Source of the DNA: Protoeuglena noctilucae
Taxonomy: Eukaryota
DNA: 64,000 nt
NCBI GenBank assembly: GCA_958009085.1
Contig: OY253689.1
Span: 310,001-374,000, forward strand
Reading direction: 5' to 3'
The translations under genes were made by a program, and so were the position numbers. Within the stretch, counting starts at the first letter, position 1, and each line of letters starts with the position of its first letter. Positions 1-64,000 of the stretch are shown here, in pieces. The notes under the pieces were generated by a model. The model worked only from the letters and a program-made list of their open reading frames with translations. It had not been told where the DNA came from and ran no database searches.

Positions 1-3000
1 CGTGTCGGGCGCCAGCGCGCGCCGTTTCCGGCGCGCAAAGTCCCAGCCGCACCCTCCAGACGACGCACAATCTGCTTCTGCAGGTGTGGCTCGAGCACCA
101 TGTAGTTTCCAACGCGTTTCCCGCCCTCTGGGGCAGGCGCTGTGTTCAAACGCAGCTCGAGTCTCCCGGCCCCGGGCCTGTGAGACGATGGGATCCGACG
201 GCTCCCAGTGCAACATGCTTCTTTACGCGTCGCGTAGCGGGCGCCAACCCACCTCAGGGCGGCCGCGTCGCGCTGCTTGGGCAGGGTGCCCTTCTGGACG
301 CTCACGGAAGCCGTTCACGGCGTTCGCGAGGTATGTCGCCGCCCCCAAGCTACGGATTAGTTCCATTCTTTGCAAAATGCGCCATCCGCGAGGTCCCGGA
401 GCTGACGGTGCGCCACATCGCCGCGAGGGACGTTAGGCTCTGGACATCGGCCTGCCGGGGCCACGATGGCCGCTCTTGTCCCTCCAAATGAGTTTCAAAT
501 GCATTGTCCCGATGCTCTGCGCTGTAACCCTGCACAATCAGCCGCTATCTCGCAGCTGCTGGTTGGGCTGGCCTGGCTCGCAGCATACCCTGCTGATTGC
601 GGCCACGATGCGCTCAGGCCCCGCGCCACACCCGCCGGAGACGAGGTCTTATGTCCACTCAATGCTGTGTCGCCTGTCGTGTTAGAGCCTCAGGTGAGGG
701 CGCCTGTGTTGGCCTATGGCCGTGGCTGCAGTGGCGTTTTTGTGCCGTCGTGGCGCATGCTGTGTGTGCTCTGGTGGCACGCCATGGGCCTTGCGTCATG
801 GCCCACCGTCAGCCGGCCGGCTCAGGATCAGCCCAGCACTGTGCCGGTCGAGTGTCGGTCACGCGCTCTTGGCGCAGGACACCTGTCATGCTGTGAGCTC
901 CATTCTCAGAGACCGTCTCGTTGCTCGTTGCATCCAGGGCTGAGCAGAGGTGGCGGCACATGTGTAGCCGACCTGCTGTGTGCGGGCCTCAGAGACGGCG
1001 CTCCCCGCTGCTGTAAAGCGTGCGAGAGGTGAGTCTGGGGCCTGCAATTGGTCGCATAGGACGCCTTCGTCCCTCTTTCTACAGCGAATGTCGAGACCAG
1101 ACGCTGCCCTTTGCGCTTGACGTGTGGGGCACACCTGCTGTCATGCGCCTGTGCAGCTGCGCCATGGCAGGTGGCGGAAGGGAGACCCTGACATGTTGCT
1201 CGACGGCGCGCCCTTTGCTTCCCGGTACATGGATAGCGGCTGCCTTTCACATGCTCCTGGTCTTTTCACGAGGCAAGCGGCCGTGGTGGTGTGACCGCTC
1301 CTCGTGCTCGGTGCGTCTGCAGGCCGGCAGTTGCCGGAGGCCGAGCCTTGGCTGCGTGTCATCTCGGCTGTCTTCATTCCGCACCCTTCCACACCATGCT
1401 TACTCGGTGAGCGCGGCCCACGCGCCTGCGCTAGCGTATCGCTCACCTGCGCCATCGTATGCGACGTAAGGAGGCTGCCCCAGTGGTGTGTGGCAGCGGC
1501 CAAGCTGCGGCGGTTGGCAAGCGTGGTCCTCCGTGCTCTTTCAGAGTAGCTGCCTTCAGCACGCATCCATCTGTGCCTGGCCATGCCTTGCCATGCATTG
1601 TCGGAGGCTTGGGCACCTGACGCCACTGAGATGTACCGACAGACCCGCTGCCGGCATGGCCCTCAGCCAAGGTGCTCTACCTTGATGCCCGCAGAGCAAT
1701 GGGACAGGCGCGCGCTTGGTAGTGGCTGCGAGGTGAGCGGGGGTCATGAGCGGTGCGTCGGTGGTGTTGTAGCTGCAGGGGAGGGCGCTCGGTTTCCCGC
1801 CATCACTGCGCTGCTTTGCACGACACCTTGTGCCTCGCAGGAGTTAGGGCTGCGTGCTTGGTGCTGGCTGCAGTAGGTGTACGCGCGGCTGCTGCTGCTG
1901 CCTGACGTGTGCGAGGTGTGCTGATGGGTCGGCGTTTGTGGGCTGAGCTGGACTTGGTATGAGAGATGGGCTGGTGGGGATGTTGAGTGTGTTGTCGCCA
2001 GCAGGGCTACTGCACAGCACGTACAACGTCCCTACACAGTTTGATGCATGACCCCATGTCTTGCGCACAGCAACGGGGAGCCCAGGCTGTCAGCGGGTGG
2101 CGGACGTGCAGCAGAGTGATCCGAGCTTACGCGTGGGCGGTTGGAGGAGGGCTCCCCGCGAGGTGGAGGACTGAGCACGCGGGCGTCGGCGAAGAGGGCT
2201 TGGGAGGGGCGCGAGTCGGGTGCCGCAGGCAGCGTCCACGCCCCCTTCAAGGCGCGTCGCCGAGCGGAGGGTCGGGCACAGCACACGGCGCGCGCAGACC
2301 TGTATGCGCACGCGCGCAGCACATGCGCATCCTTTCCAGACGCCAAGCCCTCTGCGCCCTCGTCCCCCGCAGTCACATGTTTCGGCACCCGAGGCGGCGG
2401 GTCGTCGACGCAGGCCAGGCGATGCGCCCGTCAGGGCCGCTCGGTGAGGCATGTCCCTGTCCTGCCCGTGTCATCAGGCAAGCGCCGCCGGGCGCGCCCA
2501 TGCTGTTTCATCCTCCATTCAACACGTGAGCCATTCGAGGCGGGGCAGCCAGCCCGCGCCTGCCATTGCCATCGCTTGTGCTGCTGCTGCGGACTCGTGT
2601 AGCACCGAGCGAGCGAGCGCACCTCAGAGGTTTCATTAGAGCATTTCACTGGCCGCAGCAGGCGCTGCAGCCGCTAGCGTGCACCCGGACCCCGCTTGCT
2701 TTGCCCACGCGAGCCAGTTCTAACCCCGGTCGCGTACCGAAATCATTGAAGAACGTACCCACAGCGTACCCGTGACCCGCACCCAAAGCGCTCCGGCAGC
2801 GTTCCAGCAGCGTACCTGCGTTGTTCTGATCAGCGCGTACCTGCGTTGTTCCGATCGTGTTCCCCTGGAGTTCCCCCGTGTTGTTCCGCCTGCGTAGCAG
2901 ACCACGGCACCGCCGGCGTTCCGCCGGCGTTCCGCCGGCGTTCCCTTCTCAAGGGGAAAAAAACGTGTACCGCGCGGTACACGGTGAATCTCCCACCAGT

Positions 3001-4090
3001 GAGGGCACGTCGTGGGCTGCTAGTATTAGCCCTGGAAAGGTGGCGGACGCTGCCGGGGGCGAGATGTGACCGCATGGTTGCGATATATGAATGACGCCGT
3101 GGGATTAGAGTGTCCCTGTCGACTCTGGCGCATTGTGCTCCCGTCTGACACGGCGTTCGGGTCCATGAAGCCGTCTTCGGCGCCGCTGCTTGCGAAGAGT
3201 CGAGTGCGATCGTCAGAAGCAGCGCATCTCTTGTCGAGCGTGCGCTCGGTACGCTTGAATCCGACCCAGAGGACCCAAGCGCTTACGGGCTTGACGAGGC
3301 GAGGAGTCAGAGCGGCGAGCTATAGATCACATCATAACAGAGGTTGCTGTGTGTTCATCCGCCCGCTGCGATGTGCGGAGGCTACGCGCACGCCGGGCCT
3401 TCGTTGACTGTCGCCCACCGGCTGAGCATCTGTCGAGCGGACATTTTCTGCCCTGCTTTGGGCATATGCCACTGTCTTCGCTCGCACTTACACGCGCGGG
3501 GTGTCCGCGGGCGCCGGGAGATCCAGACGCGGGCCTAACCTTGTCGCGCTTGCTCGGGGCCCGCTGCGCCTGGTCGCGGGCCCCGACCTGCTATCGAGCA
3601 TGCTTTCGAGGGCATTTCTGAGACGAATCTCAGTTGGCAGGGCCTTTGGCGCCCGGTACCCTTTCCCGGCGCCGTCTTGGCGCTCAGCATGCCGAGGCCC
3701 GCCGTGCGCGCAGCCGGGACTTGCAGGCATCCAGGGCCTTCCGAGGCGGTCGCAGCAGAGCTAAATCCACTGCACGAGTCTGCACGATGGGAGGCAGGGC
3801 CAGCAAGCGGTCGCGGAGGTAACTTGAGCGCAACTAGGCATGTATGTCGATGCTTGCTGGCAGCTCGCAAACTCGCCGCGAAGTCGGCGCGTCTTGTTCT
3901 CGCAGCCGGCGACAGCGCTCCACTCCTGCGACCCCCGCACATGCCGCCCCCGCTGCGGCGAGCCGTGGGACCGAGAAGCCACTCGGAGGTGCGAAAGCAT
4001 GCATGGCTCCCTAATGGCTCTGCCAAATCGCAGCCGCCATGCCTCTGGTCTACCAGAGAGCCTCTCTCGCCCGCAGGGACTGCTGCGTCT

Positions 4091-6709
4091 ATGCCGCCAA
4101 CGGCCAGCGTCGTCGAGACCAAGGCGATGGTGGAGGTGGGCCCGGCAGCTGAGAGCGAGGCATCCTCGGAGTTCCTGGCGTCGGTCTCGGCCATGCAGAC
4201 GCTGGTGGGGAGCGGCGGGGCGCTGGACGGCGTCGTGGACAAGGGCGGGGTTGGGACGGAGGACGCGGCGCGGGCGCAGAGGGCCATCGAGCGCGTGCAG
4301 CGCGCCCTGCAGGGTGTGCCGGTGCTCAGCATGCTGGGGCCCGTGTGGGAGGTGGCGGGCGTGGTGTTCGGGATGTGCGCCCAGGCGATAGCAAACCGCC
4401 AGAACTGCTACCGCCTGGCCCGGTGCGTGCTGGTGTTGGCGACGCGTCTGTCGGCCATGGACCGCCACGTGCTGGCAGGGAGCAAGGTGGCGGTGGAGGA
4501 CCTTGTAAAGAGCCTGGAGAGCGCGAAGGAGACGGTGCAGGTGTGGGCGCACGGGCAATGGTTGGCAAGCACAGCATGTAGCCCCAGGCTTGCAGCTGCC
4601 TGTCAGGCGGTGCAACATGCAATCCCTGCTCTCGCGTCCGCAGCGGTACTGCGACCGCGGCAAGCTGGCCAAGCTTGTGTTCAGCACGGCGCACGCCGAG
4701 AGGTTCGTGGTCCTGCACCGCGACCTGGAGGCCAAATTCCACGTGCTGGCCAGCGACGTGGTGCTGATGGGCGGCAGCGACTACGCGGAGGACGAGAGGC
4801 TGCGAGAGGCGCTGCGCCGCGTGGCGGGCACGGACGACCCCAAGGCGCTCGCGGCGCTCGCGGCGCTGGCGCAGGACGAGGCCAAGGTGGAGGCGGTGCT
4901 GGCGGCGCTGTCGGTGTCGGACCAGGCGGTGGTGGCGGTGGTGAATGCGCACGCGGACCGGCAGTTCCAGCAGCAGGGGTCGCTGATCCGGCGCATGTTC
5001 GAGCAGCAGCGCGATGCGTTCGAGGACATCGCGAGGCAGCTGGCGGAGCACCGGCAAGCGGGCACGCAGGGACCTGTGGACTTCGACGGCGAGAGGGCGG
5101 CGACGGGTTGCGCGGAGTGGTCGCGGGAAGTGGTGGAGGCGGCGACGGGGGACTTCGAGTCTTCGCGGGTAGTGGGAAAGGGCGGGTTTGCGGAGGTATT
5201 TGCTGGGGAGGTGCATGGGGGGTCCAAGGGCGCCGCTCTGGCGGTGGCGGTGAAGCGGTTTATGGCAAAGGCAGACGCGGAGGACGTGGCGCGGCAGATG
5301 GCGACGGAGGCGGAGCTGCTGTCGGCGCTGCGGCACCGGCACGTGGTGCGGCTGCTGGTCACGTGTGCGGAGCCGCCCTGCTTAGTCTACGAGCTGTGCC
5401 GGGGGGGGACGCTGGAGGAGCGGCTGGAGGGTAGGCACGGGGGCTTATCTGCTGCCTCGCGGCTGCGGGTGCTGGCGGAGGTGGCGGAGGCGGCGGCGTT
5501 CCTGCACTCGGCGACGGGGCGCGCGGGGGGCGCCAAGCTGCAGGGGGTGGTGCACCGGGACATCAAGCCGGACAACATCCTGCTGACGGCGGACGGGGAC
5601 GAGGCGGAGGCGCGGCTGGGGGACTTCGGGACGGCGCGGGAGGAGAGCGAGCAGGCGCGCGCGACGCGGGTGGTGGGGACGTACTTGTACCTGTGCCCGG
5701 TGTACATGCGGACGGGGCTGGTTGGGCCGCAGACGGACGTGTACGCGATGGGGGTGACGGTGGCGCAGGTGGCGGCGGGGTGCCGCGTGGCCGACGTGCT
5801 TGGGGCACTGGCGCCGGGGGGGAAGCGGGAGCTGGCGGCGGACGCGGGGGCGGGGGAGTGGGTGGCGGGGGTGTTTGAGGAGTGCGTGGAGCTGGCGCGG
5901 TGGTGCACGATGCAGCAGGAGGACGGCGCGGCGCGGCCGGACATGCGGGCGGTGGCGGCGTACCTGCGGGCGCTGCACTACGTGGCGACGACGGGGCAGG
6001 CGGAGCTGCTGGACGCGATGCTGGGGGAGCTGAGGAAGCGGCGCGAGGAGGTGAGGGGAGGGGGTGACATTGGGTGCGCATGGTGAGAACGTCCGGGCAG
6101 GCGGGAGCTCGGATGTGCTCTGGGTGCAAACGGGTTAACGGGGCTGGCGCTGGCGAGCCGGGACTGGGAGTGCAGGGATGCCCTGTGCCCCGGGCGCGCC
6201 CGCAGGCGTTGGGGGGAGGGAAGAGTGCGGCGGCTGCGGGGCGGGAGGCGTGCGAGTGCAGCGTGTGTGGGGAGAAGAGGAGCGTGCGCGAGGTGGTGGC
6301 GTGCTCGAAGAGGCAGCACCGCGTGTGCGGGGCGTGCCTGGGGCCGCGGGCGCTGGTGCTGGCGGCGCGGAAGGCGGCCTTCACGGAGGCGGGCCACCTG
6401 CGATGCCGGGAGTGCACGGGGCGCGCGTGCGAGGGGGTGCTGGCGTACGTGGAGGTGGCGGCGAGGCTGGTGGAGGACGGGAGGAGCGCGGAGGCGGACC
6501 GGTTCATAAATGCTGCAGAGGAGAGGCTTGCTGCGGAGGAGAAACGTGCTGCGGAGGAGTGGCGTGCAGCGGAGGAGAGGCGTGCTGCGGAGGAGAAACG
6601 TGCTGCGGAGGAGTGGCGTGCAGCGGAGGAGAGGAATGCAGCGTTTTTGAAGCGTAAAAATGAGGAGTTGGAGTCGCTCATCCATAGCCATTTTTTCCCT
6701 GGCAACTAG
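4091..6709 (+). CDS. MLKL-N-terminal-like four-helix bundle + IRAK/Pelle-type Ser/Thr kinase + RING-HC finger + short coiled-coil repeat; 3 exons (4091-4540, 4644-6050, 6206-6709)
   Basis: Two GT-AG introns join the ORFs in phase 0. Kinase motifs: GKGGFAEV, VAVKR, HRDIKPDNILL, DFG, GTYLYLCPVY, DVYAMGV. The N-terminal helical segment (VAGVVFGMCAQAIANRQNCYRLARCV...LVKSLESAKETVQRY...LAKLVF...RFVVLHRDL) resembles the MLKL_NTD pattern. CSVC..C..H..CGAC..CREC fits a RING-HC finger. The kinase call is firm; the 4HB and RING calls are pattern-based. Confidence 0.85.
6512..6643 (+). repeat. Coding 18-bp tandem repeat (AAEE[K/W/R]R, about 7 units) with a 54-bp higher-order duplication
   Basis: gctgcggaggagaaacgt / gctgcggaggagtggcgt / gcagcggaggagagg.. 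occurs twice in the last exon of the kinase gene. Confidence 0.9.
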
Positions 6710-6752
6710 CTTGGCCTTGAAGTCTCCACTAGCAAACCCCTAGACTACAACA

Positions 6753-7081
6753 CGCACGCTGTCCGGGCACGTTTGGGGGGTGACCTCGGTGGCGTTCTCG
6801 GCGGACGGCGAGCTGGTGGCGAGCGGGTCGGAGGACAAGACGGTCAAGCTGTGGGACGCGGCGACGGGGGCGGAGGTGCGCACGCTGTCCGGGCACTCTA
6901 AGGTGGTGCACTCGGTGGCGTTCTCGGCGGACGGCGAGCTGGTGGCGAGCGGGTCGGCGGACAAGACGGTCAAGCTGTGGGACGCGGCGACGGGGGCGGA
7001 GGTGCGCACGCTGTCCGGGCACTCTAAGGTGGTGCACTCGGTGGCGTTCTCGGCGGACGGCGAGCTGGTGGCGAGCGGGTC
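6753..7081 (+). repeat. About 2.6 near-identical 126-bp WD40 repeats (HET-E-like high internal conservation); orphan fragment or possible terminal exon of the kinase gene
   Basis: Units 6753-6878, 6879-7004 and 7005-7081 encode RTLSGHxxxVxSVAFSADGELVASGSxDKTVKLWDAATGAEV. There is no ATG of its own, an in-frame TAG lies at 6741-6743 (also a possible acceptor AG), and homology ends abruptly mid-repeat. Confidence 0.9.
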
Positions 7082-7124
7082 CATGCCTTCTATTCCATGC
7101 ATGAGCCACGCTTCATCGTGCCAA

Positions 7125-9088
7125 TCATTCAATAACGACGTCGTCCAGACAGAAGCTGACCGAGTCTCCAGGTGTCTCAGACAGAAACTGGAACGTGATC
7201 TTGTTGGGGATGACGGTGGCATTGCACCGGAAGGACGACATTGGCAGCGCGTACCTGCAGCAAGTGAGCAACTGGTGGCTGTGTCTGTATTCCCACCAGC
7301 TCCACACTCGCGTCGCCCACTCCTCTCACACACTAGCCCCACGCTCGCCTGGTCCAGTCCCCGGATGTCGCGTTTGCCGGCACACCGCTCAGCACCGGAG
7401 CCTCGTCGCAGCCGCGGTCGGCCACGTGCGCCCCCAGCGTCGCACTTACCGAGTCGTAGTCAGACTGACTCAGGAACACTTTGAGGTCAGGGACCCTAAC
7501 AGTGTCCGGGGGACTGGAGGCAAGCGCACCAGCTGTCAATGTGACCTGTCCAGGCACCCCAGGCGCAGGGGTGGAGCCAGGCGCGATCTCAACCAGCCCC
7601 AAAGCAGCGGGCCGAAGGACTGGGACGGCGCCGATGGCGGTTGCGTTGGCAGAGGCCACCGGGGGGGCGTATGTCGGGCCACCCCCCGCCAGCCGCACCC
7701 AGAAGCTGAGGTTCTTCGCCCCACTGAACGGTCGCAGTCGATCATGGCACCCGCGGCAGTAGAAGGCCATGCCGCCCCCTGGGCCAACCGTCAAGCACAC
7801 GGCACTGCAGCGGTCGGGAAGGGAGGCGAGGCGTCGTGCATGCTTGCTGCACATGCACTCGCCGGACGTTAAGACATCAAATCCACGCTGTGCACCAGTC
7901 CCTCCTCACTTGGACCCATCCAGGCCAGCTCCCTTGACCATCAAGTCCTTCTCGGAATCTTCCCACGTATACCACGCCCACCCGTTGGGCTGATCAGTGT
8001 ACACATCGCGCACGGGCCACGCCTTGGACCCCTGGCGCAGGTCCAAGGGCTGGCGAGTGGCGCAGTCGACGGGGCGCCACTCAATGCCGATGATGCCATG
8101 CGCGGGGTGGGCGAGCTTCTGCAAACCAGGGGCGCCACTGGAAGAGACTCTCCATCAGCACGATCGGCTGCGTTCACAGCACGCCTGCCATCCTTCTGCC
8201 CCACACTCACATCAAATGCCCAGTAGCTGAGGTCCATCGTCGGGGTGTCAGCGCAGCAGTTCTGCTGGAGGCGGCACGTCGACGGGCAGTAGAGACATGG
8301 GCAAGTGTCGATTATGTGGATGAGAACAGGGTCCTTGTTCCAGCAAGTCGTGTACATGACACCGGTACCCTCCATCACCTCCACCGACTCCCTGCGAGGG
8401 CGAGGATGCAGTGCTCGCCAAAGTTATGCCAGCCTCCTCTCGCCTGCGTGTCGGGAGCACCCAAGCATGTCGTCGGCAGAGTAGGCAGCGCCCCGCCCAT
8501 CGCACTCACGCAGGCATCTTCCTCCCGATAGAGTCCTTCAGGCCTGGCACTGCCTCCCACATGGTCTGGTTGGAGCTGAGGCGCTGCATGGCCGTGGGCT
8601 CGTAGCGCTGCCCGGCGACGAGGTTGCGAGGCACGAACCCGTCCCGGCACCGCACCTCGTAGCACTGCCCGCACGAGCCCGCAGCGGTGGGGAAGGAGAA
8701 GTCAGAGAGAGCACCCACCGCGTCGTGGGGGAAGGGCAGGTCATCGTTACTCTGGGGCTGCCCAAGCCTGCGGCCCGCAAACCCGCACGCGGCGCCGAAC
8801 AAGTCGCCCCAGGCTCCCGCGCCGCCTTGACGGTAGGGCGCGTATGCGCTTTTTAGGGACGCTGGGCCGTCAAAGAACGTCGCTCGCCCCACCTGCCACT
8901 CGCCCGGCCTGTAGTCCGCGGGGAGCTGCGGATGCCTCAAGGCGAGCATCGCTTCGAAATGAGGCATATGATTTCGTCGCAAAGCACACGACATCCCGCG
9001 CATCGGTGCCGCTCACGTGCGCAGCCAGTGCCGACAGGGCGGGGGCGGCCACTGCCCATAGCGTGGCGATGGCGAGGCCAGCCAGCAT
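7125..9088 (-). CDS. Secreted expansin-like (DPBB) protein with a C-terminal beta-sandwich/CBM-like domain, paralog 1 (multi-exon)
   Basis: Signal peptide MLAGLAIATLWAVAAPALSA; motifs GRATFFDG, GAACG, GSCGQCYEVRC, IIDTCPC, MDLSYWAF-KLAHP, WRPVDC; ends FCLDDVVIE*. Colinear with paralog 2. Confidence 0.8.
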
Positions 9089-9365
9089 CCTGCGCACGCG
9101 CTGCAAATTTGTGACTGCAATGCAAGACCGTCAGGCAGCTGAGAAATGCTGAAAGCGCCTGCGAGACCGCGCCGGGGACGAGGCAGCCTCAGTGCAGGTC
9201 CTCCCGACCCCGCAGATACGTCAGCGATTGACGATGGCGCGTGGCTCCAGCTAAAAACTGAGCGTTCAACGATAGCAACTAACGCCATCTTCGCCCAAAT
9301 GCGGCGGCCTCGTGACAGGGCCATGGCCTTCTCTGGCACTCGCTGCAAGAACTCCTCACACTCGC

Positions 9366-11299
9366 TCAGCTGGCCGCGCTCGAGATCTGGATGTTGTCGA
9401 CGCAGAAGCTGGTGCTCTTGCTGGTGCTTGGGATGGCCTGGATGGTAATCTTGTTGAGCTGGTCTGCGATGTCGCCGCACTGGAAGTCGGAAAGCGGCAG
9501 CGTGAACTTGCTCCACGCGCCCTGCTGCTGAGCCGGGGTGTAGGACCGGAGAGTCGGGGACTGCCGGCATCCCGTGTCGCCCGACGACCCCGTGCTGCCG
9601 CTGTCCTCCGACTTTGACAAATAGACCTTGACGTCCGGCACCGCAGCTCCCTGCACGGGCATGTAGTTGGGCCCGCCCCCCGCCATGCGCACCCACAGGC
9701 TGAGCGCAGTCGCGCCCTTGAATGGGTCCACGGTCCCCACGCATTCCAGGCACTCGAACGCCATGCCACCATCGTCCGACACCGTCATGCACGCCGCCGG
9801 GCTGCGAGAAGCAGCATAAAACGATTCAGTCACATGCAGTGTGCTCCTGCACGCATACTGTATGTGCATGCAGTCAGCAGCACCCATCGCCACTTCCCAG
9901 CCGGCCTCGCCTGAGGTTGACGCCGGCCATCTTCACAATGAGGCTCTTCTCGGAGTCCAGAAACGTGTACCACGCCCACCCGTTCGACTGGTCAGTGTAC
10001 ACGTCGCGGATCGGCCACGCCTTGGACCCCTGGCGCAGGTCCAAGGGCTTGCGAGTGGCGCAGTCCACGGGGCGCCACTCAATGCCAATGATGCCATGCG
10101 CGGGGTGGGCGAGCTTCTGCAGACGAGGGCGTTGATAAAATGAGCAGGGGCGTCCAACAACTAGCCTCCTGACCGCAAGCAGCGCCGCTTCCGCACAGCA
10201 CGTTGGCCACTTTGGCACAGCACATTTGCCGTCACTCCTCGCCAACCAGGCACTCACGTCAAATGCCCAGAAGCTGAGGTCCATCGTCGGGGTCGGCGCA
10301 CAGCAGTTCCCCTGCTGGTGGCAGATGTGGCCCTTGGGGCAGTACTCGCACGGGCAGGCATCGACGATGTGGATGAACACCGTCGGGGCGTTGTCCCAGC
10401 ACACGGTGTACATGATCCCGGTCTTGTCCATTTCGGCGATGGCCTGCCTACGAGGGGTCTCTCGCAAGGAAGGCGTGGGGCAGGGGCTTGCTTGGCGTGG
10501 GGCTTGTGCGGCATGTGACTTGTGGGGCATAAGGCTTTCTCACGCGGCAGTTGACGCTGCGCGAGCCACTCACTGCGGCATGACCCTGCCCTGCTCGTCA
10601 TGGTAGTTCACGGCCGGCGCGATCTTGAACAGCGGCTGTCCTGACGTCAGGTTCTGCAGCCCCACTGGCTCATACGGGGTCTGCCCGCCTCTCAGCACGA
10701 ACCCGTCCCGGCACCGCACCTCGTAGCACTGGCCGCAGTACGCCTGCGGGGGTAGCCCAAGCGACGCTTGTTGAAAAGGTAGGTCGCTACCGGCTTAGTG
10801 CGCCGTGCAGAGCGCGATTGGTTACCGCGCTGGTGGGGAAAGACGTCGTGCTGATGGCCCCCGCTTGATCGATGGGAAACGGCAGGTCCGCATCCGTCTG
10901 CTGCACGCCTTTGCGTCGGTCGACAAAGCCGCAGCTGTTGCCGTACAGCACGCCCCAACTTGCTACACCGCCCCGCCTGTAAGGGGCTGTCAGCTCCTTC
11001 CACTCTGTCGTCCCATCCAGAAAGGTCGCCTGGCCAATGATCCAGTCGCCCGTGTTGTACCCGGAGCCGACGCTCTCGTTTGGACCCAACTGCAAGGGCG
11101 CCTCGGGCGTGGCATGCCCACTCCCAAGGGCCCACGCTCGCGGCTTTGGAACTGGTTTGCGCGGCTTCGTGGCCCGCGCTGCTCTTCACTATCGATCGGG
11201 ACATCCACTTACCATGTCAACCTTCTGCGCGAGGCCCGGCCCGGCCACAGCCAGGACGGCCGCGGCAGCGGCGACCAGCACTCGGGCAAGGCGCTGCAT
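9366..11299 (-). CDS. Secreted expansin-like (DPBB) protein with a C-terminal CBM-like domain, paralog 2 (multi-exon)
   Basis: Signal peptide MQRLARVLVAAAAAVLAVAGPGLA; motifs GQATFLDG, GNSCG, YCGQCYEVRC, IVDACPC, MDLSFWAF, WRPVDC; ends SFCVDNIQISSAAS*. Confidence 0.8.
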
Positions 11300-12071
11300 C
11301 CCGCCCTCCCCTCGCTTGCCCGTCTGCGCTATAGGTACGAATTATTAGATGAATTGCGATGTTTGGAACAGGAGCTGAAAAATCTGTCCTTTTCTTCGGT
11401 AAAGTGCGTTTCAATGTCAGGGGGCTTCGGTTTGACCACCCCGCGGCTCGTTGGGCCACGCGGGGTCGTTGACCTTCTCAATTTAGCGAGATATAAGGCG
11501 AGAAGTGCTTGTGTCTCGATAAACGCCTCGATATACTGCCGCGGGCCGCACCGGGTGCCGGCCCTCCCGGCGCGCGCGCAGCCCGCGTGGCGGTGCGTTC
11601 GCGGATTCATGGGTTTTAAACTCATCTAATTTAGCTTTACAGTGCCTTATTCGAGCCCCAGAGGGTCGTGTGGGACGCGCGCGGGACCTGAGATGCAAGC
11701 AGGCGTCCCTCCCGCCCGCGGCTCTGAGGAGCCGCACCCGCTCGCAAGGCGCCTCACCCTGCTGAGCATCGACTCCACAGAAGCGCACCAAGGTCCGCGG
11801 GGCTGAGCCGCGCCCTCCCGGCTCCGCGCGGCACCTGCGAGCGACGCACCAAACCGCCCTGTCGCCCCTCGCAGACCGCAATCTCTCGCCGTCCATCCTC
11901 GCCCTGGACTTCCTCCGCACGCCACGCTCCATCCACCGGACGTCGTCCGAGCCCGCCTGGTTCGCGCCGCCCACCACGCCATCTCCCCGCGAAGTCGAGC
12001 GCCTCCTGTCGTCTGTGCCTGAGGACCCCCTACCCCTTTGCATCAGCCCCGCCGCCAGTTCCCCACCGCCC

Positions 12072-13029
12072 ATGTACGAGCCAGGCCCGAACGGACCCCC
12101 GTTCGGCCCAGCCCAGGCCTCGCCGCCCAACGCCCACCTCAACCCCGCCCACACGGCCATCCCACCGGCATGGGATGCCCTGGGGTGGCAACCCGCGCCC
12201 AGTCCGTACACGCCGAGGCGCGCTTCGTGGACCTTCGAAACGTGGCACGAGAGGGTCTTTGGAGAGAGGCCCGAGGACAGCGTGCGGGTCCCACCGACCC
12301 CGGACCCCACGCAAGGGCACAGCATCCCTCTCCCCGCAGAGGTGCAGAGCGAGGGGGCGTCTCGCCTCTCCAGCATCGCTCCGGAGGCCTTGGTGGACAT
12401 CAGGGTGGGTCGCGACTCTGGCAACACAGCTGGCACGCAGCTCTGCCAGCGCACGCGCGCTTGGTGGCTGGATGTGCATGTGGAAGCAAGCATGTCGATC
12501 TCTGCCTCGGCACATGGCATTGGTATTGCATGCTTTCTGTCGCAGGAGGACAAGCGCCGGAGGAACGCAGAGGCGGCGCGTCGTTCGCGTGCCCGCAAGC
12601 GCCAGCAGATCGAGACGGTGGTGAGGCACAACGAGGAGCTGCAGCAGCGGACCAGGGACCTGGAGGCGACGGTGCTGGCGCAGCGGCAGATGATCCTCGC
12701 GCTGCAAATGAAACTGCGGGACGCCAGGTGCGGAGCGCAGGCTGAGCATACCTGAAGCGGTAGCCGATGAGGCCATGGCGCAGCGCAGGTGGCCGGTGGT
12801 GCGCGAGGGGGCGGGTGAGGATGCCGAGCCTCCGTTGCGCCGCAGGGGCGAGGCGGGTGCACACTGCGAGCTCATGTCTGATGACCCGACCTCGATGGAG
12901 CGCACTTCGGGTGACCTCGCGTCCCATGCCGGGGACAGGGTGCACCACCAGACGCACACCTCCGCCTCCAACGACCATACCGACGGGACTGGCGCGCCGG
13001 GCAGCAGCGAGAGCTTCTTGCCCGAGTGA
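12072..13029 (+). CDS. bZIP transcription factor (exons about 12072-12404, 12546-12727, 12789-13029; start codon uncertain)
   Basis: Basic region KRRRNAEAARRSRARK followed by a heptad zipper (IETVVRHNEELQQRTRDLEATVLAQ); phase-compatible GT-AG introns. Confidence 0.8.
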
Positions 13030-13071
13030 CCAGCGCAGCGTGCCAAGCGTGTTTGGGATCCAAGCCACTGC

Positions 13072-13076
13072 TGTAA
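13072..13076 (+). promoter_or_regulatory. Possible TGTAA (chlorophyte-type) polyadenylation signal of the bZIP gene
   Basis: TGTAA about 43 nt after the stop codon; short motif, could be chance. Confidence 0.35.
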
Positions 13077-13305
13077 CTACGTACCCAGCAACGAGGCGCA
13101 GCATCCCCGCAATTGACAACCGGGGGCGTCCGTACAACTACATCTGACGTGAGAGAGCGCACGAAACCAATCGAAAATGAGTTCCTCGATTGCAACAACG
13201 CAACGCAACGTGCGATGCGGCCGTACCAGCACTAAGATACAGCCCCGACCGTGGGCCCTTGAGGTTTGAATCGACTGTTTTAAATGAAGCCCTTCGCACT
13301 GCCCG

Positions 13306-14614
13306 TCACCATAGGATGGAGCAGCACGTGAGGGCCCCGTCGGCCTTCGCCAGTTCCCCCATGTCCAGCTCCACTGCATGCAGGCCACGTTCAGTGGCGG
13401 CAGCGACGATGGCGTCCCGCGACTGAGGGCTGACTGGCTGGAAGAAGACCGTCTTGCACACCCTGAGGGCAGCGGCGGCAAACGGTAGTTCACCAGCCAC
13501 GCGTCGATCGCAGCGGGAGCCCCAAGGGTCCACACCATCTTACAGCATGAGCTCGTCGCAGCTGCACTCAACAACCATTGCACCACAAACTTCACAGCCA
13601 TCTGCACAGCCAGCCGCCCGCCCTCACCTCAGCACGTTCGCGGCCAGCCGGTCCGGCACCTCCACAAACGTGATGTGCGCCGTGGCTGCCGGACCCCTCT
13701 TCCCCTCGATGCAGGCCCTGATGTGCGCCGCCACGTCCATCGGGGCTTGCCCGCATCCCCATACCACAAACGTGCTCTCGTCCATAACTGACACAATGGA
13801 CTTGAGGTGGAGCTCCCCAGGAGGGACTGGCACCGAAACGGTCTGCGTGGCAGCAGTGGGAAGGTGGGCATGGATGCGTGGAAGACAATGGGTTGTTGTG
13901 AGGGTGCGAAGGGGACAAACGTGTCTGCATCTCATAAGATGTCTGCGACAGAACTTATGTGTGGGGCACTATCGACCGTGTCAGTCGCCACCCACACCGC
14001 ACCTGGATGCCAGCGGACATCAATGCCCCCGCGAGCTGCCTGGCGCCCTCCTCGTTCGTCCGTGAGCTGATGCCGACCAGGCAGAGGTCGTTTACGATGA
14101 GCACGTCCCCACCGTCGACCGTGCCCTCCCCACCGATCTCCACCACCGCAAATGGGCCCTTGCTGCAGATGGCCTCCGCCACGGGTCCCACCTCGCCGCG
14201 TCTGCTCGGGTGGCCGGGCCGAGTGATCACCGCGACGTTGCCGGAAACGACCGCGACGTCCTCGACAAATACGCAGTCCGGGTGCCGGTCGTCCGCGGCC
14301 ACCTCCACGACGCTCGCGCCGGAGCCCATGGCCGCGAGGAGGCGCTCAACGTACGCATGGTGCTGCTGAACGCACTCGGCGAAGTCGATGCCGCCGGCTG
14401 GGCTCTCCTTGCTCAGGGCGCGCGTGATGGTGGACGGCACCGCGCGCACCTGGGAGAAGGGCGGGGATAGAAGCCATGGTTTATGCTTTCAACTGCATTG
14501 CGCGCTTGTCATGGTAGAAAGGATAAGGATGTCCTTAAACGGGCTTCTATCTCCGCGGCGATGCAGCGCACGACTCACGAGCGCGGTGCCGAACTCAAAG
14601 GGCTCGCGCCCCAT
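13306..14614 (-). CDS. DDAH: Dimethylarginine dimethylaminohydrolase (amidinotransferase superfamily)
   Basis: ALVRAVP, QHHAYV, HPDCVFVEDVAVV, ITRPGHPSRRGEV, VDGGDVL, GISSRTNEEG, LHLKSIVS, AANVLR, ELAKADGALTCCSIL*. Confidence 0.92.
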
Positions 14615-14878
14615 AGCCACGGCTTGATATGATCCCGTTCTCGCGATAGGAGGAAGATGCAATTGTTGTCTTTCGCTTGGGAAACAGACGCGCGATTTCC
14701 ACCCTCGAGAGCTCCTGTACCAGCCAGCGTTGGGTTCTACCCTGACAGAGCCCCGAAGTTCGTGTTCTCCACTTGATTTGAAAGGCTGTCTGTTTAGCCT
14801 GATGAAAAGCACGGTATCGTCAAGCGTCTGAGATCCCGCTGAGGCGCACCTGGCGCTTCATCGTGGCGGCCGAAGCGG

Positions 14879-17279
14879 ATGGCGGCCGTGCAGCACCGGG
14901 ACTGGGCGTTCCTCTCCCACAGCGACGCTGAAAAGCACGCGGCCGCTCTCGATGTCTTATGCCGCAATGCGAAGCATTCCAGCCAAGCCCTGGACCTCGC
15001 GAGCAAGTGCAGCGATCTCTTCGACACGATCTCTTCGACACGGGAGGCAGACGGCAACATCGCGTACATCGATGCGGCAGGTGCGATGCTAGCCATCGCT
15101 GGCGTTTATAGTCAGTCTCCTCGGGCCGCAAACGCCCTGAGATGGATTCGGTGGCCGCAGAAGTGAGCATGGATGATTTCCATCGCCGATTCGCGGCGTC
15201 GCTGCGGCCGTGCATGATTCGCAACCTCGCGGAGCGACCAGACGGTCCCGGCAATTCACCCAATCCCTGGCCGGCGCTGTCTCGGTGGATGTCGCCCCAG
15301 GCCTTTGCCCAGCACCACGGCGACGTGCCTTTCCGTCTGACCGAGCTTGCTCCCCTCTTTGGTCTGGGCAAGCCGATGCCTATCCGCGTGCCGCTGGGCA
15401 TGTACATGGGTGAGGACTGCGAGCGATGGGGCTGCTAGCGATGACTGAGCTTGGGCTGTGTGGCTGGGCCAGCCCTGCGCCTGCCGTGATGGCTGTGGGC
15501 TGCGCTTGTGCTGCAACCCAACCCAACAGGCACCAACCTGTGCTGCTTCATCCTGTTGCCTGTGCAGAGTACTGCCAAGCGAATGCAGCCGACTATCCAT
15601 GGTATGCGTTTGGGGATGACTTTGAGGGGGAGCGGCGGGCTCTGCTGGAGGACTACTCGGTGCCTGCCATGTTCAGGTGAGACCTATGTATCATTCGATA
15701 GTTGATATGCGCGTTTGTCAATGCCTGCGATGTTCAGGTGACTTGGGCATCAATTGGGGGACTTTTTGACCCATGGCGGTGCCGGTGCCGGTGTTTCCTT
15801 TGCTGGTGGTGTTTGATAGGCACCTGTGGCACTGACTGTCAGTGCAACAGTCGCCAAGCCAGCCCTCCATGCCAGTCAGCATGCGCATTGACCCCAACCC
15901 ACTTGCAGAGACGATCTCTACGACGTGACGCCCGAAACGCGGGCCTCCTTCCCCCGCTTCCGTTACATGGTTATTGGGGGACCAAGGAGCGGGTCTAATA
16001 TGCACGTGGACCCTCGCTTTACATCCGCATGGAACACCCTACTGGTGCGTGTGGCAAGCGTGTGCATGACATGCATGTAGTTGACGCATGCTGTGTATGA
16101 TGTCACGTTTGCATGGGACACCCTCCTGGTGCGTGTGACAGGCATGCATATGTTGTACCCGTCGCATGCTGTGCGTGCCGTGCCTGCACCAAGGATGCCG
16201 GGAAGCCATGCCTGCTGTGCATATTGGGTTGGCCGTGCGACCAGACAGCACAGCTGACATCACATCCCCTGTCTCGCTTCTCTACCCTTGCCTGCCCTGC
16301 TGACCACAACTACTCAGCCCCGCTTCACGCAGTGTGGTCACAAGCGCTGGGTGCTGTTCCCGCCCGGTGATGACCCAGAGTACCTTGCGTCGATCGGAGT
16401 GCCTTGCGACGTGGGCGGGGAGGGCATGGGCAAGACAGCGGCGCCGCCCGCACAGTGGTGGCTTGACACGTACCCGCGCCTGAGGGCGGGCGAGGGGGCG
16501 CGGCTGGGCATGGTGGAGTGCCTGCAGCGACCGGGGGAGACCATCTTCGTACCCGTGGGTGCGTACAATACATGGCAGGGATATTACTTTTTACTGGTAT
16601 TGAAAGAGATACTTTCCGTGACTATATCGGGTCAGGGGTGGGTGTTCGCCCCTCATGCTCGCATCCTGTCGCTACGTACAGTCCTATGCCAGCTATTAAC
16701 GTCTCTTTCCTCGTGTTCGTTCACCCACAGGGTGGTGGCACGCGGTGCTAAACCTCGACGGCACGATTGCCGTGACGCAGAACGCCCTGCTCCCCGCCAC
16801 GCTGCCTGCGGTGTGGGCCAGCTTGCGATCGCGGTACCCCAGAGTGGCTGCCCACATCCGGAGGGCTGTGGAGGGGCGCGGGGAGGGGTGGGAGGGGGTA
16901 ACGTGGGAGGAGGTGTGGGAGGTGGTGGGGTCAGAGGAGGGTGCGGGGGACGAGGGGGGTGAAGGAGGGGAGGGGGACGATGAGGACATCGGTGAGTGGA
17001 GTAGAGGGCTTGGCTGGTTGTGAGGCGACGTGTCGACGTTGGGGAGGTGGTTGTGCAGATGACGCGCGTAGTTGAGCGACGGGGTTGCTGAGGATGTCAT
17101 GTTAGCCACGGTGCCTTGACTTGATAATCGATTCTATCGCAGCAAGTCACGCTTGTGCATCTAACCCTAACCCTTTGCCACCTGCAGTGGTGGTGGCGTC
17201 GCGCGTCGAGGCGGATGATGCGGACGGGGCGGTGGGCACGCCTGTGGTGCTGGCGGGGGGTCATGTGGTGTATGTCTGA
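14879..17279 (+). CDS. JmjC-domain 2-oxoglutarate oxygenase (JMJD6/JMJD4-like), multi-exon
   Basis: [19 protein letters not shown] (HxD), [45 protein letters not shown]. The last exon (17188-17279) is inferred from a GT donor at 16992 and a ctaac/cag acceptor. Confidence 0.88.
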
Positions 17280-17512
17280 CGGCTGATATCAGCTCGTGTG
17301 TATTTGACACGCTGGTAGGGGTGTCAAGTTGCGTATGTATGTCTCACATGACCCCCTTGGTGTAGTGAACTTCAAACAACAGCGATGCAAGGTTTGTTTG
17401 AATAGCATCGACGGATCGCGACAGGACAAGAGATGAACAACGTGCGGAGGGACAACATGCACAGCACACCATAGACCCTTGTGCACCAACAACACCACCC
17501 CACGTCACCATG

Positions 17513-20500
17513 TTACGGGAATTTGCCCAGGTGGTGCGTGTACAGATCCTCTGCCCCCACCTCATCCAAAGGCACCCTCGAAAGGAACGAACTCCGGCCG
17601 CCCTTCGACATCCCACGCTCCCTCGACCCCGCACCCTGACCCTGACCCACAGCCTGGGACATCGGCTGTGCGTCGCCCACTCTCGCGCGACGGGGGGCGT
17701 TGTGGGCGGCGCTGGGACCAGGGACGTTGCCCTCGCTGCGGCGAGAGGGGCGGTCGGTCGGGGCCCGCAGCATGTCTTGTGCGTCCCAGTTCTCCTTGTC
17801 CCCTGCGGGATATGGGAAGAACCATATGAGGGCAATGGTTCAGAGTTCTTGATGACAATGCGACTTCACAAGTTGTGGACTCGCTGCTTCGTGCACAGAT
17901 GCCGTGCTGTGCCAACACACGCGTGGGAGTCACAGTCCGCAAGACATGTGTGGGGTGTGTACCCCACGCAAGTCTCACCGTCAGGGCTGGCGGGGGTCGT
18001 TTGCGGGGTCAGGAAGCGCTCCGCGTTTGGTGGGGACGAGTCGGGGTGACTGGCGAGGGGAGTGTACGTCCCCGATGCACGGCGGGGCACGCCAATCGTC
18101 ATTATCGGCGTGGCTTCGGGCACGTTTACTGGCTGCGCGGGCGTCAGTAGACGCGGGGAGGGGCCGGGCTCGGCAGCTGCGCTGGCCTGCTGCAGATCCA
18201 CGGTGATGTCGCGGCGGGCACGCTGTGGGTGAAGGCGGGAGGGGTCGGTGTGGGGAGCGAGAGGGGAAAATCCACCTTCCAAGCATTGTTCGTTGTAAAC
18301 AGGAGAGCCCTGCCTTGCTGTGGCAGAGCAGGGCCGGAGGGGTTGACGTCTAGGTGGCCAAGGCCAGTCCTGGTGCTGAACAGAGCCATGCATAGCAGCA
18401 GCAGCATTGCATCTTAGTAAATGAGCTGGCATGCCCCGTCACCTGTCGCAGCTTGACTTCCGGCGGCGCCGTGCGCGCGGGCGGCTCCCCCCATGACAGC
18501 GCCCCGTCCAGCACCGCACACTCGCGCGCCACCCCCTCATTCCCATCACCACTGTCTCCACCGGGGCGCCCCGAGTCGAAATCGTACTCCGCGCCGCGCG
18601 AGGGCCCCACGGGGCGCGCCACGAAGGTCGGGGAGGGCGGGGCGGCACGGGTGGCTGTGCTTGAAGTACCGATGTTGGTGTTGCTGTTGGCGGTGCCCGC
18701 CTCCCCTTCGGCGTCCATCCTCTGCCGGTCGGCGCGGGCGCGGAAACTCAGCGCGCCGCCGTCACGGAAGGCGATGGGCACTGCGGGGGGGAACAGGAGG
18801 TGGTCGGGCGCTGACGCACGGGCCACACGGCACGAAGCACAAAGCACGACGACAGGACCGGGTGGCCCTGAGCGTGCTTGTGACACCCTATAAGAGCGCT
18901 CCTTAATACACTTATGCTTCCACTTCGCTACTAGTCCCAACAGTCCCTTCCCAGCGAACTCAGCCACTGGCGCTCACCCGGCTCCTCCTCCGCCCCTCGC
19001 ATGGACGGCGGCGTGTCCTGGGTGAGCCCCACCGCCGCCATCATGCGACCCAGCCGGTCGAGTCCTATCACGTCTGCGCCCCCGCGGCCCTCAGCGTCGG
19101 CATCCATCACGCCCTCGGGGTAGCGGGGCGGGGTGCGGACGTCGGGCAGCGGGCGCAGCACGCTCGCACGCGGGGGCGAGCCAACCACCTGGCGGGGTGG
19201 CAACGCGGTCACGGCCACCAGAGCCACGTCAGCAGCGGCCGCCGCAACATCGGCATCGTCGCCCGTCGCCCCGGCAGCTAGGTCGGCGTCGGTGTCGGTC
19301 TGTAGCGTGGGCACGCGCTCTGCGCTCTGTCGCTGCGAGGCATGGGGATCCGAGTCCCGGCTGCGGGTCAGGGGGTTGCCCCCGGAGCTGACGCTGGTCT
19401 TGAGGGCCTGCGGGGAAGAACGGGCGGGTGCTGGAAGGCCGGCAAGGAGCCAGCCAAGGGCGGGCAGGCAGGCAGAAGTCGGTATGGCAGTGTGGCAGTC
19501 GGAGTGACCTACGAATAGCGAGGTGGTCAGACAGCATTGCTGGGACGGTTTCAGGCATCTCATCGTTGCCGCCTGCCATCTCTTCTCACCTCCACCTCCC
19601 TCCGAAGCCTGGCCACCTGGGCCTCCCGCTCCCGCATCCTCTCACTCTCCTCTCTCGCCACCTGCGCTTCCCGCTCCCGCATTTTCTCGCTCTCCTCTCT
19701 CGCCACCCGAGCCTCCCGCTCCCGCATCCTGTCGCACTCTTCCTCCATGTCAGTGAATGCCAGGGACGGCTCGTAAACGGCCGAGGGAGCGCCGAACGCC
19801 GCCGGGGCCCTCAGGAGGGACTCCTCACGCGCTTGCTCGAGCTGTGGGGTGGGAACGTGATTGGTATTGAAAACTGGCATCGATCACGCACGCGGGGATG
19901 AGGCAGTGCCCTTCCCTTGTCACCCCATCACCGCTCATTCCCCCACCACCCCTCACCTGCAACGCCAGTCACCCCATCACCCCCTCACCTGCGACGCCAG
20001 TCGCCTCTTCTCCTCCCCGGCCGCCCCCAGCGCCCCCTGCAGCTCCTCCACCACCACCTGCCGCTGCCTCAGCTCACGCTCCAGTGCCGCCGCCCGCGAC
20101 CGCGCCCCCGCCAGCTCCTCCGCCAGCGCGCGCGCCTCCCTCTGGCTCTCCTCTAGCTGCGCCTCCAACGCAGCGACCTCCTCTGCAGCGGCGCGGTCGG
20201 CCTCCCTTGCACGCTGGTCGGCGTACAGGGCGCGCTCACGCAGCAGGCGGGCGCTCTTGAGCTGCGGGGGGGGAGAGTGGGTAGCAGGGGTGGTTGGGAC
20301 CCAGGACACTGGTGTTTTATCTGTAGCACGCAAATTGTGAGCTCAGCTCGTCTCTCTGGGCAACAACCTGGGGTCTGGACCCATGCATAGGCAGACCACA
20401 CAGCTCGTGGCCTGGGTATCACCTGGGCCAGCTCCGTGTCACGCAGCGCGGCGCGGGGGATGGCCCGCACTTCGTGAATCTCCCATCCCAGGGCCTTGGC

Positions 20501-20978
20501 CCACGCCACATTGACCAAACCATGCGTCGGGCACCGCTCCCAGCATTCCCACGCCCCGAAGTTGTAATTGGCCACGCGGTGAGGGAAAGAAGACTCACGG
20601 ACCGCCTGCAGGAAGCGCCCCTCCGCGCCGAGGGATCGGAAACCGTAGTAACGCGGATCCTTCGCCTCCACCGCGAAGAGGCAGGCAAGCGGGATGCACC
20701 GGACGCGCTGCGGGACAGAAAGAACGCTATGTGAGACGTATGTGATGCTCGCAGCCGCGTCGGGATCGTACGCCGCTCGCGCGGAGGGTTCGCACAATTC
20801 GTACCTTCACGGCCCCCTCCGGAGTCGCCGGCCCGTCCCCGTCCTCGACCGGGTAGAGCTGCCAGTACTTTCCCTCCTGACAGGCCTTGAGGAGTCGTCC
20901 GCTCTCGTCCCAGAACGTGACAATCGAGCCAGGCTGGAGGAGGGTCGCCCTGCTGACAATCGCGGCACCGGGCGCCAT
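17513..20978 (-). CDS. Uncharacterised multi-exon protein: aromatic N-terminal domain, central coiled coil, disordered C-terminus
   Basis: Chain of GT-AG-bounded ORFs: MAPGAAIVSRATLLQPGSIV.., YGFRSLGAEGRFLQA..NFGAWECW, LEAQLEESQREARALAEEL.., and 15-aa repeats REESE(K/R)MREREAQVA. No family confidently recognised; 3' end uncertain. Confidence 0.6.
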
Positions 20979-21718
20979 TCGAGGCGCGGCCGGGCGATCG
21001 CGCGGTGCGCGGCGCAGCACAAGAGTCTACAGTTAGCATGGGATCAAAATCCAGGCGCGCGCGCGCTCGGCAGGGCCGGGAGTTTCAAGCTTCGCCACGC
21101 ACGCACTTGTGGTTATCGCGGACCGCGCTCACGGGCGCGGGCAGCGCGGAGGGCGCATCCGACTGGTCGATGAGGGAGCTGTCCGGGAAGCTGTCCATTG
21201 CGGTACCCGGCGAAAGGTCGCGAGCGCTAGCTCCGTGCATGCGAGCGGCTGGAAGGAGGACGCGGCCAGAGCAGCCCTTCGGCAATGGCGCCCGCTCCTG
21301 GGCGGATGGTTGAGTGCCACGCTGTCGGAGCTAGTGGCGCATTGCCCAGATTTTGACGCGTCCCTCGCCCCAGCGGTCAGGCGTGTGTCAGAGACTGGCG
21401 ACCACGCCCTGGGCGAAAGAAGGACTGTCTCGGCCGCTGAGCGTGTTCATGGATGACACATTGCGACCTATGATCCGAGCGACCCGTGGGGCGTTTCATT
21501 CTCCGTCTCCACCGTCCGCTGACGCAAACGTGCGCAAAGACGCTCCCCAGAGCGCTCAATTCTCCCGTCTCCTCCCGCTTCTACCGCACACGTGGGAGAG
21601 GGCGAGTCCAGGCCGCCCGGATGACGCTGGTGCGGGCTGCTGTACCAACCTGCGTCGCAAATAGTGCACACGGTTCCGTGCTCCGCCCCAAACCATCCCT
21701 CCTTCGCGCCGCTCGCAG

Positions 21719-22364
21719 GGGGCCGCTGGCGGCGAGACCTTTAATCGCGCCTCGGCGGTGCTGGCGCGATACCGCGACTCCCTCCCCGCCCTCGTGGTCC
21801 TCGATTTAGACTACACGATCTGGCCATACTATTGCGAGACACAGTCCACGCGAGACGAGCCGGCCTTCTACCCAGACGTCCCTGGAATCGTCGCGGCCCT
21901 GTGAGATGAAGCGCGCTGCAGCTCGCCTCTCCTTGCACGGCCAGCCTCGTGCCCGAGTCGCTGCGGCTCGCCTCTCCTCGCACGCCAGCCCAGCACCCAC
22001 TGTAACCCCATCTCGCTCTTGCTCTCTCAGGAAGGCAGCGGGCGTCCCGATGGCCGTGGCCTCAAAGACGCCTCGCGGCGACATCGCCTCGGCGCTGCTG
22101 ACCAAGGCCCGCATGCTCGACGCATTCCACCCCTTCGTGGCCTTCTCCTCGCACGGCAAGACGCCCCACTTCGAGCAGATTCGAAGCGAGACGGGCGTGG
22201 CCCTTTCGGACATGCTCTTCTTCGACGACGAGCCACCCAACATCCGCACCATGGGCCGCGCGGGCGTCACGTGTGTGCTGGTTAAGAACGGCCTGGACGT
22301 GGCTGCGCTCGAGGAGGGGCTCCGAGCGCACGCCAAGAGCCGACTCGACAAGGCCGGCTTCTAG
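21719..22364 (+). CDS. MDP1: Magnesium-dependent phosphatase 1 (HAD family); 5' exon(s) upstream not resolved
   Basis: LPALVVLDLDYTIWPYYCE (DxD), MAVASKTP, KTPHFEQI, MLFFDDEPPNI, GVTCVLVKNG. Confidence 0.88.
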
Positions 22365-22499
22365 TCTAGTCTACCAGTCCGCAGCTCTGGGCCCTCAGCA
22401 AAGGAACAGTGCCCGTTTAGTCGTCAAGTGCCGGCAGCACGGGTGCACAGTGCCCTGTGCGCCTCCATGTGTGCCACTAGCCCTTAGCAGGCATTTAGG

Positions 22500-23893
22500 T
22501 CAGCTTTGCCCTAGGTCCGCCGCCTCCACGTCGAACCGCTGCATGCACGCGGGCGCCAGGGCCGCGAGCGCCTGGGCAGCGCTGTCGGCGTCCGCAAAGG
22601 CATGAGACGTGACGCTCACGCCCGCCCGCTCCAGCTCCCCCGCGTCGCCCCCCATCCACTTGACCTCCCGCACGAGGCAGTCGGGCGACGTGGGGTCCGG
22701 GTGGTCCCTCCACTCCGCAAACAGCCGCGTCTCCCGAAGCCGCACCGACGCTCCGTCCACTCGCAGGAAAAAGCGCATGAGCACGAGGAAACACCGGGGC
22801 ATCACCCGCACCTTGACGGCGACCTGGGGGGTGTCAGAGAAACGTGGGGGTCACATGTGTGCATCTGCCACAGAGCATCAGAGGGTGAGAGAGGGGCATG
22901 AGGGTCACATGTGTGCATCTGCCACAAGGAGTCAAAGGCCATGCGAGATAGACGTGAGTGCAACCGTGTGCATCTGGCCCAGTGCGCTTGAGATCAGATG
23001 GTGTAGCTCAGCGCTTGCCTGGGACACGCCATTATCGTCGAGCTCAGACTCGAAAAGCGGTATCTCCGCGAACCACAAGATGGGGTCTCGGGCCATCAAG
23101 AGCTCACGGTTGATGCCGTGCTCCGAGCACTGCGGGGGTGAGGTGCATGCACAGGCGCTAGTGAACGCGTCCGGTGCATTGCACGCGTGCAAGCATATCT
23201 AGACACAGCCATCACAGTGACCCTTACTACAGTAATCTGCTTCGGCGCTCACTTTGCAAAACTCAGGAAAGCTTGATGACGCCTCATGACCCTCGTACGT
23301 GCCTGCATACCCGGTGGTGTAGGTCCAGTCGTATTGCATGCGCTTGACGTGCTCGTGGGCGATGTCCTTCTCCCGCGCCGCCTGCCACTCCCTCGCGACG
23401 GGGACCTGAGGTGCAAGGAGACGCGGAGAGTGGTCACAAAAGGATGGAAGACGAGGCTCGGGACAGAGGAAGTCGCTTGTGTATGCGAACGGGCACGCTC
23501 GCCTCAATGGCTGGCGCCTGCTCTCGCTGCCACCCGCGCAGCGCCCCGAGGGCATCCAGCCGGACGGTATGACCCGTCGGGACGTGGCGGAGCGTGAGGA
23601 ACGAGGTCGCGAAGACTTGTTCGGGAAGACGCAACCGGCCCCCGTGCCCCTCCGCCTCCAGCGTCGCCTCCAGCTCTTGCAGGACCGCGTCACCCTGCAA
23701 GCTTGAACGAAATCATGTAATGCGTCAGAGACGATGTGCGGAAGATCGTTACGGTCACTCCGGTGATTGCTACGTCCCCGCTCGTCATGCCGCAGCTTCG
23801 CACCGCGATGGGCCCCTTCTGGCCCCGGATCTCCCACGACGCGATTCGAATGCCGTCTCCGTCAGCGAAGATGTCGAAATTTGGGGAAGCCAT
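22500..23893 (-). CDS. TIP41: TIP41-like PP2A regulator
   Basis: LPEQVF, DALGAL, YDWTYTTGYAGT, DPILWFAEIPLFESELDDNGVS, VKVRVMPRCFLVLMRFFLRVDG..VRLRETR. Confidence 0.93.
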
Positions 23894-24299
23894 GGGCCTC
23901 AGTGAGAGTGAGGTGGGCGGAACAGTGGTGGGGAATGGAATGCCTGTTGTACGGACAGAGGGACGCTAGGAAACGGACCGCGCTACCGATGTCGATGAAC
24001 ACGTAAGAGCGTGCGTCTGGATGTGTCATATGTTGCAGATAGCCAGCATTTTGCTTGTGGGGTGGAGACCAGCGTAAGCGCTGCGCTAGTCTTGCGCTCA
24101 TCCGCCGCCTTGGTTGGGATACGGCGCTGCCTGGGCTTCCCAGAGTTGCCTGCGTATGAATTGTTGGCAGGGAACACCTTTGCTACTCGCGCGCGCCCGC
24201 CTAAGACACGGCATCGCAAGGGTCTCGCAGCGCGCAAGCTCCTGTCGCTGCTGGGGCCCCTGCCATCTTGTTTTCCCCATTTTCTGAGTGTGCGTGACG

Positions 24300-25974
24300 A
24301 TGTCGTGGAGGAGACGGGTCGGCGCGTTGCTGGAGGCCTCGTTGCGCGGCCCTTCCGCCCCAGCAGCCGGATCGTCCTCCTCAGCGCCACTCCAGGTGCG
24401 CCGTTGCGCCCAGTCTAAGCCATTGCGTCTTCTTCTTGCAATCAACGTGGCAGTGAGATGGTTGATCGCTTCGCTCGCTCCTCCTGGCGCAGCTGCGCGC
24501 GATTACGTCCCTCCTCCACGCCGGCGAGACGAGCGGAGCGGGGAGGTCTTGGGCGGCGTTGCGACGCGCTTGCCCCGCTTGCTTAGTCCCTCTTCCTGCG
24601 GTCCGCGACGCCCGCCACTTCCGGTCCTCAACATCTGCGCTGGAATCGGACCGCGATTACTACGACGTCCTCGGTGGGCCGCCGCGGCGACTGGGGGACT
24701 GTGGGCCCGAAGCGGACGCAACATTGCATCCATGGCTTGCATGGTACTGCCAAACGTCCCTCCCGATTGCTATATACTCGCCGTCGCGCCGCGCAGGGGT
24801 CCCCAAGTCGGCGAGCGATCAAGACATCAAGAAAGCGTACTACGCGCTGGCGAAGAAGTACCACCCTGGTGCGCATTCTGTGATAAACTCGCCAAAGTTG
24901 CCTTTGCGGACAATCGCGTCGTGCCTGCTGCTCTGCCTGTGCGTCTGGGCGCGTGACGTGACCACCGCTGCGATCGATCCGTGGCCAGCACTGATCGATG
25001 CGCAGATGCCAATAAGGACGACCCCGAGGGAGCACACAAGCGTTTCACGGAGGTGCGGAAAGCGTACGAGGTGCTGCGGGACCCTGAGAAGCGCCGGGTG
25101 TACGACGCGGTGGGGCGAGAGAACATGGAGCGAATGGAGCAGGGGGGCGGGGCGGGGCCCGGGCCGGGGCAGGGCGGTCCGTTCGGAGAGGGCGGGTTCG
25201 GTTTCGAGTTCCGCGGGCCGTTTGGGTTTCAATACCGCGGCGGGAACCCCCAGGACATTGAGGAGTTGTTTGAGCAGTTCTTTGGAGGGGGTCCGTTCGG
25301 GGCGCGCGGGGGACGCGGGCGGGGCCGGGACGCCCGCGCGGTGGTGCAGCTGAGCTTCATGGAGGCCGTGCAGGGGTGCAAGGTGCGCAGGGAAGGGTCG
25401 CAGCGATGCAGTGCGTGTCCCGGCTTGCACGACGGCTCTGCTTGTGCTGAGCGGCAGTCGCGAGCCTGGCCAACGCCCCGATCTCCCGCATTTGCAGCGA
25501 ACGCTCGCTGCTGGAGAGGACGGGGAGGGTCGGCAGGTGGAGGTGCAGATTCCGGCGGGGGTGCAGACGGGTCACCGGCTGCGTGTGCCCGGCTACGGCG
25601 CGCGCAACCCCGCGACGGGCCGGCAGGGCGACCTGATCATCGACGTGGTTGTCGAGGAGCATCCGGTCTTCAAGCGCGACGGCGCGGATGTCCTCGTGGA
25701 CGTGCGGGTGCCCCTGACGCGGGCCGTGCTGGGCGGCGAGGTCGAAGTCCCCACGGTCGACGGCACCGTGATCATGCGCATCCCGCCGGGCACCGAATCC
25801 GGTCACCGCCTGCTCATGCGCGGGCGCGGCGTGCCCACGGAGTACGGGCGGGGCAACCAGATCGTCACGGTGGTCATCGAGGTCCCGCGGCGCGTCACGG
25901 AGCGGCAGAGGAAACTGCTCGAGGAGTTTGACAAGGAGGAGGAGAAGAAGGGGCGCGGGTGGTGGGGGAGCTGA
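24300..25974 (+). CDS. DnaJ/Hsp40 co-chaperone (J domain, G/F region, C-terminal domain, no zinc finger); possibly organelle-targeted
   Basis: [32 protein letters not shown] (HPD split by an intron), [17 protein letters not shown]-rich linker, [37 protein letters not shown]; Arg/Ser/Ala-rich N-terminus. Confidence 0.92.
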
Positions 25975-26295
25975 CATCGCAATGTTCGCGCACGCCATGC
26001 GATGTATGCGCGCCCGCCCCGCTCCATCTGGCGGGACGGCAGAGTTGAAGTGATGAGCGCAAACAAGTCAGAGGTCTCTGCTGAAGGAAGGCGAGCCGGG
26101 ATGAGCGACGGGGCAACCCTCGACGACACGCCAGTTGTTGCGGCGTCCTCGTCGCCGCCCGGCATGCCCCGCCGGGAGAGACCTCTACTGCTCATCTTGG
26201 CGACGCCGTATCTGTCTCTTAGCCACTGCCTCCGCGCAAGGACGCTTGTTCGCGGCGCGCGAGGGCCACGCCCCATGCGCTGACGGGGAGGCGCG

Positions 26296-27700
26296 ATGGG
26301 GGACGCCAAGCGGGATCTGGCGGATCCTAGAATGTTGGCCAGCCGCCCCGTATTGGAACGGGGGATGAGGTGGCTACTCATGGCGGTCTGGACGCCCTTC
26401 TGGGTTGCACACGCGCCGATCAGGGCCTTCGTCGCGGTGGTGCGGCGCGTCCTGCTCGCGGTGGTCACGTTCACGGGCATCGTGGACCTGAAGGACATGC
26501 GGATGCAGGAGAAGAAGCTCCAGGAGGCCCGCTGTCGATTGGTCGCCGCGGAGGCCGACCTGGCGGAGCTGCGGGCCGCGTTGGAAGCCAAGACTGAGGT
26601 GCGCTCCCCCGCCGCTGGCCCCGACCCGACGTTTCCAATACCGATGCATCCTTCGTGAACGTATTGAGATCCTGCGCTCGCTTGATGACGATTTCGCGTC
26701 GCGGATCGGGAAGGGTGGCCCTGCCCGATGGAGAGCGACAAATGCCCCGCTCTCGTTTCGCAGATGGCGGAGCGGATGACCAACAAATACCGCAAGGCGC
26801 GGAAGATCATCAAGAGGCTGGAGAGCGAGCTTTTGGGCGCCAGGTGGGTCGCGCGACTCGGCGAGAGGGGTGCGAACAGCTCGCCCACGCTGGGCGCGAA
26901 GCCGGCGAGCGGCGCGTGCTGTCGCCTCGCAGGGGCGGGGCAGACGTGGAGGTTCGAGAAACGGATTTCGAGGAGGATCGGGACGACGGATCGGGGGCGG
27001 GGCCGAGCGGGCAGGTGAGCATTTTTTGGCTCGAGCAACCGTAATTGCGACGGGACCGCTTCGCGGCGTCCGCTCTCGAACGGCGCTTTCGGACGATACC
27101 GCAGGAGGGTGCACAGGAGCTCGGATCGGCGCCTCGCGCCCCGCACCGCGCGGTGATGCGCGGGGGCGCGATGATGCGCGAGGGCGAGACGGAGCGGCTG
27201 GGCTCGGTCATGCAGTGGATGACGCACGCGGCCGCCGGTGGCGCCGCCTCGCTGTGGGTCCCCATGCTGAGAGACGAGAGCAGCCACTTCGCACACAAGA
27301 TCGCCTGGTCAGGTGCGATGCATGGGTGGAGCGAGAGTGAGACTGGCACCCAAGTCGTCTGTGCCAGCCCTCTGCGAGCCATGCGGGAAGGCAACGCCTT
27401 ACCTCTACTTACTTACAAAGGGCATCGTCTCTCTACTTCGAGCATGTCGACCAAACTGTCTCTATCGTCCCAACGTACTCAACACCCCCAGCCATGCGCA
27501 TCGACTGTCGCCCCACCCCTGTGCCCGCAGTGGCCATTCCCCTGTATTTCCTCTACCTCTGGGGCCTCGGATCCTCGAAGCCCGTCCAGGACCGCCCCAT
27601 CTTAGTCCTCCTGACTGCGGGGGGGTTCGCCACCCTTGCCGGGTTCACCATTTGCGCCCGGCTGCTGTCGACGTTATGCCAGAGCTACGGCACCCAGTGA
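26296..27700 (+). CDS. Uncharacterised protein with hydrophobic N- and C-terminal segments and a central coiled coil
   Basis: Exon chain MGDAKRDL..AVWTPFWVAHAPIRAFVAVV..LAELRAALEAKTE | MAERMTNKYRKARKIIKRLE.. | ..VAIPLYFLYLWG..LLTAGGFATLAGFTICARLL..*; internal exons uncertain. Confidence 0.5.
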
Positions 27701-28147
27701 CCGGCCGCCTCGGGAGCTGCGTTAGTAGCGTCCGATGTCGGGCTACACTGCGCTTGTTGGCGAAAGGGCTATGGGGTAGCCCTACTCATTCCTGGACCCC
27801 GGACAAAGCGACCGGGCCCGGCAATGCTGCCCACTGTATGGAGGCCATCGAAGGCCCCTAGCACTCATTGGTATCTGAATGCATCGTCTTTCGACTGGCT
27901 GTGGATCAGGGATGGGAAGCCTGGAGCATGGGAAAGCGTGGCGCATAAGCGGGGTGCTGCGCTTCGCTGCCGGGCATTTCCACCAGGGCCGTCATCTGCT
28001 CGATCAGACTTTGTGCTTCAACTTCACCGCTGTGTATTGACTCTCACGCCATTCACTCGTCCACTCTTCATCTGCTACCCATCTGCCATTCATCTGTCAT
28101 TCATCTCAAAACATGTCACGCTTTGCTGTTGCATTCACTTGTTGTAT

Positions 28148-31100
28148 TCACTTGACCTCGACGGCCGTCTCCCCCGCTCCCCTCACAAAGTCCTTCACCA
28201 GCGCCACCAGCTTTGCCACCTGCCCCGGCTCATCGCTCTCGGCATTCAACACCAAGATGGGGTCATGGAGCGACTGCCTGCGACACAAACGGGGAGGCAG
28301 GGGGTGGGGGTGAGGATCTTCAACTTTGACAAGGATCATAGTACACTACATAGCACGTTGTCTCTGCCCCACCCACAGCACCTCAGCATTACCCACCCAC
28401 TCTCCCCCTCTCTCCAGTGTCTCACCTCAGCAGCACCGACCCACTCACCCCCACTCTCCACCGCCACCCCTCACCCCTCACCTCAGCAGCACCCACCCAC
28501 TCTCCACTCCCACCCCTCACCCCTCACCTCAGCAGCACCCACCCACTCTCCCCCACGTTGTACCTCCACCCCTCAAAATTCTCCGCCTCCAGCTCCCACC
28601 CCTCCTGCTGCGACGCCCACTGTTTGAAACGGTCCAGCACTCGCGCCCCAATCTCCTTGTATCGATCCAGATCGCTGCGAGAGAGGGAAGGTGGTTAGAG
28701 ATATGGTTGGCAATAGAACCATGTTTAAATGGTGATGAACCGTAGCCGCGTCATGCGTTGTTGCGGCAATCGGTAGCGAAGCCCATACATGCGCACGGTT
28801 ACTATGCAGTTACTGTACAGGTACTACCACACCATCCATGGCAGTTTGACAAACTGCCCTCACTTGATTTTGAATCGCACTTCCTGGCCTTCCAAAGGGT
28901 CCTGGAATCCCTTGAGGAGCTCTGCAAGCAGACGGCACAGAGAACGTGCTGTTGAATGGGCAGCTTCACTTACAGTATTGCACCACTTCATAGACAGCAC
29001 TGCACCCCACCACTGACACTGTCCCGCACCCCGCTCAGCCCACCATCCACCCCCTCACCACCACCACCTTGCCACCCACCCCTCACCACCTCCTCGTCAC
29101 CCACCCCCACCCACACCCTCTCACCCCCCACTACTCGCCTGGCAGCCCCGAGCCGGGCTTCTCCAGCCGCATGCGCACGAGCTTGATGAGGATCTTGACA
29201 GCCAGGTACGCCCCATCATCCAGGAAATAATTCTCCTTCATCGCCCCGTGACCGGACGTCTCGATCATCAGCTGGCAGTCCACGCCCTCTGCGTTAATCT
29301 CCATGCCTTTGGAAATGACGTTCTTGTAGCCCCGGCGGTAGCGGAGGTGGCGGCCGCCACGGTCCCTGGGGGGGGAAGGGAGGGTTAGGGTGTGGAGCGT
29401 GAGAGTTGCGGTGGGCGAGGGGGGGTGTGAGAAGCAGGGTGGGGAAATGAGGCGATGGGGCGCGGGGGTTGCGATGGGGGATGGTTGGTGAGAAGCAGGG
29501 TGGGTAAATGAGGTTGCGAGAGGTGCAAGGAAGGAAGTGGGATGGTGAGCGCGACGTCACCCCACTTACTGTAACGCTGAGTTAGTCTCCATTATCCTCC
29601 ACCATCACTCACTGTATGAACTGTGCCAGTCCCTTGGACGTCACCGAGTCCGTGACCACCGTCGACCCTGGGTGGTCCTCCAGCACAATCGCCGACAGCA
29701 CCGCGATCAGCCTGTTGCGGTTGATCTCCCTGCCATCGGGAGCCACCACAGCGCTGCGGTCCACGTCGGTGTCAAACACGATGCCCAGGTCGGCCTTAGC
29801 ACGAGCCACGGCCCCCGCTGCGCTCTGCATGGCTGTGGGGTCTTCGGGATTGGGCACATGGTTGGGGAAGGTGCCGTTGGGTTCGAGGAATTGGGAGCCA
29901 GTTGTGTCTGCGCCCAGGTCGGCCAGCATCGAGGCGAAGAAGCCGCCGGAGCCGTTGCCCGCGTCCACGACGACCTTCATGCCGCTGCGGGTGGGGGTGG
30001 GAGGGGTTGAAGGGGTGGGGATGAGGTGGAGAGTGGGGTAGGGGTGGAGAGGGTGGACAGGGTGGAGTGAGTAAGTGAGGGTGGAGTCAATGGTGTGTGG
30101 AGTGAGGTAGGGGTGGAAAGGGTGGAGTGAGTGAGTGTGAGTAGAGTCAACGGTAAGGTGTGGGAGTGAGGAGGCGACACCAAGGGATGGATGGTGCAGG
30201 TAGCGATCGACGGGCAGGGACAGTCACAGCACACGTAGCCTATCCTAACCCTGTGCATCACACGCACCCCATACCACTCAGCTGACCTGAGGGGCTTGGT
30301 GGGGTTGGTGGGGTGCTTGACCCCGTCCTGGATGAGCCTCTGCAGATGCCTCGCGTACGCCTCAAGCACGACTCCCTCTTGCTTGGACACCAGGGCACTC
30401 GACGTCTGCATGGCGCCCGTCAGCATGGCCGTCTGCAGGTCCAGGTCCTCGCTCAGGCCGTGCGGCTGCAGCGACGCGGCGGCGTCGCGGGCGGCGCCGT
30501 CCAGGATCGCCTGCGAGAGACGGGAGGTTGGGGGCTATGGTGAAGGTGGAGGGAAGAGCAATTGTGGAAGGATGAGCTGTGCCTGCAACCACATAAACAA
30601 ACGGCGACCCACTGGGACCTGCATCGTGCATTCCACCGTGTCTGTCGCTCGCCTTGATGTCGCCCTTGTCGAGCCCCCCCTCAGCGACGAAGAACTTGAG
30701 CCCGTTGCGGTTGTAGGGGAGGTGGGACGCGGTGGCCATCACGGCACCGTCGAACTTGAGGTCGGGCAGGATGGTGGACATGAACATCGCGGGGGTGGTG
30801 GACAGCCCCGCGTCGACGACCGACGCGCCGCGGGACGCGGCGCCGGCGGCAAAGGCGGCAACGATCGCCCCACCGGACACGCGAGGGTCGCTGCCCACGG
30901 CCACGCGGAGGCCCTCGGCGGGGAGCGCCAGGCGGCGGGAGAGCCAGTCCGCAAAGGAACGGCCGATGAAGTAGACCATCGTCGATGTCAGGGACACGGG
31001 CTCGCCCTGGATCCCTTCCACGGCCACGCCGCGGATGTCCGACCCGTTCTGCACCTTCGCGAAGCGCCTGGCCAGGTGCTCCGGCACCGGACTGCGGGGA

Positions 31101-31400
31101 GAGACGGAGAAGCCGGGATGAATGCGGGCTGTGAGATCGTGGCGCCGGGCGCGCGGGCTGCGGCGCAGCGAGGTGTGTCACCGCTCTGTCGTGGCCTCGC
31201 GAGTCATGTACCGCGCCGTGACGTCACGGTCGCCTGGAAGGCTCCTCACGATTACTGCGGAGGCAGAGCGTCGATGCACGAGGTCGTAGAGAGCTTCCGC
31301 GGAGCGCGTACAGCCGAGGGATGCGGGTGATGCAACCGAAGCCCCGTCGCGACCGTGCGGTCGCGCAGGGACGCGCGGAAGGCGCGCGGGGGAACAACAT
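28148..31400 (-). CDS. Phosphoglucomutase/phosphomannomutase-family protein (plant plastid-type); start codon uncertain
   Basis: QNGSDIRGVA, TTPAMF, MATASHLPYNRNGLKFF (phosphoserine motif), VDAGNGSGG, FPNHVPNPED, DLGIVFDTDVDRS, RYRRGYKNVI, MIETSGHGAMKENYFLDDGAYL, GWVLLRQSLHDP. Confidence 0.93.
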
Positions 31401-31982
31401 CGATATTGTGATGATGCCGCTAATCGCGGGATGTTGAAAAACCCGAAGATCTCCGCGCATCGGGCCTCGCAAGGGCGCGGACGTGGCACCCCCTCTGAGG
31501 GCTCCCAGGCCCGAGGTGAGGACCAAGCGCGCCACAGGACGCAGACTTGAGCAAGAGGAACAACGCGGCTCGCACCTCGGGATGCGATTGGTCGCCCAGC
31601 TGTCCTCGAGGGCCTCGGCGCTCCACCCTGGCCCAGGAAGATCCTGGCGAGGGGCACCGTCACCATAATCTAGTTCGTTGAAGTCACAAACTCAGCCGCC
31701 TGCCCGTTAGGAGGGGGAGATCGAGGCGCGCGGCCCCACGTTAGGGTCGTTACCGACGCTGCGGCCCGTGGAGTGCCGAGAGGAGCGAGCGGAGCCTGGA
31801 GAGAACGCAGTTTTAAGTGCCCATGGCGCAGACGAGGGCAGAAGTGTCGGCACTTGCGAGGACTGACAACCGCAGACCAGCGCCAGCAACGCGACCGGGC
31901 CTGGCGGGCCAGCGAGCTCGACAGGCATGCGCGGGATTCAACTGCGCGTGCATTGACAAGCCACAGCGGCATGGGCACGCCT

Positions 31983-33516
31983 TCATGCGTCTTGGGCCGC
32001 GAACATCTCCCACACCCGATCCGTCCCCTGCACGCAGCAAAGGTCCGGTCCCTCTGCCGAGCCCAATGACAGCGCCTGCCAATCATCCTCATCTCTGACA
32101 TTTGCAGATCGCGCATTGCTCTCGCGAACGCCTGCTGCCGTGCAATCACCTGGGTCCACATGGTCACGCGTCGGTTGTCGTCCGTCACAGCCAGAACCGT
32201 CCCCGTCACTGACCACGACACGCCCCACACCGCGCACCCGAAATTCGCCTGCCCGTTCAGCTCCAGCTTCGTGTGGCCCCACTGCGCGGCACGGGTGGAC
32301 AAGACTGGTGGGCGCCCTGCGCGGTGCCACTGCGCGCGAGAAAGCAACATTGGAAACCGCCACCGCTCACTTAATACTGAGCTGTGACAGATCAGCAACG
32401 AAAACGGCCATTGCTCACCTGCCCGGGCGCCTTCTCGTCCCAGATGACCACCGTGCCGTCTTGCGAGCACGAGGCGATCAAGTTCTGCGGCAAACCCATG
32501 TTGGGGCACCACGCCACGTCCCGCACCCAGTCCGTGTGCACGTCGGGCTGCGGGAGAGGCACAGTGATTGACGGGGGTGAGGGTGAGTGAGCCCGCAAGG
32601 GAGGGGCAGGGTGCGCGCCGGCCCCGGCGCAAAGGCCAAGTCAGCCCCAGCGACGCCGCGGGCAGTCCCGCTGGCAATCGCGTGGGCAAGCGGCACTCGC
32701 CAGGGGCTCCGGCTTCCAGTCGGCGCCCTCGGCCGCCTGCGTCCACACGACCACGCGGTTGTCGCAACCCCCCGAGCAGAAGCGGCGGACGCGGTCCCGG
32801 GGCTGGATGCCGTCGACGAGGGACCCGGCCGGGAGTGCGGGCGCCCATGAGATGCCGAAGACGCCCATGGCGTGGGCACGCTCCATGGACTGCGGGACCC
32901 ACTGGGAGCCGCCCGAGGCGTCCTGCTGGTGCAAGAGGACGACGATCTTGCCCGTGGAGTCCCCGGCCGCGAGAACGAGGCCCAATTCCTGAGGCGCGAA
33001 GGCCAGAGCGTTGACGGACGCGGTCAGGAGGGACGCGGGGCTGCGGTACACACGCTCCCACCCGGCCTCCGTCTGCTTGTGGATCGCCACGCGGTGGTCG
33101 AACCCGCACGACGCCAGGAGCGTCCCGAAGCGCGGGTGCGCCCAGGCCACGCGCCAGACCGGGCCCTCGTGCGCCGGCAGCTCGGCCTGCAGGACCTGCT
33201 GGTCCTTCAGCACCTCAAACACCCTGACGCAGCGGTCGCTGGACGCTGCGGGAGGGGCAAGGAGGGCTGCAGTGCCACAGAGAGCCGCGGGGGCGGAGAG
33301 GGGGCGCCGGCGCTGCGCGGGCTCCCCCCGACGCACCCGTCGCGAGGAGGCGCCCGTAGTAGTCGAACTGGCAGTCATGGACCTGAGCCTGCGCGCAGAG
33401 ACGTGCTGGATCGCGCGACGGATGGGAGAAGGGACGCGCCGTGGGGAGAACGCCAGCGGGGGGGCCGGGCTCGCCTGGTGCCCAGTATCGAACTTTTGCG
33501 TGAGCGTGGCAGTCAT
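31983..33516 (-). CDS. SEC13: SEC13 WD40 protein (COPII / nucleoporin)
   Basis: [102 protein letters not shown]. Confidence 0.96.
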
Positions 33517-33945
33517 CGGAGCCCCCGCCCGGGCCGCGCGGGCCTCGCGATGTTTAGAGAAATTCGATTTCTACGTGCTCCGCGAGATCGCTCTTCGGAA
33601 AAGCGCGAGTTCGGCGAGATCCGAGAGGCTCAACAGCGAGACCTTGAAACGGAGGGCGGGGGCCAGGCGCAGATGATGATGACGGAAAATGTGAAGGCGT
33701 GGGCCCGGTGCCGGCAGCTCCCGGCTCGCTGATCGCTTGCATTGGTCTGACGTTTCATGCCCGCTCCCCGCCCGGCGAACGCTCGCCATCGAGCTGCATA
33801 TTTCCACGTTGCGCGTGGCCGCAGACAGGACAGGACCGCGTCATCGGGGCCCCGTCAGGGCACATTGCGATTTCTCGGAACCACGGGGAGCCAGGCGACG
33901 AAGCCAAAGCCCTCCGGCGCGGCAAAGGGCGCCAGGGAGGCTAAG

Positions 33946-36900
33946 ATGGAGGAGGAGGTTAACAGGGTGAGGCTGCCGGTGCGCTGGGAAGGCACCTGCT
34001 CGGTTTCCCGCCCAGCGCGCAACGGACCAGGGCGGGACGGCGATGCGGGACCCGTCCGGCCGCACCGGCGGGGCCTAGATGTAGATGTCACTGAGTCGTT
34101 TGCATAGCGCTCCCCAACCTTGACCCACGACCGCAGCTCGTCCCCCTAAGCTCGCTCCCTTGTGCCCCTCCTTTGCAGGATCATCCCTGCAATCCAATCC
34201 CGGAGGAGATCGTCCGACAGGGCTTCTGTCGTCCGAAACCAGCCGACCAGGTCCAAAGGCGACTCGATGTGCCCCGGGAGGAGCGTCAGCGGAGGTTGCT
34301 CGAGAAGGTGAGCAGGGCATCGTCTCTTGGCGCGATGGACAGGCCTAGAGCGGCGCTTGGTTGAGACAGGCCCACAAAGCATCGAGATGCCGCGCTCGCA
34401 GTCGGAGGAGCATGAAAGGGAGGAGGGCAAGCTCTTGATCGGCATCAAGGTGACGCTTTGCAATGCTTTGACGAGACAGCAGGGTGCAGGCAGATGTGGG
34501 AATGGCGCATGTTGGCGATCTTTTCAGCACTGGGCGCTGGCTGCCATGGGGATGTCATGCGTCATCACCCCGCAACACTGAGCGCCCGCCACAGCACCGC
34601 ACCGATGCAACACATGACGCCCCGCAGCAGCACCGCACTGTTGCAACACCGAGCGCCGCCCCTCAACAGCACCCCACCATTGCCCCCCCCCCCCCCCCCC
34701 CCCCCCCCGCAGCACTGGACTGTGCTGAAGGACGAGGAGCTCCCCGCGGGCCCCATGGACTGCGACCCCAACGTCCGATACCGCATCGTGCCTGTGGACA
34801 ACTACCCGGGGAGGCAGAAGGAGTTCCAGGTGAGTGGGGGTGGGAGTGGGAATGACGTTAGTGAAAGGCGACGAGAGGAGTTGGAGGTGAGTGGGAGAGA
34901 GAGGGGTGACGATGACTGTGTCTGTGAACGACTACCCGGGGCGGCAGAAGGAGTTCGAGGTGAGTGGGGGTGGGGATGATGACGGTGACTGTGCAATGCG
35001 ACGGGAGGAGGTGAGTGAGAGGGGGGATGACGACTGTACGATGCGACAGGCGAGCTCACTGTCACCCTCTCTGGCGCTCTCCACGCTCTCCCCTCACCCC
35101 TCACCCCTACACACTCCCATCACCCCCTCACCCCATCACCCTCCAAACCCCTCACCCCTCACTGCTCACCCCCCTCACTCCCCATTACCTCAGTACCTGA
35201 AAAAGCTAAAAGTCGACGTGTCCAAATACAAGGACTCTGAGGAGTGTGACGGAGAGGACGAGGGAGGTGTGGAGAACGAGGGTGATATGGAGAATGGGAA
35301 CGATATGGAGAATGGGAGAGATACGGAGAAAGGGGGGGATTACGAGGACGAGAGAGACGAGGAGAACGGCGTTGGCGAGGGGGTTGAGGTAGCTGTCACC
35401 AAGTCCAGCAAGACGCCCGAGGCGAAGGCGGCGCGGAAGAGGACGGCGGCCAAGGCCACGGCTGAGCCTGCGGGGGTGGGGAGGGCGGGATTGCCGCGGG
35501 AGGACGAGGGGAGGGGCAAAGGCAAGGGAAAGAGGAAGGGGGTACATGGAGATGATGGGCCTAGCAAGAAGAGGGGCAGCAGGGCGGGCGGTGGGAAGGG
35601 AGAGGAGAAGCAAAGCAAGAAGAGGGGCGGTGGGGAGGGTGGGAAGGAGGGAGAGGGATCGGGGAAGAAGCGGCGGGGCGGGGAGGGGGGCAAGGGGCGG
35701 AAGAGCGGGGGTGGTGTTGGGGCTGGGGGCGATGGGGAGGATGAGGAGGTGAGGGGGGGTGGGGTGGTGATAGGGGTTGGGGTGGGGAGGGGTGGGGAGG
35801 GGACGGGAAGGGGTAGTGAGTGGGAGTGAAGGGAGCAACAGGAGGAGTAGGTTAGCCCGCATGTATGCATGTGTGTCGCTGCGCAGTTACACACCTACAC
35901 CCACACCCACCCTCACCCCCACCTCATCTCATCTCACCCCCAGAACATCGACATCGAGAACGCCCCCGCCCCCCTGCTGTTCCCCAAGCCCGGGGAGGAG
36001 AAGCGGTTCGCTCGACTGAAGAACGACCCCTCTCGCCTGGCGCAGTGCCAGGAGTTCCGCAGGAAGTTCCTCGAGAAGTACCCAGAAGACTGGGTGTACT
36101 CGGAGGTGAGAAGGGAGACTGGTTACCTACAGAAAGTTAGTACTCAGAGCTGACCGTTTCTCTTCTAAACTTGTAACCACTACCCCTGCCCCTCCCCCTA
36201 GGGCGACCACTATTACTCAATAGTTTTTAATAGTTGGTAACTATAAAGTATCAACTACTGCCCCTGCCCCTCCCCCCAGGGCGACCACCGTTTGGAGGAC
36301 TTCTGGGAGCTGCCCTTCACGACTAATGACGACAACGGCGACTCGTTTCTGGCGGAGCGCATTGTGGACGAGGACACGAGGGAGGGGGGCGTCGAGGTTC
36401 CGGGTCAAGTTCTGGAAGTGGGAGGTGAGACGATGAGATTGTGACATGAGGCATCTGGTCAAGTTCTGGAAGGGGGAGGTGAGGGATGGGTGGTGCTGAG
36501 TGATGTTGGGTGATGGGGTGTCTGTGAATGGAAGTGGGAGGTGAGGCGTGGTGATGGGATGGATGGGGTGTATGTGACGAAGGCATGAGGAGTNNNNNNN
36601 NNNNNNNNNNNNNNNNNNNNNNNNNNNNNNNNNNNNNNNNNNNNNNNNNNNNNNNNNNNNNNNNNNNNNNNNNNNNNNNNNNNNNNNNNNNNNNNNNNNN
36701 NNNNNNNNNNNNNNNNNNNNNNNNNNNNNNNNNNNNNNNNNNNNNNNNNNNNNNNNNNNNNNNNNNNNNNNNNNNNNNNNNNNNNNNNNNNNNACACAAC
36801 CACCACCACCCCCTTTCCCAGCTCGAGCCCTCGTGGCTGCCCAACCCACCCCTCACCCCTTACACCCCACCCACCCCCCCCCCAACCCACCCCTCACACC

Positions 36901-37079
36901 TTACACCCCCCCCACCCCCCCCCCCCCACCCATCCCTCACCCCCCCTTCCCAGCTCGAGCCCTTGTGGCTCCCCGAGGAGACTTTGACTGAAGATCAGTT
37001 GCGGAATTGGTACGACGAGGACAAGGAGGAGCTGAAGAGGTGGAGGAGGGAGAAGAGGAAGGCGGAGAGGAAGCAGTGA
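33946..37079 (+). CDS. Uncharacterised multi-exon protein with acidic and Lys/Gly-rich regions and a C-terminal chromodomain-like segment (apparent 1-nt frameshift near 36384-36389)
   Basis: Ordered GT-AG exons; FLAERIVDED..FRVKFWKWE|LEPLWLPEETL resembles the chromodomain pattern. The gene spans the assembly gap. Confidence 0.55.
36594..36793. other. Assembly gap (200 N), within an intron
   Basis: Run of N between G-rich and C-rich intronic sequence. Confidence 1.
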
Positions 37080-37938
37080 GGGGGCGGAGAGGGGTGGGGG
37101 TGAATGGGGGTGATGGTGGGGGTGGGGTGATGGGGGTGATGGGGGTGGGGGTGGGGAGTGAAGCGGTGGAGGAGGGAGGAGAATAAGCAGTGAGGATGGT
37201 GGTGATCAGGAGCGCAAGCAGGGAGGGGTGGGGTGGATTGGAATGGGGGTCGCTGTGATGGGGAGCACAGGCAGTGGTAGGTGGGATGGATGGCAGGTTG
37301 GGGGTGACGAGTGGGTGGGGAAGTGGGCGTGGAAGCGTGGATCTGGGGAGTGGTTGTTTATGTGAATAGGCAGGAGGGCCAGTGCCACTTGCCGCCTGCC
37401 ACATCGCGATCGGCAGGCCCATGAGCACTATGCCCCCTGTCACGGCACGTTGTTAGCTTCCCTTTTCTTTGACTGTAGGCACGGGGATCCCTGTAGCCCT
37501 CTCTTTTGCCATTCGCGGCGAGTCATGCACCGCTTGCCAAGCTCCGGCAGCTCCTGTTTCATGCGGCGGCGGTGTCAGGGATTGAAAGGCACGCGGCAGC
37601 GCCCACGGCAGCCCCACATGTGCGGGGTGAATGCGGCTAGAATTTCGCTAGCCACCCGCTTGCCCTTAGTAGGCCAAATAACGCAGCTACTGCCATGCCA
37701 CTGCTGCCATCTCAGCGCCCCTACACCCCTATGGGCCTCCCCCCCCCACCTCCATAACCTCCCCCACCCCCTCCAATGCCAAGCATAACCCCCCCAAACA
37801 CATCCCACATCGCCACCCGTGACCCTTCCCATCCTCAAGCCCCCGCGGGCCTCCCCCCCCACCTCAGGCCCCAACCCCCACCCCCCATCACCCCCTTCCC
37901 CCATCACCAAACGCAACAACTGTATACCCTCCCCGTCC

Positions 37939-40500
37939 CTACGCCCCCACGGGCCTCCCCCCCCCCACCTCCGTGGCCTCCCCGAACGCCACCACATCCA
38001 CATACTTAGCCACCACGGTCCTCCCATCGAAAATGCGACCATCGATGCCCTTTCGTGCCTTGTCGGCGGCATCTATCGTGTCGAACTGCATGTACACTTT
38101 GCCGTAGTGTCCCTTGCCGTAAAATTCATCCAAGTCCTCGGGGCGGGGGCGGGGGGCCACGACGGACACAACGCGGCCGGCCTCCTCGCAGATGCGGTTG
38201 CACTCCTCTTTGGCGTCGAGGAGCAGGTCCTTGTACTGTGTGTGGGGAGAGGGGGTAAGGGGTTGTTACTGTGAGTGGGTGAGGGAGCGAGGGAGCGAGT
38301 GAGTGAGTGAGTGGGTGAGTGAGTGAGTGAGTGAGCAAGTGGCAGATGCGGTTGCACTCCCACTCACCATCTCATCATCCGCCAGGTCGTTCTTAGACGC
38401 CATGTTCTCCAGGCGCAGGTAGTAGCTGCGCGTCCCGGCCGGCTGACCGTCCGCCGCCTTCTCCACCTCAGCCGTGCGAAGGCGCTCGGCCTCCTGGCGA
38501 CGGTACTCGTCAATGTCCACGCCCTGGGAAGTGAGTGAGTGGGAGGGGGTGAATGGTGAGTGAGTGGGGGTGAGTGAAGCGTTTGTTGCCTGCTCCCTCA
38601 GCCTCGCAGCTCCCCATTCAACACCCACCCACTCCCCTGGTCAAACAGCCTCAGGTCCTCCTCCGCCCTCCTCACCCTAACCCCACCTACTCCACCCACC
38701 CAACTCGCCTGGTCAAATAGCCTCGCAACTCCCCATCTAGCCCCCACTCCCACTCAACTCACCTGGTCGAACAGCCTCAGGTCCTCCTCGGCCCTCCTCA
38801 GCTCCTCCAGCTGCTTGTTGGGGTCGACCCACCCCGACGGCCGCCCAATCGACAGCGGGCTGCCCATCAGCTCCACCCCGTTCAGATGCAGCGCCGTGGT
38901 GGCCATCGTCGCGTTGCGGAACTCCACGAACGCGTACTTGCCCTCCGTGTGCATGTTGATGTTCTTGACGGCCTCGTTGCCAGGAACTGACGTTTCAGGA
39001 AACGCCTTGGCGAGAGAGGCGTTGAAGAGCTCGCGTAGGTGGTGCGGCTGCACCTGCCCGATCGCGAGGTTGCCCACGTAGATTTCCCGCTGCTTGATGC
39101 CTGACGTGAGGGTCTCCCAGATGCGCTCGCCCGAAAAGCTCGCGTTGGGGCCGGCGATCTGGGGGGAGGAGAGGGTGGGGCGGGTTGCTTGGGTGGGTGC
39201 GGGTGCGAGCACGCACCTGCTACTTCCCCAGCCCCAGTCTCACCACAAGCTGCACCCCTGCACCTGCTTCATCCTCAGCTCTCATAAGCTTCACCTCCCC
39301 TCGACAGCCACCCCCATCCACACCCACCTGCTTCTCCATTAGCTCTCAACATGCACCTGCTCATTCTCCATCTCACTCATCCCCCACCCACCTGCTTCTT
39401 CATCAGCTCGAGCCTCGCCACCAGCTGCGCCCTCCTCTGCTGCCGCTGCTTTTCTTTAGGGTCCATCGCCCGCACCGCCGCCGTCTTGGCACGCAAGTGC
39501 GCAAAGGGGTCGGTCAGAACCTGGGGGGTGCGGATGGGGGCGGCGCCCGAGCGCCTGCGGGGGCGGGAGATGCGGAAGAGGGTGTCGCGATCACACAGGG
39601 GTGCTTGAGGTGTCACCGGGGTCTACGGGTGTGTGTGGGGGCAGTGGTTCAGGTGAGCACCTGGGCAAGCACGGGAAGGGAGAGCGGTGGCTGTGACGAG
39701 CGCAGCGAAAGGCAGAGTAGCTGTTGTAGCGATGAACATAGCACGACAGTTACCTGGGACTGGGGGACCGGCGGCGCTCGTAGCCCCGGCCGTCGTGGCG
39801 GTCCCGGTAGCTGCGGTCACTACGGTCGCGCTCCCGGTCGCGGTAGCTCCTGTCGCGGTCCCTGCCCCGGTCCCGATCTCTGTCCCTCTCACGGTCTCGA
39901 TCCCTGTCCCTCTCGCGGTCCCTCTCCCTGTCCCGGTCTCTCTCCCGATCCCTGCTGCGCTCCCGCTCCCGGTCACGGCTGCTGCCCCGCCCGTCCCTCC
40001 CCGCCTTCGCGGCGTCGTCATCCCTGGAAGCGCAGACGGAAAGAGAAAAGCTGAGCAGCCCGCGAGGAGCTTGTGAAAAAGCACGGAGACGGCGAGAGGG
40101 CCATCACGCAGCGCGGGCGACGGAAGCAAGCACCTCTTCGGCTGATCCGCGTGGCTGGGGGCGGCCGGCGCCGGAGGGAGACTCGAACCTTCTCCTGCGC
40201 CCGTCGGCGCTGTCGCCTGCGGCAGCGGGGCCCGGTATCGCCGGGGAAGCGGTTGCGAGCGGGAGCACGTCGTGCCGACTCTCACCGCGAACTCAGCAAA
40301 CGAACGCCTTGCCACCATTGCATTTGTCTCAATTAGCAGCGAACCATGTAGCAAAGCCTCCGCACCAAAGCCCGGACGACGCGGGCAGGGGTGCGTCACC
40401 CGCCCGCAGCGATGGGCAGCGCGCCTGGACAGCCCGGTGCGATGTATGGCATCCGTGGGACGCACCTGATCTCCGTCTGGCGTCATCGCCCCCCTCTCAT
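37939..40500 (-). CDS. U2AF large subunit (U2AF65)-like splicing factor: RD/RE-rich N-terminus, RRM1, UHM (3' end uncertain)
   Basis: RDRERERSRDRERD repeats; REIYVGNL..KYAFVEFR..ALHLNGVELMGSPLSIGRPSGW; LRLENMASKNDLADDEMYKDLLLDAKEEC..GKVYMQF..GRIFDGRTVVAKY. Confidence 0.85.
38295..38335. repeat. (GAGT)n intronic microsatellite
   Basis: gagtgagtgagtgagtgggtgagtgagt... Confidence 0.85.
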
Positions 40501-40838
40501 GAGCAGAGCTTGCGCACTGGTCGCCCAGCCCCAGCGCGGACTGTCCCGAGCCAAGCAGAATCCCTTTGGCAGTCCGGCCGATGCAGTCGAGGGCTCAGTG
40601 CCAAGGAATGCACCCGATGTGGGATGCGAGTGGCGGGGAAGGGCCAGACAGTGAAGCACTGGCGCAGCACGCGCCAGCCGCGCTCAGCTCCGAAGGAGAC
40701 TCGGGGCCCAGCTGGGCAAGAGGTCACTGGAGATCGTCTACGTCGGATGCCGGCACATCGGGGTTTAACTTGTGGGGATCTAGAAGGGCCATGCAATCCG
40801 CAGACTCCGCAGAAGCACAGCAGACACACTTTAGAGGC

Positions 40839-42103
40839 TCAGATGTTCTCGATATCCACAAACTCCTCGTCCGAGCCGCTGGACTCCTCCAGCGCCTCCG
40901 CGTTGCCCGTCGCGGGCTCGCCGAACTCGATGAAGTCGTCCAGCCCGCCCGTGTCCTCCTCGCCCTGAACCAGCGCGTCCGCGTCGTTCACGCGCCTGCG
41001 CGCAGCGAGAGCGAGCGTTTTACAACCCGCAGCGGGCGTTTGCGGGGGTCTGGAGCGCGCCGAGTCCCTGCTCTGCTCACCAGTGGTCCGGCAGCTCCTT
41101 GTAGGCCTTCAGCGACCTCGCCTCGTCGGCCATGTACTTGAGGATGACGTCCGCCTTCTCGTCCTGGAAGTCACTGCGGGCGACGAAGGCGCGAGCCGCG
41201 CTGGAGCGGAGACAACGGCGCCGGGCGAACAGCGCGGCACGGCAGCGCCGCCCGGCCCCGGGATCGCGCGCAGCGCATCCAGCATCCCTCGAAATCCACA
41301 GAGGTTGTCGAAGCCGGGCGCGCGGGGGCCGGAGCGTTCGCAGAACGGCCCGGGGAGCATCGTACTCCAGAAAAGCTCACCGCAGGCCCACCAGGATGAT
41401 GTCCCCAGCGTTAATCCACACCCGCTTCCGCATCTTGCCACGAATGTGACACAGGCGCTTGGTGTTGTCCATGCACATGGCCTCCAGGCGCCCGTTCCCC
41501 AGCATCCTCAGAACCTGCAAGCCCAAGGGCACCGCGGGGCCGTGCTCCCCGCCTCCGGCGGCGCGGACGATGCGGCCAGCAGGCATAGAAACTGCCTGCT
41601 TGCGGGCATACCTCAACGACGCCCCGGCGCCGCGCAGGCCCGGCCAGCCGGCGCTGCTCACCTGCGCATACTCCTGGCCATCCTCCTTGAACACGAGCTC
41701 GCGCTTCTCCTGCAAAGGACGGGGAGGACGACGATGCACCGGTGCTGTCGATGCCGGGATCGTCGGGCGACGGCGGCGAATCAAGTTCGGGACGCACGAA
41801 AAAGACGGGCCTCCCCGTCCGCCCATGCGGCGCTCAGCACTCAGAACGGCATCGGCACGACACTCCTATGTGAGCATTACCGAATGCGAACGGACACAGC
41901 GCCGCTGCCGGGGCCCTGCCCACGCGGGGCCGCTCCCCCACCCGGAGCACGCGCAACCGCGCTCTGAGCGCGGGCGGGGGCGCCTATGCGTGCTTCGCCC
42001 AGCATCGCGTTCTATATGACTTCCTCCCTGACGTGCTCACCTGCTCGTCCCTCTTCTTCCTGCGCGCGTTCTTTCCCCCCTTCTTGGACTTGCCAGGTGG
42101 CAT
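40839..42103 (-). CDS. EIF1A: Translation initiation factor eIF1A
   Basis: [63 protein letters not shown], acidic tail ending DIENI*. Confidence 0.97.
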
Positions 42104-42415
42104 CGCTTCCCTGCGCTCCCTGTCTCTGTTCGGTCCGATAAGAAGCGAGGTTGAGTGGGTCAGATATGGCCCGGGCAGGACCGGGCCGGCGCGGATGAAG
42201 CGGCTGGCAGCGCGTCAGGCGGGTCTGGCGCGAAGCCTGCCGCCAGGAAGAAACGGCCGTCCACCGCAAATGCATGCACGCCACTCTTTTCGCATGTTTG
42301 TGGAAGAGACACCGTTACCGCGGCTCCCTCGACCCTCTGGGCTACCCTTTGCGCGCACATTCGGGCAGGGAAGGCGGCTCGAGCGAGCCTGGGACTCGGG
42401 AGGGTGGGGGCAGGC

Positions 42416-43850
42416 ATGACGCCGTTCGCGAAGCTCATGCTGGAGGCGCTGGGCTACGCGAAGGAGGTCCCAGGTAACCGTGGGGCGCGATCGCAGCGAT
42501 TGCAGCGCGCCGAGCACCCTCGCTCCGCTCCGCGAACCCCGCGCGCGTGGCTTCGCAGATCCTGCGGACGAGGAGGCCTTGAGGCAGCTGGTGGTGTGGT
42601 TGGAGGACCATAAGATCCGCGCCCTCAAGAAAGACGAGCGGCAGCACATCCGGGACACCAAATCGCCGCAGTGGCCCACCACGTGAGGCAAAAGGGCTTA
42701 TGTCTGAACCACTGTCGTCTTCTGCAAGTTCCGCATGCAATCCCGGGTTCCTCGCGTGCGCATCGCCGCAGGTTCGCCGGGTACCTCGATGAGTTGTCCT
42801 GCCCTGTGACCTACGGCCCCAAGACGAGGGCCCAAGTGATGGAATGGCTGCTGGCCCACGCCGTCAGCTACGAGGCGAGCGAAGGGACCTGCCATTTTGC
42901 CGTGGGGCCTTGGCAGGGACTGCCGAGCACGCCTGGCGCATTGGCCGCGGTCTTATGCTTGCATCAGCCGTCTTGTGTTCGCAGTGTGAGGACCGTCAGA
43001 GCGACATCCTGAGCATGCAGAAGGCGGCGGAAGCGTCCGCGCCGACTGCCGCACCGCCAGAAGTGCTCAAAGAACTCAACTCGAAAGAGTTCCGAACGGA
43101 GGTGACGTTTCGATGGCTAACGCCCATTGCGTGGGTTGCTAGACCGTGCTCAGCGCTGATTGGCGACGAGCAGACGGCCATGGGTCCACCTGCTTTGTGG
43201 ATTGCGCGCTAGCTGCGTTGGTGGCCTGTCGGGCCACCGTGACGGCCTCTCTACCCTGTTGGTCCTCGCAGCTGGGCCGCATCGCATCGGCTTTGGGCGT
43301 GTCCAGCACCGAGCCCTCCGAGCAGGCGCGGGCCATCCGCTCTGCGCTGCAGTCGCGAAGGTGCGGCGCCGCAACTCGATGCGCCACCCACCCCACCTGC
43401 AGCACATGTGCAGCCCGAGCATTTCCACACACAAGCACCTCATCCGATGGACCTAGTCTCACCAACTCGCAGAGTAACTCCGGAAAACTTCAGCGCGGAT
43501 GACATTGGCCCCGCCAACTTCCCGTCCGGCATCGAGATGGGCGACGACGCTCTGGACCACGGCGCCAGGATCCTGCGCATGCTCTTTGTCAAAGTGAATC
43601 GTTCGCAAGATGGGTCGCGATGTTTACTGCATCAGCGCAGCGAGATGGGTCGCGACGTGCACTGCATCTGCACTGACGTGACGCGCTCACAAGTGGCGCG
43701 TGCCTCGCACTGGCTTCAACGCAGCGCGCGCTACCCTGCCCGCAGGACCTCCGGGATCTGCAAACCCTGATCGACGAGTCGATCGTCGAGGCGCAGGGCT
43801 TCACGGCGAACCCCCGCACCGACGCCAAGCTAGGCAAGGTCGGCCGGTGA
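42416..43850 (+). CDS. RTRAF: RNA transcription, translation and transport factor (RTRAF/C14orf166 family)
   Basis: LVVWLEDHKIR, YLDELSCP, WLLAHAV, ARILRMLFVKDLRDLQTLIDESIVEAQGFTANPRTDAKLGKVGR*. Confidence 0.92.
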
Positions 43851-43941
43851 CGGCGGCGCTCAAGTCAGCCTGCGCCGCGCACGCACCCATCGACCCGGTC
43901 TCATCTCCCGGATAGGGTAGCTCGCCATCGGCTCCCTCGCC

Positions 43942-44621
43942 TCACGCCGGGAGGAGCACCGTGTCAGTGAAGTACACGACGGCCTTGTTGCATGCCTTGG
44001 CGGACTTGGAGACCGTGGCCACGTTGCCGGGCTTGCCGCCCATGATCTTGGTCGGCTTGAGGCTCTGCACGGTCAGCACCGTGCCCTGCGAGGGAAGCAG
44101 CCGGGCACAGTTCGAATCCCGTGCAGCGCCGTGCGTCGATGTCTAGTTCTACTGATGGGGTGCTGGGCTGCGTCGCTGCCGGCGCCCTTACCTGGTCCGA
44201 CTTGAGCTTCTCGCCGACCGTGGGCTTCTTGACGGCGTTGGCCACGATCTGGGTCTGCGCCACGGCCTTGTACACGGGGAGGTCCTGCGCGCTGAGCTGG
44301 GCCGCGCTCGTGACCCCGCGGCTCTTGAGCCACGCGCGGACCGCCGTCGTGGACGGGCAGAAGAGCGTGCCCTTGAAGCTCTTGCCCAGGGTGTCCTGGA
44401 GACCCGTGGCTTGCGCGATCAAGCCAATGTCGGCCGTTTGCGCCTGGAGGAACGGGGGTGCGCGGGGTCGTCGCACCGCGTGTCGTCGACGCGCCTCACG
44501 ACATCAGGCAACGCGCTGCTCAGCGGGCACCCACATTGCACAGCTCGAGAGCAGTCTTGCATGTGCCGAGGGCGGAGGCGGCGCCCGCCAGCGCCAGGAG
44601 GACGAAGTAGAGGCGCATCAT
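43942..44621 (-). CDS. Secreted single-FAS1 (fasciclin-like) protein, copy 1
   Basis: Signal peptide MMRLYFVLLALAGAASA; H1-like GTLFCPSTTA; H2-like ACNKAVVYFTDTVLLP*. Confidence 0.75.
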
Positions 44622-44753
44622 GGTTCTGCGGTCATCACACATCCCAAGTCTTGCTCAATCCCCGGAGCCGAGGGCGGGCCGCGAAGGGGCCGCGCCCTAC
44701 CTAGGTGGGTCCACCGAGGCCCCCATGCGAAACCGAGGAAACGCCCAATGCAA

Positions 44754-45136
44754 GCCCCTGCCACAGCTTCGTCGCATCCACAACCCCCCTCCACGCCCGT
44801 CGAGACGAGGCCCCGCCCCCGCCGCCGCCCATCGCGGCGCGGCGGGGTCGGTGCCGGTTGCAACGGTCGGCGGCCCGCGTCGGCCCAGCGCGCTCACCTG
44901 GTCCGCGTTTCCGAGCCGAGCGTGGAGGAAATCGTGCGTCGCGGCGACTGCCGTACGCTCTTCTCGATCCCCGCGGGTCTCGGGATCCCGGCAGGGCGGT
45001 GCCACTGCAACACCCTGGCGCCGGGCAGGGCCGGCAGGCGAGCGCCCGAAGGCACGGCGGAATCGGGCGGCGGCGCGTGTGTCGAGTGCAGCCCCGGCCG
45101 CCGTCCCGGGCGGCGGTCAGGGGCCGGGGGACGATG
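44754..45136. repeat. 383-bp direct repeat, copy 1 (identical by eye to 46827-47209; lower similarity continues about 150 bp further)
   Basis: Same sequence from gcccctgccacagcttcg to gggccgggggacgatg at offset 2073. Confidence 0.92.
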
Positions 45137-45934
45137 ACGCATGTGCGTCGGCTCGTCCGCCCCCTCGCGTCCGCACGGTGCCGCAACTGGCTCGAGGATG
45201 TAGGGCTGAGACGGCAGCGGGTGTCGGCTCCTCGCAGCCAGAGCGTGGGCCGCAGGGACAGCGCCGGGGGCGCGCAGAGCGGGGCCGTCTTCACGACGCT
45301 GCAGGAGGCATCTAGGAGGACCCGCGACGTTCTGGAGCTCGACTTGCGTGGTAGCGACGAGTTGATATGCAGAAATGTCTTTTGCGAGAAGCTGGGGGAG
45401 CCGTGCGTATGCAGGTGCGACGAAGAGGCCTGCGCGACCTCCACGCGCGCTCGAGAAGGTCTCGCTGCCGCGCACATCGCCAATGCCCCTCGTTTCCCTC
45501 ACCAGACTCGCATCTGTTCTCGAGCGGACGAAGAACGTGCGGCGTCTCGTCCTGAGAGGCTGCGGCATCGGCGCCGTGCCGGACGGCGTGTGGCACTTGC
45601 CTCTGCTGCGTAGCCTGGACCTCTCCGGCAATCGACTCGACTCGCTGCGCGTGCCTGACAACGGAGGACTGGCATTGGAGGAGCTCGTCCTGTCGGACAA
45701 TCCACAGCTGCGCGTCTTCGATGCTGGAAAGGGCGCACTGCCCATTCTCCGAACGCTGGACCTCAGGTGTGACAGCAGATTTCAGAAAAAGCTCTTCATC
45801 CTTTCTCGCTCCCATGTAACTTTGATGTGTCAGCTGCCATGAACTGCCCCCGCAGGGGATGCGACCGTTGCGAGTTGGGTCCTGGGATCGCGTACGTACA
45901 GCACTGGGCGGGGGGCATGGAGCTGCATCGCTAG
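45134..45934 (+). CDS. Small leucine-rich-repeat protein (3 exons; start uncertain)
   Basis: VRRLVLRGCGI, LRSLDLSGNRL, LEELVLSDNPQL and LRTLDLRGC are LxxLxLxxN/C repeats; introns are phase-compatible. Confidence 0.75.
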
Positions 45935-46068
45935 GGCAAGCACAGAGCGGAGGAGCATTCATGATTGAAGCAGAGTTACTCTGCTCCACGTCCAACGACG
46001 GTTGTCAGCAAGCTTATGCGTTGCAATGAGCAGCCAGGCTTATCTATCTTTGTGAGATGGTCGCCATC

Positions 46069-46769
46069 TCACGCCGGAAGCAGCACCGCGTCCGTGAAGT
46101 ACACGATGGCCTTGTTGCACGCCTTGGCAGCACGGCTGATGGTGGCCACGTTGCCGGGCTTGCCGCCCATGATCTTGGTCGGCTTGAGGCTCTGCACAGT
46201 GAGCACCGTGCCCTGCGAGGGGTCGGCGAACGAGAGCCATTGGTGGCTGCAGAGCTCTCCCGCCCGTGGTCGGGTTTAATGCACGATAAGCAAGGGACGT
46301 GTGTATCATGCATCAACTGGCGTACCAACCTACCTGGTCTGACTTGAATTTCTCCCCAACTGCGAACTTCTTGATCGCCATGCTCGAGACGATGTTGGTC
46401 TGGGTCACGGCTTTGTAAAGGGGAACGTTCGCAGGGCTGAGCTGCACACCGACGTTGTTACTGTCGGCTGGGGAGAGCCAAGCTTGGACGGCCTCGGTGG
46501 AGGGGCAGAAAACGGTCCCACGGAAAACTTGACCGGGCGCCACGTGCACGCCGGCGGCGTTCGCGATCACGCCCACCTCGGGCGTGTGCTCCTGCGCACA
46601 CAGGCGGCATGTTGACGGGGCATGCGGGTCGGGGGTTCATGCTCGACACGTCCACGCCTCGCCAGATGCTTACAATGCAAAGCTGGAGGGCCGTCTTGCA
46701 CGTGTTCTCCGCTGGTACGCATGCGGCGACACCCGCCAGCGAAAAGAGGACGAGGATGAAGCGCATCAT
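46069..46769 (-). CDS. Secreted single-FAS1 (fasciclin-like) protein, copy 2
   Basis: MMRFILVLFSLAGVAA; GTVFCPSTEA; ACNKAIVYFTDAVLLP*; same exon layout as copy 1. Confidence 0.75.
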
Positions 46770-46826
46770 GGTCCTGCGGCCGCCAGCATCCTGTCCCTCG
46801 TTTCCAGCCGCCCGAGCCGCGCGCGG

Positions 46827-47209
46827 GCCCCTGCCACAGCTTCGTCGCATCCACAACCCCCCTCCACGCCCGTCGAGACGAGGCCCCGCCCCCGCCGCCG
46901 CCCATCGCGGCGCGGCGGGGTCGGTGCCGGTTGCAACGGTCGGCGGCCCGCGTCGGCCCAGCGCGCTCACCTGGTCCGCGTTTCCGAGCCGAGCGTGGAG
47001 GAAATCGTGCGTCGCGGCGACTGCCGTACGCTCTTCTCGATCCCCGCGGGTCTCGGGATCCCGGCAGGGCGGTGCCACTGCAACACCCTGGCGCCGGGCA
47101 GGGCCGGCAGGCGAGCGCCCGAAGGCACGGCGGAATCGGGCGGCGGCGCGTGTGTCGAGTGCAGCCCCGGCCGCCGTCCCGGGCGGCGGTCAGGGGCCGG
47201 GGGACGATG
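46827..47209. repeat. 383-bp direct repeat, copy 2
   Basis: Matches 44754-45136. Confidence 0.92.
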
Positions 47210-47365
47210 GCGCATGTGCGGCGCTTCGTCGGCCCCCTCGCGTCCGCAGGGGGCCGCAGCTGGCTCGGCGAAGTGCTCCTGGGTCAGCAACGGGTGTTGG
47301 CTTCCTGCAGCCAGAGCGTGGGCCGCAGGCACAGCGCCGGGAGCGCGCAGAGCGGGGCCGTTTGC
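47207..47365 (+). pseudogene. Truncated duplicate of the 5' end of the LRR gene
   Basis: MAHVRRFVGPLASA..SQSVGRRHSAGSAQSGAV aligns with the 45134 copy, then homology stops; no LRRs follow. Confidence 0.6.
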
Positions 47366-47544
47366 AGGATGCGTGTGGAGCAGCTGGGGCGGCCGTCAAC
47401 TCGAGAAGCTGACGAGACCAAGTGTTGTGTAATTGTCACCTTCAAGCGAGCGCCTCATCAAGGAGAGTTCATCTCATGCAAGGAACACAGGGGGCGGCGG
47501 AGTCCCACCCTGGACATGGGCGACGCATGGCAGAGTGGCACTGC

Positions 47545-48610
47545 TCAGTAGTCGGTCTTGCGGTACGACGAGGTCGAGAAGGAGGAGGAGGAGGAGGAGG
47601 AAGACGAGCCCTTGAGCTCCTGGCCCGTCATCTCCTTGTAGAAGCCGCGGACCTTCTCGGTGAGCTCCTCGCGGTTGGGTCCGAAGATGAGGTAGCGGTA
47701 GGCGAACCACGAGCTGAAGATGAGGCCGACCATCTCGAGGAAGCCGCCCATCAGCGGAAGCTTGTTCACGGCGTCCAGCAGGCCCGACGTGCCCCACAGC
47801 GCCACGAAGGCCGCCGTCACGATGGCTACGACCGCGGGCTTCTCGTCCGTCGCGTCCCACGCGGACTTGAGGTCCTGAGGCAGGGTGGTGGGAAGGAGAA
47901 TGGAGTAACGTTCAGGGGTCGGCGGACGGACGGGGCCAGGAGTACAAACGCTCCCGCCGCTGCGCTCTTCGTACCTTAAGCAGGACCTCGACCTTCTCCG
48001 CGGCGGCGTCGGCGATGTCCTTCCCCTGCTTCTTCACGCCGTCGTTCATGGGCGTCGTCTTGGAGGAGCTCGTGGCGCTGGCGCGCACTGCGGGGGGAAG
48101 AAAGGCAGGAAGGACAGTTAGGCGGAGCCCGAGCCACGCGGGGCCCGGCGGCGGTCACGCGCGAGCGCAACGAGCGCCGATGACGAATTGAAATGAGCGA
48201 GAGCCTGAACCCGCGGCCAGATCAGGCGGCCCGGCGCGAACGACCGTCTCGACGGGCGCGGAGGCGGAGGGCGCGCGACCGGATCGCCCTGTGCATCGCA
48301 GGAACCGAAAACGACGGCGAGGAGCTCAGATACGCGGGTCCCAGCGACCCAGACGCAGCCTCCCGGCCGCAAGGGTGCAACCGTTTTTGCGGAAGCTGGT
48401 GCGGCGCTCACCGGAGGCGAACGAGGCCGCCCGCGACACCTTGGCCGAGGACCTGCGGAATAAAAGACGAGGGCGACGAGATCCGGGCCTATACGCGCCG
48501 GGCTGGGCGGCAACGGGGGCGGCCCCCTCGGGCGCGAACGCGGCCGACCGCGGCCCTTGCGGGCCCGGACGAGGCCTGCCAGCGGCCAAAACGGTTACGG
48601 AGCGGCGCAT
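47545..48610 (-). CDS. CURT1: CURVATURE THYLAKOID 1 (CAAD domain) protein; transit-peptide exons uncertain
   Basis: WDATDEKPAVV..ALWGTSGLLDAVNKLPLMGGFLEMVGLIFSSWFAYRYLIFGPNREEL. Confidence 0.88.
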
Positions 48611-48987
48611 TGTAGTCACGGATCCCTCTCGCGGGCCCCGCCTGAGCCGCAGGAGCGCGCAGCGCCTGCTCAACAACGGGACTCGCTGCCATCGACCTCC
48701 GCGCGCCGTGCGCGGCTCGCCGAGGCCGAGCGCACGCGTCGTGGATAATCGAACACTCCACGCGGTCCCGATCAATCCCGCGAGCCGGCAGTCACCTCAG
48801 GGGCATGGCCCGAACGCTCACGGAGGTAGCGGCGATCATTTTTGCTTCGGCGAGGTGACGAGGAGTCGATGTAGATACGGTTCAGATTGTCGGACGGCTT
48901 GGCAGGGCTCCCGCGGAAGAGGGGGCCGCAAGGCCATGGGGCAACCCCGGTCAGACAGCCAGCAAAGGGGACGCGGGGGTCAGGAGC

Positions 48988-49954
48988 TCAGGAGGAAGGG
49001 GAGGAGGAGGAGGAGGACAGCTTCCAGATCCGGTAGGCCGCCCACATGCACGTGCAGTTCCCCAGCAGGGTCAGTGAGCTCTGCGGGCACCCGTCGGACG
49101 TGGCTGCTTTTCAGTGACCGTGCCGGGGTAACTACGGCATGCCCCTGCCACAGCCACAGCTCGCCTGGAGCGCGACGAGGAAGTAGAGGTCGGGGGAGTT
49201 GTAGAAGAAGTGCCACGTGCAAGCCGCCAGGGCCCCACCAAAGCTGGGCAGCATCGCCCAGGTCATGCCGCGGTAGGTGCTGTTCCCCGTCACCTGCGGA
49301 CGCCCAAGTCTCAGCAGAAGCATCAGCGTCATGAAAGCCAGCTCCCTACTTGTTTTACAGCACCACACGGAGTGCACAGCGCCACTTGCCTCAGCGTAGC
49401 GCCACATGAGCCCCATCGCTACCACCCATTCGAGCACGGAGGAGACGTGTATGACCCACGTGGGGAGGGACAGTGCGTTGGCCGGCTCCGGCAGCAGGCC
49501 TGCGGGTGTGCAGAGGGCTCAGACGATCCATGCCGCCCTGCTGAGGGAACAGCCCTCCACGCAGTAGCAATAGCTCGGCCCCGTTAGACAGCCCAACCAG
49601 CGCAGCGGACGTGTCTTACAAGCACACGCGGCCCTTGCCTGCCGCCTGCCCTGGGCCCGCCGCGAGCACCGCAGACAGGAGCGCGACGAGGCCGCCCGAG
49701 ATCGGCTGGGCCAGCGCGATCCGATCAGCCGAGGATCTAGGACCCACATCCTGGCCGTGGGCCCGCGCAGGCTGCCCCGGCAGGTGGTTCAGGCCCTGCG
49801 CGAGCGCCCGTGGCCGCGTGCTCTCCCGCACCGGCGCGCCCCGCCATGTCGACCGATGGGGTCGGCACAGCGCATGCGCGTCTCTGGTCGACGTCAGCGT
49901 CGGTTGATGACGACTTGCGGCAGCGGAAGGGATGGAGGGCGCCGGGAGAGTCAT
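48988..49954 (-). CDS. Ycf49-like (DUF2499) plastid membrane protein
   Basis: EPANALSLPTWVIHVSSVLEWVVAMGLMWRYAE-VTGN..MTWAMLP..ACTWHFFYN..LVALQ-SSLTLLGN..AAYRIW; N-terminal transit-peptide-like region. Confidence 0.9.
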
Positions 49955-50464
49955 CGCGTTGAGGTTTGCCACCACCCCCTGCGCTCCTGGTCCAGAAAGG
50001 GATACAGGCAGGCGCAGTCGTCACGTCGATGGGCGTTTGCAGGCCCGCGATTGCGATGGTGGTCTCTGCCAACGGAGTTTTCCTGCACCCTGGGGGAAAC
50101 CAACCAGTCTGACGATCAAACGCCCACATGGACCCCGCGCTTCCCGAGTGACCCAGGGAAATCACCGTAACCTCCGCTGAGAGTAACGCTGGACGGGTCA
50201 ACGCGTTCTGCTTGGAATCCGCCAATTGCGCCGGCCTGGGAACCCTCTCGCACTGCCAAAGGCCCTCTTTCAAGTGGTTATCTGCGAGTGGTGAGGCTGG
50301 ACCGCTGTGACCCCGCGCAAGGAGCTTGCGTGCCCAAAGGCGTCCTGGGCCCCCGGTTTGTTCACCCCGGCTGCGCTCCTGCGCTCGTTATGCGGAGATT
50401 CGTGCCTCCTCTCCACAGGCAGCGGACGGCGCCTTCACAGGCTGGGAGGAGGCCACGCTGGACG

Positions 50465-50872
50465 ATGTCGGACGAGGGGAAGAGCATGGCCGAGATTGAG
50501 AAGGAGCAGGAGGAGAAGCTGAAAGCCAAGGTGCGCCTCGTGCATCAGCCGTCGCGTCGCCATGACCCGGCTGGCCGGCAGCGGCCGAGAACGCGGGAAA
50601 GAAGGGGCGTTTGCTGCTCTCAGTACGGGGGGCTCAAACCGAAGACCAAGCTCATGCCGAAGGATCATAAGTTCTTCGACAGCGCGGATTGGGCCATGCA
50701 ACAGCAGGACAAGCCCACGAAGCCGGCGGTGAGGACGTTTGACCAGCAGCCCCCTCTGAGCGCGGTCCTTGTGAGGCCATCTTGATCAAGCGACGACGCG
50801 CTCCGCTCCGTCCTTGCGCAGGTCGTGTCGGGACTTGCGAAGGCCGGCCAGGCGGGCAAGGAAGACGCTTAA
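50465..50872 (+). CDS. ENSA: Endosulfine/ARPP19 family protein
   Basis: EEKLKAKYGGLKPK..KFFDSADWAM (FDSADW motif); 3 exons. Confidence 0.9.
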
Positions 50873-51007
50873 GACAGGGAGGGACCATCGAAACGGGCAC
50901 ACGTCCATCACACTGCACGCCTCATCTGTCTTTGGGAAATCGCATGGTTCGGTCCGCGCTCGTTTCAACTGCCACTGTGGCGAGGTCTACCAGGCAGGCT
51001 GCGCCCG

Positions 51008-52859
51008 CTACATCATGTTCTGGTGCCCGATAGCCAGCGCGGTGGTGAGCAGGCCAAACACGAGGAAAGGCTGGGCGGAGGCCTGGTACTTGACGTCGTT
51101 CTCGATCGGATCGGGCAGGAAGAACTGCGTGGAGGTACCATGGGAAGTTGTTAGGGACCATAACAACGTTGCGAGGCCTGCTGCTGTGTCAAATCACACG
51201 CGTTCGGTCATCGTTGCGGCTCTTCGCTCGCCTTGAACTGGAAGAAGATCTGGGGCAGGATGAGGCCGAGGAGCACGGCGGCGTAGACGGGCTCGTTGAG
51301 GCCCTTCCAGAGGTAAGCAGCGACCCCGAGCTGCGTCAGGTCGATCGACGCGGCGCAAATGTACTTGGCCGTGTCGACGCCGAACGCCACCGGCAGGGAC
51401 TGCGAAAACAAGAGCAGGGAGGAGGAGGTGACGCGGGGGAGGTGGGGTCGCCGTGTGGCTGGGCGGCCGTGCTGTGGCGACCAGATTGCGCGGCTGGGCA
51501 ACAAGAGGCATGCACGTGCCTGGAGGCCCATCTGCCGGTCGCCCTCGATGGACTTGAAGTCGTTGACGATGGCGATGCCGAGGCCGGCGATCGAGTAGAG
51601 CACCGTCAGCACCATGACGTCGGGCGACAACGTGCCAAACACCGACTGCGGGACGACGAGGGCCATATGCAGAGTTACACGAGCTTGGCCCGCGAGCTGC
51701 CCCCAGCCGGGCAACCACGCGGCGCGCGCGGTCACCTGCCCCGCCAACCAGGGGAGCGCGATGTACGACGACCCCAGGGCGTAGTTGCCGATCCACCCCG
51801 ACTGCTTCAGCTTGAGCGGGGGCGCCGAGTAGATGTACGAGATGAAGGACCCGAAGACGGCGAGGGCCGTGACCGTGGGGAACTCGTGGCCCTGGGCCCA
51901 GTCCAGGACAGACGCCACGCCGACGCCGGCGGCAAGGAGGACGAGGAACTGGGCCACCACCTCGCCCTCGCTGATCTTCCCGGACGGAATGGGGCGGTAC
52001 GGCTCGTTGATGGCGTCAATCTCGCGATCGTAGTAGTCGTTAATGGTCTGCGTGTACCCCGTGAGCAGCGGCCCGGACATGAGCATGGTCAGCGCAGCAA
52101 TGGCCACGTCGTGCGGGTTCCACTCGTAGTGGCCCGAGGCGGCGGCGCCGCACGCCACGCCCTGCAAGTACGAGCGGAAACGCAACGATGGGGTGGCAGC
52201 CGGCGCGGTGCGGAGGCTTTGCGGGCGGCGGGGCGATGCTTTGCGCACCCAGATGAGGGGGATCCACGTGACGGGCTTCGTGAGCTGCACGCGGATGGCC
52301 CACTTCTCCTCCGATGACACCTCCTGCGCCCCCTTCATCCCCAGCATCTGCGCGTTCCCCTTGACGCCCTGCGGAGGGACGCCCCGGCCTCGTCGCATCA
52401 CCCGCACCGCGCATCCAGCGCGCGCCCGGCCTGTGCGGCCCGCGCCACGGCTCACCAGGAACACCTCCTGCTTCCCCTCCTTCGCCGACCCCACATTCCG
52501 GTTCTGCTGCGTCTGGTTGGCGGCCCCAGCCACCAGCCTCCTCCCTGCAGGCCAGGGGAACCGACTCCCATATCGACGCGCGCGCCGGCCGAGCGCTCGA
52601 GACCGGCGAGGCCCTCCCCATCGCAACCACTTTCGTTGACAATGGCTGGCGGGGCGGCATCGATGGCGCGGAGGCGACGCGCGGCGCGGAACTGGCGGAC
52701 ACTTCGGTTGGCCATCCCGGGAGTTCCCGGGAGCTTGAGCGGAATCGCACGGTCGCTAGCGCCAGTTCTAGTGCTAAAATTTCGGCACGCACCTCTAACG
52801 GCGGGCGCTCGCCCCGCCTGGAGCGGCGCGCCGAGACCCCCCGCGAAGAGGGCCCGCAT
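51008..52859 (-). CDS. CHLG: Chlorophyll synthase
   Basis: QLTKPVTWIPLIWGVACGAAASG, YTQTINDYYDREIDAINEPYRPIPSG, YSAPPLKLKQSGW, NDFKSIEGDR, DVKYQASAQPFL. Confidence 0.97.
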
Positions 52860-53219
52860 GCTCACGGCGCTCGCGTTCTGGGGCGCGGCTGCTTGAATCC
52901 CTGATCAATCGATAACGGTAAAAAAGAGCGCATCCCTTCGCCCTCGAATCTGATCCCCACGCGGGTCCTGGGACTGGGTCATCATGATCCAGTCGGGGCA
53001 TGACCGACTCACAGCCCGCTGACACGGCGTGGCGTCAAGAGAAGCGTGAACCACTGGCCGACTCACTGGCCACACTCGCGAGGCCCCCCGCTCTGCCATG
53101 CGCCGTGCCCTGGCCTACTCACGCCCCGCCCCAGCGTGCTGGGAGGCCCCGGCACCCCGGCTCCAGCGGGGGCAGAGCCCCGCGGCTGGCATGCGCTGGT
53201 TCAACAGTTTTTGACATCG

Positions 53220-55146
53220 CTACGTGCCCCGCTGCGCCACCCGCCCATGGTCCATCTCGTACTCGATCTCCAAGTTGCGCCTCCCCCGGCGCTTCTTCGG
53301 CTCCGGCTCCGCTTTCCTCTTCCCCTCCCCTCGCCCGCGCTTGCTGCCACGACTCACCCCTCCCTTCCCCGCCCCCGGCTCCTGCGGCAGGCGCGGCGCG
53401 CAAAGCACGTTGCATCGCCGGCCCGCGCCCCGCGGTATCCGACCCCCACCATGAGCCCGCCCCTCGCCCTCACCTCCTCCTCCTCTCCCTCCTCCCCCTC
53501 CTCGTCCTCGTCCTCATCGGAGTCCTCCCCATCCACCACAAACCCGTCTGGCAACTCTTCCAAATCCTCCCCTTCCAACTCCGCATCCAAATCCTCGTCC
53601 TCCACATATTCCCACTCCCCTGCGGCCAGAGCACAACGCCATGCCCTTCACTCGCCACCCAGGCCCGCTCGCAACCCCGGGTACCCCACACCGCACCACA
53701 TGCGTGCAACATACGTGCGACGCGCCACACACCCTCGCCGTCGCTGTCGCCCTCCTCATCGCTGCTCTGGTCGTCCCCCTCGATGTACGGATCCACCTCG
53801 CCCTTTTCCAACGCCGCTTCCTCCGCCGCCTCGAACTCCTGTGCGTCATCGGGGCAGTAAGTGTTACACGTGGCTGCATCGCACCGCGCATCACTGCAAG
53901 TCGAAACTCTCCAAGCGCCGCCCTCACCTCTAGGGCCTTGCGATGCTTGTCCACCACCTCCTCCTTGTCCAGAACCTTGTTGTACTGCTGCATGGGGAAG
54001 TTGTAGATGTCGCCGTACGTCCCGCTCTGCAACCTGCGTGTGGCGGGCACGTGCGACAGACGTGGGTGGCTCCAGCTCCCGAGCCAAGCGAGCAGCAGCG
54101 CAGCCTGTGCCCAGAAAAAACGTGGCTCATGCACACGGCCCCCGCTACCGCCCTGCCACCACCCACGCACGCACCGACTGAGCAGCTCCTCTTCGATCGT
54201 CCGCTCGAGGTTCGCCGCCGACTCCGCCTTGGCCTCCCGAATCTTCTCGACGCGCTTCGTCCGCGTCGGCACCGTCACCGTCTTCTCCCTGCTCCTCAGC
54301 GCCAGCCGCCGCATGCGGATGAGGTACTGCGGCCACGCGACCCACGACTCTGCAGTCCTGGACCTTGCCATCAAGCGCCATGCACGAGCAAGGCGGGCCG
54401 CACGCGCACCTGCGTGATCTTCGTGAGCCGCTGCTTGTTCTTATGCACCAGGAACTGGGGCCAGTACTGCAAGTGCTCGTCCACCTGGGCCAAAGCCTTG
54501 GCGTAGTTCTTCGACAAGCGGATGCGCTGCCACAGGCGATTGGGCATGTGCGCGCGCTCGATCGTCTTCATGTACAGATACACGCGGCCGTTCTCCTCCC
54601 TGCATGTATTGATGGCGGGGAGCTGGGTAAAGCGTAACGCACGTGCCAAGCACATGGGCAGGTCCTCATCCCTCGGGCGGGGCGGTGGGAGCGGCACTGG
54701 CGGCGCACCTGATCGTTGCGTACCGCGAGTTGGCCAGAGGGCAGCTGCTGCGGTTGCAGAGGCCCCTGCAGGCACACGACACCAGCGAGTCGAGCCAGCT
54801 GCACCCTGGCACGGCAGGGTCCCTTCCCTGCTCCCCGCAGCCGGCACAAAGCTGACATGAACTCCGAGATTCCACTCACGTGACGTTGTACTCGTTCCGG
54901 CAGAAGTCCTGCGTCCGCGTCTTGGCCCGGAAGCTGCAGTGGCCGTGCGCGATGACCTGCGCAATATGGCGGCGCCAGGAAGCTTCAGCCCCGTAGTACG
55001 TATTCACGACAATCCCCAGATGCCCGGGGCAGGCGCGAGAGTGGCGTGTCGGCCGCGCAAGACGTGCAGTGGCGGCTCACGTGCCGTCGCAGCCTCCCCT
55101 CGCCCGCGCAAAGGCTCACCGACCAAATGATCTCATCGTGCTGCAT
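53220..55146 (-). CDS. MAK16: Ribosome biogenesis protein MAK16
   Basis: [85 protein letters not shown], acidic tail, LEIEYE. Confidence 0.96.
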
Positions 55147-55570
55147 CCTGGTCCCACCGGCGCCCGCCGGAGAGCTCGCGGCGGCGCCGTGCCCCCCTAC
55201 GCGGCCTCCCTTCGCGTTTCGCCCTAAGGGTGCAGAACTCTGGCGTCGTTGCGAGCCAACAACAACCGCGAGGTGACGCTGGGATCTCTAGGCGCTCTTG
55301 AAACACAGAATGGCAGCGTGGATGGCTTCTGCGGCGAAGCTGGTCTCGCTGGCCGACTGGGGAGGGTATTGCCGCTGCCGGAGAACCTGCACGCGCCGCG
55401 ACGCGAGATCATCGGATTAAAAGCATACGTCAGCCATCCTCGCGAGCCTTGTCGACTGAAGGGCGTGTCGCGGCGTCACCGACGAAAAAGACGCGCGCAG
55501 CTCACGTGGGCCCTCCGACGTGGACAAGAGAAGGCTTGCGGACAAGTTTCGGCACCCGAGCGAGCCGGCC

Positions 55571-58008
55571 ATGGGCAGCCAGGGCAGGGGGGGCAACGCG
55601 TCCGCCTCGCACAGCGGGCGGGGGACGCTTGGGGGCGAGGACGACCCGATGAGGCAACCCGGGGGACAGGGATCGAAGGCCGAGCTCGACCAGGCCCAGG
55701 TGACGCCCGCCCCCACGGTTGTCAGCGTCGCTCGCTGCCGGCCCTTCTCGCGGCGGACGGCCGGCCCTCGCGCGGCACGCTCGCATCAGCGGCATACGGT
55801 GGATGTATGTGCTTGCATCGCACGCATCTGTATATCCAAGCGCCGAGAGCGGAGGCGGTGGGCCCCTGCACAGACGGGGCTTGCCGGCCGGATGCCCGCC
55901 TCGCAGCCCTCTCTGCCGCGACGTTCGGTGCTCTTACGTCATCAAGCGTCTCGTTACTTCCCGACAACGCTGCTTTGTCCATGAAGGCCCCTCCGAGGGC
56001 GGCGGGAGGGGCGCGGAAGCGACGCAGCTGGTTGGGCGCCCTCCTGCCCGCAGTACCTCTCGTTGCAGCCCTCCGTGCTGCGTCAGGGGAGCAACGCTAT
56101 TTACACGTTCTCCGGGAGCCCTTCGGAGTCAGGCGAGCGGGCGCTGCGCGGCCGTAGCCCGCGCGATCTCTGTTGCGAGAGTCCAGCCAGCTCACCCCCG
56201 TCGCCGCTGCCGCTTCCCGCAGGCTTCCCGGGGCAGTCGAGTCTTGAGGTCCGCATCCCCAGCGCGACGGACCTAGCGTCGCCCCTCCACCAGCCACAAT
56301 ACCCCTCCGAGGTGCGCAAAGGACCCTGGCGTGCTTGTGTGTCCGTTCGCACCCGCCCATGACGTCATACGGCACTCTACAATGCCGCGTCCCGCACGCG
56401 TCGCGCAGGCCCAGGGTGTCGACCCGCCCCAGAGCCCCGGCATCGCGCCGGAGTCGCACCAGGCGCAGACGACGGGGGGCGGCACCGAGACGGGCAGCCA
56501 GGAGGGAGGGGGTGGCAGGTCGATGCGCAAACGCAACCAGAGGTGCGTGCGCGGCGATCACTTGAGCACGTGTGCCTCCCTCAGGGACAAGTGATACCAG
56601 GTTGACACGCACACGCACGCACCTGACCCAAGGGTGGCTGTCCTGCCTCACCTTAAGAGACTTCTGTCGCCCTCCGCTATCATTACCGTACCCGCGACGC
56701 CCCCCGCTGCACCCCGCTGCACCCCGCTGCACCTCGCAGGAGTTCGTACGGGGGAGGCGGCCTGGAGCCCCCCGTGAAGACGGTGGGCAACGGCCGGTAC
56801 GACTCGAGCCTGGGTTTACTGACGAAAAAGTTCCTGGAGCTCGTCGAGGGCGCGGGGAACGGGACGCTGGACCTGAACAAGGCGGCGGAGAAGCTGGGGG
56901 TCCAGAAGCGGCGCATCTACGGTGAGGCGATGAACCATCCATCCCGACCCAGGCAGGCGCTTGGTGTGGCCCTGGCGTGTGCTCATCGCGACTGCTTGGC
57001 CCCCGTGCGCTCACGCAGACATCACGAACGTGCTGGAGGGCATCGGGATGATCGAGAAGCGCAGTAAGAACAACATCCAGTGGAAGGGGACGGTGGCGGG
57101 GTCTCAGGAGCTGAGAGAGGAGGCGGCGTCCCTGCTCAGGCACCTGCGCCAGATGACGGAGGAAGACGTCGCGGCCGACCAGGCACTGCGGCAGGCGAGG
57201 GACGCGGGTGGCGCTCGGACACCCAGTGGGGCGCGATGGCTGGGGGGCGTGGAGATGCACTCAATAGGGCGAACTGGTCGACATGCCTTGGGTGCTCGCT
57301 TCGCATGCGATCGCTCGCACTCCTTTCTGTCCTCCACCACGGCCAACGTGCTTTGAGCCACCGTGCTTGCGCCTTGCAGGTCCGGGAGTCACTCGAGCGC
57401 GTGACGGAGCAGTACCCGCACCTTCTCTTCGTCACGAACGAGGACATCAAGGGCTTACCCGAGATGCGCGACGAGCTGGTCTTCGCGGTCAAGTACCCGG
57501 ACGGAACACGGGCAGAGTTCTCCGACCCCAACGCCGACGCCGACACCGCGGGGAGGGGGCGCTACTGGGTGCACGTCGTGGCGCCGACGGGGTCGCTAGA
57601 GGTCTTCTCCGTCAACTACGTGAGTCGCAGACCGGGCAGGGGTTGGCAGTGAGAGTGCCAGAGGGTTAGCTGAGGTTGGATAGAGCCAAAGGGCATGTGT
57701 ATGGTCGCTGACAGGACCCCCGGGACTGGTCGCCGCAGGACGAGACGGGGGCGGCGGGGCCGAGCGGGGACAAGGGGAGGGGAGAGGGGGACGGGGTGGA
57801 AGGGGCGGGCAGGGAGGCGCGGGGAGCGGGACCCGGGGCCCCACCGTCGGCGTCCACCACGCCCACCAAGCCGCCCAAGGGCCCCGCGAGTTTGATGAGC
57901 CCGGGGATTATGCGGCTGCAGACGTGCGACGCGGACCCGACCTTTTGGTTCGAGGACACGACCATGCTGGGGCTCGACGACATCCTCATGGACCCCCTGG
58001 GCCCGTAG
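55571..58008 (+). CDS. E2F: E2F transcription factor (N-terminal exons uncertain)
   Basis: [53 protein letters not shown]; marked-box-like [16 protein letters not shown]; acidic/aromatic C-terminus like an Rb-binding motif. Confidence 0.95.
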
Positions 58009-58324
58009 GGCGCGTAGAAGCGCTGATAGTGCAGTTCGCGAGCGCAGAAGAGATTTATTTGAATTGCGCGCTGCTCACTTGCGCGAGAAACGGCTGAAGA
58101 GGGACGAGTCGGACGTGCAGCCCGGCAGCCCGGGCCTGACAGGTCGCGCGGGTCGTTGGTCTCGGCCACTCTCTCGCGCGCTCGGTTGTCGACATCCTCC
58201 CTTAACGCACTGTAGAAGCGACGAGCTGCAGGGCGTTCTCTGGTGCTTCCTGCGCGACGCAAGGCATCTCTGCGCTGCGCCATCCGCATGGCAGCCGCTC
58301 TCAGGTCTGCGCTGCAGCAACCGT

Positions 58325-61225
58325 ATGGGTGAAGGTTTATCGGACGTGCTCGGCCTGGCCAGGCCGCACGGCGCTGGGATGATGCAGCAGGTCTCGGCAG
58401 GCCTGCACGGCGTGCAGGACGGGGTCCAGAAGTTTTTCAGGCGAGTGACACTTGAGTCATCCATCGATGCGCTCTGCCGAGGGTCTCTGCGTCGCGATCG
58501 AGGGAGGCGGACGGGGCCGAGGGTGCGACTGGGGTACGGGGCCCCCGCGCCTCGCGCCGGTCGCGCCCTCGCCCGAGCGCAGGTCGTGCATGTAGTATGC
58601 ACGGTACCTAATCAATGCGATGCGCCCGGGCGGCATCCGCGTTGCGGCGAGCCCCCTGCCCCGCCCTTGTTGCGCGCAGGCGGTTGAGCACGCGCCTGCG
58701 CGCCACGGTGGGCGGAGGCGCGGCCCGCGGGGGAGCGAAGAAGGGCGGCAAGGAGTTCCGCGAGGATGCGGGCATGTCGGAGCTGCATTTCGGCGGCACG
58801 CTGCTCTTCGGCGTCCTCGTCTGGCTCGTGTCGGGTGAGGCGCAGCTCGGGCGCCCCTTTCTCGCCGAATCTCCTTTTGATTCGCCCGCGATGCACGCGC
58901 AACCTCGCCCTCTCTTCTCCGACGCGACTTTCATGCCAAACCAACGACCCCGCGTCCCTCCACTGCCGCTCCGCATCACACATGCCCCGCCAACCTCCCC
59001 GTAAAAAACGAGTTCGCATTTCCCGCGTCGCCTTGACAACCCTTATACTCCGCACCTCGTCGCTGTCCTCGCAGCCCTCCCCGGCGCGCTGCCCCTCTTC
59101 TACCTGGTCTACTGCGCGGTGGCCTTGCCGATGCGCGCCGTCAAGTACGTCCGCATTAAGTGGGGTTTCTTCCTCTTCGACTTCTGCTACCTCGTCAACG
59201 CCGTCTGCATCGTCCACCTCGCGTTCTTCCCCCGGGAGCCCAGGCTGGCTGCCTTCGCCCACATGCTCGCCGATGGTCCCGTGGCAGGGGCCATCATCGT
59301 GTGGAGGACCTCGTGGGTCTTCTCGTCGCCAGAGCACGTCATCTCCGGTGAGCGTGGGATGGAAAGGGGTGGTGTGGGCTGCGGCTGTCTGCTTGGCTCG
59401 GCTTGTAATGATTCACTTGGCTCACCATACCCGTCTCACCCACTCTCAACCCCACTGCCACCCACTCACCCAACTCTCTCTCACCCCGCTCTCACCCCCC
59501 AGTCATGATCCACATGCTCCCCCCCCTCTCACCCACTCACTGTCACCCACCCACCCCTCCTCACCCCTCCCCAGTCATGATCCACATGCTTCCCGGCCTC
59601 GCCCTGATGGCCAACCGCATGGCCGGCGGCCCCAAGGGACTCTGGGAGGCCACCGTGTCCCTCCGGCAGCTCGCGGGTTCAATCCTCGCCGGCGCCCCTT
59701 TGGCGGGCCTCAAGGATTTCCTCTCCCAGTTCTCCTCCCCGCCTCCCCCCGAGACCTGGCACCTGACAGCGACGGACGCGTTTCTGTGGAAGGCAGCTGC
59801 TCCCATTGCCTTTTATGTGGCGTGGCAGGTCGCGTATTGGTTCGTGGTGCAAGTGGCCCTCATCGACCTCTTCCGCAAGAACAAGGCGTACCAGGTGATT
59901 GGTAGATGGAGATGGGTGACCAACTGGGGAGATGCGATGGCGTGATGGGGGGGAGGGGGGCAAGGCCTACCAGGTGACGGGTAGATGGAAATGTGATTCA
60001 TGAATAGTTACATGGATAGATGCATGGATAGATGCATGGAAGATACGACGTGGAGATAGATGGATACATGGAGATCGAGATGTATGGATACGTCGGTTGC
60101 TAGAAGGCAGGGAATGCTGCTAGAGCAAGCGAGGCGTGAGACAGGTGAGATGCATGGAAAGATGGGGGTGGTGGGGTGAGGGAGTTGCGATGGTGTTGAT
60201 GGGGCAAGCGTGCCTGGTCAGCATGTGGGGTGGGGCGAGGGAGGTGGGGCGCATCGTGACGCACTAAAAAGGAGTGTCCCATGAAAGGGTCCTTTCAACG
60301 GACACTTCTTTTCAGTGACGTGCGATGTACCCCACTCACCAACCCCCCCCACACTCCACTCAACCCCTCAGACCCCTCTCCCCCCACTCACCTCCCCCCA
60401 CTCACCCCCTCACTCACCCCACTCACCCCTCACCCCCCTCTCACCCCCCTCACCCCCCCACTCACCCCCAGACTTCCTTCAAGTGGCTGACGGCCCGCAA
60501 GAACTCCTGGGTGATCCGTCAAGTGAACCGCGGCAAGCCCCGAAGGCGCATCGTCATGTTCGGTCTGGTTCAGTTCACCTACACCCTCTTCGCCTATGCG
60601 CTCGTCTATCCCTTGTATCCGTCGTTCTATCGACTCGCGGGGTGGCAGGCAATCAAGGCCGGGTTTGCGCTGTGGTACGGGGCGCAGTACCAATGCGAGG
60701 CGATACCCAAGGTGATGAGGGGAATGTGATGTGCTGTGATGCAGTGACAGCGAGAGAAACGTGCTGTGGCGCACTGCAGTGCGCTTTTCTCAACCCCTTA
60801 CCGCACCCCCCATTCCCAGAAGATCCACCGCCGTGCCTTGGCTGGCTACGACCGTGTCATGGCAGACATCGGCACGCAGGAGCTCAACAGCATGGCCACG
60901 TCCGTCAGCCCCGTGGTGGAGGCGGCGGTGCTGGACGCGGCGTTCGTGCACCCGGGGGAGACGGACGGGTGGTTCGATGCGGATGAGGTGGTGGGGGGGG
61001 AGGTGAGGGGTGGGGGTGTTGTGATGAGTGGGGTGGGGTGTGATGGGTGGGGTGGTGGTGGTTGTGAGGGGTGGTTCGACGCCGAAGAGGTGGGGGGGGT
61101 GGAGGTGAGGGTGGGGAGGAGTAGAGATGAGGTGTTTGATGTGAGTGGACATGTGATTGGATGCCGATGAGGTGGCTGCCGACTGCCTACCATTGCCCTG
61201 TTCCCAGGACGTGAAGACGGAGTGA
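58325..61225 (+). CDS. GPC1: Glycerophosphocholine acyltransferase (Gpc1/DUF2838 family)
   Basis: WGFFLFDFCYLVN, GPVAGAIIVWRTSWVFSS..ISVMIHMLP, YQTSFKWL; several transmembrane segments. Confidence 0.85.
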
Positions 61226-61827
61226 GAGTCCCTTAGAGTCGATCTGTCTGCCAAACGGACCTGGTCACCACCGGAGTGAAGACACGGTGCGTTTTGCAGG
61301 CACCCGCTCTGCAGTGCAGTGCAGTGCAGTGCTGTGCTGTGCTGTGCTCCGCGCCTGCCGTGAGCTCGGCGACGGTTGGCAGCGCCCGACTACCCTAACC
61401 CTCCCTTTTTTCATAAACTGAAACGGAATTGCACCGCCACGGGGCCTTGCGTGGGCCTCCCAACGTCCCACCATGCGGCTCTTGGGGCGAGACTTTGATT
61501 TGGACTTCGCTTTTGCCGACGCTGTCCAGGGGCTGACTATCTTTTGCCCGTACTATCGCCTGGATGACATCGCCTATGCCATGACGCGCCCAACGCAAAC
61601 CCCCTCTCGCTTTCCCACTTGCTTTTTGAACGACTTACTATCGCCTGCCGTTCTCACTCGCTGGCGAAAGCTTATCCACACAGACTCCATGGCGCAAGTG
61701 TCACAATGCCGAAGTCTTCATCACGCAAATGTCGATCACACACCAATCGGGCCAGCTGCTTAGCCCTTCACGCACTCGGCCCGCATCGACTCTGCAATAG
61801 CAGCAACAGCTGCCCAGCCACAGCTGC

Positions 61828-63996
61828 CTACCCCTTCACGCACTCGGCCCGCATCATCTCTGCGATGGCCGCGTGCCTCATTGCCGCCTCCTCCCCCATC
61901 TCCGCTGGCAGTGCCCTGGGCATGCCGATCGCCTCGGCCATGAAACTCGCAGACACGCAGCCCCACACCATGGCGTCCTGAGAGAAGGGTCAGCATGGAG
62001 AGGGAGATATACACAGAGATAAGCGGAACGAGATACATGGAGCAAAGACGGAGCCCCACACCACGGCGTCCTGCGAAGGGTCAGCACGGAGAGAGGTGGA
62101 GAGATGCAACGAGTGGTCAGGGTGTGTGGCGGGGGTGCCACGGATGCACGAATGGGTGCGTGTCAGCAGAGGAACTCGCTTGTAAGAAGAGCGAAGTGCA
62201 GGGTGCCCGGTGCATGGTGTATGCGTTCGCTATGCTAACACTATGCTACCCCTCGCCCCAACACCACCCACCAAACCACCCCCCCCAACACACCCCCCTC
62301 ACCTCCACCCACGCTCGCCGGTCGCCCGCCCCTGTCGCCCCCCCCCGCACTCTCCCCGCCCCCGTTAGTCTTGCCAGAAACCCACCGTTGAAGGCGTTGC
62401 CGCATCCCGTCACGTCCCTCACCACCGTGCGAGGGTAGGCGGGGACATGGATGGGGCGTGGCAGGCCGTGCCATGACGCTGTGGATGTAGAGAGGGGTGA
62501 GAACTGAGTGAAGAAGAGTGAGAGAGCAGGCGGGTTGGGGTGGGGTGAGAGAGTGGTGAGAATGCAGGCGTAGGACGTGGATGGGGCGTGGCAGGCCGTG
62601 CCATGACGCTGTGGATGTAGAGAGGGGTGAGTGTGGGAAGAGTGAGACAGCAGGCGGGCAGGAAGGGGTGAGAGGGCAAGTGATACTGAGATGGGAGGGA
62701 GTACTGAGAAGGACGGCAATCACAATGAGCTGACCCACCCCCACATGCAGCCCCCACGCAATGCAATGCCCGTCACCTGCTGCCCCGTCCGCCCCCCTCC
62801 TGAGCACCACGACGGGCCCCCCCCTGCCCCCCAGCTCCACCAGCTGCCCCACCACGTCACGCCACGACACGTCGGTGCCTCCCTCCAGCACTGTCCTTGC
62901 TTCGTACTCGTTGGGCGAGAAGACATCGCAGGTGCTTAAGAGGGCGCGGAGGGCGTCGGGGGATGCCTGGGGGGGTCAGGGGGTGAGTGGAGATGGGGCG
63001 GGGGATGCGTATGTTACGCATGGTATCTGTGTGTGTGTTAAGCATGTCAGCTTGATAATTGTTTGACTGGGAACCACCCTCACCAGCCATGCCAGCCTTG
63101 CCAGCTCTCATATGCCCCGTCACTGTCACTACTCTCTCACCGGCTTCTCCGCGCTGGTGTAGGTTTCAATCGACAACGTCGCCCCCGACGCCCGCGTCAT
63201 CTCCCGCAACTCCCGCAGGGCCTCGAGCGGAGGGCTGGTCGGGTGCACGCCCACGTGCACGCACTTGGCCCCGCGCAGCGACGCCGGCAGCGACGCGGGC
63301 GCCGGCAGCAGCATCCGCAGCAGGTCGGGAGTCGGGTCCGTGCGCCACACCTGCGTGCGCTTGCCGTCGCTCTCGAACACCTGCGGCGGCGAGAAGGTAG
63401 ATAATAATCATTGGCGTCGCAGGGAGGCGCAGCGACGCGCCGGGAGGTGCCGGGCGCGGGTGCAGTGCGTGGCAAGATGGAGCGAGATGGCGCATCGATC
63501 GCAGCGGACCTGCCAGGCGCGGGGTGTGCGCGCGGAAGGATTCTTCTGCAGACCGATGAGGGAGCAGCCCAGGGAACGCAGCGCGGCCTCGCAGTCGCGC
63601 GGGAGGTCGTCCCCAACGCCCGCGACTAGCTCCGCCGTGGCGTCACCGCCCGCGGCCACTTGAAACCCGTACTGCGGGGGACGGACTAGTGCACGTCGAC
63701 GCGTCGCGTCGTCGGACCGGCCAGCGGAAGCGAGCGGTCCCGGCGCAGGGAGGGCGACTCACGATGACTTGCGGCCCGCCCCCGCCGAGCATCCCCATCG
63801 CCGTGACGCCGTCCGGCAGCACGATGTCGTCGATAATGAGTGTGAACGTCAGGAGATCGGGTCCGGTGGATGCTGCCGCACGTGATGTGAAGAGCTGGCC
63901 TTTCCGGCCTGTGGGATGCAGGCCCGATGGCCACCCGAACTCGGCACCCCGGGGCGCGAGGGAGCGCAGATGGCGCGCCAAAGAGATGACGCGCAT
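61828..63996 (-). CDS. pfkB/ribokinase-family carbohydrate kinase with a probable organellar transit peptide
   Basis: IIDDIVLPDG..LGGGGPQ, AGVGDDL, TPRAWQVFESDG, FSPNE, VRDVTGCGNAFNGGFL (pfkB signature 2), WGCVSASFMAE. Confidence 0.9.
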
Positions 63997-64000
63997 GTCA

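Follow-up and report, generated by a model that had tools for sequence, protein, structure and literature searches.

A short WD40 array of the HIC type between two convergent genes of Protoeuglena noctilucae, probably the relic of a multi-copy repeat family

Near-identical WD40 arrays serve as variable sensors in immune-type receptors of fungi and bacteria. Intact genes of the HIC (high internal conservation) type encode many near-identical WD40 blades that together form a propeller, and closure of a β-propeller usually takes 6–8 blades. In such genes the residues of the top-face loops, those after the GH and after the GS motifs, are kept diverse by selection, and the rest of the unit is homogenised by unequal crossing-over and gene conversion. 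Dyrka et al. are said to have described HIC repeat sensors of NLRs across life in 2014. The NWDp1-3 loci of Podospora anserina (HET-D/HET-E/HET-R, HNWD) are reported to consist of near-identical units of 126 bp (42 amino acids) that vary at the codon pairs flanking a conserved Val and a conserved Asp, to form a multi-locus family, and to include arrays that stay open and intact at loci without a working protein (Paoletti et al. 2007, PMC1805685). According to the same report, codons 7, 9, 25 and 27 of the HET-E-type repeats, which flank the conserved codons 8 and 26, are under strong positive selection (PMC1805685), and HET-type function is reported elsewhere to need at least 10 units (PMC2873952). 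The HIC sensors of NLRs described by Ament-Velasquez et al. (2026, PMC13449251) combine the same high internal conservation with hypervariable surface positions, and HIC repeats outside fungi have already been published there. Finally, bacterial kinase-WD40 and caspase-WD40 proteins of the HIC type (P0008 and P0003) share the unit layout of the fragment described here and are up to 76% identical to it; in P0008 the kinase is encoded in the same gene as the WD40 array.

We analysed a stretch of 64,000 nucleotides of the P. noctilucae genome (contig OY253689.1, positions 310,001 to 374,000; hereafter the window), which has a GC content of about 65%, contains spliceosomal introns and has no Rfam match. 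In this window a WD40 array lies between two convergent genes. The array shares with NWDp1-3 the length and near-identity of its units, the placing of their variation, the membership of a multi-locus family and an open, intact state at a locus without a working protein. It differs from NWDp1-3 in having 2.6 units, as against at least five reported there (PMC1805685), in the absence of an adjoining NACHT relic and of RIP, and in its host, a marine and non-fungal-looking eukaryote with a GC3 near 0.9–1.0. The bacterial proteins of the P0008/P0003 type have at least 10 blades, with kinase and array in one reading frame, whereas here a stop codon and a spacer separate the kinase from the array. 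Many C-rich low-complexity tandem repeats of the CCCCTCAC and CACCC type were also noted in the window (28379-28575, 35086-35178, 36840-36946 and 60329-60469). The features of the array, in window coordinates, are the following.

6753..7081, plus strand: WD40 array of 2.6 units of 126 bp, defined by Tandem Repeats Finder, base comparison and Pfam
6753-6878, 6879-7004 and 7005-7081, plus strand: unit 1, unit 2 and partial unit 3
6771..6785, plus strand: hypervariable patch of unit 1, x-x-x-V-x after GH, holding 7 of the 8 base differences
6897-6911 and 7023-7037, plus strand: counterparts of this patch in unit 2 and unit 3
6831..6833, plus strand: codon that varies between GS and D; unit 1 has GAG (Glu) and unit 2 has GCG (Ala; 6957-6959)

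Tandem Repeats Finder described the array with a period of 126, 2.6 copies, 96% matches and a score of 602. Its 329 bases lie in an open frame that begins at 6744; this frame stays open for 246 codons with neither a stop nor a frameshift, and the array holds no in-frame ATG. The translation matches the WD40 profile (PF00400) in three stretches with an E value of 7.9e-35 and 118.3 bits, well above the Pfam cut-off of 27. An AlphaFold2 model of the 112 array residues, built on an alignment of 7 sequences, consists of regular four-strand blades and has a mean pLDDT of 96. With 2.6 units, modelled as approximately 2.5 blades, and no further WD40 in the 64-kb window (tblastn), the array is too short to close a propeller, as a preliminary description made from the sequence had said. 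The GC3 of the array is 0.97 compared to 0.88 for the kinase gene upstream.

The units differ in a few codons only. Unit 3 equals unit 2 at all 77 of its bases (100%), 6833-6955 recurs exactly as 6959-7081, and units 1 and 2 are equal at 118 of 126 bases (93.7%). Both values lie within the 80–100% unit identity expected of HIC repeats. The eight bases that differ (6771, 6772, 6774, 6775, 6778, 6783, 6784 and 6832) change five codons, V>S, W>K, G>V, T>H and E>A. By the Nei-Gojobori method there are thus no synonymous differences over 33.8 sites and eight non-synonymous differences over 92.2 sites. All five changed codons occupy x positions of GH-x-x-x-V-x and GS-x-D, and for five changed codons among 42 the probability of landing exclusively in the six x positions of GH-x-x-x-V-x and GS-x-D-x equals 7e-6. 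In the AlphaFold2 model the loop preceding strand A contains the first three residues of the patch after GH, and the fourth opens the strand; the variable codon of GS-x-D corresponds to a loop between strands; other genomic copies have Gly or Val at the codon after GS. In the numbering of Paoletti et al. the changed codons are 5, 6, 7, 9 and 25, in agreement with a concentration of HIC variation at codons 7, 9, 25 and 27. As all changes fall at known hypervariable codons, the pattern is real and non-random. The earlier claims that the 126-bp units differ only after GH and GS, by non-synonymous changes throughout, and that they show high internal conservation of the HET-E type are therefore both borne out.

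At 90% likeness, the window was compared over 3000-10500 with contigs of four runs: X1 from an isolate, X5 from a marine metagenome, and X9 and X10, both of them metatranscriptomes. Depths are those of contigs, not of raw reads, and parts without cover prove nothing. The neighbouring features are as follows.

3844..6709, plus strand: kinase gene, with proposed CDS 3844-3988, 4077-4540, 4644-6050 and 6176-6709 (849 codons plus TAG)
6511..6634, plus strand: 18/54-bp coding tandem repeat at the end of the kinase gene, encoding an Ala/Glu/Arg/Lys/Trp-rich coiled coil (Tandem Repeats Finder)
6710..6752, no strand: left spacer of 43 nt, GC 0.49, from the kinase stop to the first unit-matching base
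7080..7431, no strand: 352-bp segment present twice in the genome as judged by depth, its left edge being the array end
7082..7124, no strand: right spacer of 43 nt, GC 0.51, from the array end to the stop of the convergent gene
7125..7325, minus strand: final coding part of the convergent gene, whose stop occupies 7125-7127

The array occupies 329 of the 415 bases between the stop codons of the two convergent genes (the kinase TAG is located at 6707-6709) and is a sharply bounded island of coding composition in UTR-like DNA. A gap of 44 nt had been given for either side; the short gaps are there on both sides, each with a length of 43 nt. At both ends the array is cut in the middle of a unit. 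On the left, unit homology breaks abruptly at 6752/6753, a junction known from this assembly alone. On the right, a contig covering 7080-7431 begins at 7080 in both DNA runs and has a depth of 130 compared to approximately 63–70 for single-copy contigs in X1, and of 30 compared to approximately 13–19 in X5. The contig that follows, 7402-8044, is single-copy and overlaps the first by 30 bases. In a 31-mer graph a two-fold contig with a 30-base overlap means that the second copy, which is not found within the window, shares exactly 7080-7431 and diverges at 7079. The segment spans the 3' end of the convergent gene. Repeat unit and flank share the bases TC at 7080/7081, and array and flank are joined in the same way in P0243, which comes from an independent ENA contig. 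The right end of the array at 7080/7081 thus marks a rearrangement breakpoint. A transposon was considered and dropped, as neither target-site duplications nor terminal inverted repeats were found around the array, and the flanks fit a breakpoint made by end-joining or recombination.

The kinase gene encodes, in order, a helical N-terminal region, a protein kinase domain (Pkinase, E = 3.9e-33 in Pfam), a Cys-rich module and a coiled coil. For its intron 3989-4076 (GT..AG) an RNA contig contains the joint; its other introns are predicted from the frames and their GT..AG ends, the joined frames having no internal stop. One RNA contig from X9 (5843-6217) runs unspliced over the predicted intron 6051-6175, so that either this intron is retained or the gene model is wrong there. 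The kinase is approximately 30–38% identical to bacterial kinases. It had been described as MLKL-like: the kinase domain stands, and the MLKL label draws on a sub-threshold match upstream to MLKL_N (PF22215; E = 0.0041, 17.1 bits against a cut-off of 27) and on one language-model lead, an Atlas neighbour cluster in which 10% of the members have MLKL_N. The Cys-rich module (6176-6500) corresponds to no Pfam family; two of its homologues, P0368 and P0369, have a second Cys/His-rich module, and the two together may form a RING- or IBR-like zinc-binding pair. A homologue that is 80% identical (P0366) ends before the coiled-coil region 6511-6634. A short upstream open frame (3787-3819), with Met-Gly-Gly as its first residues, is located in the 5' region of the gene, in a stretch common to the compact paralogue described below.

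At present the array stands outside the reading frame of the kinase: the kinase gene ends in a TAG, the array has no ATG, the candidate acceptor before it is weak, no splice joint into it is among those listed and the close kinase homologues have no WD40. In particular, the candidate acceptor, the AG at 6742-6743, is itself the end of an in-frame TAG and reads TAG|A, whereas all three acceptors of the kinase gene read GCAG|. No joint into 6744 was present among those listed for two RNA and two DNA runs, and the check for splicing from the kinase gene into this AG that had been proposed thus found no such joint in the two RNA runs. WD40 was found in none of the three close kinase homologues (the window's own protein at 100%, P0122 at 88% and P0123 at 61%) from a search with 228 significant matches among 8000 candidates scored, in which the fourth-best match was 32% identical. 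It was likewise absent from all eight homologues of the last exon found in a full-library search (E <= 0.001), of which three cover the Cys-rich module (P0366 at 80%, P0368 and P0369). These homologues are single open frames called on eukaryotic DNA, so a WD40 exon further downstream in a relative would go unseen. A search of metagenome contigs for the locus with the kinase returned only unrelated kinases, with a best identity of 37% (600 pattern matches, 503 confirmed, 80 kept). The suggestion that the array is a truncated sensor domain of the kinase gene is accordingly not supported as far as the present gene is concerned.

On the other side, the convergent gene had been called an expansin. 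This name could not be reproduced, as the match to DPBB_1 has an E value of only 0.22 (12 bits against a cut-off of 28.8) and no PDB sequence matches at E <= 1. The gene is one of two tandem paralogues on the minus strand (7125-9012 and 9366-10539) with Cys-rich, DPBB-like and C-terminal binding-module-like stretches; neither has a significant Pfam or PDB sequence match.

We consider it probable that the array is an untranslated relic of a HIC-type WD40 array, belonging to a multi-copy family in a marine, intron-bearing eukaryote. It has the features of a gene fragment: both ends are truncated, a start codon is lacking, it lies outside the supported frames, and its parent family is found elsewhere. 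We infer both the absence of translation and the mode of origin. The surface-only variation would have been acquired in a working array and then inherited by the fragment. Room for the 3' untranslated regions of both convergent genes must be found within the same 415-bp gap. In our judgment the odds are about even between the vestige of an array formerly located behind the coiled-coil region of the gene at this locus and an ectopic piece captured during break repair. Counting against a relic, the open frame of 246 codons and the identity of units 2 and 3 indicate that the fragment either arose recently or is preserved through exchange with other loci. Neither NACHT nor NB-ARC was found by Pfam at the locus, where the only matches upstream are Pkinase and the weak MLKL_N, nor in P0326, a related WD40 frame described below; the locus is for this reason not assigned to the NLR/STAND proteins, and differs from the HIC sensors of NLRs in that no NTPase domain was found here or in the N-terminus of P0326.

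Other copies of the repeat, which the preliminary description had supposed, are present in the same organism. The summed depth over the array bin 6765-7015 is 442 in X1 and 160 in X5. Contigs of X1 that read T at the synonymous site corresponding to 6890/7016 have a summed depth of 459, or approximately seven single-copy equivalents, and thus about seven more unit-equivalents at 90% likeness or above exist elsewhere in the organism. The letters in which these copies depart from the window cluster at 6956-6959, 6900-6904 and 7027-7030, the latter two being the patch after GH. Four contigs in X1, six in X5 and three in X10 match rightwards of 6815 and have an SPDGRW-type strand to the left, the strand that identifies the P0326 cluster. 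This cluster comprises five members from ENA assemblies, outside the window (P0326 and P0361-P0364), and P0326 is 75% identical to the fragment. Its members have an identical N-terminus of 68 residues, followed by one, two or three full WD units, and their frame closes with a partial unit; within P0326 Pfam finds only WD40, and no family in the 68-residue N-terminus. All forms break off within a unit, directly behind DG, and this points to a premature stop or an intron. The three forms of 208 residues have seven variable columns, all seven in the WD units and none in the N-terminus, at positions 3, 21, 22, 23, 34, 35 and 37 counted from the residue after GH. The HET-E-like pattern thus appears to hold between samples as well, as far as short-read assemblies can be trusted. 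The cluster also resembles the HIC sensors of NLRs in its apparent differences of unit number between assemblies, a picture that short-read collapse would equally give, here as in P0243 (PMC12222747).

An exact 36-base unit pattern returned no stretches in metagenome contigs and a 30-base unit pattern none in genome contigs. Among the protein matches listed, the longer relatives of the fragment are only many-blade bacterial and fungal proteins of at most 76% identity, from a search that ranks by summed score, so that a close parent cannot reach the top. A compact paralogous locus was seen in a single contig (539 bases in X10) that joins, in the same order as in the window and without the kinase body, pieces like 3205-3274, 3712-3832 (the kinase 5' region), 6571-6619 (the coiled coil) and 6786-6933 (WD). 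The WD piece has 13 other letters and two gaps, and in X1 the last piece maps at 6912. Its depth is 33.8 in X10, 41.5 in X1 and 20.2 in X5; the value in X10 compares with approximately 3–7 for the kinase exons, and in X1 two variants of the paralogue, with depths of 41.5 and 23.6, sum to single-copy depth. WD repeats thus appear to lie downstream of the same 5' region at this locus too, which would make them a long-standing part of the locus type and speaks against a random insertion; this is a lead, and it includes a coiled-coil piece of 49 low-complexity bases.

Several other explanations of the array were weighed. The first is that the fragment is retained as a donor cassette, exchanging units or patches with expressed genes of the family by gene conversion and so serving as a reservoir of specificities. 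The open and undecayed frame, its GC3 of 0.97 and the identity of units 2 and 3 would agree with this, as would the mosaic likeness to other copies, which is near-identity to the right of 6815 and several synonymous and non-synonymous changes in the strand to the left. Intact WD repeats are also reported from otherwise ruined NWD pseudogenes of Podospora, for which a reservoir has been proposed (Paoletti et al. 2007, PMC1805685). However, the SADGEL-type strand of the fragment is seen only here and in P0243, and two distinct variable patches would make a very small reservoir. We regard a donor role as unlikely, and somewhat more so the wider proposition that silent WD40 cassettes near cell-death-type genes, here the helical-bundle kinase, trade blades with expressed sensors. 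If it were true, cassette shuffling would give phytoplankton-like cells a recognition repertoire that can be diversified, comparable to that of the fungal HNWD genes.

A second possibility, to which we assign little weight, is a living coding exon, by which alternative splicing or read-through would add the array to the kinase or to another product, the short WD tail pairing with partial propellers. The AG at 6742-6743 directly precedes the open frame, the last kinase exon offers in-frame GT sites (among them 6293 and 6455), and in bacterial relatives of the repeat a fusion of kinase and WD40 is frequent. Nevertheless, besides the lack of a joint among those listed in two RNA runs and the weakness of the acceptor, the in-frame GT donors, found only inside the Cys-rich module, would remove that module if used. 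Nor does the right end of the array offer a convincing donor, so the frame would run into the antisense of the neighbour's last exon, and 2.6 blades cannot close a propeller.

An assembly artefact, in which the fragment was misplaced or shortened by misassembly of a repetitive family, is very improbable. Short-read assemblies of HIC WD40 arrays are reported to be unreliable and to omit or create repeats (Ament-Velasquez et al. 2025, PMC12222747), and P0243 has 1.6 units instead of 2.6. P0243, encoded on an ENA contig of 1067 bases, is 98% identical to the window over 189 residues, with three mismatches (one at the start residue, one at the E/A codon and a Glu>Gly change) and an identical tail of 134 residues, and represents either an allele with one unit deleted or a short-read collapse. 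Against an artefact, X1 and X5, which stem from different studies, contain 95% and 91% of the sampled words of 3500-9500, and the array-to-flank junction recurs in the independent ENA contig. Furthermore, the X1 contig over the variable patch of units 2 and 3 (6890-6902, with no other letters) has a depth of 135 compared to approximately 63–70 for single-copy contigs. This corresponds to two copies of the patch, as assembled, and argues against a longer array in the X1 isolate, contrary to the earlier idea that the array had collapsed.

The least probable explanation, that convergent transcription makes the locus a source of double-stranded RNA and thereby of small RNAs acting on expressed family members, would suit the geometry (329 of 415 bases between convergent stops) and the depth of 33.8 of a related WD locus in an RNA run, but neither RNA run has any depth over 7267-8521, which belongs to the neighbour gene, and no overlapping transcription was seen. 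Over the array bins the two RNA runs have depths of 3.75 and 44.1. As the contigs concerned carry other letters and loose ends, we attribute this depth to paralogues; transcription of the copy in the window is likely, as part of a 3' UTR. DNA contamination of the RNA contigs is unlikely, a weak argument drawn from the zero depth over 7267-8521 in both RNA runs.

Taken alone, a stranded fragment of 2.6 units is ordinary genome debris, which illustrates how such arrays break and scatter. Its use is as a marker for a family of near-identical WD40 repeats in a marine eukaryote that vary only at residues of the predicted binding face and whose unit numbers differ between environmental assemblies. 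Diversifying recognition repeats are well studied in fungi and bacteria and, to our knowledge, have hardly been tested in marine protists, in which arms races between viruses and their hosts are ecologically important. The pattern of this family is the signature of rapidly diversifying recognition proteins.

Follow-up and report, generated by a model that had tools for sequence, protein, structure and literature searches.

The nearest known case is the 37-bp minisatellite in intron 7 (IVS7) of human F7. The first unit spans the exon 7–intron boundary, and, since splicing selects the upstream-most site, the pseudo-sites behind it remain silent (Borensztajn et al. 2006, PMC1557585). A comparable head-to-tail array, in which the first unit contains the exon end and the donor and the later units supply pseudo-sites of matching sequence, was found here in a PGM/PMM gene (28377-28575) and in an intron of an RRM/U2AF-like gene (39159-39391). 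Moreover, the U2AF-like introns also use the upstream-most donor, as determined from RNA contigs. However, F7 is one locus with near-identical units, whereas such copies, hereafter termed echoes, were detected at 14 junctions in the window, that is, the whole 64-kb stretch of DNA that was analyzed. The window also contained acceptor and stop-codon versions, many unit sizes and ages, and diverged spacers.

In a reviewed model, intron gain or sliding starts from an exon segment that carries an AGGT proto-splice site and is duplicated in tandem (PMC3443670), and cases are given for Drosophila (PMC2891723). The model resembles the present case in that small genic tandem duplications, with their duplicated splice signals, leave the message intact. 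An experimental case of intron gain by tandem duplication has reportedly been described. As the duplication creates the intron in this model, the intron start should equal the next exon start, with a spacing equal to the intron length. In contrast, the introns in the window were pre-existing, and donor and acceptor flanks compared at that spacing matched at 14.1 vs 14.2 of 53 positions, showing no such signature. Thus, the suggestion of intron gain by duplication, made in an initial annotation of this DNA, was not sustained.

Direct orientation, array growth, nested duplication, and mosaic identity via unequal exchange are shared with intronic minisatellites and other tandem repeats, but the units in the window hold exon sequence and splice signals of working strength. 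The echo-bearing introns also carry many short-period arrays. Introner elements, which Gozashti et al. 2022 are said to have described as mobile intron-creating sequences, are likewise repeated sequences tied to introns in marine algae. The present host is a GC-rich marine alga. Introners form families common to many genes, whereas each echo matched its own junction only, its score in its own intron being higher than in all 122 other introns.

Repeats were detected using a repeat finder and an ungapped diagonal scan (spacing 20-300 nt, score >=16, complexity filter) and were classified against in-window gene models. The diagonal scan returned 24 pairs in the window, and 0, 0, and 0 pairs in three block shuffles. 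All 24 short-range pairs were direct and none was inverted (shuffles, 0), and the 12 pairs in the inverted list of the repeat finder, all <=83% complementary, either paired G-rich with C-rich arms or were short palindromes that overlap. The initial annotation had named at least 14 junctions in seven genes with one to three copies each, and reclassification reproduced this count. The described geometry also held; donor echoes were downstream, acceptor echoes were upstream, and every echo was intronic, with ungapped cores of 20-59 nt, spacings of 32-184 nt, and exon parts of a variable 13-42 nt.

In the JmjC-like gene (plus strand), two donors carried echoes. At 15661-15741, the junction 15676/15677, placed by the gene finder and an open frame, has its core at 15661-15680 and an echo with a retained GT 61 nt downstream (15722-15741). 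At 16027-16137, the predicted junction is 16044/16045 (core 16027-16053), and the splice-site 9-mer of the echo (16111-16137), 84 nt downstream, is identical to the real one. One donor of the coiled-coil gene (19949-20002, minus strand; predicted junction 19989/19988, core 19981-20002) has an echo 32 nt into the intron (19949-19970), reported by TRF as period 32 with 2.0 copies. The PGM/PMM array (minus strand) consists of ~46-nt units, the first of which spans the one echo-bearing donor of the gene (predicted, 28528/28527, and absent from the 15 RNA joints listed), with three echoes at 28477-28529, 28421-28473, and 28377-28429; its copy number is uncertain because the contigs of DNA run X7 break within the array. 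Two donors and one acceptor were identified in an unnamed 'chromo-like' gene (plus strand). The donor region 34788-35025 holds a 130-nt unit comprising 42 exonic nt and the donor 34829/34830, an echo at 34918-34974, and a shorter inner echo nested within the unit. The second donor (36394-36545) was placed at 36424/36425, the gene finder having picked 36417/36418 instead, with echoes at 36448-36483 and 36510-36545. The acceptor (36809-36974; junction 36953/36954, core 36941-36974) has its echo 132 nt upstream, at 36809-36842, directly after an N gap (36594-36793) that is bridged by an X7 contig.

Both echo-bearing donors of the RRM/U2AF-like gene (minus strand) were RNA-verified in metatranscriptome runs X1-X3, and in both introns the RNA contigs identify the upstream-most copy as the real donor. 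The junction 38763/38762 (region 38628-38800; joint 38522>38762, cut +1) has echoes at 38695-38724, where GT is changed to GC, and at 38631-38674, with 38 nt of exon and GT changed to GG. The junction 39392/39391 (region 39210-39432; joint 39158>39392) has three echoes, all with GT (39321-39345, 39261-39281, and 39210-39257). In the DUF2838/GPC1-like gene (plus strand), the acceptor 59574/59575 (59497-59594; core 59569-59594) has an echo with a retained AG 72 nt upstream (59497-59522). The donor 59894/59895 (59882-59993; core 59882-59914) has an echo at 59961-59993, just before a 12-nt array (59995-60044). The last donor (60963-61175), near 60987/60988, has echoes at 61065-61116 and 61147-61175, and its model is uncertain because the gene finder called the first echo coding. 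Two acceptors of the pfkB gene (minus strand) were also echoed. The junction 61978/61977 (61955-62093), with a core at 61955-61980 and 61984-62002, has its echo ~93 nt upstream gene-wise (62048-62093). At 62479/62478 (62443-62702), the core 62443-62501 and the echo 62573-62631 are identical at 58/59 positions, and a second conserved block (62513-62534 / 62637-62658) is separated from the first by low-complexity stretches that differ by indels.

Similar copies were present away from splice junctions. The U2AF-like gene has the terminal part of its coding sequence and its stop, placed by translation, at 37926-37965, with copies in the 3' UTR at 37822-37860 and 37719-37747 (region 37719-37965, minus strand). 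The corresponding end of pfkB (61821-61863) is copied, with its stop, 68 nt downstream at 61753-61795 (region 61753-61863, minus strand). Purely intronic direct duplicates include 21914-21984 (plus strand, spacing 45), 22829-22936, 29427-29513, and 30051-30170 (minus strand), and 34585-34649 and 43608-43668 (plus strand). In addition, an exact 19-nt copy of the interior of an exon (38188-38206; region 38188-38360, minus strand) lies at 38342-38360, close to the 5' end of the RNA-verified intron upstream (38236-38367), and does not span a junction.

The identity between copies was not even along the unit. Matching columns amounted to 293/319 on the exon side, 104/132 in the splice-site zone, and 404/785 in the remainder of the unit, and the diverged spacers noted in the initial annotation were thereby borne out. 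In several cases, the unit was alignable over most or all of its length, namely, 69/84 nt (the JmjC-like unit at 16027-16137), ~96-108/130, 98/130, 46/46, and 32/32 nt. The initial annotation had also tallied about 17 of about 32 exon-side mismatches at third codon positions and called them mostly synonymous. The direction of this excess was kept but weakened, with 10/22 phased mismatches at third positions (p=0.16 vs one third), and the synonymous majority was not recovered (11 synonymous and 11 non-synonymous). A share of 10/22 is compatible with one free and one constrained copy. In pfkB, the 58/59 matching positions adjoin stretches that are ~70% identical. This mosaic exceeds the twofold rate difference of a simple model and needs hypermutable spacers, conversion, or unequal exchange.

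The tests covered one 64-kb window and its own gene models, and the 14 RNA-verified introns also served to train the gene finder. The 12 junctions other than those of the two U2AF-like introns were placed using the in-window gene finder, open frames, and, for pfkB, Pfam continuity, with the last GPC1 donor (~60987) and the 'chromo-like' junctions being the least certain. An assembly artefact, in which repeats or haplotypes were collapsed or expanded, could be suspected from the N gap adjoining one echo, from the breaks of X7 contigs in the PMM array and in further low-complexity runs, and from base 36384, which is absent from all four runs. However, the k-mer assembly of run X7 reproduced eight of the 14 echo junctions without difference, the ninth, the PMM array, being at a contig break, and its Logan contigs cover 19500-28493, 28522-34671, 34723-38269, and 38344-39499 with 0 other letters. 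DNA runs X5-X8, which may share their sample with the assembly, contain 0.99 of the sampled words from 56000-63000. Moreover, the copies are separated by substitutions, which simple collapse or expansion would not yield, and an artefact is accordingly considered extremely unlikely. It is also very unlikely that the gene model is wrong at some echoes and that these are coding, be it as repeats in frame or as alternative ends of exons. The gene finder called the first GPC1 3'-end echo (61065-61104, in-frame spacing of 102) and an in-frame 45-nt x3 array (19609-19743) exonic, and first-echo spacings were multiples of 3 in 7/14 cases (p=0.15). On the other hand, the echoes are spliced out in both RNA-verified cases, the majority of spacings are out of frame, and non-synonymous changes are as frequent as synonymous ones. 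Furthermore, the two pfkB exons flanking the intron of the 62443-62702 region match the Pfam PfkB profile at positions 175-232 and 241-270, leaving no room for the 130-nt unit.

The initial annotation had further raised a mutational process that targets splice junctions, whether splicing-coupled or RNA-templated, and had named ordinary tandem duplications straddling junctions as the null model. Break-prone G-rich intron starts would be another form of such a process. The placement data favored the null model. Specific copies in the own intron were found for 11/246 of the 30-nt junction-adjacent exon windows and for 51/544 intron-interior windows (36/544 without short-period and near copies). 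The junction share was 11/62 = 0.177 (p=0.54) or 11/47 = 0.234 (p=0.19), compared with 0.176 predicted by a simulation of uniform tandem duplication. The positions of copy boundaries along introns were also compatible with uniformity (KS p=0.30, n=20); the event lists for the share, boundary, event-ratio, and exon-part tests were partly hand-assembled, and some intronic-event spacings were rough. Stop boundaries were echoed in 2/26 genes and splice junctions in 14/258 cases (p=0.65). A junction excess did appear in the strict complexity-filtered list (13 junction vs 4 purely intronic events, 7.2 expected, p=0.003), but the ratio was 13:6 with a looser filter and 11:11 with a gapped scan (p=0.21). 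As the strict filter drops C-rich and G-rich intron sequence, the excess was tentatively attributed to the filter together with slower exon-side decay. The exon part made up a mean of 0.30 and at most 0.52 of the spacing, a mean this low occurring in 0/20000 uniform simulations. These short exon parts near junctions could suit an aimed process, although later spacing inflation may explain them, and the strong G-to-C skew gradient of introns (+0.42 to -0.35, 5'->3') could focus breaks near intron ends. However, no echo ended at a splicing-defined position, unspliced genomic sequence flanks the junction on both sides in the copies, the short-range scan found no inverted copies, and similar copies occur at stop codons, in introns, and in exons. 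Thus, a junction-aimed process is improbable. A somewhat less doubtful, though still unlikely, alternative, of which the initial annotation had named the retained-decoy form, is that echo sites are maintained by selection, or by gene conversion that recurs with the working junction as its template, as decoys, alternative sites, or extra U1/U2AF landing pads defining short GC-rich introns. By sequence, 20/21 echoes hold a potentially usable site, with GT in 15/17 donor echoes, GC in one, and AG in 4/4 acceptor echoes, and scores of 8.4 and 8.3 bits are close to those of the real sites (9.4 and 8.6; intronic background median ~-5). The near-identical cores in the pfkB and PMM mosaics also agree with maintenance. 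The remark that many echoes keep GT or AG therefore stands (19/21), and this retention exceeds the 0.62 expected from splice-site-zone identity (p=0.004). The decoy reading itself is weakened, since 0.84 is expected from exon-side identity (p=0.34). In addition, the exon-derived part is preserved equally well, which a site-specific function would not need, non-synonymous changes make up half of those on the exon side, and stop-codon echoes look alike without a splice role. Among the 15 of 38 joints listed from the RNA contigs, where rare isoforms are invisible, real donors alone were used in both verified introns.

The echoes probably result from pervasive small tandem duplication filtered by selection, with low-complexity spacers that turn over rapidly. 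Head-to-tail duplications, initially with units some tens of bases long, would arise along the whole genome through slippage or unequal exchange, and selection would purge those altering the message. The survivors would fall into four groups, namely, intronic, in-frame exonic, splice-junction-straddling, and stop-codon-straddling. Tandem-array periods were divisible by 3 in 27/37 exonic vs 20/54 intronic or intergenic arrays (p=0.001), as were the spacings of 6/6 exon-exon pairs. With a straddling duplication, the extra copy would fall in the intron or the 3' UTR, and the message would be unaltered if the outer site is used. Given short introns, with a median of 129 nt, and units of 30-130 nt, the geometry suggests that about half of the tolerated duplications would straddle a junction. 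Over the last exon bases and the central splice signal, the working copy would be constrained by selection, leaving a single copy free to drift. The remainder of the unit, low-complexity sequence rich in G or C, would change rapidly through indels, array growth, and nested duplications. The junction-centered similarity peak, which the data display in part, would then combine working-copy constraint with a fast-changing remainder. Moreover, introns with duplicates had a median length of 236 nt, compared with 120 nt for the others (p=7e-7), which supports the proposal that introns here grow by duplication.

The extra intronic copies of exon-intron junctions, referred to here as echoes, were recovered much as the initial annotation had described them. 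At 14 junctions in seven genes (JmjC-like, coiled-coil, PGM/PMM, chromo-like, RRM/U2AF-like, DUF2838/GPC1-like, and pfkB), one copy lies across the junction and one to three more lie inside the intron. In total, 10 donors carry 17 echoes and four acceptors carry four, with echo cores of 20-59 nt and spacings of 32-184 nt; a copy of its own junction is carried by 13 of the 129 predicted introns in the window. Within 15000-63000, a repeat finder listed 51 direct repeat families whose copies are no more than 250 nt apart. Moreover, an ungapped scan of the window gave 24 complexity-filtered direct pairs, compared with none in three shuffles, and no inverted pair. Whole units were tandemly duplicated at 34788-35025 and 62443-62702 (130-nt units), at 16027 (84 nt), at 28377-28575 (46-nt units), and at 19949 (32 nt). 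In the introns at 38524-38762, 39159-39391, and 34830-35193, the events were nested, with shorter inner echoes on the junction side of an older echo that has a longer exon tail. Logan contigs of the DNA run X7 matched 19500-39499 with no other letters, except for breaks at low-complexity runs; as one of these breaks falls inside the PMM array, the copy number of that array is uncertain.

The G+C content of the window is approximately 65%, and its single gap (200 N at 36594-36793) is spanned by an X7 contig with about 123 letters. Base 36384 was absent from all four runs compared, including the DNA run, and the window may therefore hold a one-base error there. Sampled words of 56000-63000 were present at 0.34-0.42 in the three marine metatranscriptome runs and at 0.99 in the DNA runs of one organism label. 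The region 19500-39499 was compared with contigs of the three RNA runs and one DNA run, and RNA-contig cover was small or nil over parts of it. Among the 15 joints listed out of 38, one came from the DNA run alone and 14 were introns, which belong to three minus-strand genes assigned with Pfam (PGM/PMM, Sec13-like WD40, and RRM/U2AF-like). In the case of the Sec13-like exon, matches of 100% and 99% were found only among metagenome proteins; the closest named relative, at 54%, was a green-algal MMETSP transcriptome labelled Stichococcus sp. RCC1054, and no NCBI protein was close. The source was accordingly taken to be, presumably, a marine protist resembling green algae. A search of the DUF2838 exon against longer proteins returned no homologue.

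Gene models were built using a small hidden Markov model trained inside the window, which replaced a composition-only exon calling that was too noisy. It recovered all 14 verified introns, although it had been trained on them as well, which makes this no independent check. Independent support came from five ends of RNA-contig pieces lying 0-3 nt from the junctions of the finder (22031, 22822/22823, 25496/25498, 26596/26598, and 27528/27531). Using single-exon Pfam matches, 26 genes were kept and antisense shadow models were dropped. The kept models have 129 predicted introns with a median of 129 nt, 103 of them GT-AG and 26 GC-AG. After ambiguous cuts were resolved, four of the 14 verified introns were also GC-AG (28922-29138, 30511-30652, 32548-32700, and 33389-33474). 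Emiliania huxleyi, considered as the source on account of the GC-AG introns and the intronic repeats, was set aside since no NCBI protein was close and both shares are lower than the approximately 56-60% given for that species (PMC4028052). Pelagophytes were set aside since they have less than one intron per gene (bioRxiv 10.1101/2024.10.30.620910). On the minus strand of 7125-11323, two adjacent models resemble each other (about 7910-9800 and 9911-11323); no exon of the models there had a Pfam match at E<=0.01, and the two models may form a tandem gene pair of unknown family. The plus-strand kinase-WD40 gene holds a recent in-frame repeat of a 126-nt WD40 unit at 6753-7081 (2.6 copies, 96% identity) and a recent in-frame 18/54-nt coding array at 6511-6668. 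Coding status was ambiguous for the GPC1 3' end and for the array at 19609-19743 in the minus-strand coiled-coil gene. The latter is an in-frame 45-nt array of three units that was called exon by the finder and has RNA cover near zero; since every unit includes a donor-like CAG|GTGG, an array of donors is an alternative reading.

Identity between echo and junction decreased with distance from the exon, from 293 of 319 columns on the exon side to 104 of 132 in the splice-signal zone and 404 of 785 in the rest of the unit (383 of 625 when the pair beside the N gap was left out). The earlier observation that the spacers between copies are diverged was therefore correct. Read by eye from the locally alignable parts, substitution divergence on the intron side was about one to three times that on the exon side. 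Most of the remaining intron-side difference came from indels in low-complexity stretches rich in G or C, and from later insertions, such as the 12-nt array immediately past the GPC1 donor echo. Read in the sense direction, the RNA-verified minus-strand intron at 38236-38367 is mostly a (TCAC)n-type run; it starts with an exact repeat of 19 nt found 30 nt into the following exon. Along 123 predicted introns of at least 60 nt and without N, the sense-direction G-to-C skew was +0.42 in the first tenth and fell steadily, reaching about -0.35 over the last two tenths. The G-rich starts are partly complementary to C-rich ends, either of their own intron or of a neighbouring one, as at 60168-60203 with 60426-60461 and at 36906-36945 with 37115-37154. 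Introns with duplicates had a median length of 236 nt, compared with 120 nt for the others.

Whether the junction is favoured was evaluated with the 30 exon bases beside each junction of 123 introns, for which a match in the own intron had to beat those in the 122 other introns. At a score of at least 24, own-intron copies were found for eight donors and three acceptors, that is, 11 of 246 junction windows. The same test applied to 30-nt tiles inside introns was positive for 51 of 544, or for 36 of 544, in 14 introns, when short-period tiles were removed and the copy had to lie at least 30 nt away. Tandem duplications were then simulated with uniform placement and with the observed spacings and intron lengths, keeping only those that preserve the message; 58% of them straddled a junction by 12 nt or more. 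The junction share of positive windows was 0.176 in the simulation versus 0.177 (p=0.54) or 0.234 (p=0.19) observed, and the point at which the second copy begins, scaled to intron length, was compatible with a uniform distribution (KS p=0.30, 20 events). Under a strict complexity filter, 13 junction and four intronic events remained where 7.2 were expected (p=0.003), which counts against ordinary duplication. A looser filter gave 13 junction events, six intronic events, and one exon-to-intron copy, and a gapped scan gave 11 of each (p=0.21), with the intronic part assembled by hand and some spacings rough. Less weight was given to the strict list because its filter removes C-rich intron sequence and because junction events show more easily, having a complex exon half and one constrained copy.

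The exon part of the echoes was always short (13-42 nt), with a mean share of the spacing of 0.30, far under the uniform expectation. It made up about half of the alignable span, as estimated from the printed alignment spans, and young purely intronic pairs had spacings of 35-61 nt. The original duplication units may accordingly be short in our model, and the spacings of older junction events would later have been enlarged by nested duplication and array growth. Alternatively, selection could act against long exon-derived echoes, which could serve as pseudo-exons.

The null model of the initial annotation, ordinary tandem duplication, was favoured over a junction-targeted process, as the rates over 30-nt windows and the copy positions along introns fit uniform placement and the same copies occur at stop codons. 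Two genes carry downstream copies, placed in the 3' UTR, of their last coding bases and stop codon: two copies in the U2AF-like gene and one in pfkB. Such copies were found at 2 of 26 stop boundaries, and echoes at 14 of 258 splice junctions (p=0.65); as splicing is absent at stop codons, this is evidence for a general process. Tandem-array periods were a multiple of three in 27 of 37 exonic, 13 of 31 intronic, and 7 of 23 intergenic arrays (p=0.001), and all six exon-exon pairs were in frame; the array-period pattern is the mark of one mutational process viewed through a selection filter. The greater length of duplicate-bearing introns also speaks for a general process. Small tandem duplication of the ordinary kind, filtered by selection, is therefore the probable cause of the echoes. 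Templated insertion or template switching was rejected because inverted copies were absent, the 12 inverted pairs of the repeat tool being weak matches of G-rich to C-rich sequence or else short palindromes that overlap. An introner or mobile-element origin was rejected because each junction window scored best in its own intron against 122 others; the only cross-intron families were low-complexity C-rich or G-rich runs. Intron gain by tandem duplication of an AGGT-containing exon segment, a possibility raised earlier, was also rejected. Such an intron would begin like the next exon and end like the previous one, at a spacing equal to its own length, and the two flanks of an intron resembled each other no more than flanks paired at random: the 126 introns examined for this birth signature averaged 14.1 of 53 flank matches versus 14.2 in 15750 mismatched donor/acceptor pairs, and the highest match, 23, was under the 99.9th percentile of the control. 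Alternative or mutually exclusive exons were rejected because the echoes have one exon end only, 11 of 22 exon-side changes are non-synonymous, and 7 of 14 spacings are in frame. The 130-nt unit of pfkB is likewise not coding, because its flanking exons cover PfkB profile positions 175-232 and 241-270. The excess of third-position mismatches noted earlier was weaker in our count, in which 23 of 312 exon-side positions differed and 10 of the 22 phased mismatches were at third positions (p=0.16 vs one third). The earlier tally of 17 of 32 is also compatible with one copy being free and the other constrained, for which 0.44 would be expected by a rough estimate (p=0.19).

Retained decoy splice sites had also been suggested, and the echoes do carry GT or AG of nearly real strength. 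The 17 donor echoes have 15 GT, one GC, and one GG, and all four acceptor echoes have AG; their mean scores were 8.4 and 8.3 bits versus 9.4 and 8.6 for the real sites, with the intronic background far lower. Retention of the sites exceeded the expectation from splice-zone identity (p=0.004) but not that from exon-side identity (p=0.34). RNA evidence covers 2 of the 14 junction positions. In these two introns of the U2AF-like gene, the contigs of the metatranscriptome runs X1-X3, which lose rare isoforms and for which 15 of 38 joints were listed, join at the copy lying farthest upstream, and the part they remove contains the echoes. Acceptor echoes are the harder case, as an equally strong upstream site must be skipped. 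It is rather unlikely, in our judgement, that the echoes are more than debris. On that reading, introns here would routinely contain decoy donors and acceptors matching the real ones in strength; either the spliceosome of this alga would obey a strict positional rule, taking the first donor and the last acceptor, or conversion or selection would keep the copies junction-like, as extra binding sites helping to define short GC-rich introns. If this were true, the genome would in either case be a natural many-locus experiment in splice-site choice, and junction-spanning duplication would be a main path of intron growth in this lineage.

The closest known system is the minisatellite in intron 7 of human F7, in which the first unit spans the exon boundary and identical pseudo-sites following the real donor are silent (PMC1557585). 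Like these, the echoes are direct and head-to-tail, with a first unit made of exon end and splice site at 14 of 14 junctions, and their pseudo-sites are near the authentic site in sequence and strength. Among the differences listed for the runs, which carry one organism label and are probably from one sample, there was no indel of a unit. Tandem duplication is the raw mutation invoked for intron gain or sliding (PMC3443670 and PMC2891723); the echoes share this raw mutation with duplication-born introns but lack the defining signature of gain. In the open-access text searched, no account of junction echoes as a frequent or genome-wide feature of an alga was found. When metagenomes were scanned for relatives with the U2AF-like exon, only two contigs were found, at 55% identity; they are free of short-range repeats, but their 5.2 kb is too little to mean anything.

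The echoes are new instances of a known phenomenon, of modest use, chiefly in warning those who annotate genes and in providing natural test loci for splice-site choice. Gene finders can choose an echo over the real site, as happened at one 3' end here. Moreover, the echo loci are natural test cases for the choice that a spliceosome makes between identical sites, which has hitherto been studied at single loci such as human F7. No new mechanism of mutation or intron origin is opened. If ordinary duplication holds, the finding is chiefly a description of this genome, in which frequent small tandem duplications would make introns longer and supply them with decoy splice sites of full strength.
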